A stretch of DNA of 64,000 nucleotides from Perna viridis. Taxonomy: Eukaryota. Shown here piece after piece: positions 1-64,000 of the stretch. Under the pieces are notes generated by a model. The model ran no database searches and had not been told where the DNA came from. It saw only the letters and a list, made by a program, of their open reading frames with translations. The stretch lies in contig CM074523.1 in the NCBI GenBank assembly GCA_037379345.1, positions 32,565,678-32,629,677 on the forward strand, written 5' to 3'. How positions within the stretch are numbered: the stretch's first letter is position 1; the number at the start of each line of letters is the position of its first letter. The position numbers were made by a program, and so were the translations under genes.

Positions 1-261
1 AATTTTGGATTGGGGATGGGCTGAAAGGTGAATGCGGATAGGAGTGGGGATTTTGAATGGGAAAAATCATTTTAAATGTAACTTCTCATTTTCAAAATTA
101 TATTTCAGTTCATTAAAATATATAATTTAAATGTTTTTAGATTTTTAGATAATACATTTTCAGTTGATAATGTAAAGGTTTAATATAATAATTAAAAATG
201 CTTTGGTAATGATGTATAGTATATAGAGTACTGGTAATTATCAACTTCCATTTCTTTCTAG

Positions 262-501
262 GTGATGTCTGTCCCATGGGTCAATACTGTCTGGAAGGGA
301 GCACTAATGGTACCTATTGTCCTCCCGGAACTTACCTCAATACAACAGCGAGCACCGTCCTGTCCGACTGTCACACATGTCTACAAGGAATGTATTGTGC
401 TGGGTATGGGAACCCTGCAGCATCTGGACCATGTAGCACCGGGTTCTACTGTCCCACTGGAATGAATGTATCAACACCTGGAGAGTACACTTGTCCTCAA
501 G
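262..501 (+). CDS. exon w1
   Basis: AG/GT, phase 1-1; GDVCPMGQYC..YTCPQ. Confidence 0.9.
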
Positions 502-3500
502 GTGAGGTGTTCAGTTGAAACCTAGCCACATCATACCAAACTTAAAACTGAAAGTTGATGTTTTTTTCCTGAACATGCTGTACATGAAAACTCTCCCCCT
601 TTTATTGGGAAATTTTGTTAATTTCTTGCAATATGTAGGTAAAAATAACCAATAGTAACTTGGAATCTCCCACTTTAAAATCTCATGATCCAAAGTTACA
701 AGGTATGTTGATTATAGATAGGTTTCACTGTTTATAGATTAATCAAAATTGTTACAAATGACAAAGACATTTTATATACATAATGCCATTACAGGTCATC
801 ATTGTCCCTCTGGAAGCCATGAGCCAATCAGATGTGATTCAGGAACATACCAAGATGAGACAGAACAGGGAAGCTGTAAGATGTGTCCTGCTGGTTACTT
901 CTGTGACAACACCAAGGCTCCAGTAGTACTGTACAATAGCTCTGTTTGTGCTCTAGGTTAGTATGATTTCAGAAAACATGCATTTTATTGTGGCATTATA
1001 TATTTCCAAATTGGTCCTACATACATCTTTTATGTGTTTAAAATCCTAAGATATATGTTGCAATTTTTCCTATGCAAATGATGCTGAAATCAACAAAAAC
1101 AGAAAAAAACTGTCTAAACAAGATTAAGAATAACCTAGAAAGAGTTGTACTTAAGGTTTGACAGAAATTTCATTCATTTCTCAACTATTATTTCATTTCT
1201 TTTGACAGGATATTACTGCCCTGATGGTACAAAGTATGACAATGAGTTCCCCTGCCCCAATGGGACGTATAGTAATGCCACAGGTCTACAGTTGGAGTCT
1301 GACTGTCTTTTATGTCCAGGAGGGTATTACTGTGATCAAACGGCCCAGACTGATTACACCAAAGTGTGTGCAGCAGGGTAAGCTTTAAAGAGTTCAAAGG
1401 ACATGTAGTCGAAATGTGCAAGGCTACTTACCTTGTGGTAGGGCTCCTTGACCTTAAATTTGTGTAGCTTTTTGCTCTCTTCAGTAAGTTAGAAGCCATG
1501 ATAGCTCTTGAAATTCCTTAACCCAGTTAAGTAAATGTTTGCTATGTGACTATTTATTACCTGATTTGTCCAAGTGAGAATTATGACATCCTATCGTCCC
1601 GATGTTGCCATGGAAGAATTTGTCTCTACAAATTTGATAAACATAAAAGTACTTTTATATGTGGGAACTAGTTTTCATGGTTTAGGGAAAAGATATCAGT
1701 TCATTGATTCTTAAATTTGTGGATTTGATAACTCTATTGTACAAACAAATGAAAAATTTCCTTTTCATGGTTTACCAGACCCACAAAAACCACAAAAATT
1801 GGACCCCAGGAATGATAATACTTTCACAGTACATTTTTTAGACATGATAAATTGTTCTCATTTTCATTCCTGCCACACATTTACTGCAAGTTTTGGAAAC
1901 TGGATATTTTGTCTTGTTAATGTTAAAAATACTGAGGGCTCTATGGAGATTTTATTTGCTTTCAGATATTTCTGTAAACAAGGTGCTATAACAGGAACAC
2001 CAAACCAAGGACCTGATGCCGATGAATGTCCCGCAGGTCATTACTGCCCCATACAAACAGCTGAACCAATCAAATGTCCCCAGGGAACTTACTCAAATGC
2101 CACCAAACTAAAAGCTGAGAGTGAATGCTCAAACTGTACTGCAGGTAATAAAGTACAAGTCTTTGTAAAAATCAGGCTATATAGGAACAATCTGAAACAT
2201 GTGTCAAGTTTTAACCAACTGACTGTATAATTTCACTTAAAGAAGTCTTCTATATTTAAAATAACCACTATTTGATCTCTGTATCACTAATATTACAATA
2301 TTAGATGTTTGAGTTTTTGAGTTATCTTCCTTATATTAAAATGTTCAGTTGTTTGTACCGTATTCTTCTGTGTATACCGCACACTTTTTTTCAACTTTTT
2401 CTTTGCTCCAGAAGAGGGATGCGCGGTATACACCATAACAATGAGTTTCTAGATTTTTTTTTTGGAGACGCAATTTTCGGGAATCAGAACCAGTCGTCAA
2501 CTAAAGACAACATCGAGCCATTGTATTTTTGAGAACAGTTTTATGTGAAATAAACAAATAAAGGTTTACTGCTATTTAATAGTTGTTTTATCCAACAATG
2601 CTGTTTCCTTGCATTTCATAGTTTGTACGAAAAACCATGAATAGCTTCTTATTGCTCTCTCAAATCAAGTTATCTAATTATAACTTCTTCACCTGTGTGC
2701 GGTGGAGCCTTAAATACACAATACCGGGAGTGCCAACCTGTCCTCGTGGCCATTGTCATTTAATTATCAAATAACAAAGGAGCAATTTAAAAGGTGAAAA
2801 AATTATTACTAATCCTTTAATCCGCTTGATGAACTGTTTCCAGATGTCATATATCAATACACAACTTGGCAAATTAAAACATCTTTTTATAAACGGCCAG
2901 ACTTGACGCCGTTGTTTTAGTGAATTACCTGATTTGTATTCGAACTGGAAATGTAAACATTTCAGCCGACTGAGATCCAATACATCACTATTTATAAACT
3001 ATTTGAATTAATAAATGGCTTGCAAATGCAGGGAAACACAAAAAATACTTCTATTTAAAAGATTAATGATGAAAAGATATGCATTTCGGGGAATTTACCG
3101 GAATCCTTTCATCTCAAAATGGTCTTCTGATGGTGATTTTTCCTCACTTCCCATTGCACGTTTTACACAGAAACTAACTTTTTTCGCCAATCTCCCTTGC
3201 CACGAAGGGGGTGCGCGGAATACACAGATGCGTGTAATACATGGAAGAATACGATATTTCAATGAAATTCATAACTAATTTTACCAAGTGATTTAGATAA
3301 TCTTGTCTTTTTTCTTGATTCTGATGGTACAAATACTCAAATAGTACTGTCAAAGATGTGGGATATTTCAAACCATATTTCATCCACTGCCTGACTCTTA
3401 CAAAGTCTTGACACTTAAGTATTTTTAAGTATTTTCTTTTTTAAATTATTGAATATGACAGGTGAAAATGATTTACAATAAGAGGGTGGATAAGAACATT

Positions 3501-6500
3501 TCAATTATGCAATTCTTTCATATCTCATGTTGCAGTACTTAAAACTGAATAACTTTACACACTTTTTTCATATGTAAATCAAAGATGTGCTCAATGTACA
3601 TGAAGTACTGTTAATTTAATTTTATAATTCAATATAAAAAAACTATTCTTTTGATGTGTCAGGTTATTTCTGTGAACGACTGGCTCTGCTTGAACCAGAA
3701 GGACTTTGTCAGGCTAAATACTACTGTCCAGAGGGTGCCACCAGAGCCACATTCCTGGATTGTCCAATGGGAGCGTACTGTCCAGCAGGAAGTGCCATGC
3801 CCACACTTTGTCCAAATGGTACTTACTCTAATGTGACAAATTTGGAGGCCAAGTCCGAGTGTACTATCTGTCCCGGAGGATATTACTGTGAGACAGAGGG
3901 TCTGGAGAATCCTACTGGACTGTGTAAAGAAGGTAGGTGAAATAGAGGCTAAAGGTCATTTGTATCTGTATTCAAAATCCAACAAAATTGTATCATCATT
4001 TACACATTAAGTCAAGACAATTGTCTAAGTACTTGTTTACTCTTAGCTACATATAACTGAAGGTAACTTTTTTCTTATGCTGTAAATTTTTTTGTAAAAT
4101 TGTTTGCATAATTTGCTTTGCTCTCGATTAACTGTTTTTGGAAGTCTGAAATATGAGAAGAAAGTATTTAATCTTCGCAATCCTAGTTTGCTCAGTTACT
4201 TTTGTTTCTTCATATGTATTACTTTGGTTATTTCCTGTTATTTAGTGTGTGTGTCTGTTTTCCCTGTCTTTACCCTTGGGTTGCATTCTTTTGATTTCAA
4301 CTAGAATCTTGATTGACCCTTGGTTACTTTTTGATTACTTTATGTTAAACATTAATCATGGAAGAGAGGTGAAATTAGTGAATTTACCTGCAAAACCTAG
4401 ATACATATAGGTACAATGTTTTTTTTTTTGTTTTTCTATAGGTTATTACTGCCCTGATGGGACAGTCAACAGAGAACCACCTGCAACTTTCTGTCCTATC
4501 GGCCATTATTGTCCAGAGGGAGTAGCTGCTGCCATACCATGCAGAAACAATACAGAGGTGAGTTATCTCCCCTCTCTACCACTCTCTCCCAGTTTCTTAC
4601 AAAGTCCTAGAGTAAGACTAAGAAATGATTGAGTAGATGCTTCTTTACCATCCAGTAACAATGAAAAGGGGGTTTCTTTCTTATCTTTTACGCTCTTTCG
4701 CCATTTTCACTTTGGGATGAGCTAAATGGTTATTGTCTTAGGTTCAGAAATCTACTATATTTAAGTCAGCCACATTTTGCATTGTATAGATATCTTCGTA
4801 TATCATTGCAGTATTGTCTGTTCCTTTTTTATTTTTATTTCAAATTTTTTAGAACAATCACACCCATGCAGTTGAATGCTATCCTTGCCCAGCAGGATTT
4901 TACTGTGCAATCTCTGGTCAAAGTGAGATTTGCCCTATGGGTTACTATTGCCCAGCAGGAACTGGGTTGGACTGGAAAGCTTGCCCAAGAGGAACCTACA
5001 GTGATGTCACTGGACTTTATGTTGAAAGCCAATGTAAACCTTGCCCTGCTGGCAAGTTCTGTGATGGGGAACATCTCACAACATGGTCTGGTAAGAAATG
5101 TTGTTTGGACCTTCTCAAAATATAATTTAGACATATAATAAGTAAAGTCATATGATATGTAAGCTGTTCAATTAAAACTTCTTTTAAGCATGATTTCAAT
5201 AATATAATAATGTGTTGGTGATGGTTTTGGTATACAAGCATCCATTCTGTACATGGAAATATCTAATTTCAATACCATATTTACATGAGGTCACTTGCCA
5301 TTTATTGCAGAGAACTTATCAAGTTTCTCATGTTTTCATTCTGACTTCATATTATAAGTAGACAACTACAGCTTGTACCATGTATATATTTTTTGATTAA
5401 GTGGTATTCAAATTTTCTTTACATTTTCAGGTAAATGTGCTGCTGGTCATTGGTGTATGCAGGGTATAGACAGAGAGTATCCAAATGGGCTGAACCAGAC
5501 AAGTCCTCTAAACAATACCTGTTATGACGACAGAGAGCTCGGTTATGGTGGACTGTGTTTCCGTGGCCATTATTGTACAGTTGGTTCATCATATCCTACA
5601 GTGTGTGAGAACGGGACATATGCCAACGTCGAAGGTCTAGAGTCATGTGATCAATGTCCACAAGGTATGGTCTAACATATAGTAAGGAATATATTGGATT
5701 ATATACATAAGATAGGTTTGCATTTTAGTTAAACTCTTGTGAAAAAACGCATTAACAATATTATTGTTATAAGTGGGGGGGGGGGGGGTTGGGGCAACAG
5801 TTTTCCATATAAACAACTCAATAAAACTTAATTCCCTAGGAAAAGCTCTGAAAATCAACAATTGTTTAATTGTCTTGCAGTGTCATTCATAAATGTAGAG
5901 TTTGTTTATAATAAATATGTATATACCCGTTTCTGTATGTCATGGTTTTTTAATTACTACATGGAAAATCACAATAAGGGCACATGGATTTTGATGAAAT
6001 TCAACATGATGTTTCCAAATTGTCTGTTTGCACAACTGAAAAAAAGTTCTTACCAGTCGCATTGAAGTGTAAACCATGCTTGCCTATTAGAGGTCAAACA
6101 AGGACAATATTTAACAACTTCTTCTTGGATATTGACAACAGCCTTTATTGTAGGTACCATACATGATTGTGAATATCAACCAAGTGATGAACATTCTTTT
6201 TCTATTTTGTTTACTTGCAGTACTAATTTTTGAAATTTCATTCAATCCTGACAGACATATTCAAATTCATTTTCAAAAACTTTCAGGTTACTACTGTCCA
6301 CAAGGAACAGCTAACTACACTGATTTCCCTTGCCCAACTGGTTACTATTGCCAAGCAAGTACACAGAACTGGAACCAGTATCCATGTACAGCAGGAACAT
6401 TTAACAACCTGACCATGAGGACATCTAGTATTGACTGTATCAGTTGTACAGGTAAGGGAGAATAACTCTTTGATTGATGTTGTAATTTTTTAAACAATTT

Positions 6501-9500
6501 CTGCCGAGCTAAGATGTTTTTCATTTCCAGGGAAAAACTATAATTACAAACTTAAATTCTTCATTATGCTTGTACATACAAACAAACAAACATTCATCTC
6601 TATAAGTAGGTGTATGAAAAAAAATGTTTTTGAACTTATGAGGTAATCCTTCACCTTCAGAGGTTGTAAATAGTTACTTGTGCCTCTCTTTTTTCTTAGG
6701 TGACCAGAACTGAACCAAGCCACAAAACTTTAAAATCAATGAAATATTTATCTTATATTTTAGGTGGCTACTACTGTGATATCAATGGACTCTCAGAACC
6801 AACTGGTCCATGTGCACCAGGCTACTACTGTGATGGTGGCTCCACTACAGCAATGCCATCTGGTGTTGGTGGAAATCAGTGTACCACAGGAAGTTACTGT
6901 CCTGAGGCCTCAGCTAATCCAACACCTTGTGACCCTGGATATTATTGTGCTAACAATCTGTTGAATGAAACTTCAGGAAAATGTTCACCTGGTTACTATT
7001 GTACAAGTATGGCTACTGTAGCTAATCCCACAGATGGAACAACAGGTACCAGTCACTCATTACTTTTAACATATTATTTTGAAGTTGGATTATGTGCTTT
7101 GCTATATTCTAATACAACAGTACATGAAACATTTTAATGTTATATCTTTTGACTTCTTTATATTCTGCCAAATGAAGGTACCGTCGAACCTTGATATGTC
7201 AAACTCGAAAGAGTTGAAATCTTGGATAACTCGAACTAATTGACTAAAAAAATAATTGTGAATTATTTTAAGGTAACCTTGTTATTTTTGTAGGCAATAT
7301 TTGTCCTGAGGGTGCTTATTGTCCTGAGGGAAGTCCCTCCCCAACACTCTGTCAAGCTGGTTACTACCTCAACAGCACAGGAAATGATGATGTCAGTGAC
7401 TGTATTCTCTGTACTCCTGGAAGTTACTGTGACGGCAGCGGAAACAGTCAACCCGATGGGCTATGTAGTGCAGGGTGGTATTGCCCAGGTGGACAAGATA
7501 CAAATATGCCCACTGGATTTAATTGCACTTTAGGTCACTATTGCCCAGAGGGAAGTTCAGCACCTCTACGCTGTGCCTCTGGAACTTACCAAGATGAGTT
7601 AGGACAGTCAGACTGTAAGGGTTGTCCAGCAGGATATTATTGTGATAATGTAATGGATCCTGTTATACTATATAATGACTCATATTGCCCAAAAGGGTAC
7701 TATTGCCCAGAGAACACAACAATGTCATCTCAATACCCTTGTCCTGCAGGAACATTCAACAATGTTACCCATCAGATCAGTGAATCAGATTGCCAGCAAT
7801 GCTCTGGTGGGCAATACTGTGACCAGCCAGGACTAAGTGAACCTGTTGGAGCATGCATGCCTGGCTATTTCTGTGACTTTGGAGCCAACAGTTCCACTCC
7901 CTCTCAACCACCTAATGCAGATATTTGCCCAGAAGGATTTTATTGCCCGTCAGGCACAGTTACATCCCAGTCCTGCCCACCAGGCACATTTAACCCAACC
8001 ACCGGACGACAGAGTGTGGATGAGTGTACCAACTGTACATCAGGGTTCTATTGTCCCAACTACAATCAGACTGTTGCTACAGATCTCTGTCAAGCTGGTA
8101 CGTAAATTGAAGTGTCACAATAACTTTTTATTTAATCATAAGAAAAATGCAATTTTATTTGCCGGTTATTTTAGATTTCTGTATCACAATTCTGATGTTA
8201 TTTTTTTTTCACAAATAAAAATATCGTTGCATTTAATTTGTATTGAATATATCACAGATTTTAAAAGTTTAAGAAAAATAAAAAAAGAAATTAAAAAAAA
8301 TGTTGGTATTATTTGGGTTTTAATTAGTGAAAATGTTCTTTTCCAGGATACTACTGTCCAAGCAAAGCTGATATAGCTGCATTCATTGTATGCCCAGCTG
8401 GGTCCTACTGCCCAGCAGGAAGTGGTTCACCCAACCTGTGTCCAGCAGGAACATTTTCTAACCAGACAGAATTGACAGCTGAAGCACAGTGTGCAAACTG
8501 CACTGGTGGAAACTACTGTCCTAATCCAGGTCAATATCTCTCTTACTTGTACTCTTAGGCCATAGTTTTTATTTTTATTTTTTTTTAACCCTTTCACCCT
8601 AAATTCTGACAAACTGGAAAAAATAAAATTGATATTGTTGAATTTATTTTATTTTTTCATGCAGAAAAAATAAAATTTTTGATAAAGAAAATTACTCCAT
8701 AAAAGAATCTGAATTTTGATATTTTTGATATAGTAATTTGTTGCACATTGTTTTTCAAATTCAAATCTTTTCAAGTTAAAATATCTACAACTGTCACGTA
8801 TCTAGTGAAATAAGAAAAATACATACTTTTGATCTTTGCAAGCTATGTTATGAAGAAGAAAAAACTGCAGTTGGATATTTTTTTCCCTCCTGCCCCAAGG
8901 TTTCATCAAAAAGTTTTGTTAAACTTAAAATATAATAACTATAGCCTTATGTTCATAAAGTTATCTCCCTTAACACATTACATAATCTGTGCTCATTATA
9001 GGTTTTTTACAGTCTCTATATCCCACCACTGCTACCAAAATATTATTGTTTTAGCAAAGTCTTTCTGATTACAGGAATGACAGATACAGGATATCCATGT
9101 TGGGGAGGATATTACTGTCCAACAGGGATTTCAGAACCAAATCCAGTAGGATATATCTGCCCACAAGGCATGCATTGCCCAAATGGTAGTGAAATTTACA
9201 AGGTGATTTAAATTGTGACTTATTTGTGCTTTAGAATTACAATACATGTACTTTACAATGACTCATATTGCCCAGAAATTTACAAAAAATAGTTTTTAAG
9301 TATGGAAACAGGCATGAACGAAGAAAATCTATTTTAAAAATTCAAACCAAATTAGCAAGCCCTTTTTCAGAACACATGTTTTTTTCTCTCTAACACTGTA
9401 AGATTGAAAAGAAAATTTACCAGTAGCTTTCAAGCCAATCTTTAGTTTGTCTGTTTTCTTTGTAAACTCAGTAGGCTTTAACTTCCAATTAAAACTTTAA

Positions 9501-12500
9501 TAAAATATTTCATGGATCCATTAAATTTTAGCAATGTACTGATGGAACCTACACTAGTACAGCAGGAGCCAGCAGCTGTGATGTCTGTCCTCAGGGATTC
9601 TACTGTCTACCAGTAATCCTTGCTAACTCAACTGACAACAAGAAAGACTGCCCTGCAGGGTATTATTGTCCACAAGGTAAGAGTTGTCTCCTTTTAAATG
9701 ATGTTTTTTTTTTTTATCAACCATTATATTGAAAACAAGAGGATGCAGTTGTCCTCAAGAAAAGCTTTAGCAGACACTTAATATGTATACATCTCCTGGC
9801 CGTACACATTACTTTAAGGATCTATAATTACCTTCTTGAATAGCAATTTCAAATTTTCATATTTTGCTGTATAACCTGCAGATTTAGTAAGTGCAACCTT
9901 TTAATGTTAGAAGTAATATTTGAAAATAATTTTAACAATGCTTTTTTATAAAAATCTGCAAGTGGGGATTTCTTTATGGTGCTTAATTTTTTTGCCTTAC
10001 ATATCTTTAGTTAGTTCATTTTTTAGTCCATATTTAAATTATAATTTTTTAATTTCATTTTGTACTTTTTAAGACCAATTGTATTATTTCATTACTTGAG
10101 AACCATATATAGTTTTTGTTTATTGGGCTTAATTAATCCAACAGGAACAGGGAGTGACTGGATGCCCTGTCCAGCTGGATCTTACTCCAATACTCTGAAC
10201 TTATATGAAGAGAGCCAGTGTTTAGCTTGTCCTGCTGGGAAATTCTGCCAAGGAACACACCTGACAACAGATAGTGGAGAATGTACTGCAGGTAAACTAA
10301 ATAACTGATTGTTAACAGAGATTTCTTCAAGTCATTTACTGCAAATTTAGATAAATTAAATTAAATACCAATATTTAAAAATACAGTGGAGCCTCTGTAA
10401 ACCGGCTGCCCATGGGACCAAAGAAATCGGCTGGTTTTCAGAGGTGCCGGTTTTCGGAGGTTCCGGAAATTTTCGTATCCGTTCCGTATATGGATACCGG
10501 AAGTACAATGTTATTGATCTTGTGATCGATCCGATCCTATTGATGATTATCTGATTGCACTGTTTGTATGTTTCTACACACATTCTTTGATAGGTATTTG
10601 TGTATGTTTGTGTTCAAATCAAGAATAAACGTAAAAGTTGTATTGTTGTTTTTAATTAAAGAGTAATCGTACTGTTCAGTATTTTTATATTGTTGACAGT
10701 TTAGTGATGCGTGGCGTAGTTTATTGACATTGTCTTTGATCTGTGTAAAGTTTTTAAGGTAAACTAGTCACCGATGCCTTTGTTGACTAAAAATACTAAA
10801 AGATGAAGATGTGACTGAGAAACTAAAGAAACAAATCAAAAGTGAAATAAAAATGTCTCTAAACCAAAAACCCGACTAAATACCAAGGTATCATGACAAT
10901 GAATCCATATAGACAGTATTTTACCCTTCTCTTTCTTATTGTTGCAGACAACAGGGTCAGTCTGAGTTCAAGATATAGATAAAGAATACTATGTCCCTTG
11001 TACATTTACTTCATATATACGTTCACTTTTCAATTGCACTCCATAAAAAAAAACCTATACATGTACAATCATATTTATTCAGTGACATTTAATAACATAG
11101 ATAAAGATTCTCATAAATAAAGCACTAATAAAATTGAAAACAAGTTTTACAGTTAATTGTACATTTAATCATCAGTCTAACAAATTACACTTTAAAAAAG
11201 TCTACAACTGATACCTGTTTCTTTTTCAAACACCTTTGAAGAATTGCGGTTTCACTTTTAGAGTTGAGTTCTTGCGCAACACTGAGAAAATTGTCGTCTT
11301 TTACAGTTGCAAATTTCATTAAACGTTTACTGAATGCTGTTATCTCATCTAATGTCAATTTGGGTTCAGATGTATCAATTTCTGCTGAATCATCTTCGGA
11401 CTCGCTTGCATTATCATTTGTTGCTACGGATGAATGTGTTTCCACAAGATTCTTTTCCCACTCGTCACTGTCATCTTCAATCGGAATGTTCTGATCAAAT
11501 TCGATTAAGGTTTCACGGTCAACGAGCGCAACTGAACTTATCTTGGCGAGCTGATTAAGAGGAATATCGTCGTCTTCGTCGTTGGAGTCGCTTTCATTTG
11601 ATTTAACGTCGGTTGTGACGGGAAAACCAGATGACATGAGGCACTTAGAAATTGTATCTACACGGGTTTCTTTCCACGATTTGTTGATCCAATGCACGGC
11701 ATCTAAAACATTTATTTCTTTGCAAAGTTCAGAAACGGATTCAACTTGGTCTATCTTAGCGACTAAACTTTTCATCATACGGTTACGGTACCGAGCTTTG
11801 AAAGCCTTGATAATGCCTTGATCTAGCGATTGTAGGTGCGAAGTCGTATTTGCTGGTAAAAATTTCAAAGTTACGTTGTTTAATTTCAAATCTTTAGCAT
11901 AAGATGAGGCGTTGTCTGAAAACATGAGAACGTTCTTTAGAATTTTTTACACCTTTGGAAGATTGCCCTTTGGCTGAAAGTGTCTTGTCTGGTAACGCAC
12001 GATAGTATAGACCAGTTTCGTCACAATTAAAAATGTTACAAGGTTCAAAATCTGAGCAAATTTCTGGAATACGCGAGCGATATTCATCAACAGTTTCTAC
12101 ATTTACACCGGCACTTTCTCCACTAACGGTAAACGCTTTAATAGCATGGCGACTCTTAAATTTTTCTAACCACCCGTTTGAGGCTTTGAAATCGGAAATG
12201 TCTAACTGACTGGCAAATTCTAAGGCTTTGCTTTGCAAAATAGGCCCGGAAATCGGAATAGCCTTGTCTCGAGCTTGACGGAACCAGTCCCACATCAGAT
12301 CGTTCAAATTGTCATGTTTACTTTTGTTACCAAATCTAAATTTCTTCAAATTGTCATTGTTATCATAATTTGCAAGATATTCTGATTTTCTCTTTAAAAT
12401 ATCGGAAACGGTCGTTTTTCCTACACCGAATTTTTCACTTAACGATTTCTGAGATGGTTTTGGAAAACTTTCAGATTCTTTGATTAAATTAATTTTGTCT

Positions 12501-15500
12501 TCTAGCATTAATTCAATAGTTTAGCCGGCGGTTTTGACATTTTAGCAGTAATTTTAGATTAAACCAGAAGCAATGCAAATTTCAGAATGATTTGAAAATT
12601 GTAACACTGGCTATTTAAGGAAAACCATTTTCAAGCCATAACTTTAATTTCATTTACTCATTTTATAATAGAACACAAGCGGTCGGCACAACCTATTTTG
12701 AAGTTTTCATTTTCTGTTTTAATAGAACACAAGCGGTCGGCACAACATATTTTGAAGTTTTCATTTTCTGTTTTAATAGAACACAAGCGGTCGGCACAAC
12801 ATATTTTGAAGTTTTCATTTTCTGTTTTTACAGAATCGTTTGAAAATGTGGTTATCAAAAAATTTTTTAAATTTAACATTTGTTAAAAAGTTAATTACAT
12901 ATAGGATCATGGTTATTGCCCTCATTATCTGTGATAATTAATGAATAAAAGAGTGTCACTCCTTGTTAATGCCAATCAAGATTGGTGTTAGCCTTTTGAA
13001 GTACTGATTTATTGATCTTACCGTGATTGACATGTTTACAACATGTTACACGGCTCATTGATTTTACTTGTCGGCAAACTTTTCACCTGTTTTTGGAGGT
13101 TAATTTTTACAAAGAAATGGGTTTTGGGACCGAATTTTGCAGCCGATGTTCGGAATTCAGAGGGGCCGGTTTAGGGAGGAAATTTTTACTTAATTATATA
13201 GGGGAAAATTCCGGACCAAAACTAAATGATCGGTTTTCGGAGGATTCCGGTTTTCAGAGGGGCCGGTTTAGGGGAGTTCCACTGTAACCCTTAAAAATGA
13301 TAAAAACATGATCATTTTTTATACACATGAAATGCATCTATTTCTCATTTGCTTGTATCATCAGTTATCTTTACAATTTTATCTTTTTCCATTGTAGGGT
13401 ACTACTGTACTTCTGGAGTAGACAGACCAATGCCAGGAGCTGCTAACGATACATCAGCAGCCAACTGCTCATGCCCAACAACAACATACTTCACCGGTGT
13501 TGGAGGAATTTGTCCGATTGGTCACTACTGTCCTTCTGGGACGGACATTCCAAAGGAATGTGTTGCTGGAAGTTATACTGATATGATTGGACAGTCTGAG
13601 TGTCAGATTTGTCCTGCTGGCTTCTATTGTCTTACTAATGCTACTGAGTATTTATCAACACCTTGTCCTATAGGTATGTATGAACTGAAACAATTTTATT
13701 CTGTGGTACTTAGAAAATTTGATGAAGTACAAATTCAAATGAGAATGGTTGATTTGTAAAGGGAAGAAAAGAAAGCCTGTTGCTTTTTCTATTTTTTTTT
13801 ACAACCTCTGTGGTATAGGGGTAGCAGGTTATCACTTCTGTGTGATATGGTAACGAACTTGCTTAGATTATTGGATTATTAACAATCTGAATAAACTCAA
13901 TTGATCAAATATTGTGGAAGTACTTTAATTTATGGATGCCTATTTACATGGGTTAGGGAAGAAACACTAGTGCATGGATTCTCAAATTGTGGTTTTGAGG
14001 TTTTCAGTATACACATCAGTGGGATTCTCCTTTTGTTGGAAACCAAATTTCGTGGTTTGACCTACCCACAAAAACCACGAAGATTAGTCTTCAACAGTAG
14101 TAACAGTAGTGAACAATAGTACTCATGGTACTTTCACAGTATGTTTTTGTCCTGAAATTCATGTAACATCTGCCAAAAGATGTTAAAACTATGATCAAAC
14201 AAGCAATACATCAAAATTATGTATTAGAATTGACTACAGAAAATATATGAATAATAACTTCTTGGTACAAGTCTTATCAGCTACATAGCCCTGTTTCTTC
14301 TTTGGTTTTTATACAAATACATTGGTTCTTGATTTGAAAATTCATTAGCATTCACTATTACATGTATCTTTAAAAGTAATTGTACCATTCAGGAAACTAC
14401 TGTCCAAATGGAACTCAACATGGTAGCCAGTATCCCTGCCCTGCTGGTACCTACAACCCAACATCTCAGAGAACATCTCTCGGGGATTGCATTGACTGCC
14501 CAGGTGGTAAATATTGTCAAGGAGACGGTAACTCAGCACCAACAGGAAACTGTTCTGCTGGCTGGTACTGTTCTGGTGGTGCTGATAGTCCTAATACAAC
14601 TACTAATGGAGGGAAATGTCAACCTGGATACTACTGCCCTGAAGGTAACAAGAATAAAGTATAATTCCAGTTAAGAATCATGCAAAAGCTGACTAGAAGT
14701 GATTCATATATATCTTTTGCAAAATTTTTGGGACTGTTCAAAATGCCTAAAAGAGTATGTTTTTAAAAATAGAAGTGTTAGTGAAAACTGGGTTTAGTGG
14801 ATATTTACTGCTAAATACAAAAATGTATGGGAAATTTTCCTGCTGAACCTTGCTTGAATATTTCCAGATTATTAGCACACACTCTTATATGAAATATTCT
14901 AAAAGAGATCAGATCTGAAGAAATCGTGTGAATAGAAAAATTGAGTTGAGGCAACATCATCCATCATCTACACACATCAATCTGTATAAAGTTTTTTTTC
15001 TCTCTGACCTTTATGATACTCCCCATTACTGTTTGGAATTATCCATTAAGTGTGTGTGAGTGAAACATGAGCTTTATTATTTTACCTAGGTTCCTCTGAT
15101 CCACAACCTTGCCCAGGAGGTCAGTACTGCCAGTTTGAAGGTTTAGACACACCCACTGATAACTGTTCAGCTGGATACTACTGTATGGCAAGGGCTGTAA
15201 CTCCAACACCAACAGATGGCAGCACTGGTGATCGATGTCCAGCTGGACACTATTGTATTTCTGAGTCTTCCTACCCAACACCATGCAGTCCTGGAACATA
15301 TAGTGGTAGTGTGGGTAACACACAGGCATCAGACTGTGTTCAATGTAGTTTTGGAGAATATTGTGGAGAATATAACCTTACCACAACTAATGGTAGGTTC
15401 TCTTACAGCTAATACAATGATTTTGTTCACTGGATAGAGTTGGTCACCTGATGAACTTCCTAAGGTAGTTAAATGGACAATTGAGAAAGTGATTTAAGCT

Positions 15501-18500
15501 TTCCATCATTCCATAGGTATTTAAATTTATTTTTGAAAGAAACTTTAAGTTACTTGTCTTCTTAACTATCTATGGAAGTTCATTGGATGATTTTTATTAA
15601 ACCAAGGGAACTCTGAATTTGAATGTGCTATAAATTGCTATTATCAGTTTATGGAAATTAGTGTTAAAGCCATAAAAAAATGCATTTAAAAAAAATGTTA
15701 TTTGTCTGTTTTTGATAAACAGCAATAAAAAAAAATCATGCATCTTTACCAGGAAAATGCAAGTGGGGTTGTTTTGTAAGCGAATAAAGTACATGCCAAT
15801 TAAATGGAATGTCTGGCAAAAACAAAATAAATCTTTCATATGATTAACAAAATAAAAATTCATGATGGACTAAGAAACAATTTTAGAAGAAAATGTTTTG
15901 TCTCTTTGTAGGAAACTGTTCTGCTGGTTATTATTGTCCTCAGGGGCAGACAACTGATGATCCATTCCTCTGCACAGTCGGCCATTTCTGTAAAGAAGGT
16001 TCCGCATCACCAACCATTTGTCCAAGCGGCTTTTATCAAGATGCCACAGGCCAATCAGACTGTACAATCTGTCCTGAAGGATATTATTGCGATAACACTG
16101 TTGGAATTGTTGTTGTCAATGACACAGTGAAATGTCCAGAAGGATATTATTGTCCTCCCGGTGAGTTTATTTAATTTATAAGGCCAGGTGAGCTATTGCT
16201 GTCACATGGCGTCTGTCGTTGTTAACAATTATAGAAAACTCTTCTCCTCTGAAACTACTTGACCAGTTGAATATTCCTTGGGGTATCCTGCATAGAACTG
16301 ATATGGGGATTTTTGATTTGTCGAAAAACATGGCCGCCATTACTAAAAATAGAACATAGGGGTCAGACACTAGTTTTTCACATATATCTCCTATACCGTT
16401 AGGTTTAGCTAAATTCTGACATGAATGTATGTTCAGCATGATGAGATCTATTTCTGGTCAAATTTTTGTTTTAATCCGTTAAGCCATGGAGTTATTGCCC
16501 TTTTTTAATGATTTTTGCTATTTTTAATGTTATTTCTTTCAAAAATCTTCTCCTCTGAAACTACTTAAGCAATTGAAACCAAACTTGGTATGAATGTTCT
16601 TTAGTGTATCCTGCATTGAACTGATGTGGGGATTTTTGATGTCAAAAAACATGGCAGCTGTTACTAAAAATAGAACATAGGGGTCAGGCAGTTTTTTGCA
16701 TATATCTCCAAAACCATTAGGTTTAGCAAAATTCTTTCAATGGCTGAAATGATCCATATTATCAGGACTACGAAAAGTCTTCGGGGATAAAAGTTGTCAG
16801 ATGACTCCTTGTAAGAGTTATTGGCCTTGAAATGGGAAAATGACTCCTTTTTTGTAACAGTTTTCAGTCAATATCTTGAAAACTATGATAGTTTAAAAGA
16901 AACTTTCAATCGTTGAGAAGATCTTATGATAAGTCCTACCAAAAACTTCTCGAGTCAAAATTGTTGGACAACTTCTTGTTAAATTTTTTGCCTTTGAAAG
17001 AACAAAATTCAACCAGGTGAGTGATTCAGGCTCCTGGGGGCCTTTGTTTAATTTTTCTTTGCTTATCAGTAATATTACAGTTAAACCTGTCTGAATGAAT
17101 AGAAAACCTGTCTGAACCAAACCCTGAATAAACAGAAAATCTGTCCGAACTAAAACCTGAATGAATAGAAAAACTGTCTTAAACCAAACCCTGAATGTAT
17201 AGAAAACAAACCGTGAATAAAAAGAAAACATGTCCAAAAAACTGGTATGACAGTTCATTCTTTTAGATATTGTTACAATTTGTACCTGTATAAACCAAAC
17301 ACCTGTCTAAAGTAGACAAATTCTTCAGTCCTTAGATGGTTCTGTTTGGACAGGTTTCACTGTATATGTATTGGTGCTATAAGAATCTAAAGAATTGGGA
17401 CATGCATGGAAACTTATGTCATATTACATGTATGTCTTCAAATGATGTAATTTAGCTATCCATCATTTTTTTTTCTTCAAATACAGTTAATCAATTTTGA
17501 AAACTAAAATTACAGTGAAACCGAACTCTGAATAATCCAAAATCCTGTGTTAGCCAGACACTTTTAAATGTCCCTTTATATCTATTTGAGGAGGTAGACC
17601 TAGGGTAAGGGACATAACTCATGAGGTCAGTGATATGCATGTATCACATTCAATTTCACTGAAGTCTTTCAAGCTTTCATTTGATACAGAATGAAATCAA
17701 TCCAAGTTATTTTTTATGCTTACATGAGATTGATATAAAAATCCTGAATACAAACGTTGCAATGATTTTAAAGAGTTGTGTCCCTTACCTTAGGTCTACC
17801 CCCTTAAAACGGAACACTTGTCTTAACCAAACAAACTTTAAGTTTAAAAGGGGTTTGGTTTAGAGAGGTTCCACTGTATATTGAAACACTATTATACACC
17901 TTGCAGATGGATTTATATTTTTATTTATATATTTTCCCTATTTTATTAGGAACTGAGAGAGGTAACCAATGGCCTTGCCCCCTTGGAACATTTAACAACT
18001 TGACTGGACTGAACCAGAGCACAGACTGTACACCATGCTCTGGAGGATATTACTGTGGAATTGTGGGACAGTCTGCACCAACTGCACCATGTGATGCTGG
18101 ATACTATTGTAAACGTTACGCTGAGATGTCTGCACCAAACCAGACCACCAATGCTAATATCTGTCCTCAAGGTAAAGGAAGGACTTTAAGTCATAGCTGC
18201 CTATCCTCTTCACTCCCAACAGAGAATAAGGTCAACACAAGATCTTGCCATTCAGCATATTTCTTTGCAAAAATGTTTGCTTCACTCCATGTCATTTTCA
18301 ACACTTTAACTCATTTTCAACAGTCCTTCACCATGTTGTTTTATGTTGGCCTCTTGGTTTTTTACCTTGCAATGTTCTTCTAAGGGCTGTTTTTTGTGAT
18401 GTCTGCACTTTGCATTCTCAAAACATGCCCTTACCATCGGGAAGTGCTTTTTTGTCCTCAAGGAAATTGAATAACTTCTTGTCTTAATTGTGTTTAGTTC

Positions 18501-21500
18501 ATTAAAAAAGAACAGGTATTCATGAAAAATATAGTTCGATGCAAGCCTAAAAAAAATATTAGAATAAAAAAAATATTACATATATTTAGGACTTAAAGTG
18601 TATACTGATAAAAAGTGAGGCCTGATTTTTGCCCCCCTTCCCACCCTATTTAGTAATTTATATCCATATGCTTTCCATGATGTATTGATTAAGTTTGTTT
18701 TTAAATCCTTACATTTATAAAAGAGATTGAAAATAAGTTATACTTTCTGCTGAAGGGCAGAACATGAAAAAAAATTCCTAGTCTTGCAATGTTTTAATTG
18801 TTTTTTTTCAGGATCATTCTGCCCACTAGGAACAACAACCCCAGAATCATGCCCTCCTGGAACATTTGGAGCTACCACAGGATTACAAAACTCATCAGTC
18901 TGTACCCCATGTACAGCTGGATATTTCTGTCAGACACCAGGACTACTTGATAATGAAGGTCTGATTTTACAGTTTGTTATTTGTTTTTTGTTTTGTTTTT
19001 GTTTTTAAGGTATTTTTTCAGATGAATTATGCCTTGAAATTAAAACATAATCCATTTAACAACTTGATTGTTTTTTTTTAATTAATAAATGTCATATGCA
19101 TCTATGTATATTACAAAAACTGTAATGTTTTTATTGTTTGTCATAATTTTAGTAGTTCATGGATGGTTTTGTTACAGTATCTTAGGTTTCTGTGGAAGTT
19201 TTATACATCCTTGTGTTCTGACAAATCCATGTAAATTGGCATACCTGTAAACCCTCTCACATTAAGATGGATGTCTTAGATAATCAATGTAAAATTTAGA
19301 ATCTCCTGCATGAAATGTAAGATTTGTGGGATGTTTTTTATTAAAATGACTTTTTTTTATGAAAAATACTAAATAATTTGACATTTTACATCAAAAATTT
19401 GCTTTAACATAAAAAACTCCCACATGAGCCAGTGTCAATGGAGGAAAATCTTCCAAAGGTTACTAGGTATCTGTATTCCACAAACCTTAGTTCTCCCACC
19501 ATAAGTTGGAGTATAGTATTATATAATCTGTGTCTTGCTGCTAGTGTCATTGCCTCATTGACATTTTCCCCCAACTTTGTACTGTGTCTCCATTGCATCA
19601 TTGCTATAAATAGAATTGTATGTACAAATGTATATGTATGTTATAGGACCATGTAATGCTGGGTATTACTGTGTAGAAGGGTCTGACTCACCTAACCAGG
19701 AGATATGTACAACAGGTCACTTCTGTCCTACTGGAACTGCTTCACCTGTCAGGTGTCCTGAGGTATTTCATCATATCTATTTATAGCACGTTTAAATTCA
19801 AGCTTAGATGTTTGATGATATATTTTAAGGGTTAAGTAGATAACTGCAATTCCTTGGTTCTATAAACAAGCTGAACATGCGGTTGGAGATTAATAGATTC
19901 TATTTCAGATTCAAAATGATGTGAAGGATATCTTCTCAAAGTTTTCAAAATTCATGTATTTCCAGGGCAGAGTGTAATTTGACAATATGCATTTAGTTTA
20001 AATGGAGTGTAACTAAGTTTTTGAAATAGGGTATGTAAGTCTCATCATGTGATCCAGTGATTTCACAAGATTGGGTCCTTGTCTATCATTCAAAAGCATG
20101 AAGACTTGTCATTTAAAGAACGAGGGCAAAACATCTTTTTGTGTTAAAAAATACCGATAAAAAATAACGAATATCTATTTCTACATGATAAAGGTATTAA
20201 GAAAGAACATAAAGTAGAAGATTTTGCATTGTTATACAGCGTTTCGAGTACCCGGAAGTAAACAATAAAAGATCGGTCTTCGGTTTTCAATACGTTCTAT
20301 GTTGTAAATTCCGGTAAAGAAAATGAAAATAGAACGGGACTTACATACCCTATTCATGTCCATTTTAATTTTGTTTTTATCAAATGCAGAACACATTAAT
20401 TGTCTAAAGCAACCACAGATTTATGAATGTAAAGAATACAAATCATCAATGAATTTTGTCTTTCAGGGTACCTTTAACCCATACACAGGACTGAACAGTT
20501 CTGATCAATGTACACCCTGTACCGAAGGACAATACTGCCAAGATGAAGGACTTAATACCACATCAGGACCTTGTGAGGCAGGATTTTATTGCCCACCTGG
20601 CCAGAATTCATCTCGTCCATCTGACTATCCTTGCCTGGTTGCCCATTATTGCCCTATTAACTCTTCACAGCCGATACCATGTGCCAATGGAACATACATG
20701 AATCACACCCAGGGAGCTGAATGTTATATTTGTCCTGCTGGATGGTAAGAATAAAATGGGATTAAATAAACTTTGAAATTTTCAAGCCATCTTTTTTAAA
20801 TTATCAATCTTTTTTCACTCAATCTTAAATTTGCATTGATAAAAATCTATCTTGATGAAAATACTCCACAACCCAAAAAATGTCAATATTGAAGAAATGC
20901 AATGGTTAACAGTAGATTGTCAATGAGGAAAACTAGAGATGTCCGTAATTGACAATGAAAAATATACGCAATGTTTTCCTCTTCTATATGATGGGCATAA
21001 TTTATAACTTTACATGGTTAAGGCATTACCGCTACATTTGTGAATTATTGACTTATTCATGTTTTTCAATAAAAAATCAACTGAAAATTGGCAATAACTC
21101 GGCTAACTGTTTTTTACTCTCCTCAGGTATTGTCAACAAGGCACAGTCATTGGGCAATGTCCTATTGGCCATTATTGTCCAGATGGAACAGGTTTTGACT
21201 GGCAACAGTGCCCTGTTGGAACATTCAACAATGAGACAGGCCTAACTGCCTCCACTGAGTGTAAACCATGCCCTGGCGGCCATTACTGCGATTCTCTCGG
21301 CATGTCAACATCGTCAGGTCCTTGTGAGGCTGGGTATTTCTGTGAATATGGCCTGGATAGATCTGACCCAAGTGGTAATGGAACTTGTACTGGACCAGGC
21401 AGTCAGACAGGTGTTGGAGGTATTTGCCCTGTGGGCCACTATTGTCCAACCCAGACAACACACCCTATTGCCTGCCCAGCTGGTTCATTTAGTAACAACA

Positions 21501-24500
21501 CTGGACTTGCCACATGCTATGACTGTCCTGCTGGTTACTATTGCTTGCAAGGTGAGAAGTATTGACATTTGTATTTGTTGTAAAGTAATATAGTTACAAT
21601 AAAATCTTGTTTTAAATGAACCCTAAGAAATCTAAAAACCTGTCTATCAAGAAACGGTTTAAAGTCACTTTGTCACAATTTTAATATGTATTAATCCTTG
21701 GTAAATTGAACACCTGTCTAAACCAAACAGATTCTTAAGTCTAAAATGGGGTTTAGACAGGTTGACTGTACTTATTTTTTCATCTGCTGCTGTAAATTGT
21801 TTAAATCATTGTGACATTTTTTGTTACTTTTGATATGCACCTGTTGTTAATTCGAACTAATAATTAAAAAATTAGTGGTATAGCAGCTGTAGAATGATGT
21901 TGTAACAGATAATAGCATTGTGACATCATTACTCATGACAAATGTTGTAATAGATAATAGCATTGTGACATCATTACTCATGACAAATGTTGTAATAGAT
22001 AATAGCATTGTGACATCGTTACTCATGACAAATGTTGTAATAGATAATAGCATTGTGACATCGTTACTCATGACAAATGTTGTAATAGATAATAGCATTG
22101 TGACATCATTACTCATGACAAATGTTGTAATAGATAATAGCATTGTGACATCGTTACTCATTAACAAATGTTGTAATAGGTAATAGCATTGTGACATCGT
22201 TACTCATGACAAATGTTGTAATAGATAATAGCATTGTGACATCGTTACTCATGGCAAATGTTGTAATAGATAATAGCATTGTGACATCATTACTCATGAC
22301 AAATGTTGTAATAGATAATAGCATTGTGACATCATTACTCATGACAAATGTTGTAATAGATAATAGCATTGTGACATCGTTTCTCATGACAAATTATACA
22401 CTTATGAATTTATTGAGCACAGTGTTGTATGCAACATTATAGATCTCTTTTCATGACAAAATCTGGATTTCTTCATATTTTACAAAAATTAAAATTGTAA
22501 AATTACATTGTAGTAAAAAATAACTAAAAAAAGACAATTACTGTAATGATGCCAATTTTAACATTCTTTATTTTTCAAGTTCTACGGGAGGTAGCTGAGA
22601 GATCTTGATGAACTATATTGAAGCAATTTCCATAACCTTACAAATGAAGTGAAAATAGAACCTCCTGAAAATTTCCTACTACATGTATTTGTTATTAAAT
22701 TTACAAAGCTATAGATTATCAACACTAATATATCATCAAAGGTGTGCCTGACTGTCTAACGAACTACATCATTATTTTTAGGTGCTGAAGACTATGCAGC
22801 AACACCATGTGACCCAGGATACTATTGTCCAACTGGTACTATGTCACCAACACAGTTTCCCTGTCCTGCTGGTACATTCTATAATCTGACAATGGCTATT
22901 GATGTGATGGATTGTCTCCCTTGTCCAGGGGGAGAATACTGTGCTACAGATGGACTGGGTTCCCCAACTGGAAAATGCCAAGCTGGTAGGTTTTAGTAAA
23001 CATATGACTTAATGAGTGCTGTGAAAAATGGGATACTGTAAACCAATTTTTTTTGTGGTGTACTTATTCTTGCTGTTTTCATGGTACAGAAAAATGTGAA
23101 AAATAGTACCTGAGAAATTGATTGTTAACACTATGTAATGCAAATCATTTTTGAAATGGTGAGCATTTCCACTTGACAGAATCTTCAAAAATTTTATATG
23201 TTAATTTGTTCTAACAGGATGGTATTGTACTCTTAACTCAACCTCAGCCACACCCAGCAGTCCTGAGGGTGGAGAATGTCAGGTTGGGTTCTACTGCCCA
23301 GAAGGATCATATGCCCCCCTGCAATGTACACCAGGACAATATTGTCAGATCACAGGACTAGCCTTGCCTACTAATAACTGTACTGCTGGTAAGTATGTGA
23401 CATGGTAGAAATAGATGTTCTCAGCTTCAATGTCTAAACAGTTTTCATTTGCCACAATGAGTTTGGAGGGTTTTTTTTTTAATTAAATTAATTTAATTTA
23501 AGTGTTTACAAGTATTTTATGCTACCCAGCCTTTATATGTTTCAACAGGAAAAAGTGTAGTGTAGTTTTGGTGTTTTTTTTAAGACAAAATCATTCCATA
23601 TAGAGGCTCAGAAATGATGAAGTAGGGAACTTTACTTGCATGCAAGACACAGTGAAATGCCAATTAGTGAAAGTTCTGGTCAAATCATAAAATACAGTGA
23701 CATCTGTCAAAATCAAATTGCAGGAAAGATAATTTTATTAATGAAATAAAAAGGGCATCAAGGGGTGATAACACAAACTAATCTTTGAGGTATCATGTTA
23801 AATTCCCTTTATATTTAGTCAAGAAAGAAAAGAAGCCATCATTTGTTTTTATGAAAAATATTTTGAGCAAAATTTATAAATTCTGATATATTTTTTTTCA
23901 CATTACTCAATCTTCCAGGTTACTACTGCATACTGAAAGCTTCTGCACCCAATCCAACAGATGGAGTCACAGGCAACAATTGCCCAGTAGGGCACTATTG
24001 CCCAGAAGGAAGTGCAGACAAACAACCTTGCCCAATGGGTTATTACCTGGATGCCACACTACAAGTTGACCTTAGTGATTGTAAACTTTGCCCAGGTGGA
24101 CAATATTGCCCATCTTCAGGCTTAGAGTTACCTGTAGGCAACTGTTCATCTGGTTACTATTGCCCAGGTGGGCAGAACATGTCAATGCCTACTGAATACA
24201 AGTAAGTTAAATAGCTTAAATAGCTGTCTTCCTAAGAATCAGCTTCATTTTTAATAAGAGATTTGTTACATGATATCAGCAAAAAAATACCAAAGCACTA
24301 GCAATATGAACTAACTCCCCCTCTAAAAAAAAATCAGGAGTGACATCAGGTGCTCCGAAAGGGTAAGCATGTCTTGCTGTGTCAGGATACGTGTAGTTAC
24401 ATGAGTAGTTTGATTAATGTGTGTGAAATGGCACGTATGAGTTGATATTATAGGAAAAGTATAAAAATCATAACAGATGTTAACATGACAAGTCTTATCA

Positions 24501-27500
24501 TTGTAGCTGTCCAATTGGCCATTACTGTCCTGAAGGTTCTGATGCACCAATTAGATGTGAGAATGGAACATACCAAGATGTTGAGACACAGAATGTGTGT
24601 AAAGTCTGTCCTGCTGGGTATTTCTGTGACAACACCATGTCTATTGTTGTCCTTGACAACTCAACAACAATTTGCCCCATGGGATATTATTGTCCCGAAG
24701 GAACGAGGTATAACCAGGAACACCCATGTCCAATTGGAACATTCAACAACAGAACAGGTGAGAAAATTATTTTGTTGATTTTAAGTTTCTGAAGAAACAG
24801 TTTTTTTTAATTTGTCATTTCAAACTTTCAAAATTTTCACAAGTTGATATACTTGAACTAGTACAAAAACTTGCAATTGCCTGAACTTAACTTTTTCCTT
24901 AAATACCCTAATTATCCTTAATTGTTTTAATTTTCAGGTCTGCAAACTGTTTCTGACTGTACACCATGTTTGGGAGGATACCATTGTCCCATGGTTGGCA
25001 TGGTAACACCAGTTGACCTTTGTGACTCAGGATTCTTCTGTAAACAAAATGCCAACATCTCTACACCAAATCAAGGTAAGCTATTCCTACAAATAACATC
25101 CTACCAACAAATTTATGGGGAATATTTCATCTCTCAAGGATTTATTTTGTCAGATTTAGAAAAAGTTTTTAATTTGTCTATGACATCTTCATAAAACTTT
25201 TTTCAGTTATCTTGTTTTCTGACCATTAAAAATGCTATTTTGTGGCTGTGATGAATAAGTGATATATCACCCATTATGGTATGTTCATTTTTTCTATAAT
25301 CTATGAAAATTTGGGGTTTTTGTAACCCTGGTATTGTGTTAAAATTTGGTTCACTTTCAGGTAAAAACTTTTCAATTCTTGTTTTATTCGCTGTACCATG
25401 AACAAATAGTAATGTAAAGCAATATTTTTTGAATTTCATTACTTTCTTGTTGGTAGTGCTGATCATATGTATGACCTTTGAACTTTGACCTTCAGGTGAC
25501 GATGCCAATATATGTCCTGAGGGTCACTATTGCCCTGTTGGTACAGCAAATCCTGTTCCCTGTCCTAAGGGAACATTTGGTAACAGTACAGGACTTGAGG
25601 GTGACGTAGACTGTGTTCTGTGTCCAGCAGGAAGTTACTGTGCAGAAACTGGCATGACTAATACAAGTGGACCTTGCTCTGAAGGGTAAGATGTGGTTCT
25701 GACATAACTTATTGTGGGAGAAATGTGAATGAGGGTCATCTTTTTATTATCTAATACCTGCAAAGTATGATTTAAACAATTTTTGAAAAAAGTTTCTTTC
25801 TTTTATCTAAAATTTTCTGACAAAAAAAAATATTCAAATACTCTTGTTAGATTATATTTGGAAAGTTTCAAAATGATTATGAAGTGTTATATTGCAGAGA
25901 AATATAAGATCAAAAAACTTCTTTCAAGCAGGAGAGGGTTATCATAAATAATTTTGAAAGTTATTATCATTGATTATATGCTGGGATGTTTTCTCTTCTT
26001 TTTGCATCATTAAAGGAATGTATTTTCCTGAGTTTCTCCTTATTAAAATCAAATTCTTAAGTAATATTTTTGTTTTACAGGTGTAGATGTATTTAACAGT
26101 CATTTTTCCTAATGCTGTGTTAAATTACTACATGTATTAAAAGTTATTGTTTGTGTGCATTTTGGAATTTTTTTGTGTAATAATTAATACCTTATCCTTT
26201 TTAGGTATTACTGTGAAATAGCATCAAACCATTCCCAACGTGCCATTTGCCCAATAGGCCATTATTGCCCAGAAGGATCTGGTTCCCCAACACCATGCCC
26301 TGCTGGTACCTACACAAACACTCAAGGTCTGGCAAACATGACACAATGTACATCATGTGATCCAGGCAAATACTGCAATGATACAGGTAAGATTATTAAA
26401 GACAAGGAAAGTTAAGAAGAATATTATTTAATGTAACAGTTAAATAGGATGTGTTAAAACAAGGATTGATAAAACAAATAACATATAGTCTCTAGAAACT
26501 AAATAAAAAAAATAGTAGCTCATGAACTGAAAGCATGTATGTATGTGCACAGGAGTAATGTCTATAGTGTAGGATTGAACTGGTTACCAGGATCATCCTT
26601 TGGAAGCATGAAAAAACTTTAAATAAGTTTAAAATTGGTTAAAAGCACTATTTTAGTCAGGCAATTTAGTCCAAATTACCTGCTCCCAACTAAAGTTATT
26701 AGACAGTTAAAGCTTCTTAGAATTTATACCAAACATTGTGAAAAAGTTATCTGGTCAGTGGAGAATTATATGTCCAATCAGATGACATGTTATATCCCAA
26801 TCAGATGACATGTTATATGTCCAATCAGATGACATGTTATATCCCAATCAGATGACATGTTATATGTCCAATCAGATGACATGTTATATCCCAATCAGAT
26901 GACATGTTATATGTCCAATCAGATGACATGTTATATCCCAATCAGATGACATGTTATATCCCAATCAGATGACATGTTTTATGTCCAATCAGATGACATG
27001 TTATATCCCGTTTCTTGTCAATTGATCAATTTTCAACTATGACATACTTTTCAATTTAATAAAATGTCTTTTAATATATAAAAATTTATTTTTCAGGATT
27101 ATTTACTTACACTGGAGACTGTGATCCTGGATTCTACTGCCCAGGTGGTGACTCTGTTCCAAATCCAGTTGATACACCATGTCCAATCGGTCTACACTGT
27201 CCAATGGGAAGTGGCCTACCAGTACCATGTGATCCAGGAACTTATACCAATCTGACACAACAATCAGACTGTCTGATCTGTCCCGCTGGATTCTATTGTG
27301 TACCAGAGGAAGTTATCCAAGGTAGACTACTATTATCACTGTTAACGTTTCGTTATTCTCATCTTAATAGAAAAATAACATATATGAACTTTCATGAACA
27401 ACTGTAAGAGTAATCAAGGAAACCAAGGTTATAGCGGTAATCAACAGAATGTAATCTAGGGACAAAGACCAGACATGGAAAACAGACATACACAACAAAG

Positions 27501-30500
27501 AACACTAAGTAACTAAAATCATACAAAGTAACAAAAGCAAATTAGGAACTCGGACTCCACTAAAACTGGGAGCATGGACCAGGTGCACCAATAGAGTAAG
27601 CGTCCTCTGCTTTTCTAGAAACACCCGCCAAGTTGCTCAGAAAAAGTCAAGTCCGGGGTAGACAAACTAGGAAAGGAAAACTATGACCTGAAATAAATCA
27701 GTTTTCATGGTGCAGATGGATACACCATAAAGTTCATGACGACGACCATAAAATATGCAACTATTTAGACAACAACACGTTGGTCAACTGCAATGGATAT
27801 TTTATTTATTCAGCCGATTGAAGATATGGTAGCCATAAACAAAAATATATTGGCAATATTTTTTGGTCAACTGTGATATGAAATTTTTTTTTTTTTTTTT
27901 TTTACAAAAATCAAGTTTATGGAAGCTGCACACTTTTGTCCATTGTTTACATTGAAACACATTAATGGCACCTTACATTTTGGGTCCTTAAAAAAAAGGC
28001 AACAGTAGTTGATAGTTAGACATAAACGTCTGAATTTTTTTCAATACAATAAACCACTGAATGTAAAAAATATATGAATCTTTGATACTTGTTCACTTGT
28101 CTGATCAATTTTATAGGCAATTCCACATCTGGCTACAGACTGTGCTCCAGAGGATTCTACTGCCCAGCTGGTACAGGCAGGAATGAATCAGCTTGTCCTG
28201 TTGGTACCTTCAGTAACCAACTCGGCCTAACTGACCAGTCAGAATGTCAGCAATGTACTGGTGGTATGTTCTGTGATAAAACTAATTTGACTTCACCAGC
28301 AGGGTCATGTGACCCAGGATACTATTGTACCATTGGTGTAGACACACCCACTCCAACAGGGAACCATACAGGAACTGGAGGAATTTGCCCACTGGGATAC
28401 AAATGTCCTGGTACTACTGTATTGCCTGAGGGCTGTGAACCAGGGACATATCAGGTATGAAAATTAGTTATGAAGTAAATGGCTTTGCTAAGGGCCAAAA
28501 AATGAAGAAATACTGCTCATGGATTTAAATTTAATTGAGGTAAATACTCTTTGTTGAAGATATATTTGACTGATTAAAATCATTTATTGCATTTTATTCA
28601 CACCCATGATATTGAATTTTGTTGTTAATTATTTCAATAATAGAAAAAAATTCTAGTATGTTGTAGAGCTGTCTTTTAAAGTCTAGTAAAAAAAACTAAA
28701 GCCATTCATTAAAAGTTGAGTGTTGGGTTATCAGGCAATTTTTAGCCCACCTGGCCATAGGCCATGTGAGTTACTGCCAACACATGGGGTCCATCGTTGA
28801 TAACAATTTTTCAAAACTCTTCTCCTCTGAAACTATTTGACCAATTACTACTTGGCATGAATGTTTCTTGGGGTATTCTTCATAGAAATAATGTGGGGAT
28901 TTTAGATCCATAATTCATTGGCACCATTACTAAAAATAGAACATAGGGGTCAGACAGAAGTTTTTCTCGTGTATCTCCAAAATCATTAGGCTAAGCCAAA
29001 TTCTTTCAATTTCCCAAATGATCCTTTTGACAAGGCCTACAAAAGTCTGCATTGGATCAAAGATGTTGGCCGACTCCTTGATAGAGTTATTATCCTTGAA
29101 AGGCAAAAAATTACCTTTTTTTTACTGTTTTTAGACAATATCTTGAAAACTACGATAGATAGAAGGAAACTTTCTATTGATTCTAATGATAAGGTTTACA
29201 AAAGTCTGCATTGGATCAAAGATGTCGGACGACCCCTTGTTATAACTATTGCCCTTGAAAGGTGAAAAATGATGTTTTAGCAGTTTTCAGCCAGTACTTT
29301 GAAAACTGTAATAAATAGAACAAAACTATCAATTGATGAAATGATCCTTATGATATGTTCTGCTTAAGTCTTCTTTTTATTCAAAGTTATCAGATAACTC
29401 CTTGTTAGAGCTGTTGCTCTTGAAAGGCAAAAATTGAACCAGGTGACAATTTAGGCTCCTGGGAGCCTCCTATTAGCATATATCTCCAAAATTGTTAGGT
29501 TTAACAAAATTTTGACATGGGGTAAAAGTGTTCAACATGATGAGATTTATCTGGGGTCAAGTTTTGGAGAAAATATGTTGACCTATGTTGGACTAATGGC
29601 CCTTTTTGGACATTTTTAGCTCACCTGTCTCTGGTCGTCATCGTCTGTCGTTGTCGTTAACAATTATACAAAACTCTTCTCCTCTGAAACTACTTGACTG
29701 ATTAGAACCAAACTTGGTATAAATGTTCCTTGGGGTATCCTGTATAGAACAGATGTGGGGGTTTTTGATTCGTCGAAAAACATGGCCGCCTGTACTAAAA
29801 ATAGACATAGGGGCCAGACAGTAGTTTTTCACATATATCTCCAAAGTCGTTAGGTTTAGCTGAATTCTGACAGGGTGTTTAGATCTATCTCTGGTCAAAT
29901 TTTGGTTTTAATCTGTTAAGCCATGTTGGAGTTATTGCTCTTTTTCAACGATTTTGGCTATTTTTAGTGTTGTTTCTTTCAAAAATCTTCTCCTCTGACA
30001 CTATTTGACCAATTCAAACCAAATTTGTAATGAATGTTCCTTGAGGTATCTTGCATAGAACTGAAGTGGGTATTTTTGATTTGTCGAAAGACATGGCCGC
30101 CGTTACTAAAAATAGAACATAGGGGTCAGACAGCAGATTTTTGCATATATCTCCAAAACCATTTGGTTAAGCTAAATTTTGACTGGGTCAAAGTGTTCAG
30201 CATGATGACATCTATAACTGGTCAAATTTTGGTTTTAATCCGTTAAGCCATGTTGGAGTTACTGCCCTTTTTCAACAGTTTTTGCTATTTTTAATGTTAT
30301 TTTTTTTAAAATCTTCTCCTCTGACACTACTTGACCAATTGAAACTAAACTTGAAATGAATGTTCCTTGGGGTATGCTACATAAAATATGTTTTTGTTGA
30401 CCTATGTTGGAGTTATGGCCCTTTTTGGACTTTTTTTTGTTGTTGCTATTTTTGATTTCATGGCCTTAGAGACTACTGTACAGAATTCAATATATGTAAG

Positions 30501-33500
30501 TTGTTCCTTAGGGTAGCCTGCACAAAATGATTGTCGGGATTTTTTATCCATGAAAAAATATGGCCACTTTAACAAGAAATTGAATGTAGCTTAGGAAAAC
30601 AGGTGAGCGATTCAGGCTGTTCAGAGCCACTAGTTTATAAAAACCAAGTAGGGAGTCATTTCTTTCTAATTTGGTTCCAAAAAAGTATTTAGGGAGATGG
30701 TTTTTTGTTTATGTTTTTTCTTTTTATGTTACGGCCATGAAAATGACATTAATGCATCCTATAATGAGACAATGGGAACCAAGAAATTATTTTCACTTGG
30801 CCTAATGAAGTATATAATAAATCAATAGCATTACAATTTGATCTATTTATAGGACCAAGAAAACCAAGCCAGATGTAAGCCATGCTTAGCAGGTTACTAT
30901 TGTGTATCTAACAGTACAGCTGCCGATCAGATCTGTCCATCAGGACATTACTGCCCAGCGTCAACGGAATATGACATCCAGTATAAATGTCCAGTCGGAA
31001 CCTTCAATAATTTGACAGGTAAGGTCAAAGATCACTTGCAGCCATTGTAGTTAATGAAAAATCTATTTCTTTCTAAAATAAGAGGTTGAAGTCTTAAAAT
31101 GTTTAAACATTATCTTTTGTAAGGGTAAAATGTATGGAAAGTTGAAAATTTTAAATGGGGCATACAAACTATGTGCAAGAAGCTTATAGATTTTTCAAAA
31201 ACTTTCTGAATTTCCTACAACAAATGAGAAACTTCAGTGCTGTAGTAAATTTTCTGGGAACTAAGGTTACAACATTATAATGTTGGTACTAACATGGTGA
31301 TGTTTGTTCTCAATCATTTAATACATGTTATGGAATCTCTTCTCAAACTGTAACCTCATGATTTGTTTATCTACAGGTCAAGCCAATGATTCAGCTTGTG
31401 AACCTTGCACACCAGGCCATTACTGTGGATCTCCAGGACTTTTCATGCCAACTGACATGTGTGATCCTGGATGGTACTGTACTCTAGGCTCTGCCTTAGC
31501 CCAACCCACTTCACCAGAAGGAGGAAAATGTGTAGCAGGTCAATACTGCCCACATGGAAGCTCCACCCCATTAGGTTGTGACCCTGGAAAATACTGTGAC
31601 ATTGACATGATGGACAGCCCAAAAGGAGATTGTGCTGCTGGTTATTATTGTAGCAGTAACTCGTCAATCGACAAACCAACAGGAACAGGAGGTAAGATAA
31701 CTGTAAATTGATACAGGACAAAGTCCTCAAGACATTGATCTACATTTACTGGATTACTTGTCATTATGTATCAAAACATGAAGATGATGCAGGACTGCCT
31801 TTAGAATTGTGCATCTTTTATAGGGACTGAGCATTAATGGCATCCTTTATGTGTAGATGCTCTGAAAACATAAGTGCTAAAAATCACTCTGTTGGAAGTG
31901 ACGTATTTCAGAAATGACTTATGCGGTTAGAAAGTGATTATTTGAACTATAAATGCAGATGTACAGCATGTTTTATAGACTGTCTCGCATATTCAGGTTG
32001 ATTTAGACATCAGAGGTATAAAAGGTGGTCAGCAATGTCAAATGTTATTAAAGTAGCAATTGCTCTGTTTCTCATGGGCAAAGCTTAAAATCCATTTATA
32101 AAACAGTAATGAATTGTTACTATATTCTGTGAATTCAAGTTTTGAGGTCTCTCTTTTACTACAATATGATCCAAAGTTGTTGAAGTATTTATTTTATGCA
32201 GGTCTTGTGGTTGACCAAAATTTTACAGGTAGTTTTTGAACTACTTCCTTCTATAACGTGCCAGATAATATACAAGTGGTGTATTATAGGTGACCGCTGC
32301 CCACCGGGATATTATTGTGAAGCTGGCTATTCTACCCCTAGCCCATGTCCTCCAGGATACTTCCAGCCAAGCTACAGAGCTGAGAATGTGACATGGTGTA
32401 TACTGTGTACTGGAGGAAAATACTGCAATGCTTCTGGTCTGTCTACTGAGGATGGAGATTGTGATGCAGGTAGGAAAGATTACTTAGAAGTAGGATAAAT
32501 GAACGGAAAATGCCTTTATCTCAAAAGAAAAAAACAATTATTTTCTGTAAAAATGATTAACTCTTGCAAGTTTATTTTACCACATTGACATGAAAGGTCA
32601 AATGTCATATCTACAATGTTCACGTGTTTCAGAATTATCTAATCTGTTTTGTCCCATTATAGGTTACTACTGCCCAGAAGGACAAATTGTGAGAAACCCC
32701 TCAGCCTACCTCTGTTCGGCTGGCTACTTCTGCCAAACTGGCTCCCCCTCTGAGACGTTATGTCCATCAGGCAGCTACCAAGATGAGGCAGGACAATCCA
32801 CATGTAAGAACTGCCCTGAAGGATTCTATTGTGATAGCTCTGTAGGACCAATTGTTAATTACACACTTTACAGCTGTCCTGAGGGCCACTACTGTCCTAA
32901 TGGTACTAAGGTGGCGACTGAGTTCCCATGTCCTGCTGGTACTTTTACCAACCAAACTGGTCTTGGATCTGACAGTGAATGCTCTGACTGTCTAGGTAAG
33001 TCATCTTCATTTATTGTACCCCTACTCTTTATGTGCTATTACTTTATTTTACCCCTACTCCTTATGTGCTATTACTTTATTGTACCCCTACTCTTTATGT
33101 GCTATTACTTTATTGTACCCCTACTCTTTATGTGCTATTACTTTATTGTACCCCTACTCTTTATGTGCTATTACTTTATTGTAATGTGCTATTACTTTAT
33201 TTTACCCCTACTCTTTATGTGCTATTGCTTTATTGTAATGTGCTATTACTTTATTGTACCCCTACTCTTTATGTGATATTACTTTATTTTTCTTAAATGC
33301 TGCTTACTTCCACCCAAACGTGTCATTCAATTTGTAAGGAGAAAATATATTTTTTCTGTTACAGTGGAAAGGGATCATTTCTGTTCAATTTTTAGGAAGG
33401 AATTTTGTATCTTATTTTCTACCTGAAGGTCTCCATGTTGGATATTATCTGGTCAGATTCATTTTGTAATATTGGGTGGAGTCTAACTTCTATGTTAGTT

Positions 33501-36500
33501 TGCATGTGGTCATTTCATTTATAAATTAGTGTGTTTTATACAGGTAGCTTTTATATTTTAAAAGTAACTCTTTGATTTGAATCTCTGATAAGAACAGGAT
33601 GTACTCTTCTACCATTAAACTAAAAAAACACAGTATATAAATACAGAAACTATTCAAATCTTGAATTATTGCAAATCAATCATTTTAAAAAAGCTAATTT
33701 TGAGTCACACCTTAAAAGGATTTGATAATAGGAAACTAAACCACTGTACAGAAACATTTTGATAAGTAACAATTTTTCTTGTTTTAGGAGGGTACTACTG
33801 TACCAGTGGCACCACAAATCCAAATCTCCCCTGCAGCGAGGGATATTACTGTAGGTCTGGGGCAATGACAGCTGCACCCACCCAGGGCATCAATGCTGAC
33901 GAGTGCCCTGTAGGTCATTATTGTCCTCAGCAGACAACAGAGCCGATTGCCTGTCCAAGAGGAACATTCTCAAACAACGTGAGACTTAGGAATGAGACAG
34001 ACTGTACTCCTTGTACTAAAGGTATGCATATTTAATACTCTAAACAAATTGATATTGGTGGTGTATTAATTTTCGCAATTTTCACTCTAGACAGAAAAAA
34101 TGTACCCAGGAAATTGACTTTTAACACTAAAAAGGCTTTTCATTTTTTTAAAATTGCAAAATTTGGTATCTGTGAATATGTTGGTGAGGGGACATGGAAA
34201 TGCCAGTTGTCTGTTAGTCTGCAAATTCCACACTTTTTAATTTGTCATGGTTTTACGAAATAAGTTTTTTTTTTGGTATGTTGCCTTATTATGAAGAGTT
34301 ACAGATTAAGTTTGACTTTGGTTACGGTTGATTGATTTTTATGGAAGTTATGGCCCTTGGACTTAGAAAATTGCCGTGAATTTACAGTTTTCTGCTCTTT
34401 TTATTTAATGCTTTTACCAATTGATTTCATATTTTGTATGTAGTCTTACTATGAGAAGTTACAGGTTAAGTTCGACTATAGTTATGGTTGAATGATTTTT
34501 ACGGAAGTTACAGCCCTTGGACTTAGAAAATGTCATTGAATTTAAAGTTTTCTGCACTTTTTTTTACATGGGGGACATTGGAACGCTATTCTTTTATTTT
34601 TTTAAATTTCTAACAGGCTCCTACTGTAATGACACTGCTCTGACTGCACCAACTGGCCTGTGTACTGCTGGATACTTCTGTGTTGTCGGATCAGACAACC
34701 CAACCCCTGAAATCTGTACTGCTGGTAGATACTGTCCTGAGGGATCTCACACACCAACAAGATGCCCAGCGGGAACTTTCTCCAACACAACAGGACTAAC
34801 TGCAACATATGAGTGTACAAACTGTACAAAGGGATCATATTGTATGTCAACAGGATTGACAGATGTTGAAGGAAACTGTACACAGGGTTATTACTGTCCT
34901 GAAGGTAAATTTTAAGGAGCTTGTGGTCCTTGACTCATTGACTCATACTTTTGGTATTGTAATTGTTTTTTGCAGCATATAATGCATGATTTTGCCCTTT
35001 TTGAAGTATTCTTTTTAAAAACCATAAAACTATAGATATTTATAAGTTTTATAAGGCCTTAACCACTCCCCTTGACAGACACTTGTGCATGTTGTAACTA
35101 ACTTATGGATAAGACCTTCTTAAAAATCCTGATGAAAAAAATCTTACAAAAGGGTTTTTATCTTATTTTTTTCTTTTTTTTCAGGTTCTGACCAACACAA
35201 TGAGATAATCTGCCCCATAGGACTCCATTGTCCAGAAGGCAGTGATGAGCCAAGATCTTGTTCTTCTGGATATTTTACAAATAAAACTGGGGAATGGCAG
35301 TGTGATATCTGTCCCAATGGGTTAGTATATATTTCACATATAAAACGAGAATGGTGGTATGACATTTGTCTGGATGGGTTAATACATGTATATATTTCAC
35401 AGGACTGGGGAATAGCAGTGTGACATCTGTCTGGATGGGTTAGTACATGTATATACTTCAGTCAGGATGGGTTAGTACATGTATATACTTCACAGGACTG
35501 GGGAATGGCAGTGTGACGTCTGTCTGGATGGGTTAGTACATGTATATACTTCACAGGACTGGGGAATGGCAGTGTGACGTCTGTCTGGATGGGTTAGTAC
35601 ATGTATATACTTCACAGGACTGGGGAATGGCAGTGTGACGTCTGTCTGGATGGGTTACTACATGTATATACTTCACAGGACTGGGGAATGGCAGTGTGAC
35701 GTCTGTCTGGATGGGTTAACACATGTATATATTTCACAGGACTGGGGAATAGCAGTGTGACATCTGTCTGGATGGGTTAGTACATGTATATACTTCAGTC
35801 AGGATGGGTTACTACATGTATATACTTCACAGGACTGGGGAATGGCAGTGTGACATCTGTCTGGATGGGTTAGTACATGTATATACTTCAGTCAGGATGG
35901 GTTACTACATGTATATACTTCACAGGACTGGGGAATAGCAGTGTGACGTCTGTCTGGATGGGTTAGTACATGTATATACTTCACAGGACTGGGGAATGGC
36001 AGTGTGACGTCTGTCTGGATGGGTTAATACATGTATATACTTCACAGGACTGGGGAATGGCAGTGTGACATCTGTCTGGATGGGTTAGTACATGTATATA
36101 CTTCAGTCAGGATGGGTTACTACATGTATATACTTCACAGGACTGGGGAATAGCAGTGTGACGTCTGTCTGGATGGGTTAGTACATGTATATACTTCACA
36201 GGACTGGGGAATGGCAGTGTGACGTCTGTCTGGATGGGTTAATACATGTATATACTTCACAGGACTGGGGAATAGCAGTGTGACATCTGTCTGGATGGGT
36301 TAGTACATGTATATACTTCACAGGACTGGGGAATGGCAGTGTGACGTCTGTCTGGATGGGTTACTACATGTATATACTTCACAGGACTGGGGAATGGCAG
36401 TATGACAATAATGTATTTACTATTCTTTAATGCTGAAGTTCTACAATGTCATTGACTTCTATGTTTTACAATGACATTGACATTACATGTTCCATTAGAA

Positions 36501-39500
36501 CATAGTGCATACAGTATCTATAAAAATTTAATTATGAGAGACTTTATGCAAGGCAAGATATTAAAAAACTATTTTTATCTTTCCCCAAGTATCAAAAGGG
36601 GAATGATTATAGTGAAATTCAACAAATGGCATATAGCCATTATACAAAATACATTTAGAGATCTTCAGATAGAAAACCTCTTTACTTAGATATAATATTT
36701 ACCAATTGAAAATGGAGGAAAATCTGGTTTTTTTTATTGTTTCCAAAAACTGGTTTCTGAACTTCATTCTTTTTCCAAACAATCCATATGACTGTATATG
36801 CCATACTATTTTAGGGGAATTTTTACCTCAGTTCTTCTGTCTCATTTCAGTTTCTACTGTCTGCCAGAGAATGTAACAGCTGGTGTCCCTACATCTGGGT
36901 ATTTCGACTGTCCAGCAGGATATTACTGTCCACAAGGAACTGGATTGGACTGGCAGCCATGTCCTAAAGGAACCTACAGCACCAAGACCAACATATACAT
37001 GGTAAGTTTATTTTGCTTAGCAGCTCCAGAAAATGTTGAAAATTAAATTTGTGAAATTTCATATTCATTCTTAGCAATATGATAGTAGTTTAGTACATTG
37101 TAAACTTATTGAATTTTCATGTTTGCTTATTTAAATTGTTTGTCAAATGACATATGTTCTTGGGTATTAATTTTAATTTTGGAGATTATGAAATATTTGA
37201 TAGAATGAAATTGGACTTTTGCTAGAACTGTTTTCTTCATTATTTGTCTACCACAAATATTAGCAAAAAATAAGTACACTAGAAATAATTTCACCCGTTC
37301 AGTTTTCTTTTCCAGTAAATGGGTACTGTACACATATTGTTTGCAGTATAGGGTGCAAAAGTAACACAATAAGATATGCCACCCAAGACATAGTTGAGGG
37401 TGATATACTGTCTGAGTGTGTTACTCTGTGTATCACCCTCTGCTGCAGGCAGGGTGATATACTGTCCGAGTGTGTTACTCTGTGTATCACCCTCTGTATT
37501 ACATTGTACTGATTACATTTTGTACATCACACTTTTATGTACACTATTGTAACCTTTTAGAAACTTAAGTATAATTGTTATAAAACCTCAGATATAGTGA
37601 ATGTCAAACTGGAATGAAATTTTTAAGTATTTTAACATTTAAATAAATCAACAATAGCTAAATAACAAAAAGGAACACTTCCACTATTCATTTTTCTAAT
37701 TAAAGTCATCTTATATTAAAATTAAAAGGATGCACATATGGAAAAGTAAAAACATTTCTGGTCGAGAGGGAGATTTATTGGAGTGACATATCGTAACTAC
37801 CAAGTTTTTAGGGAACTAGAATTGAATAGACCAAATTAACACCTGATGATTATCCAACAGAAACTTGTGATTTTTTTGTATGAAGTATAATATATGGTTA
37901 TTTTATTTACACTGGGATAAATGAGTATTGATTTTCTTTGATTTTCACAATTAACCTTTTAAAAATTAGTGCATATAATTCCCTATATTAATGATTATTT
38001 GTAGCAATTTGTGTTGTCCAATTTTAAAAGTTTGTGATTTCAAAACTTATAGCCGTTTGAAATTTCTTCCTATTTTTTCATGGAGATAATTATCTTTTCT
38101 CTAGCTTACTCATTGCACTGATTGTGATGGAGGGAGGTTCTGCTCAGAAGAGGGAGCCACCAGTACTACCGGAGATTGTGCTGCTGGATATTATTGTCAA
38201 TCAGGTGTTGACAGACCAAATCCAGATAACTCTGCCACAAACAGCTCATATCCTCCAACCTGTCCTCTTATTGGTGGTCACACAGGTAACAAATTACCTC
38301 CCTTTTAAGTTCCATACCTTAATGCTTTGTCACATTGTAAGTGCTGTCACAACTACATTTCTCATAAAATTTATACCAAAGCTTGCTATCACTAAGACTG
38401 GACAATTTTTAAAAAAATGCCACCTGGATAATTTTTGTGGCAATTATGCCACTTTGATTATCGAAAACCTGGCACATGCAGGAGGCATGGAACTTAAATT
38501 ATTTATTTTGCTCCAGAACAGAGTTATTTCCCTCGACAATGTTGAAATCTATTAAAAAATCATATTATAAAATATGACAATATAGCATACAGCTTTACAA
38601 GAAGCTCTGAAATTACATCATCTGATGATTTCTTCTTTTCTGCAATTCACAAAAAGTTGTAATGAAGCTTGGCAAATGGACCAAAGTACATGTACTAATA
38701 TGCTACAAATCTCCTAGTATCCAAAAATTCAGATGGTGTTGTACAAAACCTTTAGTAAAGAGGCACCATGTTTTTCAAAAGATTTTTAATCATTTGGAAA
38801 AAAAGTTAAAAATGTCCTGTTTCTGTTACAGAAGAAGTTCTTAAATATGTTAATAGTGAAGGCATCATATGTAATGCCAGTTTCCCATTTATGTTGCAGG
38901 ATATGGAGATGTCTGTCCTCCAGGCTACATGTGTCCAACTGGCAGTGAACTTCCTGTAGAGTGTGGTGCTGGAACATACCAAGATGAACCTGGAGCAAGC
39001 GATTGTAAGACCTGCCCAGCAGGGTTCTACTGTACAACCAACTCCACCGATTTCTCCGACAAGCCTTGCCCGGCTGGATACTACTGTCCTAATGGCACCA
39101 CCCATGCCCATCAATATCCATGTCAGAAAGGATCATACAATCCAGCCATTCAACAGACGAACAGCTCATCGTGTGTTCTTTGTGATGGAGGCAAATATTG
39201 CCCAGTAGATGGAGCTGATTCACCAGCAGGCAACTGCAGGTAGGCAACATTTTAGATATTTTCATCAATGAAATATTAATCTCTGTAAACGCTTATTATT
39301 TTATGCTGATAAGCAATAAGCAAAAAAGTTCCTGAAAATTGGAGAATTACTCCAAGAACCCAAAATAAAGTCTCTGCTAAAATTACATGATTTACTGAAT
39401 AATATCTCCACTCATTAAAGTTGGCCTATATTGCCATTGTTTTGTCCATCTGTCCATTACACTTTTCTATAACAGATTTCTCAGCTTCTATTGGTGTATA

Positions 39501-42500
39501 CGTTTGCATGATATCTTGAACTGTGTCTCCCCTTTCCCAGTCCCTTGCTTATCTCCCCTTTCCCAGTCCTTATCTGTTTCCTGTTTTAATACTTAATAGC
39601 ATGATATGGTGTGCAAGATCTTGTTTAAATCTTAAAATGAGAGGAAGTAAGGACTTTGTCGATTTACATGGAATACTTTTTTAATGTTTCAGTGCTGGGT
39701 GGTATTGTACAGAAGCATCGACCATGACCATGCCATCAAATCCTGTCGAGGGTGGAAGATGTTCAGTTGGTCAATATTGTCCTGAGGGTAGTGAAGCTCC
39801 CATTGAATGTGATGGTGGAAAGTATTGCCAGACTGTTGGATTATCCCTGCCTACTGGTATCTGCTTGGCAGGTTAGTGTCTTGTACAAAGAGTTGACATA
39901 AGGTTGATTTGAAGGTCAGACGGTCAAATAAAGTAATTTTTTTAGAATGAAACCTGTATTCTGAGTAGGCAGTTCAGTTATATTCAGTGAATATTTAAAG
40001 ACTTAGAGTCAAGAAAGTGTTCTCCTGCAAGAAATTGTTTCTTTGTGCTATGATATCTATTAGAATTAAGCATTGCTATTTTAGTCTTTTTTATCATGCA
40101 AATTGTCATGGAATGCCTAAAATATCCAGTCAATCAATATATTTTTTTCTCTATTTTTTCAGGATACTACTGTAACATCAGTGCTTTTATAGCCACACCA
40201 CCCCCAAGCACCTCTGGTGACAGATGTCCAAAGGGTCATTATTGCCCTGCCCAGAGTATTGCCCCAACACCATGCCCCATTGGTTATTACTATGATAGAA
40301 CTGGAGCTCAACAGGAATCTGACTGTGTCATCTGTACTAAAGGTCAGTTGTTTTTTTTTTATGAAAGGTTATGTGTACTTTTTTTTTGTTATGCACTGCA
40401 TTTGTACTTGATAAAGTCGTATTTACTTTACATTTCTAAACTGATGATTAGCTGGTTGAGTTTTTGTACTACATGAAATTTTGTAAAAGGTTCTTCCAGT
40501 TATCATAATAACATTGATTTTCAGTGTTCTTAATATGGCACCTAACAAATGAGGAATCATTTAAAATCTGAGAACAAAGTATTATTTGAATTTGGAATTA
40601 TTTTGGATTTTAGAAAATAAGTGAAAAAATTATTTATAAAACTTACCCCTACTAATGGGGTTAGTCATGCCGTCATGACTAAGGGAGGTTAGTAAGTTTC
40701 CTTGACTTTTGTTATTCAACAAACTCTGTCCCTTAGTCATGCCAGCATGACTAACCTCTTTAGTAAGGGTTAGTTTTACTAATTTTATTTTTGGTCATTT
40801 TCTTAATTCCAAAATAATTCCAAATTTAAACAATTGAGTTTCTTAGTGTTTGAAATGAAAAGTAAAATTTCATATAAGTAAAACCTTACCTGTTATCACT
40901 CCCACATTAGAGGGAGACTCCCACTAAATCAATGAGAATTTTAGAATCCCCCACATTAAAATGTAAGATTTATAGGAGGTTTTTGGTTAAAATTAATGCT
41001 TTTTCTGTGACAAATACTAAATAATTTAATTCTTACATAAAACAATTTGCTTTTGGGTGAAAATCTTCCACATAAAATAGTGTCAGTGGGGGTAGAATCT
41101 CCCACATGAACTTCCTCAAAGGTTAACAGGCAGAGTGAAGGAATATTTTTATGAGTAACAATAGTACAAACCTATTTCTTCATAATGTAACACTGTTTGG
41201 CATTGGCTGTGTGCATACATGTATTGTAGATTATACCCAATAATGATACTTAATAAAAGTAGATCACCAAACTAGATTTGGAAATAATCATATATGTACT
41301 TGTGTGTATCATCATATTACATTAAAATAGAATTGAAGAAAACGGAAAACATTTATCTTATTCTAGAACAATAACATTACGTGTCACAGAACTTTTTAAT
41401 TGTGCTCTTTGCAAATAAAAAACCTTTAATTTTCTATACATTTCCATACTTAGTTTTCCCACATATTGTCTCCTCTTGAATGCAATATTCTGTACAAATT
41501 TGCAAGATGCCTGAAAAAAATACTCCATTGCATAGTTTTGGTCTGCCTTAGAATCCATTATCCTATGCACCCTTCCGCCATATTGAAAAAAAAGTGATGT
41601 TTAATTTTAGGAAAATACTGTGGAAGCTACGGACTAGAGGCTGAAACTGGAGACTGTGCAGCTGGGTACTATTGTCCTGAAGGTCAAACAGTGGCCACAC
41701 CCGCCAATTACAGCTGTCCTCTGGGATACTTCTGTGTGGGTGGGAAGGAAATGCCAGAGCCATGCCCATCTGGAACTTATCAGGTATTCATAGGAGTTTG
41801 TTTCATATTCCTCAAACAATGTTTTAGGGGTATGTAGGAATCACTTACCTATGATTATTAATATTATTTTAATACTCCCATCCTACAAAATGAGATAAAA
41901 TATAGGAACACCTTTGTCCAAACTTAAGATTAAATTTCTTAGAAACTTTATGTGAAGATTAGACAAAGACATGCCTGAAGATTGATATATGCATCCTTTC
42001 TGTTCAATGTATTCTTCCTAAAATTTATTAAAAAATTTGCATCCATGTTAATTGAAGTTTTTGTGCAAACAAACAATACTTATTGCAGTTGCCTCTCACT
42101 GAAGAAAATTCAGATACAGTCAAATAAATGTAAACCAATTTGTGAAGAAAATGAAAATCCCTTTATTTACTGAAAACCTGTCTAAACCAGACAGTCCAAT
42201 TTTGACATTTGAAATACATGGTGTACCTATGTTAAACAACACTCCTGCCTATAGTGAACAAAACTTACAAAAAAATGGGGTTCAGTTTAGACAGGTTTCA
42301 ATGTACTTTTAACAAGGTCAATGATCCTAAACATGCCCCTGAATTGTAGTTCTGATATTTTTATTGTTTTAGGACGAACCAATACAAAGTACCTGTAAAA
42401 CATGTCCTGCAGGATATTATTGTAATGCTACATTCAGTCCTGTCATCAACTATGCCACTTATATCTGTCCAGAAGGATATTATTGCCCAGATGGAACCAG

Positions 42501-45500
42501 TTTTGATGATGAATATCCTTGTCCTAAGGGAACTTTTAACAACAGAACGGGTAATGTTTACATTGAACTTCTTGCCTTTAATGTGTATTTGGAAATTTGT
42601 TTTAGCTTTTTATATTTTCTGTGGTGAAGTCTTTGCAGAAACACACAAAAAAACTTTTTATTTTTATTTTCATGAAATATGGCCAAAAATAGACATACCT
42701 GTTAACCCTCCCATATTTCAGTGGAGATTCCCACAAAATCAGTGAAAAATTTCGGACATCCCACAGAAATGTTAAGATTTATGGGAGGGTTTTGGTTTAT
42801 ATTTTCAGTGACGAATACTTAATAATTGAATTCTTACATTTAAAAAAAATTGCTTTTCATCAAAATCTCCCACATAAAACAGTGTCAATGGGGGAGAATC
42901 TTCCACACGAATTGTTCCAAGGTTAACAGATATTATACAGACTGTTCCAAAGTTAACAGGTATGATTCTGACTGTTCCAAGGTTAACAGGTATAATACAC
43001 ACTGTTTTTTAAGGTTAACAGGTATGATTCAGACTGTTCCAAAGTTAACAGGTATGATTCAGACTGTTCCAAGGTTAACAGGTATGATTCAGACTGTCAG
43101 AAAGTAGAATAAACAGATAATTTTAGTCTTGAGAAAATATACAGCAGTTAATAAGATCACTATATGTATTTATGCATACAAGACCAGTTGATTCTCATGT
43201 TCTTAATTTAGATCTTATAAAAAGGTTATTTTGCATTGTCACTTTAACTCTTAATGCATATTGAATAAAATATTATGGATGTTTGCTGGTCATGTTCAGC
43301 CATTTTTTGTCAGCTTTTCAGACTCTGCTGGTTTTATCCATTTTGTATAGCATTTATATTTTTTACACAGTGATCCCCACTTTTCTTTTCATAATTTCAT
43401 TAAACACACCTTAAAATTAAAATGTTTTATTTTGAGAAGTTTAAATGAAATCCTTGTTTTTTTCTTCATTGTTTTTAATAGATAAAACCTACTAAGATAA
43501 AACCTTATACAAGAGAAATCCTTTTCCCAGCAAAATTTCAAATGCGTATATCTTAAAAATGAGCTCACTGACTATTTTTTCTTCTTATATTGTTCTAGCG
43601 TGAAAAATAATTTTGCAACCCATTAAAATCCTTGATATTCTTAGACCAGCGAACATTCTTTAAATAGGCTTAAACATATGTTTAAGTAATGCTTTGTTAA
43701 GATTTTAATCTATCTTTTGTTTCATTTTAGGACTGAACAGTACACATGAATGCTCTGAATGTGTTGGTGGAATGGCATGTGACATGGATGGTTTGACCTA
43801 TCCCATGAGGCCTTGCTCAGCTGGATATTTCTGTAGACAGAGTGCCGACTCCACAACACCTAGTTTAGGTAAGATTGACAGTATGTTTGCATTGTAATGT
43901 GCTGTGTTTTTTTATAAATCTTATATTTGTGTGTAGTAGGTTGTTTCTACTAAGTGTTCTACTGAGGTGAATGTTATTTCAATGACTTAGCACTTGTTTT
44001 CTCATATTAACTTTGATATCACTATTGTGAGAGCCAAAAAATGATAGCATTGATGTATGGTATTGTATTGGGTAGTTACTTGTTTTAAATTGTAAGTTTT
44101 CAAAATTTTCAAAAATGGTCATTTGGAATATTGAAAGAGTAATCAAGGGAACCAAGGTTATAGCGGTAATCAAAAGAATGTAATCCAGGGAAAAAAGGAG
44201 ATTGTTTAAATTACAGGGAAATCTAACTCCATGAGGTCTCTGAATAAATAAAAAAAAAATCATTCAGTTATTTGCATAATCAGTTTCCTTATCCACAAAG
44301 GAAATTATTTTTATGTAGTCCAAAAGGTACTCCAAAAGTGATGAAATTTAAAAATCTCTTCTATTTTAGTATTTGATACTTGAGCTATTTTGTAGACTTG
44401 TGTCAAACAAATCCTATGGCATGGCTTCCTCAGGATGCATTAACGAAAATTGGATTATTGTAGGTTCCTTGGCCGACCGATGTTCAGCAGGATCATACTG
44501 TCCAGAGCAGACGGCTGAACCAATCGGCTGTCCTGAGGGTAGTTATAGTCCTGCCGTGGGGCTCCAGATGGAAAGTCAGTGTATCAATTGTACAGGAGGA
44601 TATTATTGTAATGAAACAGGTTTGTAGGCTTAAATCTGTCTTTGTTTAAGTAAACATTGGACTCTGGTAACACCCTCATTCATTTACTTTAAAAAGTACT
44701 CTAGCTGACAGCTTCCAAAACCAAAGCGTCATACTTTATATTGGTTCTTTAATGAGCTTAGCTCACAGTTTTTCTAGTTAAATTACCTAATTCAGGATTT
44801 ACCTTTATTGTTATTATTGTCACATGTCGTAGTATTTATTTAGGTTTAACTTCAGGACTTACCTTTAATGTTATAATGGTCACATGGTGTCTTATTTATT
44901 TATGTTTAACTTCAGGACTTACCTTTATTGTTATGGTGTCTTATTTATTTAGGTTTAACAGCAGTTGTAGGACAGTGTCTCCCATCGTATTACTGTCCTG
45001 TTGGCTCCAAGGTATCCACTGAGATAATTTGTACGGCTGGTCACTACTGTCCACTGGGTACAGAGACACCTGTCCCATGTCCTGCTGGAACGTTCTCGGA
45101 CATCCAGGGACTCAGTATGGAGTCAGAATGTGCTAACTGTACTAAAGGATATTATTGTGAGACTTCTGGCTTGACAAATGTTACTGGTCCTTGCAAGGAA
45201 GGTAATCATTAAAGATAGGTTGTTCTAATGTAGCACTCGATGTTTAGAGCTTCTACAGATTTTACACAACTGAAATCCTTTATATTTTTTATATACTTTC
45301 CATTAAGAAATCCTGGAATGTTTAAATTGAAATTGTGGGTCTTATATACCGTGCTCCAAGGAAATTCTGCAAAATGGTGAAAAAGATCAGACCAAGATTC
45401 AATTGGACCAAGCAGCTGTCAAGAATTTTCTGAAACATTTCAGGTTTCATTTCATACTAATAAGATATGACATTTTGAAAATAGGAAGCAACTGTAATCA

Positions 45501-48500
45501 CGCTCAAAATGATTTTTTTTAAGGACAGGATTTTGAATTTCAGGATTGAAATTAGTGTTTTTTAGAAAATATTTAACTAGTTATGGTTTTGTGTTTCAGG
45601 ATACTATTGTCCAACAAAATCCAGTGTAGAAACTCAGATTATCTGTCCAGAAGCTAGACATTGTCCAACAGGGAGTGCGGAACCACAGGAATGTCCCGAT
45701 GGAATGTTTGTTGATTATCAAGGGGCTGCAACTTGCTCTGTCTGTCCAGAAGGTAATCAAGTATATCTATAAAGTTTTATATGTGGAATTGAGGGGATCC
45801 AAAATAGAAATTAATGAAATACTTTTAATTCAGGAAATGTTTGCTTTGTCTTCTTTCTTTTGATTTTTCTAATCAATTAAATTTTTGTTAATGATTTTGA
45901 ACTTGATTTTTTATGAAATATTTCAGGCTACTATTGTATACCAGAACTTTCAATCGAGGGAGATGCCTCATCAGCCAAAACAATCTGTCCCCTCGGATAT
46001 TTCTGTCCTAATGGGACAGGACATGACTGGCAGCCTTGTCCTGCTGGAACTTTCGGAAACAGTCTTGGACTTAAGAAAGCAGAGGATTGTACACCATGTA
46101 CTGGTGGACAATATTGTGAAGGTATGGAAGCTACCGGGTTGGTTTTATGATGAAGGAGGGGGGTAGATGGAATTTGAATTGAAAAATGAAAGGACTTAAC
46201 CAGACATGTGTGATAAAGTATCCAATACAAGAAATTAGTCATATTACAAAAGGCTTAAGATAGAAAAAAAAACAAAATAGGACTGACATTACAACAACAA
46301 AAAACAACCTTAACCACTACACCACTGAAATCAAAGTCTTTGAAATGTCTTAAATGTTAACAAATCCATCTATGACCTTTCATTCTCAAGGAATTATGAA
46401 CTATGATGTCTTTGAAATACCAATGAAAGAGGAGGTATTGTGCTGCAGAAGATTAATCGTCCTCCATGAAAATTTGTCTTTTCCAGAAGATTGGAATGTT
46501 CTCTTTATGAGGTTAGATATACATTTTGTTTGTTTTCCAGGAACTAACTTGACCTCACCAACTGGAGACTGCTGGCCTGGATATTATTGTATCTCAGGTG
46601 TTGACAAAGCCAACCCTTTGATGTTAAATGACTCTCAATGTCCTACTGGAACCACACATCCAATCATTGGCCATCTTTGTCCAGCAGGTCACTATTGTCC
46701 TTCTGGTACAGACTATCCCATTGGTTGCCCAGCTGGGTCATACCAAGACCTGACCAATCAGGACTACTGTAAGGCCTGTCCTTTGGGTCATTATTGTTAT
46801 GCCAACACATCAGACTACGCTCCAAATATTTGTCCTGGTGGATATTATTGTCCAATCAACACAACTGATTTATACGAGTTCCCATGTCCACCTGGTACCT
46901 TTAACAATTTGACCCAACAACACAGTATAGATTCATGTGAGTCATGCACTCCTGGCATGTATTGTCAAGGTCATGGAAATGCTTACCCAACCGGAAACTG
47001 TTCTGCAGGATGGTACTGTACCAATGGATCTGATGCTTCTCAGGTTAGTGGTTATCTTCATGACTTTTCAAGTAAGGTGTTGTTATAGAATTTTTCGTTT
47101 GAAATATTTGAATTTTATCTTTTATCCTCCCTAAATTCGAATTTACCAAGAATTATGGATTTTAGTCTTTACCCATGAGTTTTGAAAGAGGGTGCTAACT
47201 TCATAAAAAATCTGGGGATCCTTCTTCAAAAATGTTGACTTTAATAATAATAATTATGCTAATAATAACAGTTTACTTTATTTTAAGAGGATAACACAGT
47301 AAGTTAACAAGAACTAATCTTCCTGAAGCCCTCATGCAATACAAATGAAGACAGAAATTATGTACACATAATAGTCACAGTTGAATGAGTTTAATAGTGT
47401 TTGATGGTTTTCGAAGGGAGTGTGATTGCAACTGATCAAACTCCCTTGTGTAGGGCCCTGAAAAATTAAGGCTTTTATTAAAATATCAGTCTTAGATTTC
47501 TTTATGAAATCAGAGTCTGGTCATGAAAATCTCACATTACAGTCTATGGCCAGTGGATAAAAATGGTTATGATGAAAAACAACAAATGTACCAGCATATA
47601 ACCTTAATACAAAATAATACTTTCTGAGGTCACCATAAGGTCTTCAACAGTGTATGCATGAAAAATTATTTGATTTTTAATTGTCATTAACTTTTGTCAT
47701 TTCAGCCCACATTGACTGGTGGACAGTGTTTAGCAGGATTCTTCTGTCCAGAAGGATCATACGAAATGCAGAATTGTACAGCTGGACAATATTGCTCAAC
47801 AGATGGACTTGAAATCCCTGATGGGTACTGTGATGCTGGATATTATTGCCCAATTGGCTCAACATCTCCACAGCAAATTGATTGTCCAGTGGGCCACTAT
47901 TGCCCACTAGGAAGTGACTTGCCTATGCCTTGTGGTAATGGAACATATGCACCCAAAATACGACAGCAGCAGTCTTCAGATTGTAAATCATGTGATGGAG
48001 GGTATTACTGTAATGGCACTGGACTCAATGCTGTATCTGGACAATGTGATGCAGGTAAAAGGCAACAATGTCTGTCTGTCTATCCTTACATGTACATGTA
48101 ACTCTTCATGTAAGCGTGTCCAAGTAACAGTATTCACAAATTAAAGTACTTCCTCATCAAGACTCTACAATAACTTCAGCCTTTAGAGTTCAATGATTAA
48201 TACATATTTATCTCTAAACACTAAGAATTGAAATGAATAAGCTTCCATTTTTTTCAGGTTTTTACTGTCCACCTGGCCAAACCCAGCCCAACCCATATGA
48301 CTACAGATGTCCCCTAGGACATTACTGTTTGGTAGGGACCCACACCTTTTACAGATGTCTGAATGGATTCTTTCAGAATGAGAAAGGAAAGTCATCTTGC
48401 AAGATATGTACTGAAGGTAAAGAAACAATATCTTTCACAGAGGTTATATTCAATATTTCAGTGCTTTTACATGACTGCCATACTCAGTACAAAGCCCCAC

Positions 48501-51500
48501 AGCTTTATACAAATTAGCACAGTACACAGTAAATAGCTTTGGTGATTTGTAATGAGTGTGTAGCTGAGTGTTATATAGTAAATCGAGAAGTAGATATATA
48601 TAGGTCTACAGAAGACATACTCCACAATAGAAGCAGATATACAGCAGATATATATAGGTCTATAGAAGATATACTCCACAATAGAAGCAGATATACAGCA
48701 GATATATATAGGTCTGCAGAAGACATACTCCACAATAGAAGCAGATATACAGCGGATATATATAGGTCTACAGAAGACATACTCCACAATAGAAGCAGAT
48801 ACATATAGGTTTGCAGAAGACATACTCCACAATAGAAGCAGATATATATAGGTCTACAGAAGACATACTCCACAATAGAAGCAGATATACAGCATATATA
48901 TATATAGGTCTGCAGAAGACATACTCCACAATAGAAGCAGATATACAGCAGATATATATAGGTCTGCAGAAGACATACTCCACAATAGAAGCAGATATAC
49001 AGCGGATATATATAGGTCTGCAGAAGACATACTCCACAATAGAAGCAGATATACAGCAGATATATATAGGTCTGCAGAAGACATACTCCACATATTTTCG
49101 GGAGTTATTTATTTTTGTTGTTTTTTTTTTTTAATAAATTACAAAAAAAATCACAGCAAGTAAGTCCCTTTATTATGCAACACACATCCTTTATTATACA
49201 ATTTAGATTTTAGATGATATGTAACTCATGAAGATAAATAGCAACAATATTGAATGCATATTATTTTATTTATTATTATTAATTTTAGTGTTAGACCTGT
49301 ATAGCATGAAACTGATTAAATTGAATTTTAATTTTAGATTTTAGTATCATTTGATTGAAAATCCCAATTTAAATTGTGACAGTAAAGTGGTTGTTTGATA
49401 GATTGATTGATTATGTCTTAATGTCCTATGGCAAATTTTTTATGAATTTCATTCAAGAATGATTGACAAATCAAACAGACTTTGTTTTGACACACTGAGC
49501 TGGGTTAGCTCACATCTTATGGGTTTGGAAAGGGTCCCTCATTAATGATTGATCTGCTAATCTTGATACAGATGTTTGAACATTTGTGGGTTTTTTATTT
49601 ATAACTGCCTTAGCTTTGTTTAAACAACTCTACTTGTCCTTTCTATGATTTTTCATTTCCTTCTTTTTCAGGATATTATTGTGATAACAGTATAGAACCC
49701 ATTGGGGACCTCACTAACTACACATGCCCACTTGGGTATTACTGTCCTAATGGAACTGAGACAGCCACACAGTATCCCTGTCCTGCTGGTACCTTCAACA
49801 ACAGATCTGGCATGGTGTATGAGACAGACTGTCAGCCATGTACACCTGGGTATTACTGTCAGAACACTGGACTTCCAGAACCTCAGGGGCTTTGTTTCCC
49901 AGGGTAAGTTGACAGTGGCATAGTGTATGGAAGGGTCTGTCAGGCATGTCCTTTTAGGTATTACTGTTAGAATAATTGATTTCCAAATCCAAACTGTTTT
50001 CTAGTGTGAACATGGTTTTTGAGATAAGGAATGTTGAAAAGTAAGCAATCTCCCAATCAAGAGTCCAGAAATTTTGACAGCCCATGCTGGACATTTTATC
50101 AAACTTCAACTGACGTTTTTGTCAGTCTTTTAAGATGCTCAGATCGAAAATAAACTTTGTATGTAGTTATTTTAAGATAAATATGGGAAAGTGTGTTATT
50201 TCATCACATACTCTGTCTTTTACAAAATATCAGAGGAAGTGAATGAGTTTGGTTTCGACCACATGTGGACGTTCCAACATTTAAACAAAACATATCTCTT
50301 GGACTTTTTCATCACATAGGCAAACAGCCAATACTTCCGAGTGATGAAAAATATGTTGATTATTTATAAAAGAAAATCGCAAACACATTTTGTTTGTTGA
50401 CTTCTGTGTTAAAACGATTCAATCAACGAATTAATAATTACAAACTACATGTACGACTGATTTGAAGTTTCAGTTCCATGTGCTTTCGTTACCTCTGAAA
50501 GATCGGTGGGGAAATGGTGGACTTGTCAGTCTTTTTTCTTAATTAATAAATGTATAAAGATTCTCCGAGTTACTACAATTAATTCGTATAGGCAATGGGG
50601 CTGCACTTGTACCGTTAATTCAATTATATAATCAACTTATCAGTCACAGGTGGCTGCACATTGGCTGAAATTGACACAAACCTGTCAATTAATTTCCAAT
50701 AAACAATTAGGAGACTGGTAGACAGGATGTTTATACACTAATAAAACCACGCAGACTGTAATTTATAAGGGTTGACAATTTTTTTTAAGTCCGATATTGG
50801 AAAATTGTTGTAGGTCATTTGCAAAATTTGTCGGTCAATGACCGGCATTTTTTACCGTTTCCGGATCCATGCTCCTGATCCCAGACCTAATAAGTTTGAC
50901 ATACCTCAATATACTAGTATAATGCTTTTTTTTTCTAAGAACATACTATCGCCTAAAGGGTTGTGATTCTAAGGTTAGTGTACATGTACAGTGAAACCTG
51001 GGTAAATGGACCCTGGATCTTATTTCAAAAGATTTGCCAATGCTGGATTTCAAGCAAGTAGTCATTTATATATAACTGATTTTTTATTTGTTTTCAGCTA
51101 CTACTGCAATGGAAGTACTATTGACCCCAACCCAACAGAAGGACTTTGCCCAGTAGGCAACTATTGTCCAGAAGGCAGTTACCAGCCTACTGCTTGCCCA
51201 GATGGAACAATTGCTGTGTCAACAGGCAATGACAACCTTACTGATTGTGAGCTTTGTAAACCTGGCAACTATTGTACTCCTGCTAGCTCAAAGAATGGTA
51301 AGTTCACTATTTGAAAAGTAGTGTTTTCAAATTATTATGCAATTTTTTAATATCTTGTAGCTAATCTAGTCATTATTATTTACTGTGGAGATATTTGTTC
51401 TATTTTAAAAAAAATTATGTATTAAGATTAATTTTATTATACTTGTATCATAATATATTGGCTGAAAATTGGTGGTTTTAATTTTTTTACATAAGTGCTA

Positions 51501-63500: not shown

Positions 63501-63736
63501 TGTTTAGCATCTCTAGCTCAGCAAAGTGCTTTATCTATTGTCCAAGCCTATTCGATGTTGGTATGATATACATTTATATCATTATTATAGCTGATGCAGT
63601 GGACCTAAAGAGTGATGATTTCTGGGACTATGACAAACAGGTCGACTTAGAAGCCTTCAACACCAGGGCACTGTACGATACCTTGTCTAAACAGTCCAAC
63701 AAGGTTACACAGACAATTGGCAGACAGAAGGATGAG
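262..63736 (+). CDS. Giant cysteine-rich GCC2/GCC3 (ephrin-receptor-like) repeat single-pass membrane protein; partial multi-exon gene, 74 exons in window
   Basis: 74 exons with AG/GT boundaries and compatible phases, total 16,742 nt = 2 + 3x5,580. Recurrent CPxG(Y/F/H)YCPxG and CPxGT(Y/F)N motifs and many NxS/T sequons. TM helix WAIIFIILGAALLAMVIMMIALVLF followed by RK. Both ends lie outside the window. Confidence 0.93.
795..956 (+). CDS. exon w2
   Basis: phase 1-1; GHHCPSGSHEP..SVCAL. Confidence 0.9.
1209..1377 (+). CDS. exon w3
   Basis: phase 1-2; GYYCPDGTKYD..VCAAG. Confidence 0.9.
1966..2144 (+). CDS. exon w4
   Basis: phase 2-1; YFCKQGAITG..SNCTA. Confidence 0.9.
2358..3254. mobile_element. 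non-autonomous Tc1/mariner-superfamily element (CCGTA termini, Tc2-like)
   Basis: TA|CCGTATTCTTCTGTGTAT ... ATACATGGAAGAATACGA|TA inverted termini; more CpG than the flanks; no transposase. Confidence 0.7.
3663..3932 (+). CDS. exon w5
   Basis: phase 1-1; GYFCERLALL..GLCKE. Confidence 0.9.
4442..4557 (+). CDS. exon w6
   Basis: phase 1-0; GYYCPDGTVNRE..RNNTE. Confidence 0.88.
4853..5090 (+). CDS. exon w7
   Basis: phase 0-1; NNHTHAVECYPC..LTTWS. Confidence 0.88.
5431..5664 (+). CDS. exon w8
   Basis: phase 1-1; GKCAAGHWCMQG..DQCPQ. Confidence 0.9.
6287..6451 (+). CDS. exon w9
   Basis: phase 1-1; GYYCPQGTANY..ISCT. Confidence 0.9.
6764..7045 (+). CDS. exon w10
   Basis: phase 1-1; GGYYCDINGL..DGTT. 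Confidence 0.9.
7294..8097 (+). CDS. exon w11 (largest, 804 nt)
   Basis: phase 1-1; GNICPEGAYC..DLCQA. Confidence 0.92.
8347..8529 (+). CDS. exon w12
   Basis: phase 1-1; GYYCPSKADI..YCPNP; weak GTCAAT donor. Confidence 0.87.
9075..9202 (+). CDS. exon w13
   Basis: phase 1-0; GMTDTGYPCWGG..SEIYK. Confidence 0.88.
9532..9676 (+). CDS. exon w14
   Basis: phase 0-1; QCTDGTYTST..YYCPQ. Confidence 0.88.
10145..10291 (+). CDS. exon w15
   Basis: phase 1-1; GTGSDWMPCP..GECTA. Confidence 0.9.
11185..12540 (-). pseudogene. Tigger/pogo (CENP-B-like) transposase pseudogene: HTH_psq, CENP-B HTH and DDE_1-type domain
   Basis: ORF 12508..11894 (SQKSLSEKFGVGKTTVSDILK; FKASNGWLEKFKSRH; IFNCDETGLY) and ORF 11925..11185 (DNASS..FLPANTTSHLQSLDQGIIKAFKARYR) are in different frames. 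A probable true ATG at 12540 is also out of frame. Confidence 0.9.
12667..12828. repeat. 54-bp tandem repeat x3 in the transposon 5' region
   Basis: AATAGAACACAAGCGGTCGGCACAAC.. at 12667, 12721, 12775. Confidence 0.95.
13398..13673 (+). CDS. exon w16
   Basis: phase 1-1; GYYCTSGVDRP..TPCPI. Confidence 0.9.
13912..14139. mobile_element. MITE with (C/T)TGTGRAAGTA..TACTTTCACAG termini and TA flanks; second, 5'-eroded copy at ~1646-1829
   Basis: Both copies share CCCACAAAAACCAC and end in TACTTTCACAG|TA. Confidence 0.6.
14393..14644 (+). CDS. exon w17
   Basis: phase 1-1; GNYCPNGTQH..YYCPE. Confidence 0.9.
15090..15392 (+). CDS. exon w18
   Basis: phase 1-1; GSSDPQPCPG..LTTTN. Confidence 0.9.
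15912..16160 (+). CDS. exon w19
   Basis: phase 1-1; GNCSAGYYCP..YYCPP. Confidence 0.9.
16176..17050 (+). mobile_element. Helentron-associated (HINE/DINE-1-like) non-autonomous element
   Basis: 5' AGGTGAGCT then CGTCTGTCGTTG; tandem ~300-bp core starting TCTTCTCCTCTGAAACTACTT; 3' CAGGTGAG plus GC hairpin AGGCTCCTGGGGGCCT before a T-tract; related copies at 28740-30636. Family name is from recalled structure, not a search. Confidence 0.7.
17078..17362. mobile_element. Tigger-type MITE
   Basis: TA|CAGTTAAACCTGTC ... GACAGGTTTCACTG|TA with internal degenerate AAACCTG/AAACCCTGAAT repeats; eroded relatives near 21615-21770 and 42165-42305. Confidence 0.75.
17513..17876. mobile_element. Tigger-type MITE interrupted by a Kolobok-like MITE
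   Basis: TA|CAGTGAAACC ... GGTTCCACTG|TA. Confidence 0.7.
17590..17803. mobile_element. Kolobok-like MITE, copy 1 (nested)
   Basis: 31-bp TIR GGAGGTAGACCTAGGGTAAGGGACATAACTC; flanks TTGA / TTAA. Confidence 0.8.
17950..18171 (+). CDS. exon w20
   Basis: phase 1-1; GTERGNQWPC..NICPQ. Confidence 0.9.
18812..18958 (+). CDS. exon w21
   Basis: phase 1-1; GSFCPLGTTT..LLDNE. Confidence 0.88.
19240..19471. mobile_element. ~230-bp MITE (CATACCTGTTAACC-type termini), copy 1; other copies at 40885-41134 and 42694-42935
   Basis: Three alignable copies with inverted termini ATACCTGTTAACC..GGTTAACAGGTAT; no clean TSD seen. Confidence 0.7.
19647..19762 (+). CDS. exon w22
   Basis: phase 1-0; GPCNAGYYCV..VRCPE. 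Confidence 0.88.
20025..20354. mobile_element. unclassified MITE with 19-bp TIRs
   Basis: AATAGGGTATGTAAGTCTC ... GGGACTTACATACCCTATT. Confidence 0.6.
20467..20744 (+). CDS. exon w23
   Basis: phase 0-2; GTFNPYTGLN..CPAGW. Confidence 0.9.
21127..21551 (+). CDS. exon w24
   Basis: phase 2-1; YCQQGTVIGQ..YYCLQ. Confidence 0.9.
21896..22394. repeat. 45-bp minisatellite, ~11 copies
   Basis: AATGTTGTAATAGATAATAGCATTGTGACATC(A/G)TTACTCATGACA. Confidence 0.97.
22782..22985 (+). CDS. exon w25
   Basis: phase 1-1; GAEDYAATPC..GKCQA. Confidence 0.9.
23218..23388 (+). CDS. exon w26
   Basis: phase 1-1; GWYCTLNSTS..NNCTA. Confidence 0.9.
23919..24201 (+). CDS. exon w27
   Basis: phase 1-2; GYYCILKASA..PTEYN. 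Confidence 0.9.
24507..24757 (+). CDS. exon w28
   Basis: phase 2-1; CPIGHYCPEG..FNNRT. Confidence 0.9.
24938..25075 (+). CDS. exon w29
   Basis: phase 1-1; GLQTVSDCTP..STPNQ. Confidence 0.9.
25496..25685 (+). CDS. exon w30
   Basis: phase 1-2; GDDANICPEG..PCSEG. Confidence 0.9.
26205..26386 (+). CDS. exon w31
   Basis: phase 2-1; YYCEIASNHS..YCNDT. Confidence 0.9.
26768..27008. repeat. 23/24-bp minisatellite, 10 copies
   Basis: CCAATCAGATGACATGTTATAT(C/GT). Confidence 0.97.
27097..27321 (+). CDS. exon w32
   Basis: phase 1-1; GLFTYTGDCD..EEVIQ. Confidence 0.9.
27405..27790. repeat. interspersed repeat, probable retroelement-derived fragment; related pieces at ~4170-4330 (inverted), ~24300-24400 and ~44136-44195
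   Basis: Shared GTAATCAAGG..AACCAAGGTTATAGCGGTAATCAA..GAATGTAATC and CAGGTGC..C....AG.GTAAGC motifs. Confidence 0.55.
28117..28454 (+). CDS. exon w33
   Basis: phase 1-0; GNSTSGYRLC..PGTYQ. Confidence 0.9.
28740..30636 (+). mobile_element. compound array of HINE/DINE-1-like Helentron elements (28740-29472 and 29615-30636, with a core fragment between)
   Basis: Both start TTTAGC(C/T)CACCTG and end CAGGTGA..+GC hairpin; internal tandem cores of ~160 bp and ~310-325 bp. Confidence 0.72.
30853..31018 (+). CDS. exon w34
   Basis: phase 0-1; DQENQARCKP..FNNLT. Confidence 0.9.
31377..31691 (+). CDS. exon w35
   Basis: phase 1-1; GQANDSACEP..PTGTG. Confidence 0.9.
32290..32469 (+). CDS. exon w36
   Basis: phase 1-1; GDRCPPGYYC..GDCDA. 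Confidence 0.9.
32663..32995 (+). CDS. exon w37
   Basis: phase 1-1; GYYCPEGQIV..CSDCL. Confidence 0.9.
33010..33290. repeat. 33-bp minisatellite, ~9 copies, just 3' of the exon w37 donor
   Basis: TTTATTGTACCCCTACTCTTTATGTGCTATTAC. Confidence 0.95.
33788..34021 (+). CDS. exon w38
   Basis: phase 1-1; GGYYCTSGTT..TPCTK. Confidence 0.9.
34204..34592 (+). repeat. interspersed repeat with two ~160-bp cores, probably a second HINE-like family
   Basis: GGAAGTTA..GCCCTTGGACTTAGAAAA duplicated at ~34343 and ~34503; ends GGGGGACAT. Confidence 0.45.
34617..34904 (+). CDS. exon w39
   Basis: phase 1-1; GSYCNDTALT..YYCPE. Confidence 0.9.
35185..35320 (+). CDS. exon w40
   Basis: phase 1-2; GSDQHNEIIC..ICPNG; donor GTTAGT is duplicated downstream. 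Confidence 0.87.
35286..36407 (+). repeat. 61-bp minisatellite derived from the 3' end and donor of exon w40
   Basis: unit ACAGGACTGGGGAAT(G/A)GCAGTGTGAC(G/A)TCTGTCTGGATGGGTTAGTACATGTATATACTTC; 14 full units, 4 short variants, plus degenerate end copies. Confidence 0.97.
36851..37001 (+). CDS. exon w41
   Basis: phase 2-0; FYCLPENVTA..TNIYM. Confidence 0.88.
38105..38285 (+). CDS. exon w42
   Basis: phase 0-1; LTHCTDCDGG..IGGHT. Confidence 0.88.
38900..39239 (+). CDS. exon w43
   Basis: phase 1-2; GYGDVCPPGY..AGNCS. Confidence 0.9.
39693..39871 (+). CDS. exon w44
   Basis: phase 2-1; AGWYCTEAST..GICLA. Confidence 0.9.
40163..40342 (+). CDS. exon w45
   Basis: phase 1-1; GYYCNISAFI..VICTK. Confidence 0.9.
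40557..40858. mobile_element. fold-back element / MITE with ~130-bp inverted arms
   Basis: AATTTGGAATTATTTTGGA..GGTTAGTCATGCCGTCATGACTAAGGGA mirrored by TCCCTTAGTCATGCCAGCATGACTAACC..TCCAAAATAATTCCAAATT. Confidence 0.75.
41611..41783 (+). CDS. exon w46
   Basis: phase 1-0; GKYCGSYGLE..SGTYQ. Confidence 0.9.
42373..42550 (+). CDS. exon w47
   Basis: phase 0-1; DEPIQSTCKT..FNNRT. Confidence 0.9.
42913..43097. repeat. 30-bp minisatellite x6 grown from a MITE right terminus
   Basis: TGTTCCAAGGTTAACAGGTATGATTCAGAC. Confidence 0.9.
43731..43868 (+). CDS. exon w48
   Basis: phase 1-1; GLNSTHECSE..TTPSL. Confidence 0.9.
44464..44619 (+). CDS. exon w49
   Basis: phase 1-1; GSLADRCSAG..YCNET. Confidence 0.88.
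44953..45201 (+). CDS. exon w50
   Basis: phase 1-1; GLTAVVGQCL..GPCKE. Confidence 0.9.
45600..45752 (+). CDS. exon w51
   Basis: phase 1-1; GYYCPTKSSV..SVCPE. Confidence 0.9.
45927..46121 (+). CDS. exon w52
   Basis: phase 1-1; GYYCIPELSI..GQYCE. Confidence 0.9.
46541..47043 (+). CDS. exon w53
   Basis: phase 1-0; GTNLTSPTGD..SDASQ. Confidence 0.9.
47706..48054 (+). CDS. exon w54
   Basis: phase 0-1; PTLTGGQCLA..GQCDA. Confidence 0.9.
48258..48416 (+). CDS. exon w55
   Basis: phase 1-1; GFYCPPGQTQ..KICTE. Confidence 0.9.
48590..49091. repeat. 54-bp minisatellite, ~9-10 copies with shorter variants
   Basis: AGATATATATAGGTCT(G/A)CAGAAGACATACTCCACAATAGAAGCAGATATACAGC. Confidence 0.96.
49672..49903 (+). 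CDS. exon w56
   Basis: phase 1-2; GYYCDNSIEP..LCFPG. Confidence 0.9.
50058..50871. mobile_element. non-autonomous hAT element, copy 1
   Basis: TIRs CAAGAGTCCAGAAA / TTTCCGGATCCATG; 8-bp TSD CTCCCAAT / CTCCTGAT. Confidence 0.85.
51098..51297 (+). CDS. exon w57
   Basis: phase 2-1; YYCNGSTIDP..ASSKN. Confidence 0.9.
51594..51764 (+). CDS. exon w58
   Basis: phase 1-1; GHSLPCDAGY..PSVGL. Confidence 0.88.
52280..52405 (+). CDS. exon w59
   Basis: phase 1-1; GECLPCLEGT..IPCPI. Confidence 0.88.
52378..52543 (+). repeat. 43-bp tandem copies of the exon w59 3' end plus donor
   Basis: TATAATGATGG(C/T)ATACCTTGTCCAATAG|GTGAGTAAAAT x4, the second copy degenerate. Confidence 0.92.
53078..53278 (+). CDS. 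exon w60
   Basis: phase 1-1; GSYNPHEGLS..YYCEE. Confidence 0.88.
53950..54207 (+). CDS. exon w61
   Basis: phase 1-1; GTVSATLCPR..VACPP. Confidence 0.9.
54395..54720. repeat. degenerate ~31-bp minisatellite x~10 upstream of the exon w62 acceptor
   Basis: ACTCACTGTTCCATTTTACACATACAGATTT. Confidence 0.85.
54747..54959 (+). CDS. exon w62
   Basis: phase 1-1; GKYQPYSGSI..KACPA. Confidence 0.9.
55077..55947. mobile_element. non-autonomous hAT element, copy 2
   Basis: TIRs CAAGGGTCTGGAAA / TTTCCGGATCCATG; 8-bp TSD TTTAATAC / TTTAACAC; colinear with copy 1. Confidence 0.87.
56059..56269. mobile_element. Kolobok-like MITE, copy 2
   Basis: TTAA|GGAGGTAGACCTAGGGTAAGGGAC ... GTCCCTTACCCTAGGTCTACCTCC|TTAA; RR..YY termini with TTAA duplication. 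Confidence 0.85.
56341..56481 (+). CDS. exon w63
   Basis: phase 1-1; GVYCTGGRIT..YYCPE. Confidence 0.9.
56842..57202 (+). CDS. exon w64
   Basis: phase 1-2; GTTDKLTCVP..NGTYR. Confidence 0.9.
57586..57875 (+). CDS. exon w65
   Basis: phase 2-1; ADVAAADLSD..NMTDA. Confidence 0.9.
58183..58437 (+). CDS. exon w66
   Basis: phase 1-1; GAIEPIMCPL..YLCPA. Confidence 0.9.
58672..58895 (+). CDS. exon w67 (end of Cys-repeat stalk)
   Basis: phase 1-0; GYYCPQNSSS..GRDFQ. Confidence 0.9.
59453..59614 (+). CDS. exon w68
   Basis: phase 0-0; ESDRTCPCGA..YCSNY. Confidence 0.87.
59750..59988. repeat. ~41-bp minisatellite x6
   Basis: GTATACTCAGGGTTGTGTAATACCCGTCGTCACAGCCAC. Confidence 0.9.
60259..60447 (+). 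CDS. exon w69
   Basis: phase 0-0; VCKAGGYIGF..NDSIS. Confidence 0.87.
60585..60958 (+). CDS. exon w70 (contains RRRLL)
   Basis: phase 0-2; HEITSDNLLT..PVYDI. Confidence 0.87.
61328..61490 (+). CDS. exon w71
   Basis: phase 2-0; NNLFNTNGNF..VNKKM. Confidence 0.87.
61705..61893 (+). CDS. exon w72 (transmembrane helix)
   Basis: phase 0-0; YIRVMAQNSV..WAIIFIILGAALLAMVIMMIAL. Confidence 0.88.
62360..62533. repeat. 33-bp minisatellite x5
   Basis: TTGATCTGTCAGCAATCATTCAATCAGCGGTCA. Confidence 0.9.
62940..63138 (+). CDS. exon w73 (cytoplasmic tail start)
   Basis: phase 0-1; VLFRKYGWTK..LAILD. Confidence 0.87.
63591..63736 (+). CDS. exon w74 (cytoplasmic)
   Basis: phase 1-0; ADAVDLKSDD..RQKDE. 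Confidence 0.86.
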
Positions 63737-63861
63737 GTATATTTAGAGCTAAAATATGAGACTGGTAACAATAGAGATCTTTAGGGAAAATTAAAAAATT
63801 GGTATTTGAGTGAAATATGCAGCAACTATGGTTCAACTGTACAAAATATATATAGGCAGAT

Positions 63862-64000
63862 CAAGGTTTCGGACAGCCCATGCTGGTCATTTTATCAAAT
63901 TTCAGCAGACGTTCGTGTCAGTATTTTACATGCTCATATCGAAAATAAACTTTAACTAATAAAAAAAAACATTTATGCAGTTATTTTATGATAAATATTG
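63862..64000. mobile_element. non-autonomous hAT element, copy 3 (cut by window edge)
   Basis: CAAGG..GACAGCCCATGCTGG.CATTTTATCAAA.TTCAGCAGACG matches the left end of copies 1 and 2. Confidence 0.8.

What the first reader, a model, noticed from the sequence alone, without database searches (positions are those of the whole stretch)
262..49903. Hidden ~683-aa (~2,050-nt) super-repeat organises the ectodomain: at least 6 full copies and a partial 7th
Seen: landmark motifs recur at near-constant spacing in the spliced CDS. G(T/S/F)(Y/F)Q(D/N)...C..C..GY.C(D/N) followed by a hydrophobic patch appears in exons w2, w11, w19, w28, w37, w46/47 and w55/56, spaced about 2,035-2,080 nt apart. GTG.DW..CP.GT appears in w7, w15, w24, w33 (GTGRNE variant), w41 and w52. 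G(V/I/L)D(R/T/K) appears in w8, w16, w24, w33, w42 and w53. Unit starts are at about 262, 7294, 15227, 23972, 32290, 40216 and 47880. Inference: a titin/nebulin-like higher-order periodicity that could act as a molecular ruler or a regularly spaced binding scaffold. Domain annotation alone would not show it.
Basis: seen in the sequence. Interest (0 to 1): 0.8.

Follow-up and report, generated by a model that had tools for sequence, protein, structure and literature searches.

The report
Ten-module super-repeat in giant membrane protein
The window encodes the middle of a giant, transcribed cell-surface protein whose roughly 68-residue cysteine-rich modules are arranged in six complete head-to-tail copies of a ten-module, ~684-residue block; related proteins from a nemertean worm, a crinoid and a single-celled relative of animals have the same block, and its function is unknown.

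Summary
My independent exon model has 72 plus-strand exons and no frame breaks. Transcript contigs from four studies confirm all nine junctions tested.

Exon-against-exon alignments show a short period of about 68 aa. Peaks twice as high fall at 686, 1367, 2050, 2730 and 3422 aa. In the six core copies, 55 of 60 modules are most similar to the module at the same position in another copy (about 5 expected by chance). Each block is 676-690 aa, with 72-74 Cys and 17-20 N-glycosylation sequons.

The gene is much larger than the window. It runs from about -39 kb to at least +81 kb, its mRNA contigs are 27-31 kb, and it has one membrane-spanning segment. Pfam sees only Ephrin_rec_like.

Homologues from Lineus, Anneissia, Intoshia, a frog and the ichthyosporean Chromosphaera keep the same block, in the same register, with different copy numbers. 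So the block is ancient, not a recent duplication.

The closest solved structure is the 26-nm cysteine-rich rod of Chlamydomonas mastigoneme protein MST1. The "ruler or scaffold" function is untested.

The parts
264..7044 (+). Super-repeat block 1: 684 aa in exons 1-10, with 73 Cys and 18 NxS/T sequons.
   Evidence: The block profile matches positions 1-693 at 1039 bits. Junctions from 4557 onward are confirmed by RNA contigs.
7296..15226 (+). Super-repeat block 2: 690 aa in exons 11-18 (first part of exon 18), with 74 Cys. Modules 1-4 are encoded by one 804-nt exon (7294-8097).
   Evidence: The single exon and the next four junctions are confirmed by RNA contigs.
15230..23971 (+). Super-repeat block 3: 676 aa, 73 Cys.
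   Evidence: Profile match to positions 1-693 at 1014 bits. Coordinates.
23975..31687 (+). Super-repeat block 4: 676 aa, 72 Cys. It carries the GTGRNE variant of motif 2.
32292..40212 (+). Super-repeat block 5: 690 aa, 73 Cys.
40219..47882 (+). Super-repeat block 6: 682 aa, 73 Cys.
47883..51140 (+). Partial block holding modules 1-3 (profile positions 3-204).
   Evidence: Modules 2 and 3 have nearest neighbours at the same position.
51147..56906 (+). Two further partial blocks: modules 1-4 (profile 3-305), then modules 8-10 (profile 507-669).
56842..58895 (+). Last cysteine-rich modules of the ectodomain (exons 64-67), outside the block register.
   Evidence: Exon model, translations and weak Ephrin_rec_like hits.
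59453..61493 (+). Juxtamembrane region with no Pfam match (exons 68-71).
   Evidence: Weak collinear tblastn matches to homologues P0001 and P0006.
61705..61893 (+). Exon encoding the single membrane-spanning segment, preceded by the conserved APDW motif. The exon end is approximate.
   Evidence: Translation. The same motif plus a hydrophobic stretch sits about 400 aa after the last Cys module in P0001, P0002, P0006, P0010, P0012 and P0032.
35286..36407 (+). Intronic minisatellite carrying copies of an exon end with its splice sites. I left it out of the coding model.
   Evidence: The permissive model picked 36-nt micro-exons here. The strict model is in frame without them. Not checked with RNA.

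Best explanation
What it is. The window holds the central ectodomain of a giant type I membrane glycoprotein. My model gives at least 7,432 aa, and the mRNA contigs are 27-31 kb. The protein is built almost wholly of Ephrin_rec_like (growth-factor-receptor or TNFR-type) cysteine-rich modules.

The block. Ten modules that differ in length and sequence (about 74-54-80-72-74-54-92-51-76-56 aa) form one block of 676-690 aa. The block stands six times head to tail, with partial blocks on both flanks.

Origin (shown). The array arose by tandem duplication of the whole ten-module block, and this happened long ago:
- The copies are only 44-50% identical.
- They are equally distant from one another at every lag.
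- They mostly do not share intron positions.
- Some copies pair with single copies in other species.
- The same block, in the same register, occurs in other animals and in the ichthyosporean Chromosphaera.

Function (inferred). Each block is a stiff, disulfide-laddered, N-glycosylated rod segment. The solved analogue, the 678-aa MST1 cysteine-rich domain, measures 26 nm. Block number would then set the length of a long cell-surface stalk in fixed steps and repeat the same surface pattern once per block. Strict conservation of module lengths, Cys counts and position-specific sequence argues that the block is a selected structural unit. What it binds, or with what it assembles, is not known.
For: Period and register:
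- Offset peaks lie at multiples of 684 aa.
- Module-lag similarity is 0.47 at lags 10, 20, 30 and 40 against at most 0.34 elsewhere, and the shuffle maximum is 0.369.
- 55 of 60 nearest neighbours are at the same position.
- The spacing of a module-defining Cys motif repeats as the same series, 74-56-78-72-74-55-95-53-134 aa, in all six blocks.
- The 693-position block profile matches six times from position 1 to about 693.
- Each block has 72-74 Cys and 17-20 sequons.

Transcription and splicing.

Age of the duplication:
- Block identities are 0.44-0.50 with no distance decay.
- Most intron positions are unique to one copy. One difference, seven residues apart with both introns in phase 0, is confirmed by RNA.
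- Block 1 pairs with the Lineus block (SH-aLRT 99) and block 3 with a P0005 block (94).

Conservation in other species:
- The period is about 684-706 aa in P0001, P0005, P0003 and P0006, with the same spacing series.
- Among 150 homologues, long profile hits start mostly at profile position 1 (212 hits in the first bin).
- The nearest window module has the same position for 8 of 10 Chromosphaera modules, 8 of 10 Lineus modules, 7 of 9 crinoid modules and 44 of 60 P0001 modules.

Fold:
- The AlphaFold2 model of exon 11 has pLDDT 94 and pTM 0.77.
- Foldseek's best matches are the MST1 cysteine-rich domain (E 1e-10, and 3e-20 for a whole block over about 780 columns), then ELAPOR1, 4-1BB and Eph receptor cysteine-rich domains.
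- MST1 is the only PDB sequence hit of the exon-11 profile.
- MST1 residues 1176-1853 form one 26-nm domain with 26 disulfides that mediates filament assembly (PMC11015965).

Topology: one membrane-spanning segment with a conserved APDW motif.
Against: - There is no functional evidence of any kind: no localisation, no partner, no phenotype.
- The rod geometry and the length per block are inferred from an analogue with 17-20% identity. The full-block model has pTM of only 0.38.
- The alignment behind the exon-11 model probably had its short rows stacked on one module.
- Copy number varies between homologues, and both flanks hold truncated blocks. This also fits a neutral history.
- The block tree is mostly unresolved: 15 of 33 inner branches are open.
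- Only 9 of about 100 junctions were checked with RNA. The upstream exon model is a little too long compared with the contigs (7,310 nt against 7,278 nt).
- Taxon labels of the homologues are the sources' own names and I did not verify them.
Confidence: 0.6

Rival explanations
1. A true extracellular ruler or periodic binding scaffold. The ~684-aa period would be matched to a periodic partner or to in-register self-assembly, as titin's period is matched to myosin and nebulin's to actin, or as MST1 rods pair to form mastigoneme filaments.
For: - Period and register are conserved across distant species while copy number varies.
- Block length, Cys count and sequon count are constant.
- The closest solved relative uses such a rod for antiparallel dimerisation and filament formation (PMC11015965).
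Against: - No partner or periodic structure is known.
- There is no localisation or assembly evidence.
- MST1 resembles this protein only at module level. The four-block profile does not find it by sequence.
- The protein is membrane-anchored with a very long cytoplasmic tail, unlike MST1.
Confidence: 0.17
2. A historical by-product. Block duplication was simply the easiest way to lengthen a module array. Only the individual modules are under selection, and the ten-module period has no meaning of its own.
For: - Homologues have between 1 and 6 full blocks.
- The array is flanked by truncated blocks, some with internal deletions.
- Non-holozoan members repeat smaller sub-blocks instead: modules 7-10 in Fabomonas, modules 1-4 in Kipferlia.
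Against: - Position-specific module identity and module lengths have survived since before the split from Chromosphaera, going by the source label.
- The six copies keep lengths within 676-690 aa and 72-74 Cys at only 44-50% identity.
- Block boundaries lie in the same register across species.
Confidence: 0.22
3. A recent segmental duplication, gene-conversion homogenisation or an assembly artefact produced the repeated blocks.
For: The whole locus does have a nearly identical second copy 393 kb downstream on the same contig. Duplication or assembly redundancy therefore occurs here, at a larger scale.
Against: - The blocks are only 44-50% identical at protein level.
- Intron positions and lengths differ between blocks.
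- Transcript contigs from four studies match the assembly at 99-100% across the block 1 to block 2 boundary.
- Some blocks pair with blocks of other species rather than with each other.
Confidence: 0.01
4. There is only the short-module periodicity, and the landmark motifs recur at ~684 aa by chance.
For: Every module hits every other module, so many offsets give alignments.
Against: - The peaks at multiples of 684 aa are about twice as high as any other.
- The lag-10 similarity exceeds all 2000 shuffles.
- 55 of 60 nearest neighbours are at the same position.
Confidence: 0.01

Closest known systems
Titin A-band (7- and 11-domain) and nebulin (7-module) super-repeats
   Same: Short modules are differentiated by their position in a longer block. 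Same-position modules are more alike across blocks than neighbours within a block. The period is constant and blocks stand head to tail (tested).
   Different: Titin and nebulin are intracellular sarcomere proteins built of Ig/Fn3 or 35-residue nebulin modules, and their periods match myosin or actin filaments (established knowledge). This protein is an extracellular, disulfide-rich, N-glycosylated ectodomain with a different fold and no known periodic partner. There is no common ancestry.
Cysteine-rich domain of Chlamydomonas mastigoneme protein MST1 (PDB 8wa2, 9b4h, 8tx1)
   Same: It is the best fold match (E 1e-10 for four modules, 3e-20 for a whole block over about 780 columns). It is the only PDB sequence hit of the exon-11 profile (E 9.5e-6). 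It is one continuous disulfide-laddered rod of 678 aa and 26 nm, close in residue number to one block (PMC11015965, PMC10602792).
   Different: MST1 has nine Ig-like domains, one cysteine-rich domain, a hydroxyproline PPII helix and no membrane anchor, and its homologues are reported only from green algae (PMC10602792). This protein has no Ig domains and no proline run. It has more than 100 modules, a membrane-spanning segment and a long cytoplasmic tail. Identity is 17-20%, and the four-block profile does not reach MST1.
Ephrin_rec_like (PF07699, formerly GCC2_GCC3) module proteins such as Eph receptor cysteine-rich domains, ELAPOR1 and TNFR-type cysteine-rich domains
   Same: The module type is the same by Pfam and by fold.
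   Different: Those proteins carry one to a few modules next to other domains. Here the module makes up nearly the whole ectodomain of more than 7,000 aa and is organised in ten-module blocks.
Unnamed giant homologues: Lineus longissimus XP_064629316.1 (named 'zonadhesin-like'), Anneissia japonica XP_033122761.1, Intoshia linei OAF72051.1, Discoglossus pictus KAM4652057.1, and two Chromosphaera perkinsii EukProt proteins
   Same: They share the block, the register and the spacing series. They share the APDW membrane-spanning segment and, in Chromosphaera and the frog, a C-terminal cytoplasmic domain.
   Different: Copy number differs (1-6 full blocks). One branch (P0001 and relatives) has a ~706-aa block. 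None has a described function. The name 'zonadhesin-like' has no support from domains.

Membership tests
Ephrin_rec_like (PF07699) cysteine-rich module proteins | Pfam PF07699 match above the gathering score of 23.1 bits | tested here: met
   Exon 11 scores 24.1 bits and exon 37 scores 29.1 bits. Homologues score 167 (P0006), 70.9 (P0005) and 79.2 (P0011) bits. Many other exons match only below the threshold.
Ephrin_rec_like (PF07699) cysteine-rich module proteins | TNFR or growth-factor-receptor type fold of short beta-hairpins tied by a disulfide ladder | tested here: met
   The AlphaFold2 model has pLDDT 94. Foldseek matches the MST1 cysteine-rich domain, ELAPOR1, 4-1BB and Eph cysteine-rich domains. 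This is a prediction, not a solved structure.
Titin/nebulin-type super-repeat architecture | Modules differ by position, and same-position modules are more alike across blocks than neighbours are | tested here: met
   55 of 60 nearest neighbours are at the same position. Mean similarity is 0.47 for the same position against 0.29 for different positions. Similarity peaks at module lags 10, 20, 30 and 40.
Titin/nebulin-type super-repeat architecture | The period is matched to a periodic partner filament | not testable with these tools
   No partner is known, and the test needs localisation and binding experiments.
Titin/nebulin-type super-repeat architecture | Ig/Fn3 or nebulin modules in an intracellular sarcomeric protein | tested here: not met
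   Only PF07699 is found. The repeats lie N-terminal to a single membrane-spanning segment, as in homologues that have signal peptides.
Mastigoneme protein MST1 | A long growth-factor-receptor type cysteine-rich rod domain | tested here: met
   Best fold match and the only PDB sequence hit of the exon-11 profile. The likeness is at module level only.
Mastigoneme protein MST1 | Nine N-terminal Ig-like domains and a C-terminal poly-hydroxyproline PPII helix (PMC10602792, PMC11015965) | tested here: not met
   No Ig family appears in whole-protein scans of five homologues. There is no run of four or more prolines in the 7,432-aa model.
Zonadhesin (the name NCBI gives the Lineus homologue) | MAM, VWD, C8 and TIL domains | tested here: not met
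   The Pfam scan of P0013 and of four other homologues finds only PF07699.

The most novel reading that the evidence does not exclude
The ~684-aa, ten-module block is a conserved structural quantum, roughly 26 nm by analogy with MST1, of an ancient holozoan cell-surface rod. The number of blocks would set the reach of the ectodomain in fixed steps. The repeated surface pattern would let the rods pair in register into hair-like or fence-like assemblies on cilia, microvilli or the glycocalyx. That would make it an extracellular counterpart of the sarcomeric rulers.
Probability: 0.15. Interest if true: 0.8.

Novelty: new member of a known kind. Interest (0 to 1): 0.5.

Why it matters
Super-repeats built by block duplication are a known way to make giant modular proteins, so the principle is not new. 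This case is of interest for four reasons.
- The protein family is deeply conserved, from animals to an ichthyosporean, with sub-blocks in more distant protists.
- The family is very large: 10,604 library proteins match one exon.
- It is transcribed as a 27-31 kb mRNA.
- It has, as far as I can tell, no described function. Two full-text searches of about 8.4 million papers found nothing on it.

The ten-module block gives a concrete unit for structural work. One block can be expressed on its own. It also gives a testable prediction: length and surface pattern should scale with block number. The link to the mastigoneme rod offers a first structural analogue.

The near-absence of shared intron positions between ancient block copies, together with an intronless homologue, also makes the gene a natural case for studying intron gain at AG|G sites.

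Tried and rejected
1. The first gene model filled frame gaps with 14-55-nt micro-exons. I replaced it with a stricter model that needs none.
2. Flanking copies cut at fixed 684-aa offsets ("SR0" and "SR7") were out of register. Profile matches show they are truncated blocks.
3. Protein alignment A2, with all 56 exons as rows, stacked 51 of them on one module, so I discarded it. Alignment A1, used for the exon-11 model, probably has the same fault in its short rows, so that model rests mainly on five full-length rows.
4. The block tree is a quick, mostly unresolved tree. I use only the few supported pairs.
5. Pfam finds nothing in the juxtamembrane exons, the cytoplasmic exons or the conserved C-terminal domain.
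6. Two literature searches found no paper on this family or its super-repeat.
7. The four-block profile A3 against PDB finds only 4-1BB at E 0.0046 and not MST1. I therefore claim no block-level homology to MST1.
9. I did not determine the organism. An unchecked note from this scan calls it a mussel.
10. Database and family searches used single exons by reference. The joined translation existed only inside sandbox scripts, for coordinates and self-comparison.

Full report
**Gene model**

The window is AT-rich (about 35% G+C). Its plus strand carries dozens of cysteine-rich open segments that all resemble one another.

I built a splice-aware dynamic-programming model from codon log-odds, homology coverage and re-estimated GT/AG site matrices. 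The strict version gives 72 exons with no frame break. Most are flanked by phase-1 introns.

Runs holding about 0.35 of the words of 4400-10399 fit spliced RNA. Contigs of 27,140-31,423 nt from four studies, laid on that stretch, reproduce all nine modelled junctions. They also show that 7294-8097 is a single 804-nt exon. The gene is therefore real, expressed, and correctly modelled where tested.

**The super-repeat**

I mapped exon-versus-exon blastp alignments onto cumulative coding coordinates.
- There is a short period of about 68 aa.
- Five dominant peaks lie at 686, 1367, 2050, 2730 and 3422 aa. Each is roughly twice as high as any other peak.

A regular expression for the core of the module (C-x2-G ... 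C-x2-C-x2-G) gives a spacing series of 74-56-78-72-74-55-95-53-134 aa. This series recurs six times almost unchanged.

I cut the six copies into ten modules each.
- 55 of 60 modules have their nearest neighbour at the same position in another copy, against about 5 expected by chance.
- Mean normalised similarity is 0.47 for the same position and 0.29 for different positions.
- By module lag, similarity is 0.47 at lags 10, 20, 30 and 40 and 0.25-0.34 elsewhere.
- 2000 shuffles of module order never exceed 0.369.

A 693-position profile of the block matches the model six times head to tail, from position 1 to about 693, at 1014-1057 bits.
- In window coordinates the blocks are 264-7044, 7296-15226, 15230-23971, 23975-31687, 32292-40212 and 40219-47882.
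- Each has 72-74 Cys and 17-20 NxS/T sequons.

It was run, and the super-period passed.

The array is flanked by truncated blocks.
- Upstream of the window: modules 1-4 and then 8-10, at about -6489 to -580.

With 60 kb of upstream and 30 kb of downstream sequence from the same contig, the model extends to about -39 kb. The protein is at least 7,432 aa.

Its N-terminal quarter has simpler 33-aa repeats. The upstream part of the model is approximate. It holds about 30 nt more than the transcript contigs allow.

Features after the last cysteine-rich modules:
- a region with no Pfam match;
- a single hydrophobic segment preceded by APDW (61705-61893), with the same motif and position in six homologues;
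- at +81.0-81.4 kb, a domain 45% identical to the C-terminus of a Chromosphaera protein and also similar to the frog protein.

**Relatives**

The joined protein was sent to no search tool. I searched with exon 11 alone, by reference. It finds 10,604 proteins at E up to 0.001, many of 4,000-7,800 aa.

Source names, where any exist, are:
- Lineus longissimus ("zonadhesin-like")
- Anneissia japonica
- Intoshia linei
- Discoglossus pictus
- Chromosphaera perkinsii
- Fabomonas tropica
- Kipferlia bialata

Pfam finds only PF07699 in them.

Evidence that the block is shared:
- Self-comparison shows the same super-period in P0001 (702-706 aa, six full blocks), P0005 (696 aa), P0003 and P0006 (about 684-692 aa).
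- The spacing series is the same.
- Long profile hits start overwhelmingly at block position 1.
- The nearest window module has the same position for 8 of 10 Chromosphaera modules, 8 of 10 Lineus modules, 7 of 9 crinoid modules and 44 of 60 P0001 modules.

The labelled non-holozoan members repeat sub-blocks instead: modules 7-10 in Fabomonas, modules 1-4 in Kipferlia.

In a quick tree, block 1 pairs with the Lineus block (support 99) and block 3 with a P0005 block (94). The rest is unresolved.

The ten-module block is therefore old, its register is conserved, and its copy number varies.

**Origin**

- The six copies are 44-50% identical and equidistant from one another.
- Intron positions are mostly unique to one copy.
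- 68 of 104 introns lie in phase 1 inside a glycine codon. 35 of these are in the Gly of C-x-x-G, which gives an AG|G junction.
- One difference between blocks 1 and 2, seven residues apart with both introns in phase 0, is confirmed by RNA.
- A close homologue on a metagenome contig is encoded without introns.

The simplest reading is tandem duplication of the whole block long ago, followed by independent intron gain or differential intron loss. I cannot tell which of the two applies.

**Structure and likely working**

AlphaFold2 models exon 11 (modules 1-4) with pLDDT 94 and pTM 0.77. The short rows of the input alignment were probably stacked.

A whole block from the intronless homologue gives pLDDT 80 and pTM 0.38. 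Its one long low-confidence stretch (residues 476-497) falls in the variable part of the block.

Foldseek's best matches are the cysteine-rich domain of Chlamydomonas MST1, then ELAPOR1, 4-1BB and Eph receptor cysteine-rich domains. MST1 is the only PDB sequence hit of the exon-11 profile, but a four-block profile does not reach it.

In MST1, residues 1176-1853 form one 26-nm rod with 26 disulfides. The rod dimerises antiparallel and builds the filament (PMC11015965). Its disulfides form a ladder with about 11 Å spacing and resemble the Eph cysteine-rich domain (PMC10602792).

By analogy, which is inference and not shown, each block is a stiff glycosylated rod segment of a few tens of nanometres. 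Block number would set the reach of the ectodomain in steps. Whether the period serves as a ruler, as a set of binding sites or for in-register self-assembly is open.

**Novelty and verdict**

Two full-text searches found nothing on this family or its block. The principle, a super-repeat made by block duplication, is known from titin, nebulin and other giant proteins. I therefore class this as a new member of a known kind.

The functional part is untested.

Noticed in passing
whole window; second copy at G000:C13:32958647-33022676: The whole locus has a second copy about 393 kb downstream on the same contig. It is about 100% identical at both ends of the window, and the offset differs by only 330 nt over 62 kb. 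It is either a very recent segmental duplication or an assembly redundancy.
   Followed up: partly
window 262-58895 (all introns of the repeat region): Intron positions are mostly not shared between the six ancient block copies. 68 of 104 introns sit in phase 1 inside a Gly codon (AG|G junction). Block 2 encodes modules 1-4 in one 804-nt exon, while block 1 uses four exons for the same modules.
   Followed up: partly
L012:1001-10534 (metagenome contig ERZ26858995 ctg126604): The homologue with the same module-spacing series (P0005, 3,177 aa) is encoded without any intron. A 5,454-aa Ephrin_rec_like gene call follows it 260 nt downstream, so both are probably one giant gene of an unidentified intron-poor eukaryote.
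   Followed up: no
window 35286-36407: An intronic minisatellite repeats an exon end together with acceptor and donor sites. A permissive gene model turns the copies into in-frame 36-nt micro-exons. I did not check with RNA whether any is used.
   Followed up: partly
window 32996-33293; 48533-49160; 54337-54989; 59677-60144: Tandem DNA repeats lie in introns and appear as repetitive open reading frames. One example is the FIVPLLFMCYYF-like run directly after exon 37. Copies at 48533-49160 are 80-97% alike at the translated level.
   Followed up: no
window 594-690, 998-1080, 50114-50366 / 55048-55372, 62200-62540: Short interspersed repeats in introns match dozens of places on many contigs of the genome at 72-86% identity. 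They are probably transposon fragments.
   Followed up: no
L010:7013-7393 (window +81013 to +81393, outside the window): A conserved cytoplasmic C-terminal domain is 45% identical to Chromosphaera P0003 residues 6006-6132, and about 30% identical to the frog homologue over a shorter overlapping stretch. It has no Pfam family. Exons at +67.4 to +71.0 kb encode repeats of a DP-x-TG ... P-I/V type. I modelled them as part of the same gene, but only from coding potential.
   Followed up: partly
homologues P0012 (Fabomonas) and P0008, P0010 (Kipferlia and unnamed): Distant members repeat only sub-blocks: modules 7-10 four times in tandem, or modules 1-4. The ten-module block therefore looks like a composite of older units.
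   Followed up: partly

What the first reader, a model, noticed from the sequence alone, without database searches (positions are those of the whole stretch)
262..63736. Giant (>5,580 aa) uncharacterised single-pass receptor-like protein built from GCC2/GCC3 Cys repeats
Seen: 74 in-phase exons giving about 5,100 aa of CPxGxYC repeats, a unique juxtamembrane region, one TM helix and a cytoplasmic tail, with both termini still outside the 64-kb window. Known: this repeat type occurs in short runs in SCUBE, SVEP1 and ephrin receptors, and in long runs in protist surface proteins. Inference: an intact, very long, N-glycosylated, disulfide-stiffened surface filament or sensor. From memory, not verified, the block YPVYD..LFNTN..FDYGGFR.L..F.YQF..PGVYVF resembles a poorly studied family that includes zebrafish si:ch211-286b4.4, mouse Gm9195 and ciliate/oomycete/apicomplexan GCC2-GCC3 giants. 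That would make it an ancient, possibly cilium- or gamete-associated protein.
Basis: partly seen in the sequence, partly recalled or inferred. Interest (0 to 1): 0.75.

Follow-up and report, generated by a model that had tools for sequence, protein, structure and literature searches.

The report
Giant conserved single-pass surface protein gene
The window holds the middle of one expressed gene for a roughly 9,800-residue membrane protein, a member of an unstudied family found from protists to mammals, with a huge cysteine-rich stalk outside the cell and a long tail inside.

Summary
The + strand carries 74 frame-compatible exons: 65 from my exon-chain model and 9 fixed by spliced transcript contigs. 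About 5,000 residues are CPxGxYC-type (Pfam Ephrin_rec_like) repeats, followed by a unique region, one membrane helix and the start of a tail.

The gene is larger than reported. It has about 130 exons over about 122 kb, an mRNA of at least 31.4 kb, and at least 9,760 codons. The cytoplasmic tail is about 2,330 residues.

The region next to the membrane, modelled through a close contiguous proxy, is a cupredoxin fold with no conserved histidine or methionine for a copper site. The conserved domain near the C-terminus is a zincin (metalloprotease-like) fold whose H-x-x-x-H motif has no catalytic Glu in 0 of 47 aligned relatives.

The same outside/membrane/inside layout occurs in animals and five protist lineages, all named "uncharacterized".

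- The window gene belongs with the long-tail subfamily (fish si:dkey-103g5.4, rodent Gm32742).

Function is inferred. I favour a mechanical or adhesive transmembrane linker. No cilium or gamete link was tested.

The locus is present twice, about 393 kb apart and roughly 99.4–99.8% identical. One withheld follow-up report overlaps this stretch.

The parts
262..57875 (+). 65 modelled exons (14,667 nt) of diverged Ephrin_rec_like / CPxGxYC cysteine repeats; extracellular stalk, middle part
   Evidence: Exon-chain model. PF07699 is above Pfam's cut-off in 7272-8102 (24.1 bits) and 38875-39240 (27.8 bits). Motif count is 153 against 3.2 in shuffles. The summed exon length agrees with the transcript contig length. 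Individual borders were not seen in RNA.
58181..58895 (+). Last two repeat exons (58181-58437, 58669-58895; the joints allow a few bases of slide)
   Evidence: GT..AG joints in spliced contigs of 4 of 4 runs; open frame; PF07699 at 20.0 bits, below the cut-off.
59451..60446 (+). Two exons (59451-59614, 60259-60446) of a family-specific cysteine-rich 'neck'
   Evidence: RNA joints; no Pfam family; tblastn matches to vertebrate subfamily-A proteins at 33-56% identity.
60584..61489 (+). Two exons (60584-60958, 61328-61489) of the juxtamembrane cupredoxin-like domain with no conserved His or Met (YPVYD...FDYGGFR...PGVYVF)
   Evidence: RNA joints. Profile search gave 712 representatives at E<=1e-3. 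AlphaFold2 model of the closest contiguous relative P0002 (38% and 66% identical to the two exons): pLDDT 81. Plastocyanin Z 9.8, rmsd 2.3 over 87 residues; Foldseek probability 1.00. Among nearly invariant columns there is no His or Met, and the only Cys is C64 in an inner strand.
61704..61892 (+). Exon with a conserved Cys / PDW stalk and the single transmembrane helix (about 61828-61890, WAIIFIILGAALLAMVIMMIA)
   Evidence: RNA joints; translation; the only hydrophobic segment among 130 exons; basic residues follow in the next exon.
62939..63738 (+). First two cytoplasmic tail exons (62939-63137, 63590-63738); the tail goes on for 20 more exons to a stop at about +83,680, outside the window
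   Evidence: RNA joints, and a loose end that continues at L013:1491 in frame. Tail model, colinear with the Lingula, Dreissena and Plakobranchus proteins to the last exon.

Best explanation
The window is the central 64 kb of one gene of about 122 kb and about 130 exons. The gene is transcribed into an mRNA of at least 31.4 kb and encodes a type-I membrane protein of about 9,800 residues.

Outside the cell:
- about 7,000 residues of old, diverged Ephrin_rec_like (TNFR-like) disulfide repeats with many N-glycosylation sequons, which would make a long stiff stalk;
- a family-specific Cys-rich neck;
- a cupredoxin-fold domain, with no conserved His or Met for a copper site, directly above the membrane.

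Then comes one transmembrane helix.

Inside the cell is a tail of about 2,330 residues:
- a conserved membrane-proximal part with 13 short '(D/H)PxTGxxxP(I/V)' -type units by my reading of the exon translations;
- about 1,200 residues of very charged, probably helical or coiled-coil sequence;
- a zincin-fold domain that keeps H-x-x-x-H but never the catalytic Glu;
- a short C-terminal end.

Shown here: the exon structure near the membrane, the splicing, the open frame, the two folds, and conservation of the whole layout from protists to vertebrates.

Inferred: it acts as a mechanical or adhesive transmembrane linker. The glycosylated rod reaches far from the cell surface. The tail ties it to cytoskeletal or trafficking partners. 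The Glu-less zincin domain serves as a binding module and not as a protease.

My confidence is about 0.9 for the architecture and family placement and about 0.35 for the linker function. The figure below blends the two.
For: One gene:
- Single spliced contigs of 27,140, 31,423, 11,897 and 21,226 nt occur in 4 of 4 runs from 4 studies. They have 8 GT..AG joints across 58181-63738 and zero depth in intron bins.
- The frame is open across all 9 exons and into the next exon at L013:1491.
- Modelled exon sums of 20,767 nt upstream and 6,628 nt downstream fit the contigs' 21,099 nt and about 8,400 nt.
- The tail model is colinear with Lingula P0187, Dreissena P0294 and Plakobranchus P0307 at 34-74% identity, up to the same last exon.

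Conserved layout:
- The proteins found with the juxtamembrane profile also carry the C-terminal domain. Examples are Chromosphaera P0037 (49% identity, E 1e-37), Fabomonas P0120, Kipferlia P0119, Entosiphon P0145, the crinoid P0007, and vertebrate subfamilies A and B.
- A divergent paralog on C3 has both domains 13.7 kb apart.

Folds:
- C-terminal exon model: pLDDT 95.3, pTM 0.88. Best structural matches are abylysin Z 7.7 (rmsd 2.0 over 81 residues), Wss1 7.4, selecase 7.1 and Spartan 6.7. Nearly all of the top 40 rows are zincins. Foldseek's top rows are zincin-type too (selecase, jannalysin, ImmA/IrrE-like regulators), at weak E-values.
- 0 of 47 aligned rows have Glu after the first His.
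- The cupredoxin evidence is listed under parts.

Other points:
- Single pass: one hydrophobic segment among 130 exons.
- Old array: median best exon-to-exon identity is 48%.
- Tail composition: E, K, R, D and Q make up 0.42-0.62 of the residues in 11 exons.
Against: - No experiment or localisation bears on function. The linker idea rests on architecture and analogy only.
- The N-terminus and signal peptide were not found, so type-I topology is inferred from the repeats, the sequons and the basic residues after the helix.
- Exon borders for 65 of the 74 window exons are modelled. Two tiny modelled tail exons were wrong and were replaced using the RNA loose end. Exon 35185-35320 and three identical 57-nt upstream 'exons' are doubtful.
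- The runs are only guessed to be RNA, and contigs cannot prove a single molecule.
- The zincin matches have Z below 8, which the tool calls middling, and Foldseek E-values are 0.01 or weaker.
- Two His and conserved Asp residues remain, so a metal site or an unusual activity is not excluded.
- The cupredoxin model was made on a proxy (P0002), not on the window's own two exons.
- 'Coiled coil' is read from composition and was not computed.
Confidence: 0.55

Rival explanations
1. It is a cilium-, flagellum- or gamete-surface protein. On this reading the stalk is part of the ciliary or sperm surface coat, and the tail couples to transport or axonemal structures. This is a more specific version of the linker reading and not its opposite.
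For: All six named protist hosts are flagellates or have flagellated stages; that is my own knowledge, not a call. The names are Chromosphaera, Fabomonas, Kipferlia, Albugo, Andalucia and Entosiphon. One preprint passage lists the subfamily-B gene si:ch211-286b4.4 among 14 genes that are up in zebrafish testis versus ovary (10.1101/650218, passages only).
Against: No presence/absence profile against cilia was made. Names were obtained for only 30 of the 150 listed hits, which are themselves drawn from 712. The testis hint concerns the sister subfamily and is a list entry. Tissue of the runs used here is unknown because their labels are coded. Most sampled protists are flagellates anyway.
Confidence: 0.2
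2. It is a signalling receptor or enzyme. The ectodomain binds a ligand, and the tail's zincin-like domain is catalytically or metal-dependently active, with Cys, Ser or Thr taking the place of Glu. Alternatively the protein is processed by regulated proteolysis.
For: The two His of the motif are kept in 38 and 36 of 47 rows. The residue between them is almost always small or nucleophilic (C 22, A 9, T 8 of 47). Asp at the +13 position is kept in 33 of 43 rows.
Against: The general-base Glu that defines zincin peptidases is absent in 0 of 47 rows. Bird subfamily-B rows have lost both His (NTVAW) while the domain persists. No kinase, phosphatase, death or other signalling domain was found by Pfam in 10 tail segments.
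Confidence: 0.15
3. It is an artefact: two or more neighbouring genes merged by contig assembly, or a decaying pseudogene array of repeat exons.
For: The tool warns that a contig across two genes shows no single transcript. Some modelled exons are doubtful.
Against: The frame runs unbroken through every junction tested. The same fused layout occurs in independent genomes and transcriptomes, including Trinity transcripts of Fabomonas and Entosiphon. Only 9 of the 258 differing alignment columns between the two genomic copies fall in 16,570 nt of exons, where about 67 would be expected at random.
Confidence: 0.03

Closest known systems
Vertebrate uncharacterised proteins named si:dkey-103g5.4 (fishes), 'Predicted gene 32742' / Gm32742 (rodents) and RGD1562811 (rat), plus unnamed LOC entries in frogs, reptiles, birds, bats and ruminants ('subfamily A' here)
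   Same: They share the Cys-rich neck, the cupredoxin-like domain, the single membrane helix, the conserved membrane-proximal tail, the long charged tail and the C-terminal zincin-like domain. tblastn matches cover about 15 tail exons.
   Different: Annotated vertebrate models have only about 110-870 residues before the cupredoxin-like domain. Paddlefish P0223, for example, has a signal-like start. The window gene has about 7,400 residues there. On the tree of the C-terminal domain alone, the window gene's clade and subfamily A are not joined with support.
Vertebrate giants named si:ch211-286b4.4 or auto-named zonadhesin-like / SCO-spondin-like ('subfamily B'), and this genome's own paralog on contig C3
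   Same: They share the giant PF07699 ectodomain, the cupredoxin-like domain, the membrane helix and the zincin-like domain.
   Different: The tail is short (about 480 residues in frog P0041). The motif is degraded to NTVAW in birds. The C3 paralog, not the window gene, groups with them (support 95/91). They are 36-38% identical to the window gene in the shared domains.
Protist giants: Chromosphaera perkinsii (6,410 and 7,076 aa), Fabomonas tropica (7,499), Kipferlia bialata (6,264, partial), Entosiphon sulcatum (4,886), Albugo laibachii (4,903) and Andalucia godoyi (3,358)
   Same: The order is the same: a long ectodomain, the cupredoxin-like domain, then 1,700-4,000 residues, then the zincin-like domain in 5 of the 6 lineages. 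PF07699 is found in Chromosphaera P0037 and in Albugo.
   Different: The zincin-like domain was not detected in Albugo and was only weak in Andalucia. Pfam finds no PF07699 in Andalucia or Entosiphon.
Eph receptors and other PF07699 carriers (SCUBE, SVEP1)
   Same: They share the Ephrin_rec_like cysteine repeat type.
   Different: Pfam found no ephrin-binding, fibronectin, kinase, SAM, CUB, sushi or VWA domain in the exons tested. The repeat number is far higher here.
Apicomplexan cysteine repeat modular proteins (CRMPA/CRMPB)
   Same: They are large proteins with GCC2/GCC3 repeats on a protist surface or secretory pathway (bioRxiv 10.1101/2022.02.24.481622, passages).
   Different: That preprint states that they have 9 transmembrane domains and that the family is apicomplexan-specific. 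The window protein has one hydrophobic segment. No sequence comparison with CRMPs was made here.
Minigluzincins (abylysin, selecase, jannalysin) and WLM/SprT proteases (Wss1, Spartan)
   Same: The fold of the C-terminal domain matches: helix, three-stranded sheet, motif helix and a further helix.
   Different: No Glu in the motif in 0 of 47 rows. Sequence identity is 10-16%. No sequence-level match to any PDB chain was found.
Plastocyanin-type cupredoxins and the ephrin ectodomain
   Same: The fold of the juxtamembrane domain matches: plastocyanin Z 9.8, ephrin-A1 about Z 5. Like ephrins, it shows no conserved copper ligands and sits next to the membrane. The cupredoxin-like fold of ephrins is stated in PMC6993872 (passages).
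   Different: There is no conserved His or Met, and no conserved Cys where a ligand would lie. The ligand set His, Cys, His, Met is recalled. The match to ephrins is much weaker than to plastocyanins.

Membership tests
Pfam PF07699 Ephrin_rec_like (GCC2/GCC3) repeat proteins | A match to the Pfam model at or above the gathering score (23.1 bits) | tested here: met
   Exon 7272-8102 scores 24.1 bits and exon 38875-39240 scores 27.8 bits. Four other repeat exons match below the cut-off and the rest of the 17 segments scanned do not match. Exon-by-exon scanning weakens whole-protein scores.
Uncharacterised 'cupredoxin-like / TM / zincin-like' giant family (si:dkey-103g5.4, Gm32742, si:ch211-286b4.4 and protist giants); features as defined here | Juxtamembrane domain with YPVYD...FD.G.F...G.YVF | tested here: met
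   Present in exons 60584-60958 and 61328-61489. The profile finds 712 representatives at E<=1e-3 and 399 at E<=1e-10. Reciprocal tblastn of these proteins hits the two exons.
Uncharacterised 'cupredoxin-like / TM / zincin-like' giant family | A single transmembrane helix within about 60 residues after that domain | tested here: met
   WAIIFIILGAALLAMVIMMIA in exon 61704-61892 is the only hydrophobic segment among 130 exons. The PDW...TM consensus is shared in alignment A5.
Uncharacterised 'cupredoxin-like / TM / zincin-like' giant family | A C-terminal cytoplasmic domain with the H-[CSTA]-x-[AS]-H motif | tested here: met
   The exon at window +80,999..81,390 (L014:7001-7393) carries HTLAH. 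phmmer gives E 3.5e-66 to Plakobranchus and 3.3e-41 to Chromosphaera. Motif tally.
Subfamily A (long tail) versus subfamily B (short tail) | A tail of about 1,900 residues or more sharing the membrane-proximal PxTGxxxP(I/V) region | tested here: met
   Subfamily-A proteins (P0136, P0047, P0042, P0060, P0176) match tail exons from 62940 to about 71700 and at 81004-81393. The tree of the C-terminal domain excludes the window gene from the subfamily-B clade but does not join it to A with support.
Zincin metallopeptidases (HExxH) | A catalytic Glu directly after the first zinc-binding His | tested here: not met
   The window has Thr. 0 of 47 aligned family rows have Glu. Only the fold is shared.
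Blue-copper cupredoxins | Copper ligands His, Cys, His, Met in the C-terminal loops (ligand set recalled) | tested here: not met
   The nearly invariant columns of the 93-row alignment are C64, P81, Y83, D96, F100, F121 and G125. There is no His or Met, and the Cys lies in an inner strand. The window's last strand reads PGVYVFYLSSDVNKK, without Cys or His.
Eph receptor tyrosine kinases | An ephrin-binding domain, fibronectin III repeats and a tyrosine kinase domain | tested here: not met
   None was found by Pfam in 17 window segments and 10 tail segments.
Apicomplexan CRMPs | A conserved core with 9 transmembrane domains (10.1101/2022.02.24.481622, passages) | tested here: not met
   One hydrophobic segment among 130 exons. 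No direct sequence comparison was done.

The most novel reading that the evidence does not exclude
This family may be an ancient transmembrane linker, dating back to the last eukaryotic common ancestor, that nobody has studied. On this reading a sub-micrometre glycoprotein rod is coupled through one helix to a megadalton-scale cytoplasmic arm. That arm ends in a protease-derived binding domain. The family would have been kept from excavates to mammals because it anchors or moves a surface structure such as the ciliary or gamete coat. A bolder side reading is that its membrane-proximal cupredoxin-like domain (no conserved copper ligands) next to Eph-type cysteine repeats is the pool from which animal ephrin/Eph modules were drawn.
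Probability: 0.25. Interest if true: 0.8.

Novelty: new variant of a known kind. Interest (0 to 1): 0.62.

Why it matters
Giant repeat-built surface proteins are known. This one belongs to a family with a fixed three-part layout present in animals, including rodents, bats, ruminants, birds and fishes, and in at least five distant protist lineages. Every database name I saw is 'uncharacterized' or an automatic mislabel such as zonadhesin-like, SCO-spondin-like or 'Reticulocyte-binding protein'.

The two fold assignments give the first handles for experiments in tractable species such as zebrafish si:dkey-103g5.4 and mouse Gm32742. These are a cupredoxin fold with no conserved copper ligands outside the cell and a Glu-less zincin fold inside.

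The locus also shows that annotated lophotrochozoan models (2,693-4,184 aa) are probably truncated versions of a gene of about 9,800 residues.

If the family is tied to cilia or gametes, it would add a conserved membrane component to those systems.

Tried and rejected
- The ESM Atlas look-ups on the juxtamembrane exon and the C-terminal exon gave only bacterial glycosidase beta-domains and phage hypotheticals at 0.90-0.95. I treated these as uninformative.
- PDB sequence searches gave nothing at E<1 for either domain profile or for a PxTG-repeat exon.
- Weak Pfam hits below their cut-offs were dismissed as chance or as generic Cys-repeat resemblance. These were Imm42, GBD_IRG7_N, Lustrin_cystein, NCD3G and TNFR_c6.
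- The search for homologous proteins with the Chromosphaera C-terminal region returned only itself and Lingula. This reflects the word-index limit, not absence.
- I looked for the start codon and signal peptide between -52 kb and -38.6 kb. No candidate stood out, so the 5' end stays open.
- A search for a super-repeat period among exons found none.
- Literature searches by repeat name and by gene or locus names found only list mentions and no study of the family. I saw passages only for 10.1101/650218, PMC12528612, PMC6993872 and 10.1101/2022.02.24.481622, and search listings only for the rest. Supplementary tables, which might hold expression values for si:ch211-286b4.4, Gm9195 or Gm32742, are closed and were not seen.
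- I did not obtain names for 120 of the 150 listed profile hits, so no phyletic profile was made.
Full report
**What is in the window**

The window has 31-39% G+C. Cys-rich open segments lie mainly on the + strand: 73 against 28 on the - strand. I trained a codon score on the repeats and chained GT..AG-bounded, frame-compatible exons across the window and its flanks.

The chain has 65 exons between 262 and 57875 (14,667 nt). Contigs of four RNA-like runs from four studies were laid on 58001-64000. Each run holds one spliced contig, of 27,140, 31,423, 11,897 and 21,226 nt. Each contig has the same 8 GT..AG joints, and depth in the intron bins is zero. The joints define exons 58181-58434, 58669-58893, 59451-59614, 60259-60446, 60584-60958, 61328-61489, 61704-61892, 62939-63137 and 63590-63738.

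The reading frame is continuous over all nine exons.

The repeat exons hold 4,990 whole codons. They are 10.9% Cys and carry 140 sequons. They hold 153 CPxGxYC-type motifs, against a mean of 3.2 in shuffled peptides. Pfam's Ephrin_rec_like (PF07699) passes its cut-off in two exons and is sub-threshold in others. The spliced model was searched exon by exon.

**Extent of the gene**

The window is G000:C13:32565678-32629677. Repeat exons continue on the + strand for about 38.6 kb upstream.

Downstream, the contigs' loose end after 63738 matches L013:1491 and continues the frame. A second exon chain, trained on tail ORFs, reaches a stop codon at about +83,680. Its two tiny first exons contradicted the RNA loose end and were replaced by an exon starting at 65491.

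The tail model is colinear with the Lingula, Dreissena and Plakobranchus proteins at 34-74% identity. The match runs through every larger exon up to the same last exon.

From -38,590 to +83,680 the model has 130 exons and 29,298 nt. The longest contig has 21,099 nt upstream of 58181, against 20,767 nt modelled. It has about 8,400 nt downstream of 63738, against 6,628 nt of coding sequence, which leaves a 3' UTR of about 1.8 kb. The first exon or exons and the signal peptide were not found.

**Anatomy**

- *Repeat array.* The repeat exons are old. The median best exon-to-exon identity is 48%, and there is no super-repeat period.
- *Neck.* After the array come two exons of a family-specific Cys-rich neck.
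- *Membrane helix.* One exon carries a conserved Cys, PDW and the only hydrophobic segment of the whole model.
- *Tail, membrane-proximal part.* It starts with charged exons. By my reading of the exon translations printed, 13 short units of the type HPQTGHVLPIQG / DPVTGLPTPVEV follow. The script's strict [DNHE]P.[TS]G pattern matched 6 of them.
- *Tail, charged part.* Eleven exons follow in which E, K, R, D and Q make up 0.42-0.62 of the residues. I read this as helical or coiled-coil from composition only.
- *Tail, conserved domain.* A conserved 130-residue exon follows, then four short exons.

Pfam finds nothing in the unique ectodomain exons or in ten tail segments.

**Relatives**

In this genome each unique exon has an identical copy about 393 kb downstream. 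A divergent paralog (36-38% identity) lies on C3. It carries both the juxtamembrane block, there in one exon, and the C-terminal domain, 13.7 kb apart.

I built a profile from the paralog exon and the two window exons, kept as separate rows (A1). It was searched against 1.84 billion representative proteins. It found 712 at E<=1e-3 and 399 at E<=1e-10.

Named hits include:
- a crinoid, frogs, turtles, a turkey, sturgeons and a cobra;
- the protists Chromosphaera, Fabomonas, Kipferlia, Albugo, Andalucia and Entosiphon.

All are 'uncharacterized' or automatically named.

I ran tblastn of the 186 proteins then held against the locus. The same proteins also match the tail exons and the C-terminal domain. 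Examples are Chromosphaera (49% identity, E 1e-37), Fabomonas (39%) and the crinoid (44%). phmmer of that exon against 381 proteins confirmed the domain in Kipferlia and Entosiphon as well, but not in Albugo.

Two word-indexed searches gave names for two vertebrate subfamilies:
- Long tail with a short ectodomain: si:dkey-103g5.4, 'Predicted gene 32742', RGD1562811 (118 hits).
- Giant ectodomain with a short tail: zonadhesin-like, SCO-spondin-like, and si:ch211-286b4.4 in Betta (75 hits).

On a tree of the C-terminal domain (34 rows, 131 columns) the window gene groups with the Plakobranchus, Dreissena and Lingula proteins (support 96/95). The C3 paralog groups with the crinoid and subfamily B (support 95/91). 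The link between the window clade and subfamily A is unresolved there. That link rests instead on the shared long tail.

**Folds**

The C-terminal exon was folded with a 47-row alignment and gave pLDDT 95.3 and pTM 0.88.
- A Foldseek-independent search ranks abylysin (Z 7.7, rmsd 2.0 over 81 residues), Wss1 (7.4 and 7.1), selecase, jannalysin, Spartan, YbeY and aminopeptidase catalytic domains on top.
- Foldseek's top rows are selecase, jannalysin and ImmA/IrrE-like regulator domains, then Wss1, at weak E-values.
- The Z values are in the range the tool calls middling. The match list is almost purely zincin, and the conserved H-x-x-x-H sits on the matching helix.
- The catalytic Glu is absent in 0 of 47 rows (C 22, A 9, T 8 at that position). 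Bird subfamily-B rows have lost both His.

The window's juxtamembrane domain is split by an intron, so I folded the closest contiguous relative. This is P0002, 38% and 66% identical to the two exons, with a 93-row alignment. It gave pLDDT 81 and pTM 0.74. It is a cupredoxin fold: plastocyanin Z 9.8 (rmsd 2.3 over 87 residues), many plastocyanin and amicyanin rows at Foldseek probability 1.00, and ephrin at about Z 5. No His or Met is conserved, and the only nearly invariant Cys lies in an inner strand.

**How it may work**

Shown here: one expressed gene, single-pass topology features, the two folds, and a layout conserved across eukaryotes.

Inferred: a stiff, glycosylated, disulfide-rich rod is held in the membrane. 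It is coupled by a very long tail to intracellular partners. The Glu-less zincin domain acts as a binding module.

Comparable giant surface anchors such as Drosophila Dumpy and Chlamydomonas FMG-1B are recalled from memory, not from a call. A cilium or gamete role is possible but untested. The only hint is a testis-up gene list that contains the subfamily-B gene. A catalytic or metal-dependent role for the tail domain is not excluded.

**Literature**

I ran searches by repeat name and by twelve gene or locus names. They found only list mentions and no study of the family. CRMPs, the best-studied protist GCC2/GCC3 proteins, have 9 transmembrane domains according to passages of 10.1101/2022.02.24.481622. 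PMC6993872 (passages) states that ephrins have a cupredoxin-like fold and that PF07699 is of ancient eukaryotic origin. Supplements were closed.

**Verdict**

The family is real and ancient, and the recalled zebrafish name falls in the sister subfamily. Gm9195 and ciliate or apicomplexan members were not verified, and function remains inferred. The scan's index lists one withheld follow-up report overlapping this stretch.

Noticed in passing
window 1-64000 and flanks; second copy at G000:C13:32899168-33052940: At least 154 kb, including the whole gene, is present twice on the same contig, about 393 kb apart. Window versus copy 2 shows 258 differing alignment columns. Only 9 of them lie in 16,570 nt of modelled exons. 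At 60869 the window has T, copy 2 has C, and the spliced contigs of all 4 runs have C. This is either an uncollapsed haplotype or a very recent duplication.
   Followed up: partly
window 11185-12508, minus strand: Two adjoining ORFs carry DDE_1, HTH_Tnp_Tc5 and CENP-B_N domains. This is a broken pogo/Tc5-like DNA transposon inside the 10291-13398 intron.
   Followed up: partly
window 35325-36406 and 52378-52544: A 61-nt minisatellite lies next to a doubtful low-scoring exon (35185-35320), which holds 5 of the 9 exon differences between the two copies. A 43-nt x4 array repeats an exon end together with its GT donor. Both agree with the scan's earlier notes on exon-boundary duplications.
   Followed up: partly
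G000:C3:13000695-13014810 (L020, L023): A divergent paralog (36-38% identity) carries the juxtamembrane block in a single exon, a membrane helix, and the zincin-like domain only 13.7 kb away. It groups with the vertebrate si:ch211-286b4.4 subfamily.
   Followed up: partly
window about -34424 to -34076 (L009/L010 region, upstream of the window): Three modelled 57-nt exons, 146 nt apart, are 100% identical to one another. They are either a micro-exon array in a tandem repeat or a model artefact.
   Followed up: no
related proteins P0211, P0215, P0220, P0225, P0033: Several bird and turtle gene models fuse subfamily-A sequence with ankyrin repeats and are named NF-kappa-B inhibitor zeta. This suggests that NFKBIZ is the neighbouring gene there and that the models are merged.
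   Followed up: no
window 863-1001 of the query window:63000-64000, i.e. about 63868-64000: A 120-130 nt element at the window's end has dozens of copies at 81-86% identity on many contigs. It is a dispersed short repeat in the intron after exon 63590-63738.
   Followed up: no

What the first reader, a model, noticed from the sequence alone, without database searches (positions are those of the whole stretch)
35286..36407. Exon-end-derived minisatellite forms an array of 14 potential in-frame 36-nt micro-exons
Seen: the 61-bp unit copies the last ~35 nt of exon w40 (ACTGGGGAATGGCAGTGTGATATCTGTCCCAATGG) plus its donor GTTAGT, and the unit junction creates an acceptor (TACTTCACAG). Each unit reads ttcacAG|G ACT GGG GAA TGG CAG TGT GAC GTC TGT CTG GAT GG|GTta: 36 nt, phase 2-2 like the host intron, encoding TGEWQCD(V/I)CLDG with one more CxxC. 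Nine units are open (starts 35496, 35557, 35618, 35679, 35833, 35987, 36048, 36202, 36324), four of them with the native GTTAGT donor. Five carry an in-frame TAG (35403, 35740, 35926, 36141, 36263) and would be poison exons. Adjacent units are only 25 nt apart, too close to be spliced together. The first degenerate copy also offers an in-frame alternative donor at 35378 (+19 aa). Inference: a nascent VNTR-encoded cassette/poison-exon switch, or exon birth by tandem amplification.
Basis: partly seen in the sequence, partly recalled or inferred. Interest (0 to 1): 0.8.

Follow-up and report, generated by a model that had tools for sequence, protein, structure and literature searches.

The report
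Exon-end minisatellite, spliced out whole
The end of one exon, together with its splice signal, has been copied about 20 times head to tail into the following intron of a giant invertebrate gene, but the main transcripts use only the original splice site and remove every copy, so this is a further example of a known, apparently harmless kind of repeat.

Summary
Intron 35321-36850 of a giant Ephrin_rec_like-repeat gene opens with a 1.1-kb minisatellite. It has 14 full 61-bp units, 4 truncated 32-bp units, a decayed first copy and a cut last copy. All derive from the end of exon 35185-35320 plus its GTTAGT donor. Nine units are open 36-nt phase-2/2 segments and five carry TAG.

The splicing reading is not supported. 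Spliced transcript contigs (18-27 kb) from three independent studies join 35320 directly to 36851, and no contig enters or leaves a unit. The few RNA-run pieces inside the array are short, shallow and colinear with the genome.

- Unit donors equal the native donor, which is itself weak (6th percentile in this gene).
- Unit acceptors are mediocre (29th percentile).
- 36 nt is far below this gene's predicted exons, and the 25-82-nt gaps are far below its predicted introns.

A 99.7% identical copy 393 kb away carries one extra 215-bp block, so the array is length-unstable.

It fits the 'mirage' exon-boundary minisatellites of amphioxus and the human F7 intron-7 VNTR. This scan has already reported the same class elsewhere in this genome. 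Rare micro-exon or poison-exon use remains unexcluded.

The parts
35185..35320 (+). It encodes part of an Ephrin_rec_like-type Cys-rich repeat and ends in phase 2 with the donor TGG|GTTAGT.
   Evidence: GT..AG joints 34904>35185 and 35320>36851 in 18-27 kb transcript contigs of runs X2, X3 and X6. Translation. Weak PF07699 match. Donor scores 4.7 bits leave-one-out, 6th percentile of 70 predicted donors.
35268..35326 (+). Source segment ('unit zero'): roughly the last 53 nt of the exon plus the first 6 nt of the intron (GTTAGT).
   Evidence: Full-length alignment of the first copy (35327-35383) to this segment.
35321..36850 (+). Host intron of 1530 nt, phase 2, removed in one piece in the dominant transcript.
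   Evidence: Single joint 35319>36850 (cut +1), GT..AG, in X2, X3 and X6. No other joint touches the array.
35327..35383 (+). First, decayed copy (57 nt). It carries the in-frame alternative donor GTTAAT at 35378.
   Evidence: Array rows. Alignment and open +19-codon read. Donor scores 2.0 bits, below every predicted native donor.
35378..36359 (+). Homogenised array of 14 full 61-bp units and 4 truncated 32-bp units in 215-bp higher-order blocks. It holds the 14 candidate 36-nt segments, nine open and five with TAG, plus 10 pseudo-donors identical to the native 9-mer.
   Evidence: TRF, unit census, row layout, splice-site scores.
36360..36407 (+). Terminal partial unit (48 of 61 nt). It keeps the TATGAC variant that only the first decayed copy shares, so the two edge units escaped homogenisation.
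36851..37001 (+).
   Evidence: Joints 35320>36851 and 37001>38105. Translation. Acceptor scores 7.1 bits.

Best explanation
This is an exon-boundary ('mirage'-type) minisatellite and a neutral by-product of tandem duplication.

Inferred origin: a segment of about 57-61 bp, covering the last ~53 nt of exon 35185-35320 and its donor GTTAGT, was duplicated in tandem. Unequal exchange then expanded it in 61-bp and later 215-bp blocks. The spliceosome uses the first donor, the only one that sits at the end of a full-size exon with a strong acceptor. Everything downstream therefore became intron and escaped selection. The copies kept the exon's frame only because they are young and homogenised. The TAG variant has spread to 5-6 units without hindrance.

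Shown: the structure, its exon origin, its length difference between two copies, and the removal of the whole array in the dominant mRNA.

Inferred: why the units are ignored. The likely reasons are first-donor preference, as in F7, exon definition failing on a 36-nt segment, a mediocre acceptor, and gaps too short to splice. Neutrality is also inferred.
For: - Structure and exon origin.
- Splicing: three independent studies give 18.6-27 kb spliced contigs with 35320>36851 as the only joint at this intron.
- Reads in the array: RNA-run pieces are 60-104 nt, at depth 2-22 against 35-50 on exons. They run straight through the 25-nt spacers and the truncated units, so they are unspliced. No contigs lie on 36505-36691, in the non-repeated tail of the same intron. 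This fits the roughly 30 genomic copies of the unit words lifting faint pre-mRNA signal above the assembler's threshold.
- Donors: unit GTTAGT donors equal the weak native 9-mer. GTTACT, GTTAAC and GTTAAT score below all 70 predicted native donors.
- Acceptors: units score 7.1 bits, the 29th percentile of native acceptors. 124 silent intronic AGs in the window (5.5%) score as well or better.
- Sizes: predicted introns are at least 170 nt (median 512), and predicted exons have a 10th percentile of 131 and a median of 190 nt.
- Frame: using a pseudo-donor beyond 35421 alone runs into a stop.
- Instability: the copy at +393,087 bp has the same unit order plus one extra 215-bp block.
- Edge units are the most diverged, as described for mirage clusters (PMC3087553).
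- Same class in the same gene: a 43-bp exon-end plus GTGAGT array at 52378-52544.
- Published precedents in which the copies stay silent: amphioxus Adh3, globin, TnC and PGBD5 (PMC3087553, PMC3902484) and human F7 IVS7 (PMC1557585).
Against: - Assembled contigs show the main isoform only. An isoform below roughly 5-10% would be lost, as would one destroyed by NMD. No raw reads or NMD-blocked data could be laid.
- By the gene's own PWMs, four open units have a donor identical to the native one and an acceptor equal in score to the authentic w41 acceptor. Occasional use is therefore plausible.
- The exon and intron size limits come from my own crude gene model, which imposed minimum exon and intron sizes of 45 nt. 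Only 6 exons and 5 introns in it are confirmed by RNA.
- Neutrality is inferred, not measured.
Confidence: 0.8

Rival explanations
1. Low-level or conditional cassette or poison micro-exon use. One unit at a time is spliced in. An open unit adds 12 residues with an extra CxxC. A TAG unit makes an NMD target. Array length would then tune productive output.
For: Units are in phase with the host intron and nine are open. Four open units carry the native donor 9-mer, and their acceptor score equals that of the authentic w41 acceptor. Contigs cannot exclude rare isoforms. Ebner et al. proposed this route from mirage unit to real exon (PMC3087553).
Against: No joint into or out of any unit appears in three studies. 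The 36-nt size is far below this gene's predicted exons. The first unit lies only 82 nt from the donor, against a minimum predicted intron of 170 nt. TAG units spread freely. In F7 and in the amphioxus genes the copies are silent (PMC1557585, PMC3087553, PMC3902484).
Confidence: 0.12
2. Functional intronic element. [quoted passage not shown]
For: The native donor is weak, at the 6th percentile. Each unit carries GGGG and GGG runs and a U1-like site. GC skew peaks over 34-36 kb.
Against: Nothing tested here points to function. Copy number differs between two 99.7% identical copies. Such arrays arise at many boundaries, in this gene and, according to unchecked scan notes, across this genome. That fits a mutational by-product better.
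Confidence: 0.05
3. Assembly artefact. The array, or its length, results from mis-assembly of a shorter repeat.
For: Long arrays of near-identical units are hard to assemble. The locus lies in a ~393-kb region that appears twice at 99-100% identity, which may itself be an uncollapsed haplotype.
Against: Two assembled copies show the same unit order. Short contigs from other studies match variant units, truncated units and their junctions exactly. In run X1, which looks like DNA, depth on array words is several-fold above the flanking intron.
Confidence: 0.03

Closest known systems
'Mirage' minisatellites of amphioxus (Adh3, globin BflGb6/BflGb9, troponin C, PGBD5)
   Same: A tandem array whose unit spans an exon-intron boundary, with the authentic boundary as its outermost unit. 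Many units keep AG/GT signals, yet regular splicing is undisturbed. Length differs between haplotypes or copies. Homogenisation occurs inside the array and the edge units are excluded (PMC3087553, PMC3902484).
   Different: A different phylum: other notes of this scan call the genome a bivalve, which I did not verify. Here each full unit holds both an acceptor and a donor around an in-frame 36-nt segment. The acceptor arose secondarily inside exon-derived sequence. The array is organised in 215-bp higher-order blocks.
Human F7 intron 7 37-bp VNTR
   Same: The first element spans the exon-intron boundary. The authentic donor is followed by several identical pseudo-donors that stay silent, and the most upstream site is chosen (PMC1557585).
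   Different: F7 units offer donors only and the array has fewer copies. The F7 mechanism was shown by mutagenesis, whereas here only the outcome is observed.
Intron or exon gain by internal tandem duplication (Rogers model; variable internal tandem repeats at exon-intron boundaries in human segmental duplications)
   Same: A duplication that includes splice signals creates spare sites that could define new introns or exons (PMC3087553 discussion; PMC2812944).
   Different: Those cases are supported by transcripts that use the new sites. Here no such transcript was seen.

Membership tests
Exon-boundary ('mirage') minisatellite | Tandem repeat whose unit contains an exon end (or start) plus the adjoining splice signal | tested here: met
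   The unit aligns to exon 35268-35320 plus GTTAGT.
Exon-boundary ('mirage') minisatellite | The authentic exon-intron boundary is the outermost unit of the array | tested here: met
   The array starts inside exon 35185-35320 and runs into the intron. RNA uses the first donor.
Exon-boundary ('mirage') minisatellite | Regular splicing is not disturbed by the copies | tested here: met
   35320>36851 is the only joint in contigs of three studies. Rare isoforms are not excluded.
Exon-boundary ('mirage') minisatellite | Length instability between alleles or copies | tested here: met
   14 against 17 full units in two 99.7% identical copies. Whether these are alleles or paralogues is unresolved.
Exon-boundary ('mirage') minisatellite | Concerted evolution inside the array, edge units excluded | tested here: met
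   Inner units differ at about 6 sites. The first and last copies are diverged and share TATGAC.
Cassette or poison exon | Transcripts with junctions from the flanking exons into and out of the segment | tested here: not met
   No such joint in X2, X3 or X6. Contigs only, so rare forms could be missed.
Cassette or poison exon | Splice sites comparable to those used in the gene | tested here: inconclusive
   The GTTAGT donor equals the weak native one (6th-9th percentile). The acceptor is at the 29th percentile. 5.5% of silent AGs score as well.
Cassette or poison exon | Exon and flanking intron sizes that the organism's spliceosome handles | tested here: inconclusive
   36 nt against a predicted exon 10th percentile of 131 nt. 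Gaps of 25-82 nt against a predicted intron minimum of 170 nt. The model had a 45-nt floor and is mostly unconfirmed.
Cassette or poison exon | Conservation of the segment or its frame in related species | not testable with these tools
   No eukaryotic genome collection of relatives is available here.

The most novel reading that the evidence does not exclude
A minority of transcripts, below what assembled contigs can show or removed by NMD, splice in single units. The open-to-TAG unit ratio and the unit number, which differ between copies, would then set a small tunable loss of productive mRNA, or add a 12-residue CxxC insert. That would be a VNTR-encoded micro-exon and poison-exon system caught at birth.
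Probability: 0.1. Interest if true: 0.6.

Novelty: new member of a known kind. Interest (0 to 1): 0.25.

Why it matters
As it stands this is one more exon-boundary minisatellite. It adds to evidence that the class is not confined to amphioxus and a few human genes.

Its specific value is as a natural experiment in splice-site choice. It offers 10 exact copies of a weak authentic donor and 14 acceptors that score like the next real acceptor, all in frame, and the main transcript ignores every one. This supports first-donor and exon-definition rules outside vertebrates. It also provides a ready substrate for minigene tests like those done on F7.

If rare inclusion were shown, it would be a direct view of exon birth from a minisatellite.

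Tried and rejected
- My first self-trained exon chain over-predicted tiny exons, including 15-nt pieces in every unit. I discarded it. The stricter run still placed two 78-nt 'exons' in the array and moved the w41 acceptor to 36815. The RNA joints contradict both, so I removed them before PWM training.
- I considered that CLDG in place of CPNG marks decay of a conserved motif. I rejected this because Pro follows the second Cys in only 28 of 58 CxxC..G motifs of this gene, and Leu occurs natively in 4.
- Recursive splicing is rejected. Joining 35320 to a unit start does not rebuild a GT donor (sequence).
- A clean single tandem duplication cannot explain the 3' end of the array, where the last unit is cut at 48 of 61 nt. 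I left this unresolved.
- Non-GT..AG 'joints' 34646>36909 and 36964>38171, and the loose ends at 36909, are cross-mapping between the gene's internal protein repeats.
- The arrays at 33010-33288 and 44791-44950 proved to be purely intronic, not boundary-spanning.
- The search of earlier findings returned nothing by place (near) or for micro-exon and poison-exon words. One call failed on a word format.
Exons were searched separately by reference.
- The large protein searches were not used, because gene identity beyond the Pfam family does not bear on the claim.

Full report
**What is there**

The window (G000 contig 13, 32,565,678-32,629,677, + strand) is about 35% G+C. Its + strand is filled by one very large, intron-rich gene built from Cys-rich repeats of the Ephrin_rec_like (PF07699) type. 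My crude exon chain gives about 75 exons in the window.

Exon 35185-35320 ends in phase 2 with TGG|GTTAGT. The next exon starts at 36851. Both borders are confirmed by RNA.

**Check of the observation**

- TRF reports a 61-bp array over 35325-36406, with higher-order periods of 154, 215 and 308 bp.
- Cutting the sequence at every donor-like GTTA gives this layout:
  - the exon tail;
  - a decayed 57-nt copy;
  - 14 full 61-nt units;
  - 4 truncated 32-nt units, at 35439, 35776, 35869 and 36084;
  - a final 48-nt partial unit, 36360-36407.
- All 14 full units read acceptor CACAG | 36 nt | GTTA.., in the phase of the host intron. Four open units have GTTAGT.
- The extension to the donor at 35378 is open for 19 codons.

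**Origin**

The first decayed copy (35327-35383) aligns along its whole 57 nt with exon 35268-35326. The ancestral unit was therefore roughly the last 53 nt of the exon plus only GTTAGT of the intron.

The pyrimidine-rich stretch and the CAG|G of the later units descend from the exon codons for G-Y-F-T-N-K-T. They reached their present form through a 4-nt deletion and substitutions. The acceptor is a secondary accident, not a product of the junction itself.

The two edge copies share a TATGAC variant that the homogenised inner units lack. This is the edge effect described for mirage clusters (PMC3087553).

**Instability and a second copy**

The unit occurs at only two places in the 723-Mb assembly: here and 393,087 bp downstream on the same contig.

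- The partner region is 99.6-99.7% identical over at least window 15405-45068.
- Sampling shows that the duplicated block reaches from at least 32.40 to 32.70 Mb, but not to 32.30 or 32.80 Mb.
- It is therefore either a tandem duplication of about 393 kb or an uncollapsed haplotype. I could not tell which.
- Its array has the same unit order plus one extra 215-bp block, giving 17 full and 5 truncated units.

Whichever it is, the array changes length by whole higher-order blocks.

**Is it spliced?**

Runs holding 22-32% of the sampled words of 33700-39300 come from eight studies. Exons make up about a quarter of that stretch. I laid four of the runs.

- X2, X3 and X6 come from three studies. 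Each gives one contig of 18.6-27 kb with only GT..AG joints: 34021>34617, 34904>35185, 35320>36851, 37001>38105 and 38285>38900. They are spliced transcripts, and the gene is expressed.
- No joint begins or ends at any unit or at 35378.
- Inside the array there are only 60-104-nt pieces at low depth (about 2-22, against 35-50 on exons). They are colinear with the genome across spacers and truncated units, for example 35689-35792 and 35763-35831, so they are unspliced.
- No contigs lie on 36505-36691, in the non-repeated tail of the same intron. I attribute the difference to the roughly 30 genomic copies of the unit words lifting faint pre-mRNA signal above the assembler's threshold. This is inference.
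- X1 lacks the exons and looks like low-coverage DNA. Its depth on array words is several-fold above the flanking intron.

Contigs drop rare variants, so this shows what the main isoform is. It does not show that minor ones are absent.

**Could the units be spliced?**

I trained donor and acceptor weight matrices on 71 predicted exons of this gene. The model reproduces the RNA-confirmed borders, except for the w41 acceptor, which I corrected from the RNA.

| Site | Score | Rank among predicted native sites |
|---|---|---|
| Native w40 donor | 4.7 bits (leave-one-out) | 6th percentile |
| Unit GTTAGT donors (same 9-mer as native) | 5.4 bits | 9th percentile |
| Unit GTTACT, GTTAAC, GTTAAT donors, including 35378 | 1.5-2.0 bits | below every native donor |
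| Unit acceptors | 7.1-7.9 bits | 29th-36th percentile, equal to the w41 acceptor |

- 124 silent intronic AGs in the window (5.5%) score as well as the unit acceptors.
- Predicted introns are at least 170 nt (median 512). The gaps here are 25 nt between units and 82 nt from the donor to the first unit.
- Predicted exons have a 10th percentile of 131 and a median of 190 nt, against 36 nt here.
- Reading on from the exon without an acceptor meets a stop at 35421.

**Explanation**

This is a neutral exon-boundary minisatellite. Tandem duplications that lie wholly inside an exon break the frame and are lost. One that includes the donor is harmless, because the first donor is used and all later copies become intron. 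Arrays that touch exons will therefore tend to look like this one (inference).

Why the first donor wins is not shown here. In human F7 intron 7, mutagenesis showed that identical downstream pseudo-donors are functional but never compete with the most upstream site (PMC1557585). The 36-nt size and mediocre acceptor should further prevent exon definition. This rests on established knowledge about short internal exons and is cited from memory.

The open frames are inherited from the exon and kept by homogenisation. The nonsense variant has itself been amplified to 5 units, or 6 in the second copy, which argues against selection on the frame.

**Comparison with what is known**

All five features that the amphioxus papers describe for 'mirages' are met; see the membership table (PMC3087553, PMC3902484).

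Human internal tandem repeats at exon-intron boundaries sometimes do create new introns with transcript support (PMC2812944). No such support exists here.

Notes from other agents of this scan report the same class in several other genes of this genome: s1-753423, s1-751513, s1-751505 and s1-757973. They gave me the term 'mirage' and the F7 lead. I checked both in the papers, but I did not check their genome-wide claims or their identification of the genome as a bivalve.

In my own window, boundary-spanning copies in the adjacent intron occur at two donors, 35320 and 52405. A weaker, purely intronic repeat lies before the acceptor at 44953.

**Verdict**

The origin and VNTR parts of the interpretation are supported. 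The cassette or poison-exon function is unsupported but not excluded at low level. This is a new member of a known kind, of modest interest. Its main use is as a natural test case for splice-site choice.

Noticed in passing
G000:C13:32.40-32.79 Mb against 32.79-33.19 Mb (the window lies in the first copy); loci L001, L011, L012, L014-L024: A block of roughly 393 kb, which includes this giant gene, appears twice in tandem at 99-100% identity with a constant offset of 393,087 bp. It is either a very recent segmental duplication or an uncollapsed haplotype placed in tandem by the assembler.
   Followed up: partly
window 52378-52544: A second donor-type boundary array in the same gene. The last ~28 nt of exon 52280-52405 plus GTGAGTAAAAT is repeated about 4 times (43-bp unit). 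Copy 2 has a destroyed donor (GATGAG), and copies 3 and 4 keep GTGAGT.
   Followed up: partly
window 44791-44950: A 60-bp unit is repeated about 2.5 times immediately upstream of the acceptor of exon 44953. Each unit ends in an acceptor-like TTTAAC(TTC)AG. The repeat is intronic only and contains no exon sequence.
   Followed up: partly
window 33010-33288: A 33-bp intronic minisatellite (about 8 copies with indel variants) starts 12-14 nt after the donor of the exon ending near 32995-32999. It is not derived from the exon.
   Followed up: partly
window 21897-22394; 48586-49092; 54425-54699; 26766-27009; 59746-59988: Further intronic minisatellites in the same gene: 45 bp x 11, 54 bp x 9.6, 31 bp x 9, 47 bp x 5 and 42 bp x 5.8. 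There are about 15 arrays in 64 kb, an unusually minisatellite-rich gene.
   Followed up: no
window 1-64000, + strand: The host gene is enormous. Transcript contigs reach 18.6-27 kb, and about 75 predicted exons in this window alone are nearly all Ephrin_rec_like-type Cys-rich repeats. The repeat region seems to end near 58.9 kb, where the exon sequences change character.
   Followed up: partly
window 34200-34570: All four runs show very high depth (up to 470) and rearranged joints or loose ends in the intron at 34261-34634. This suggests a dispersed, transcribed repeat such as a transposon fragment.
   Followed up: no
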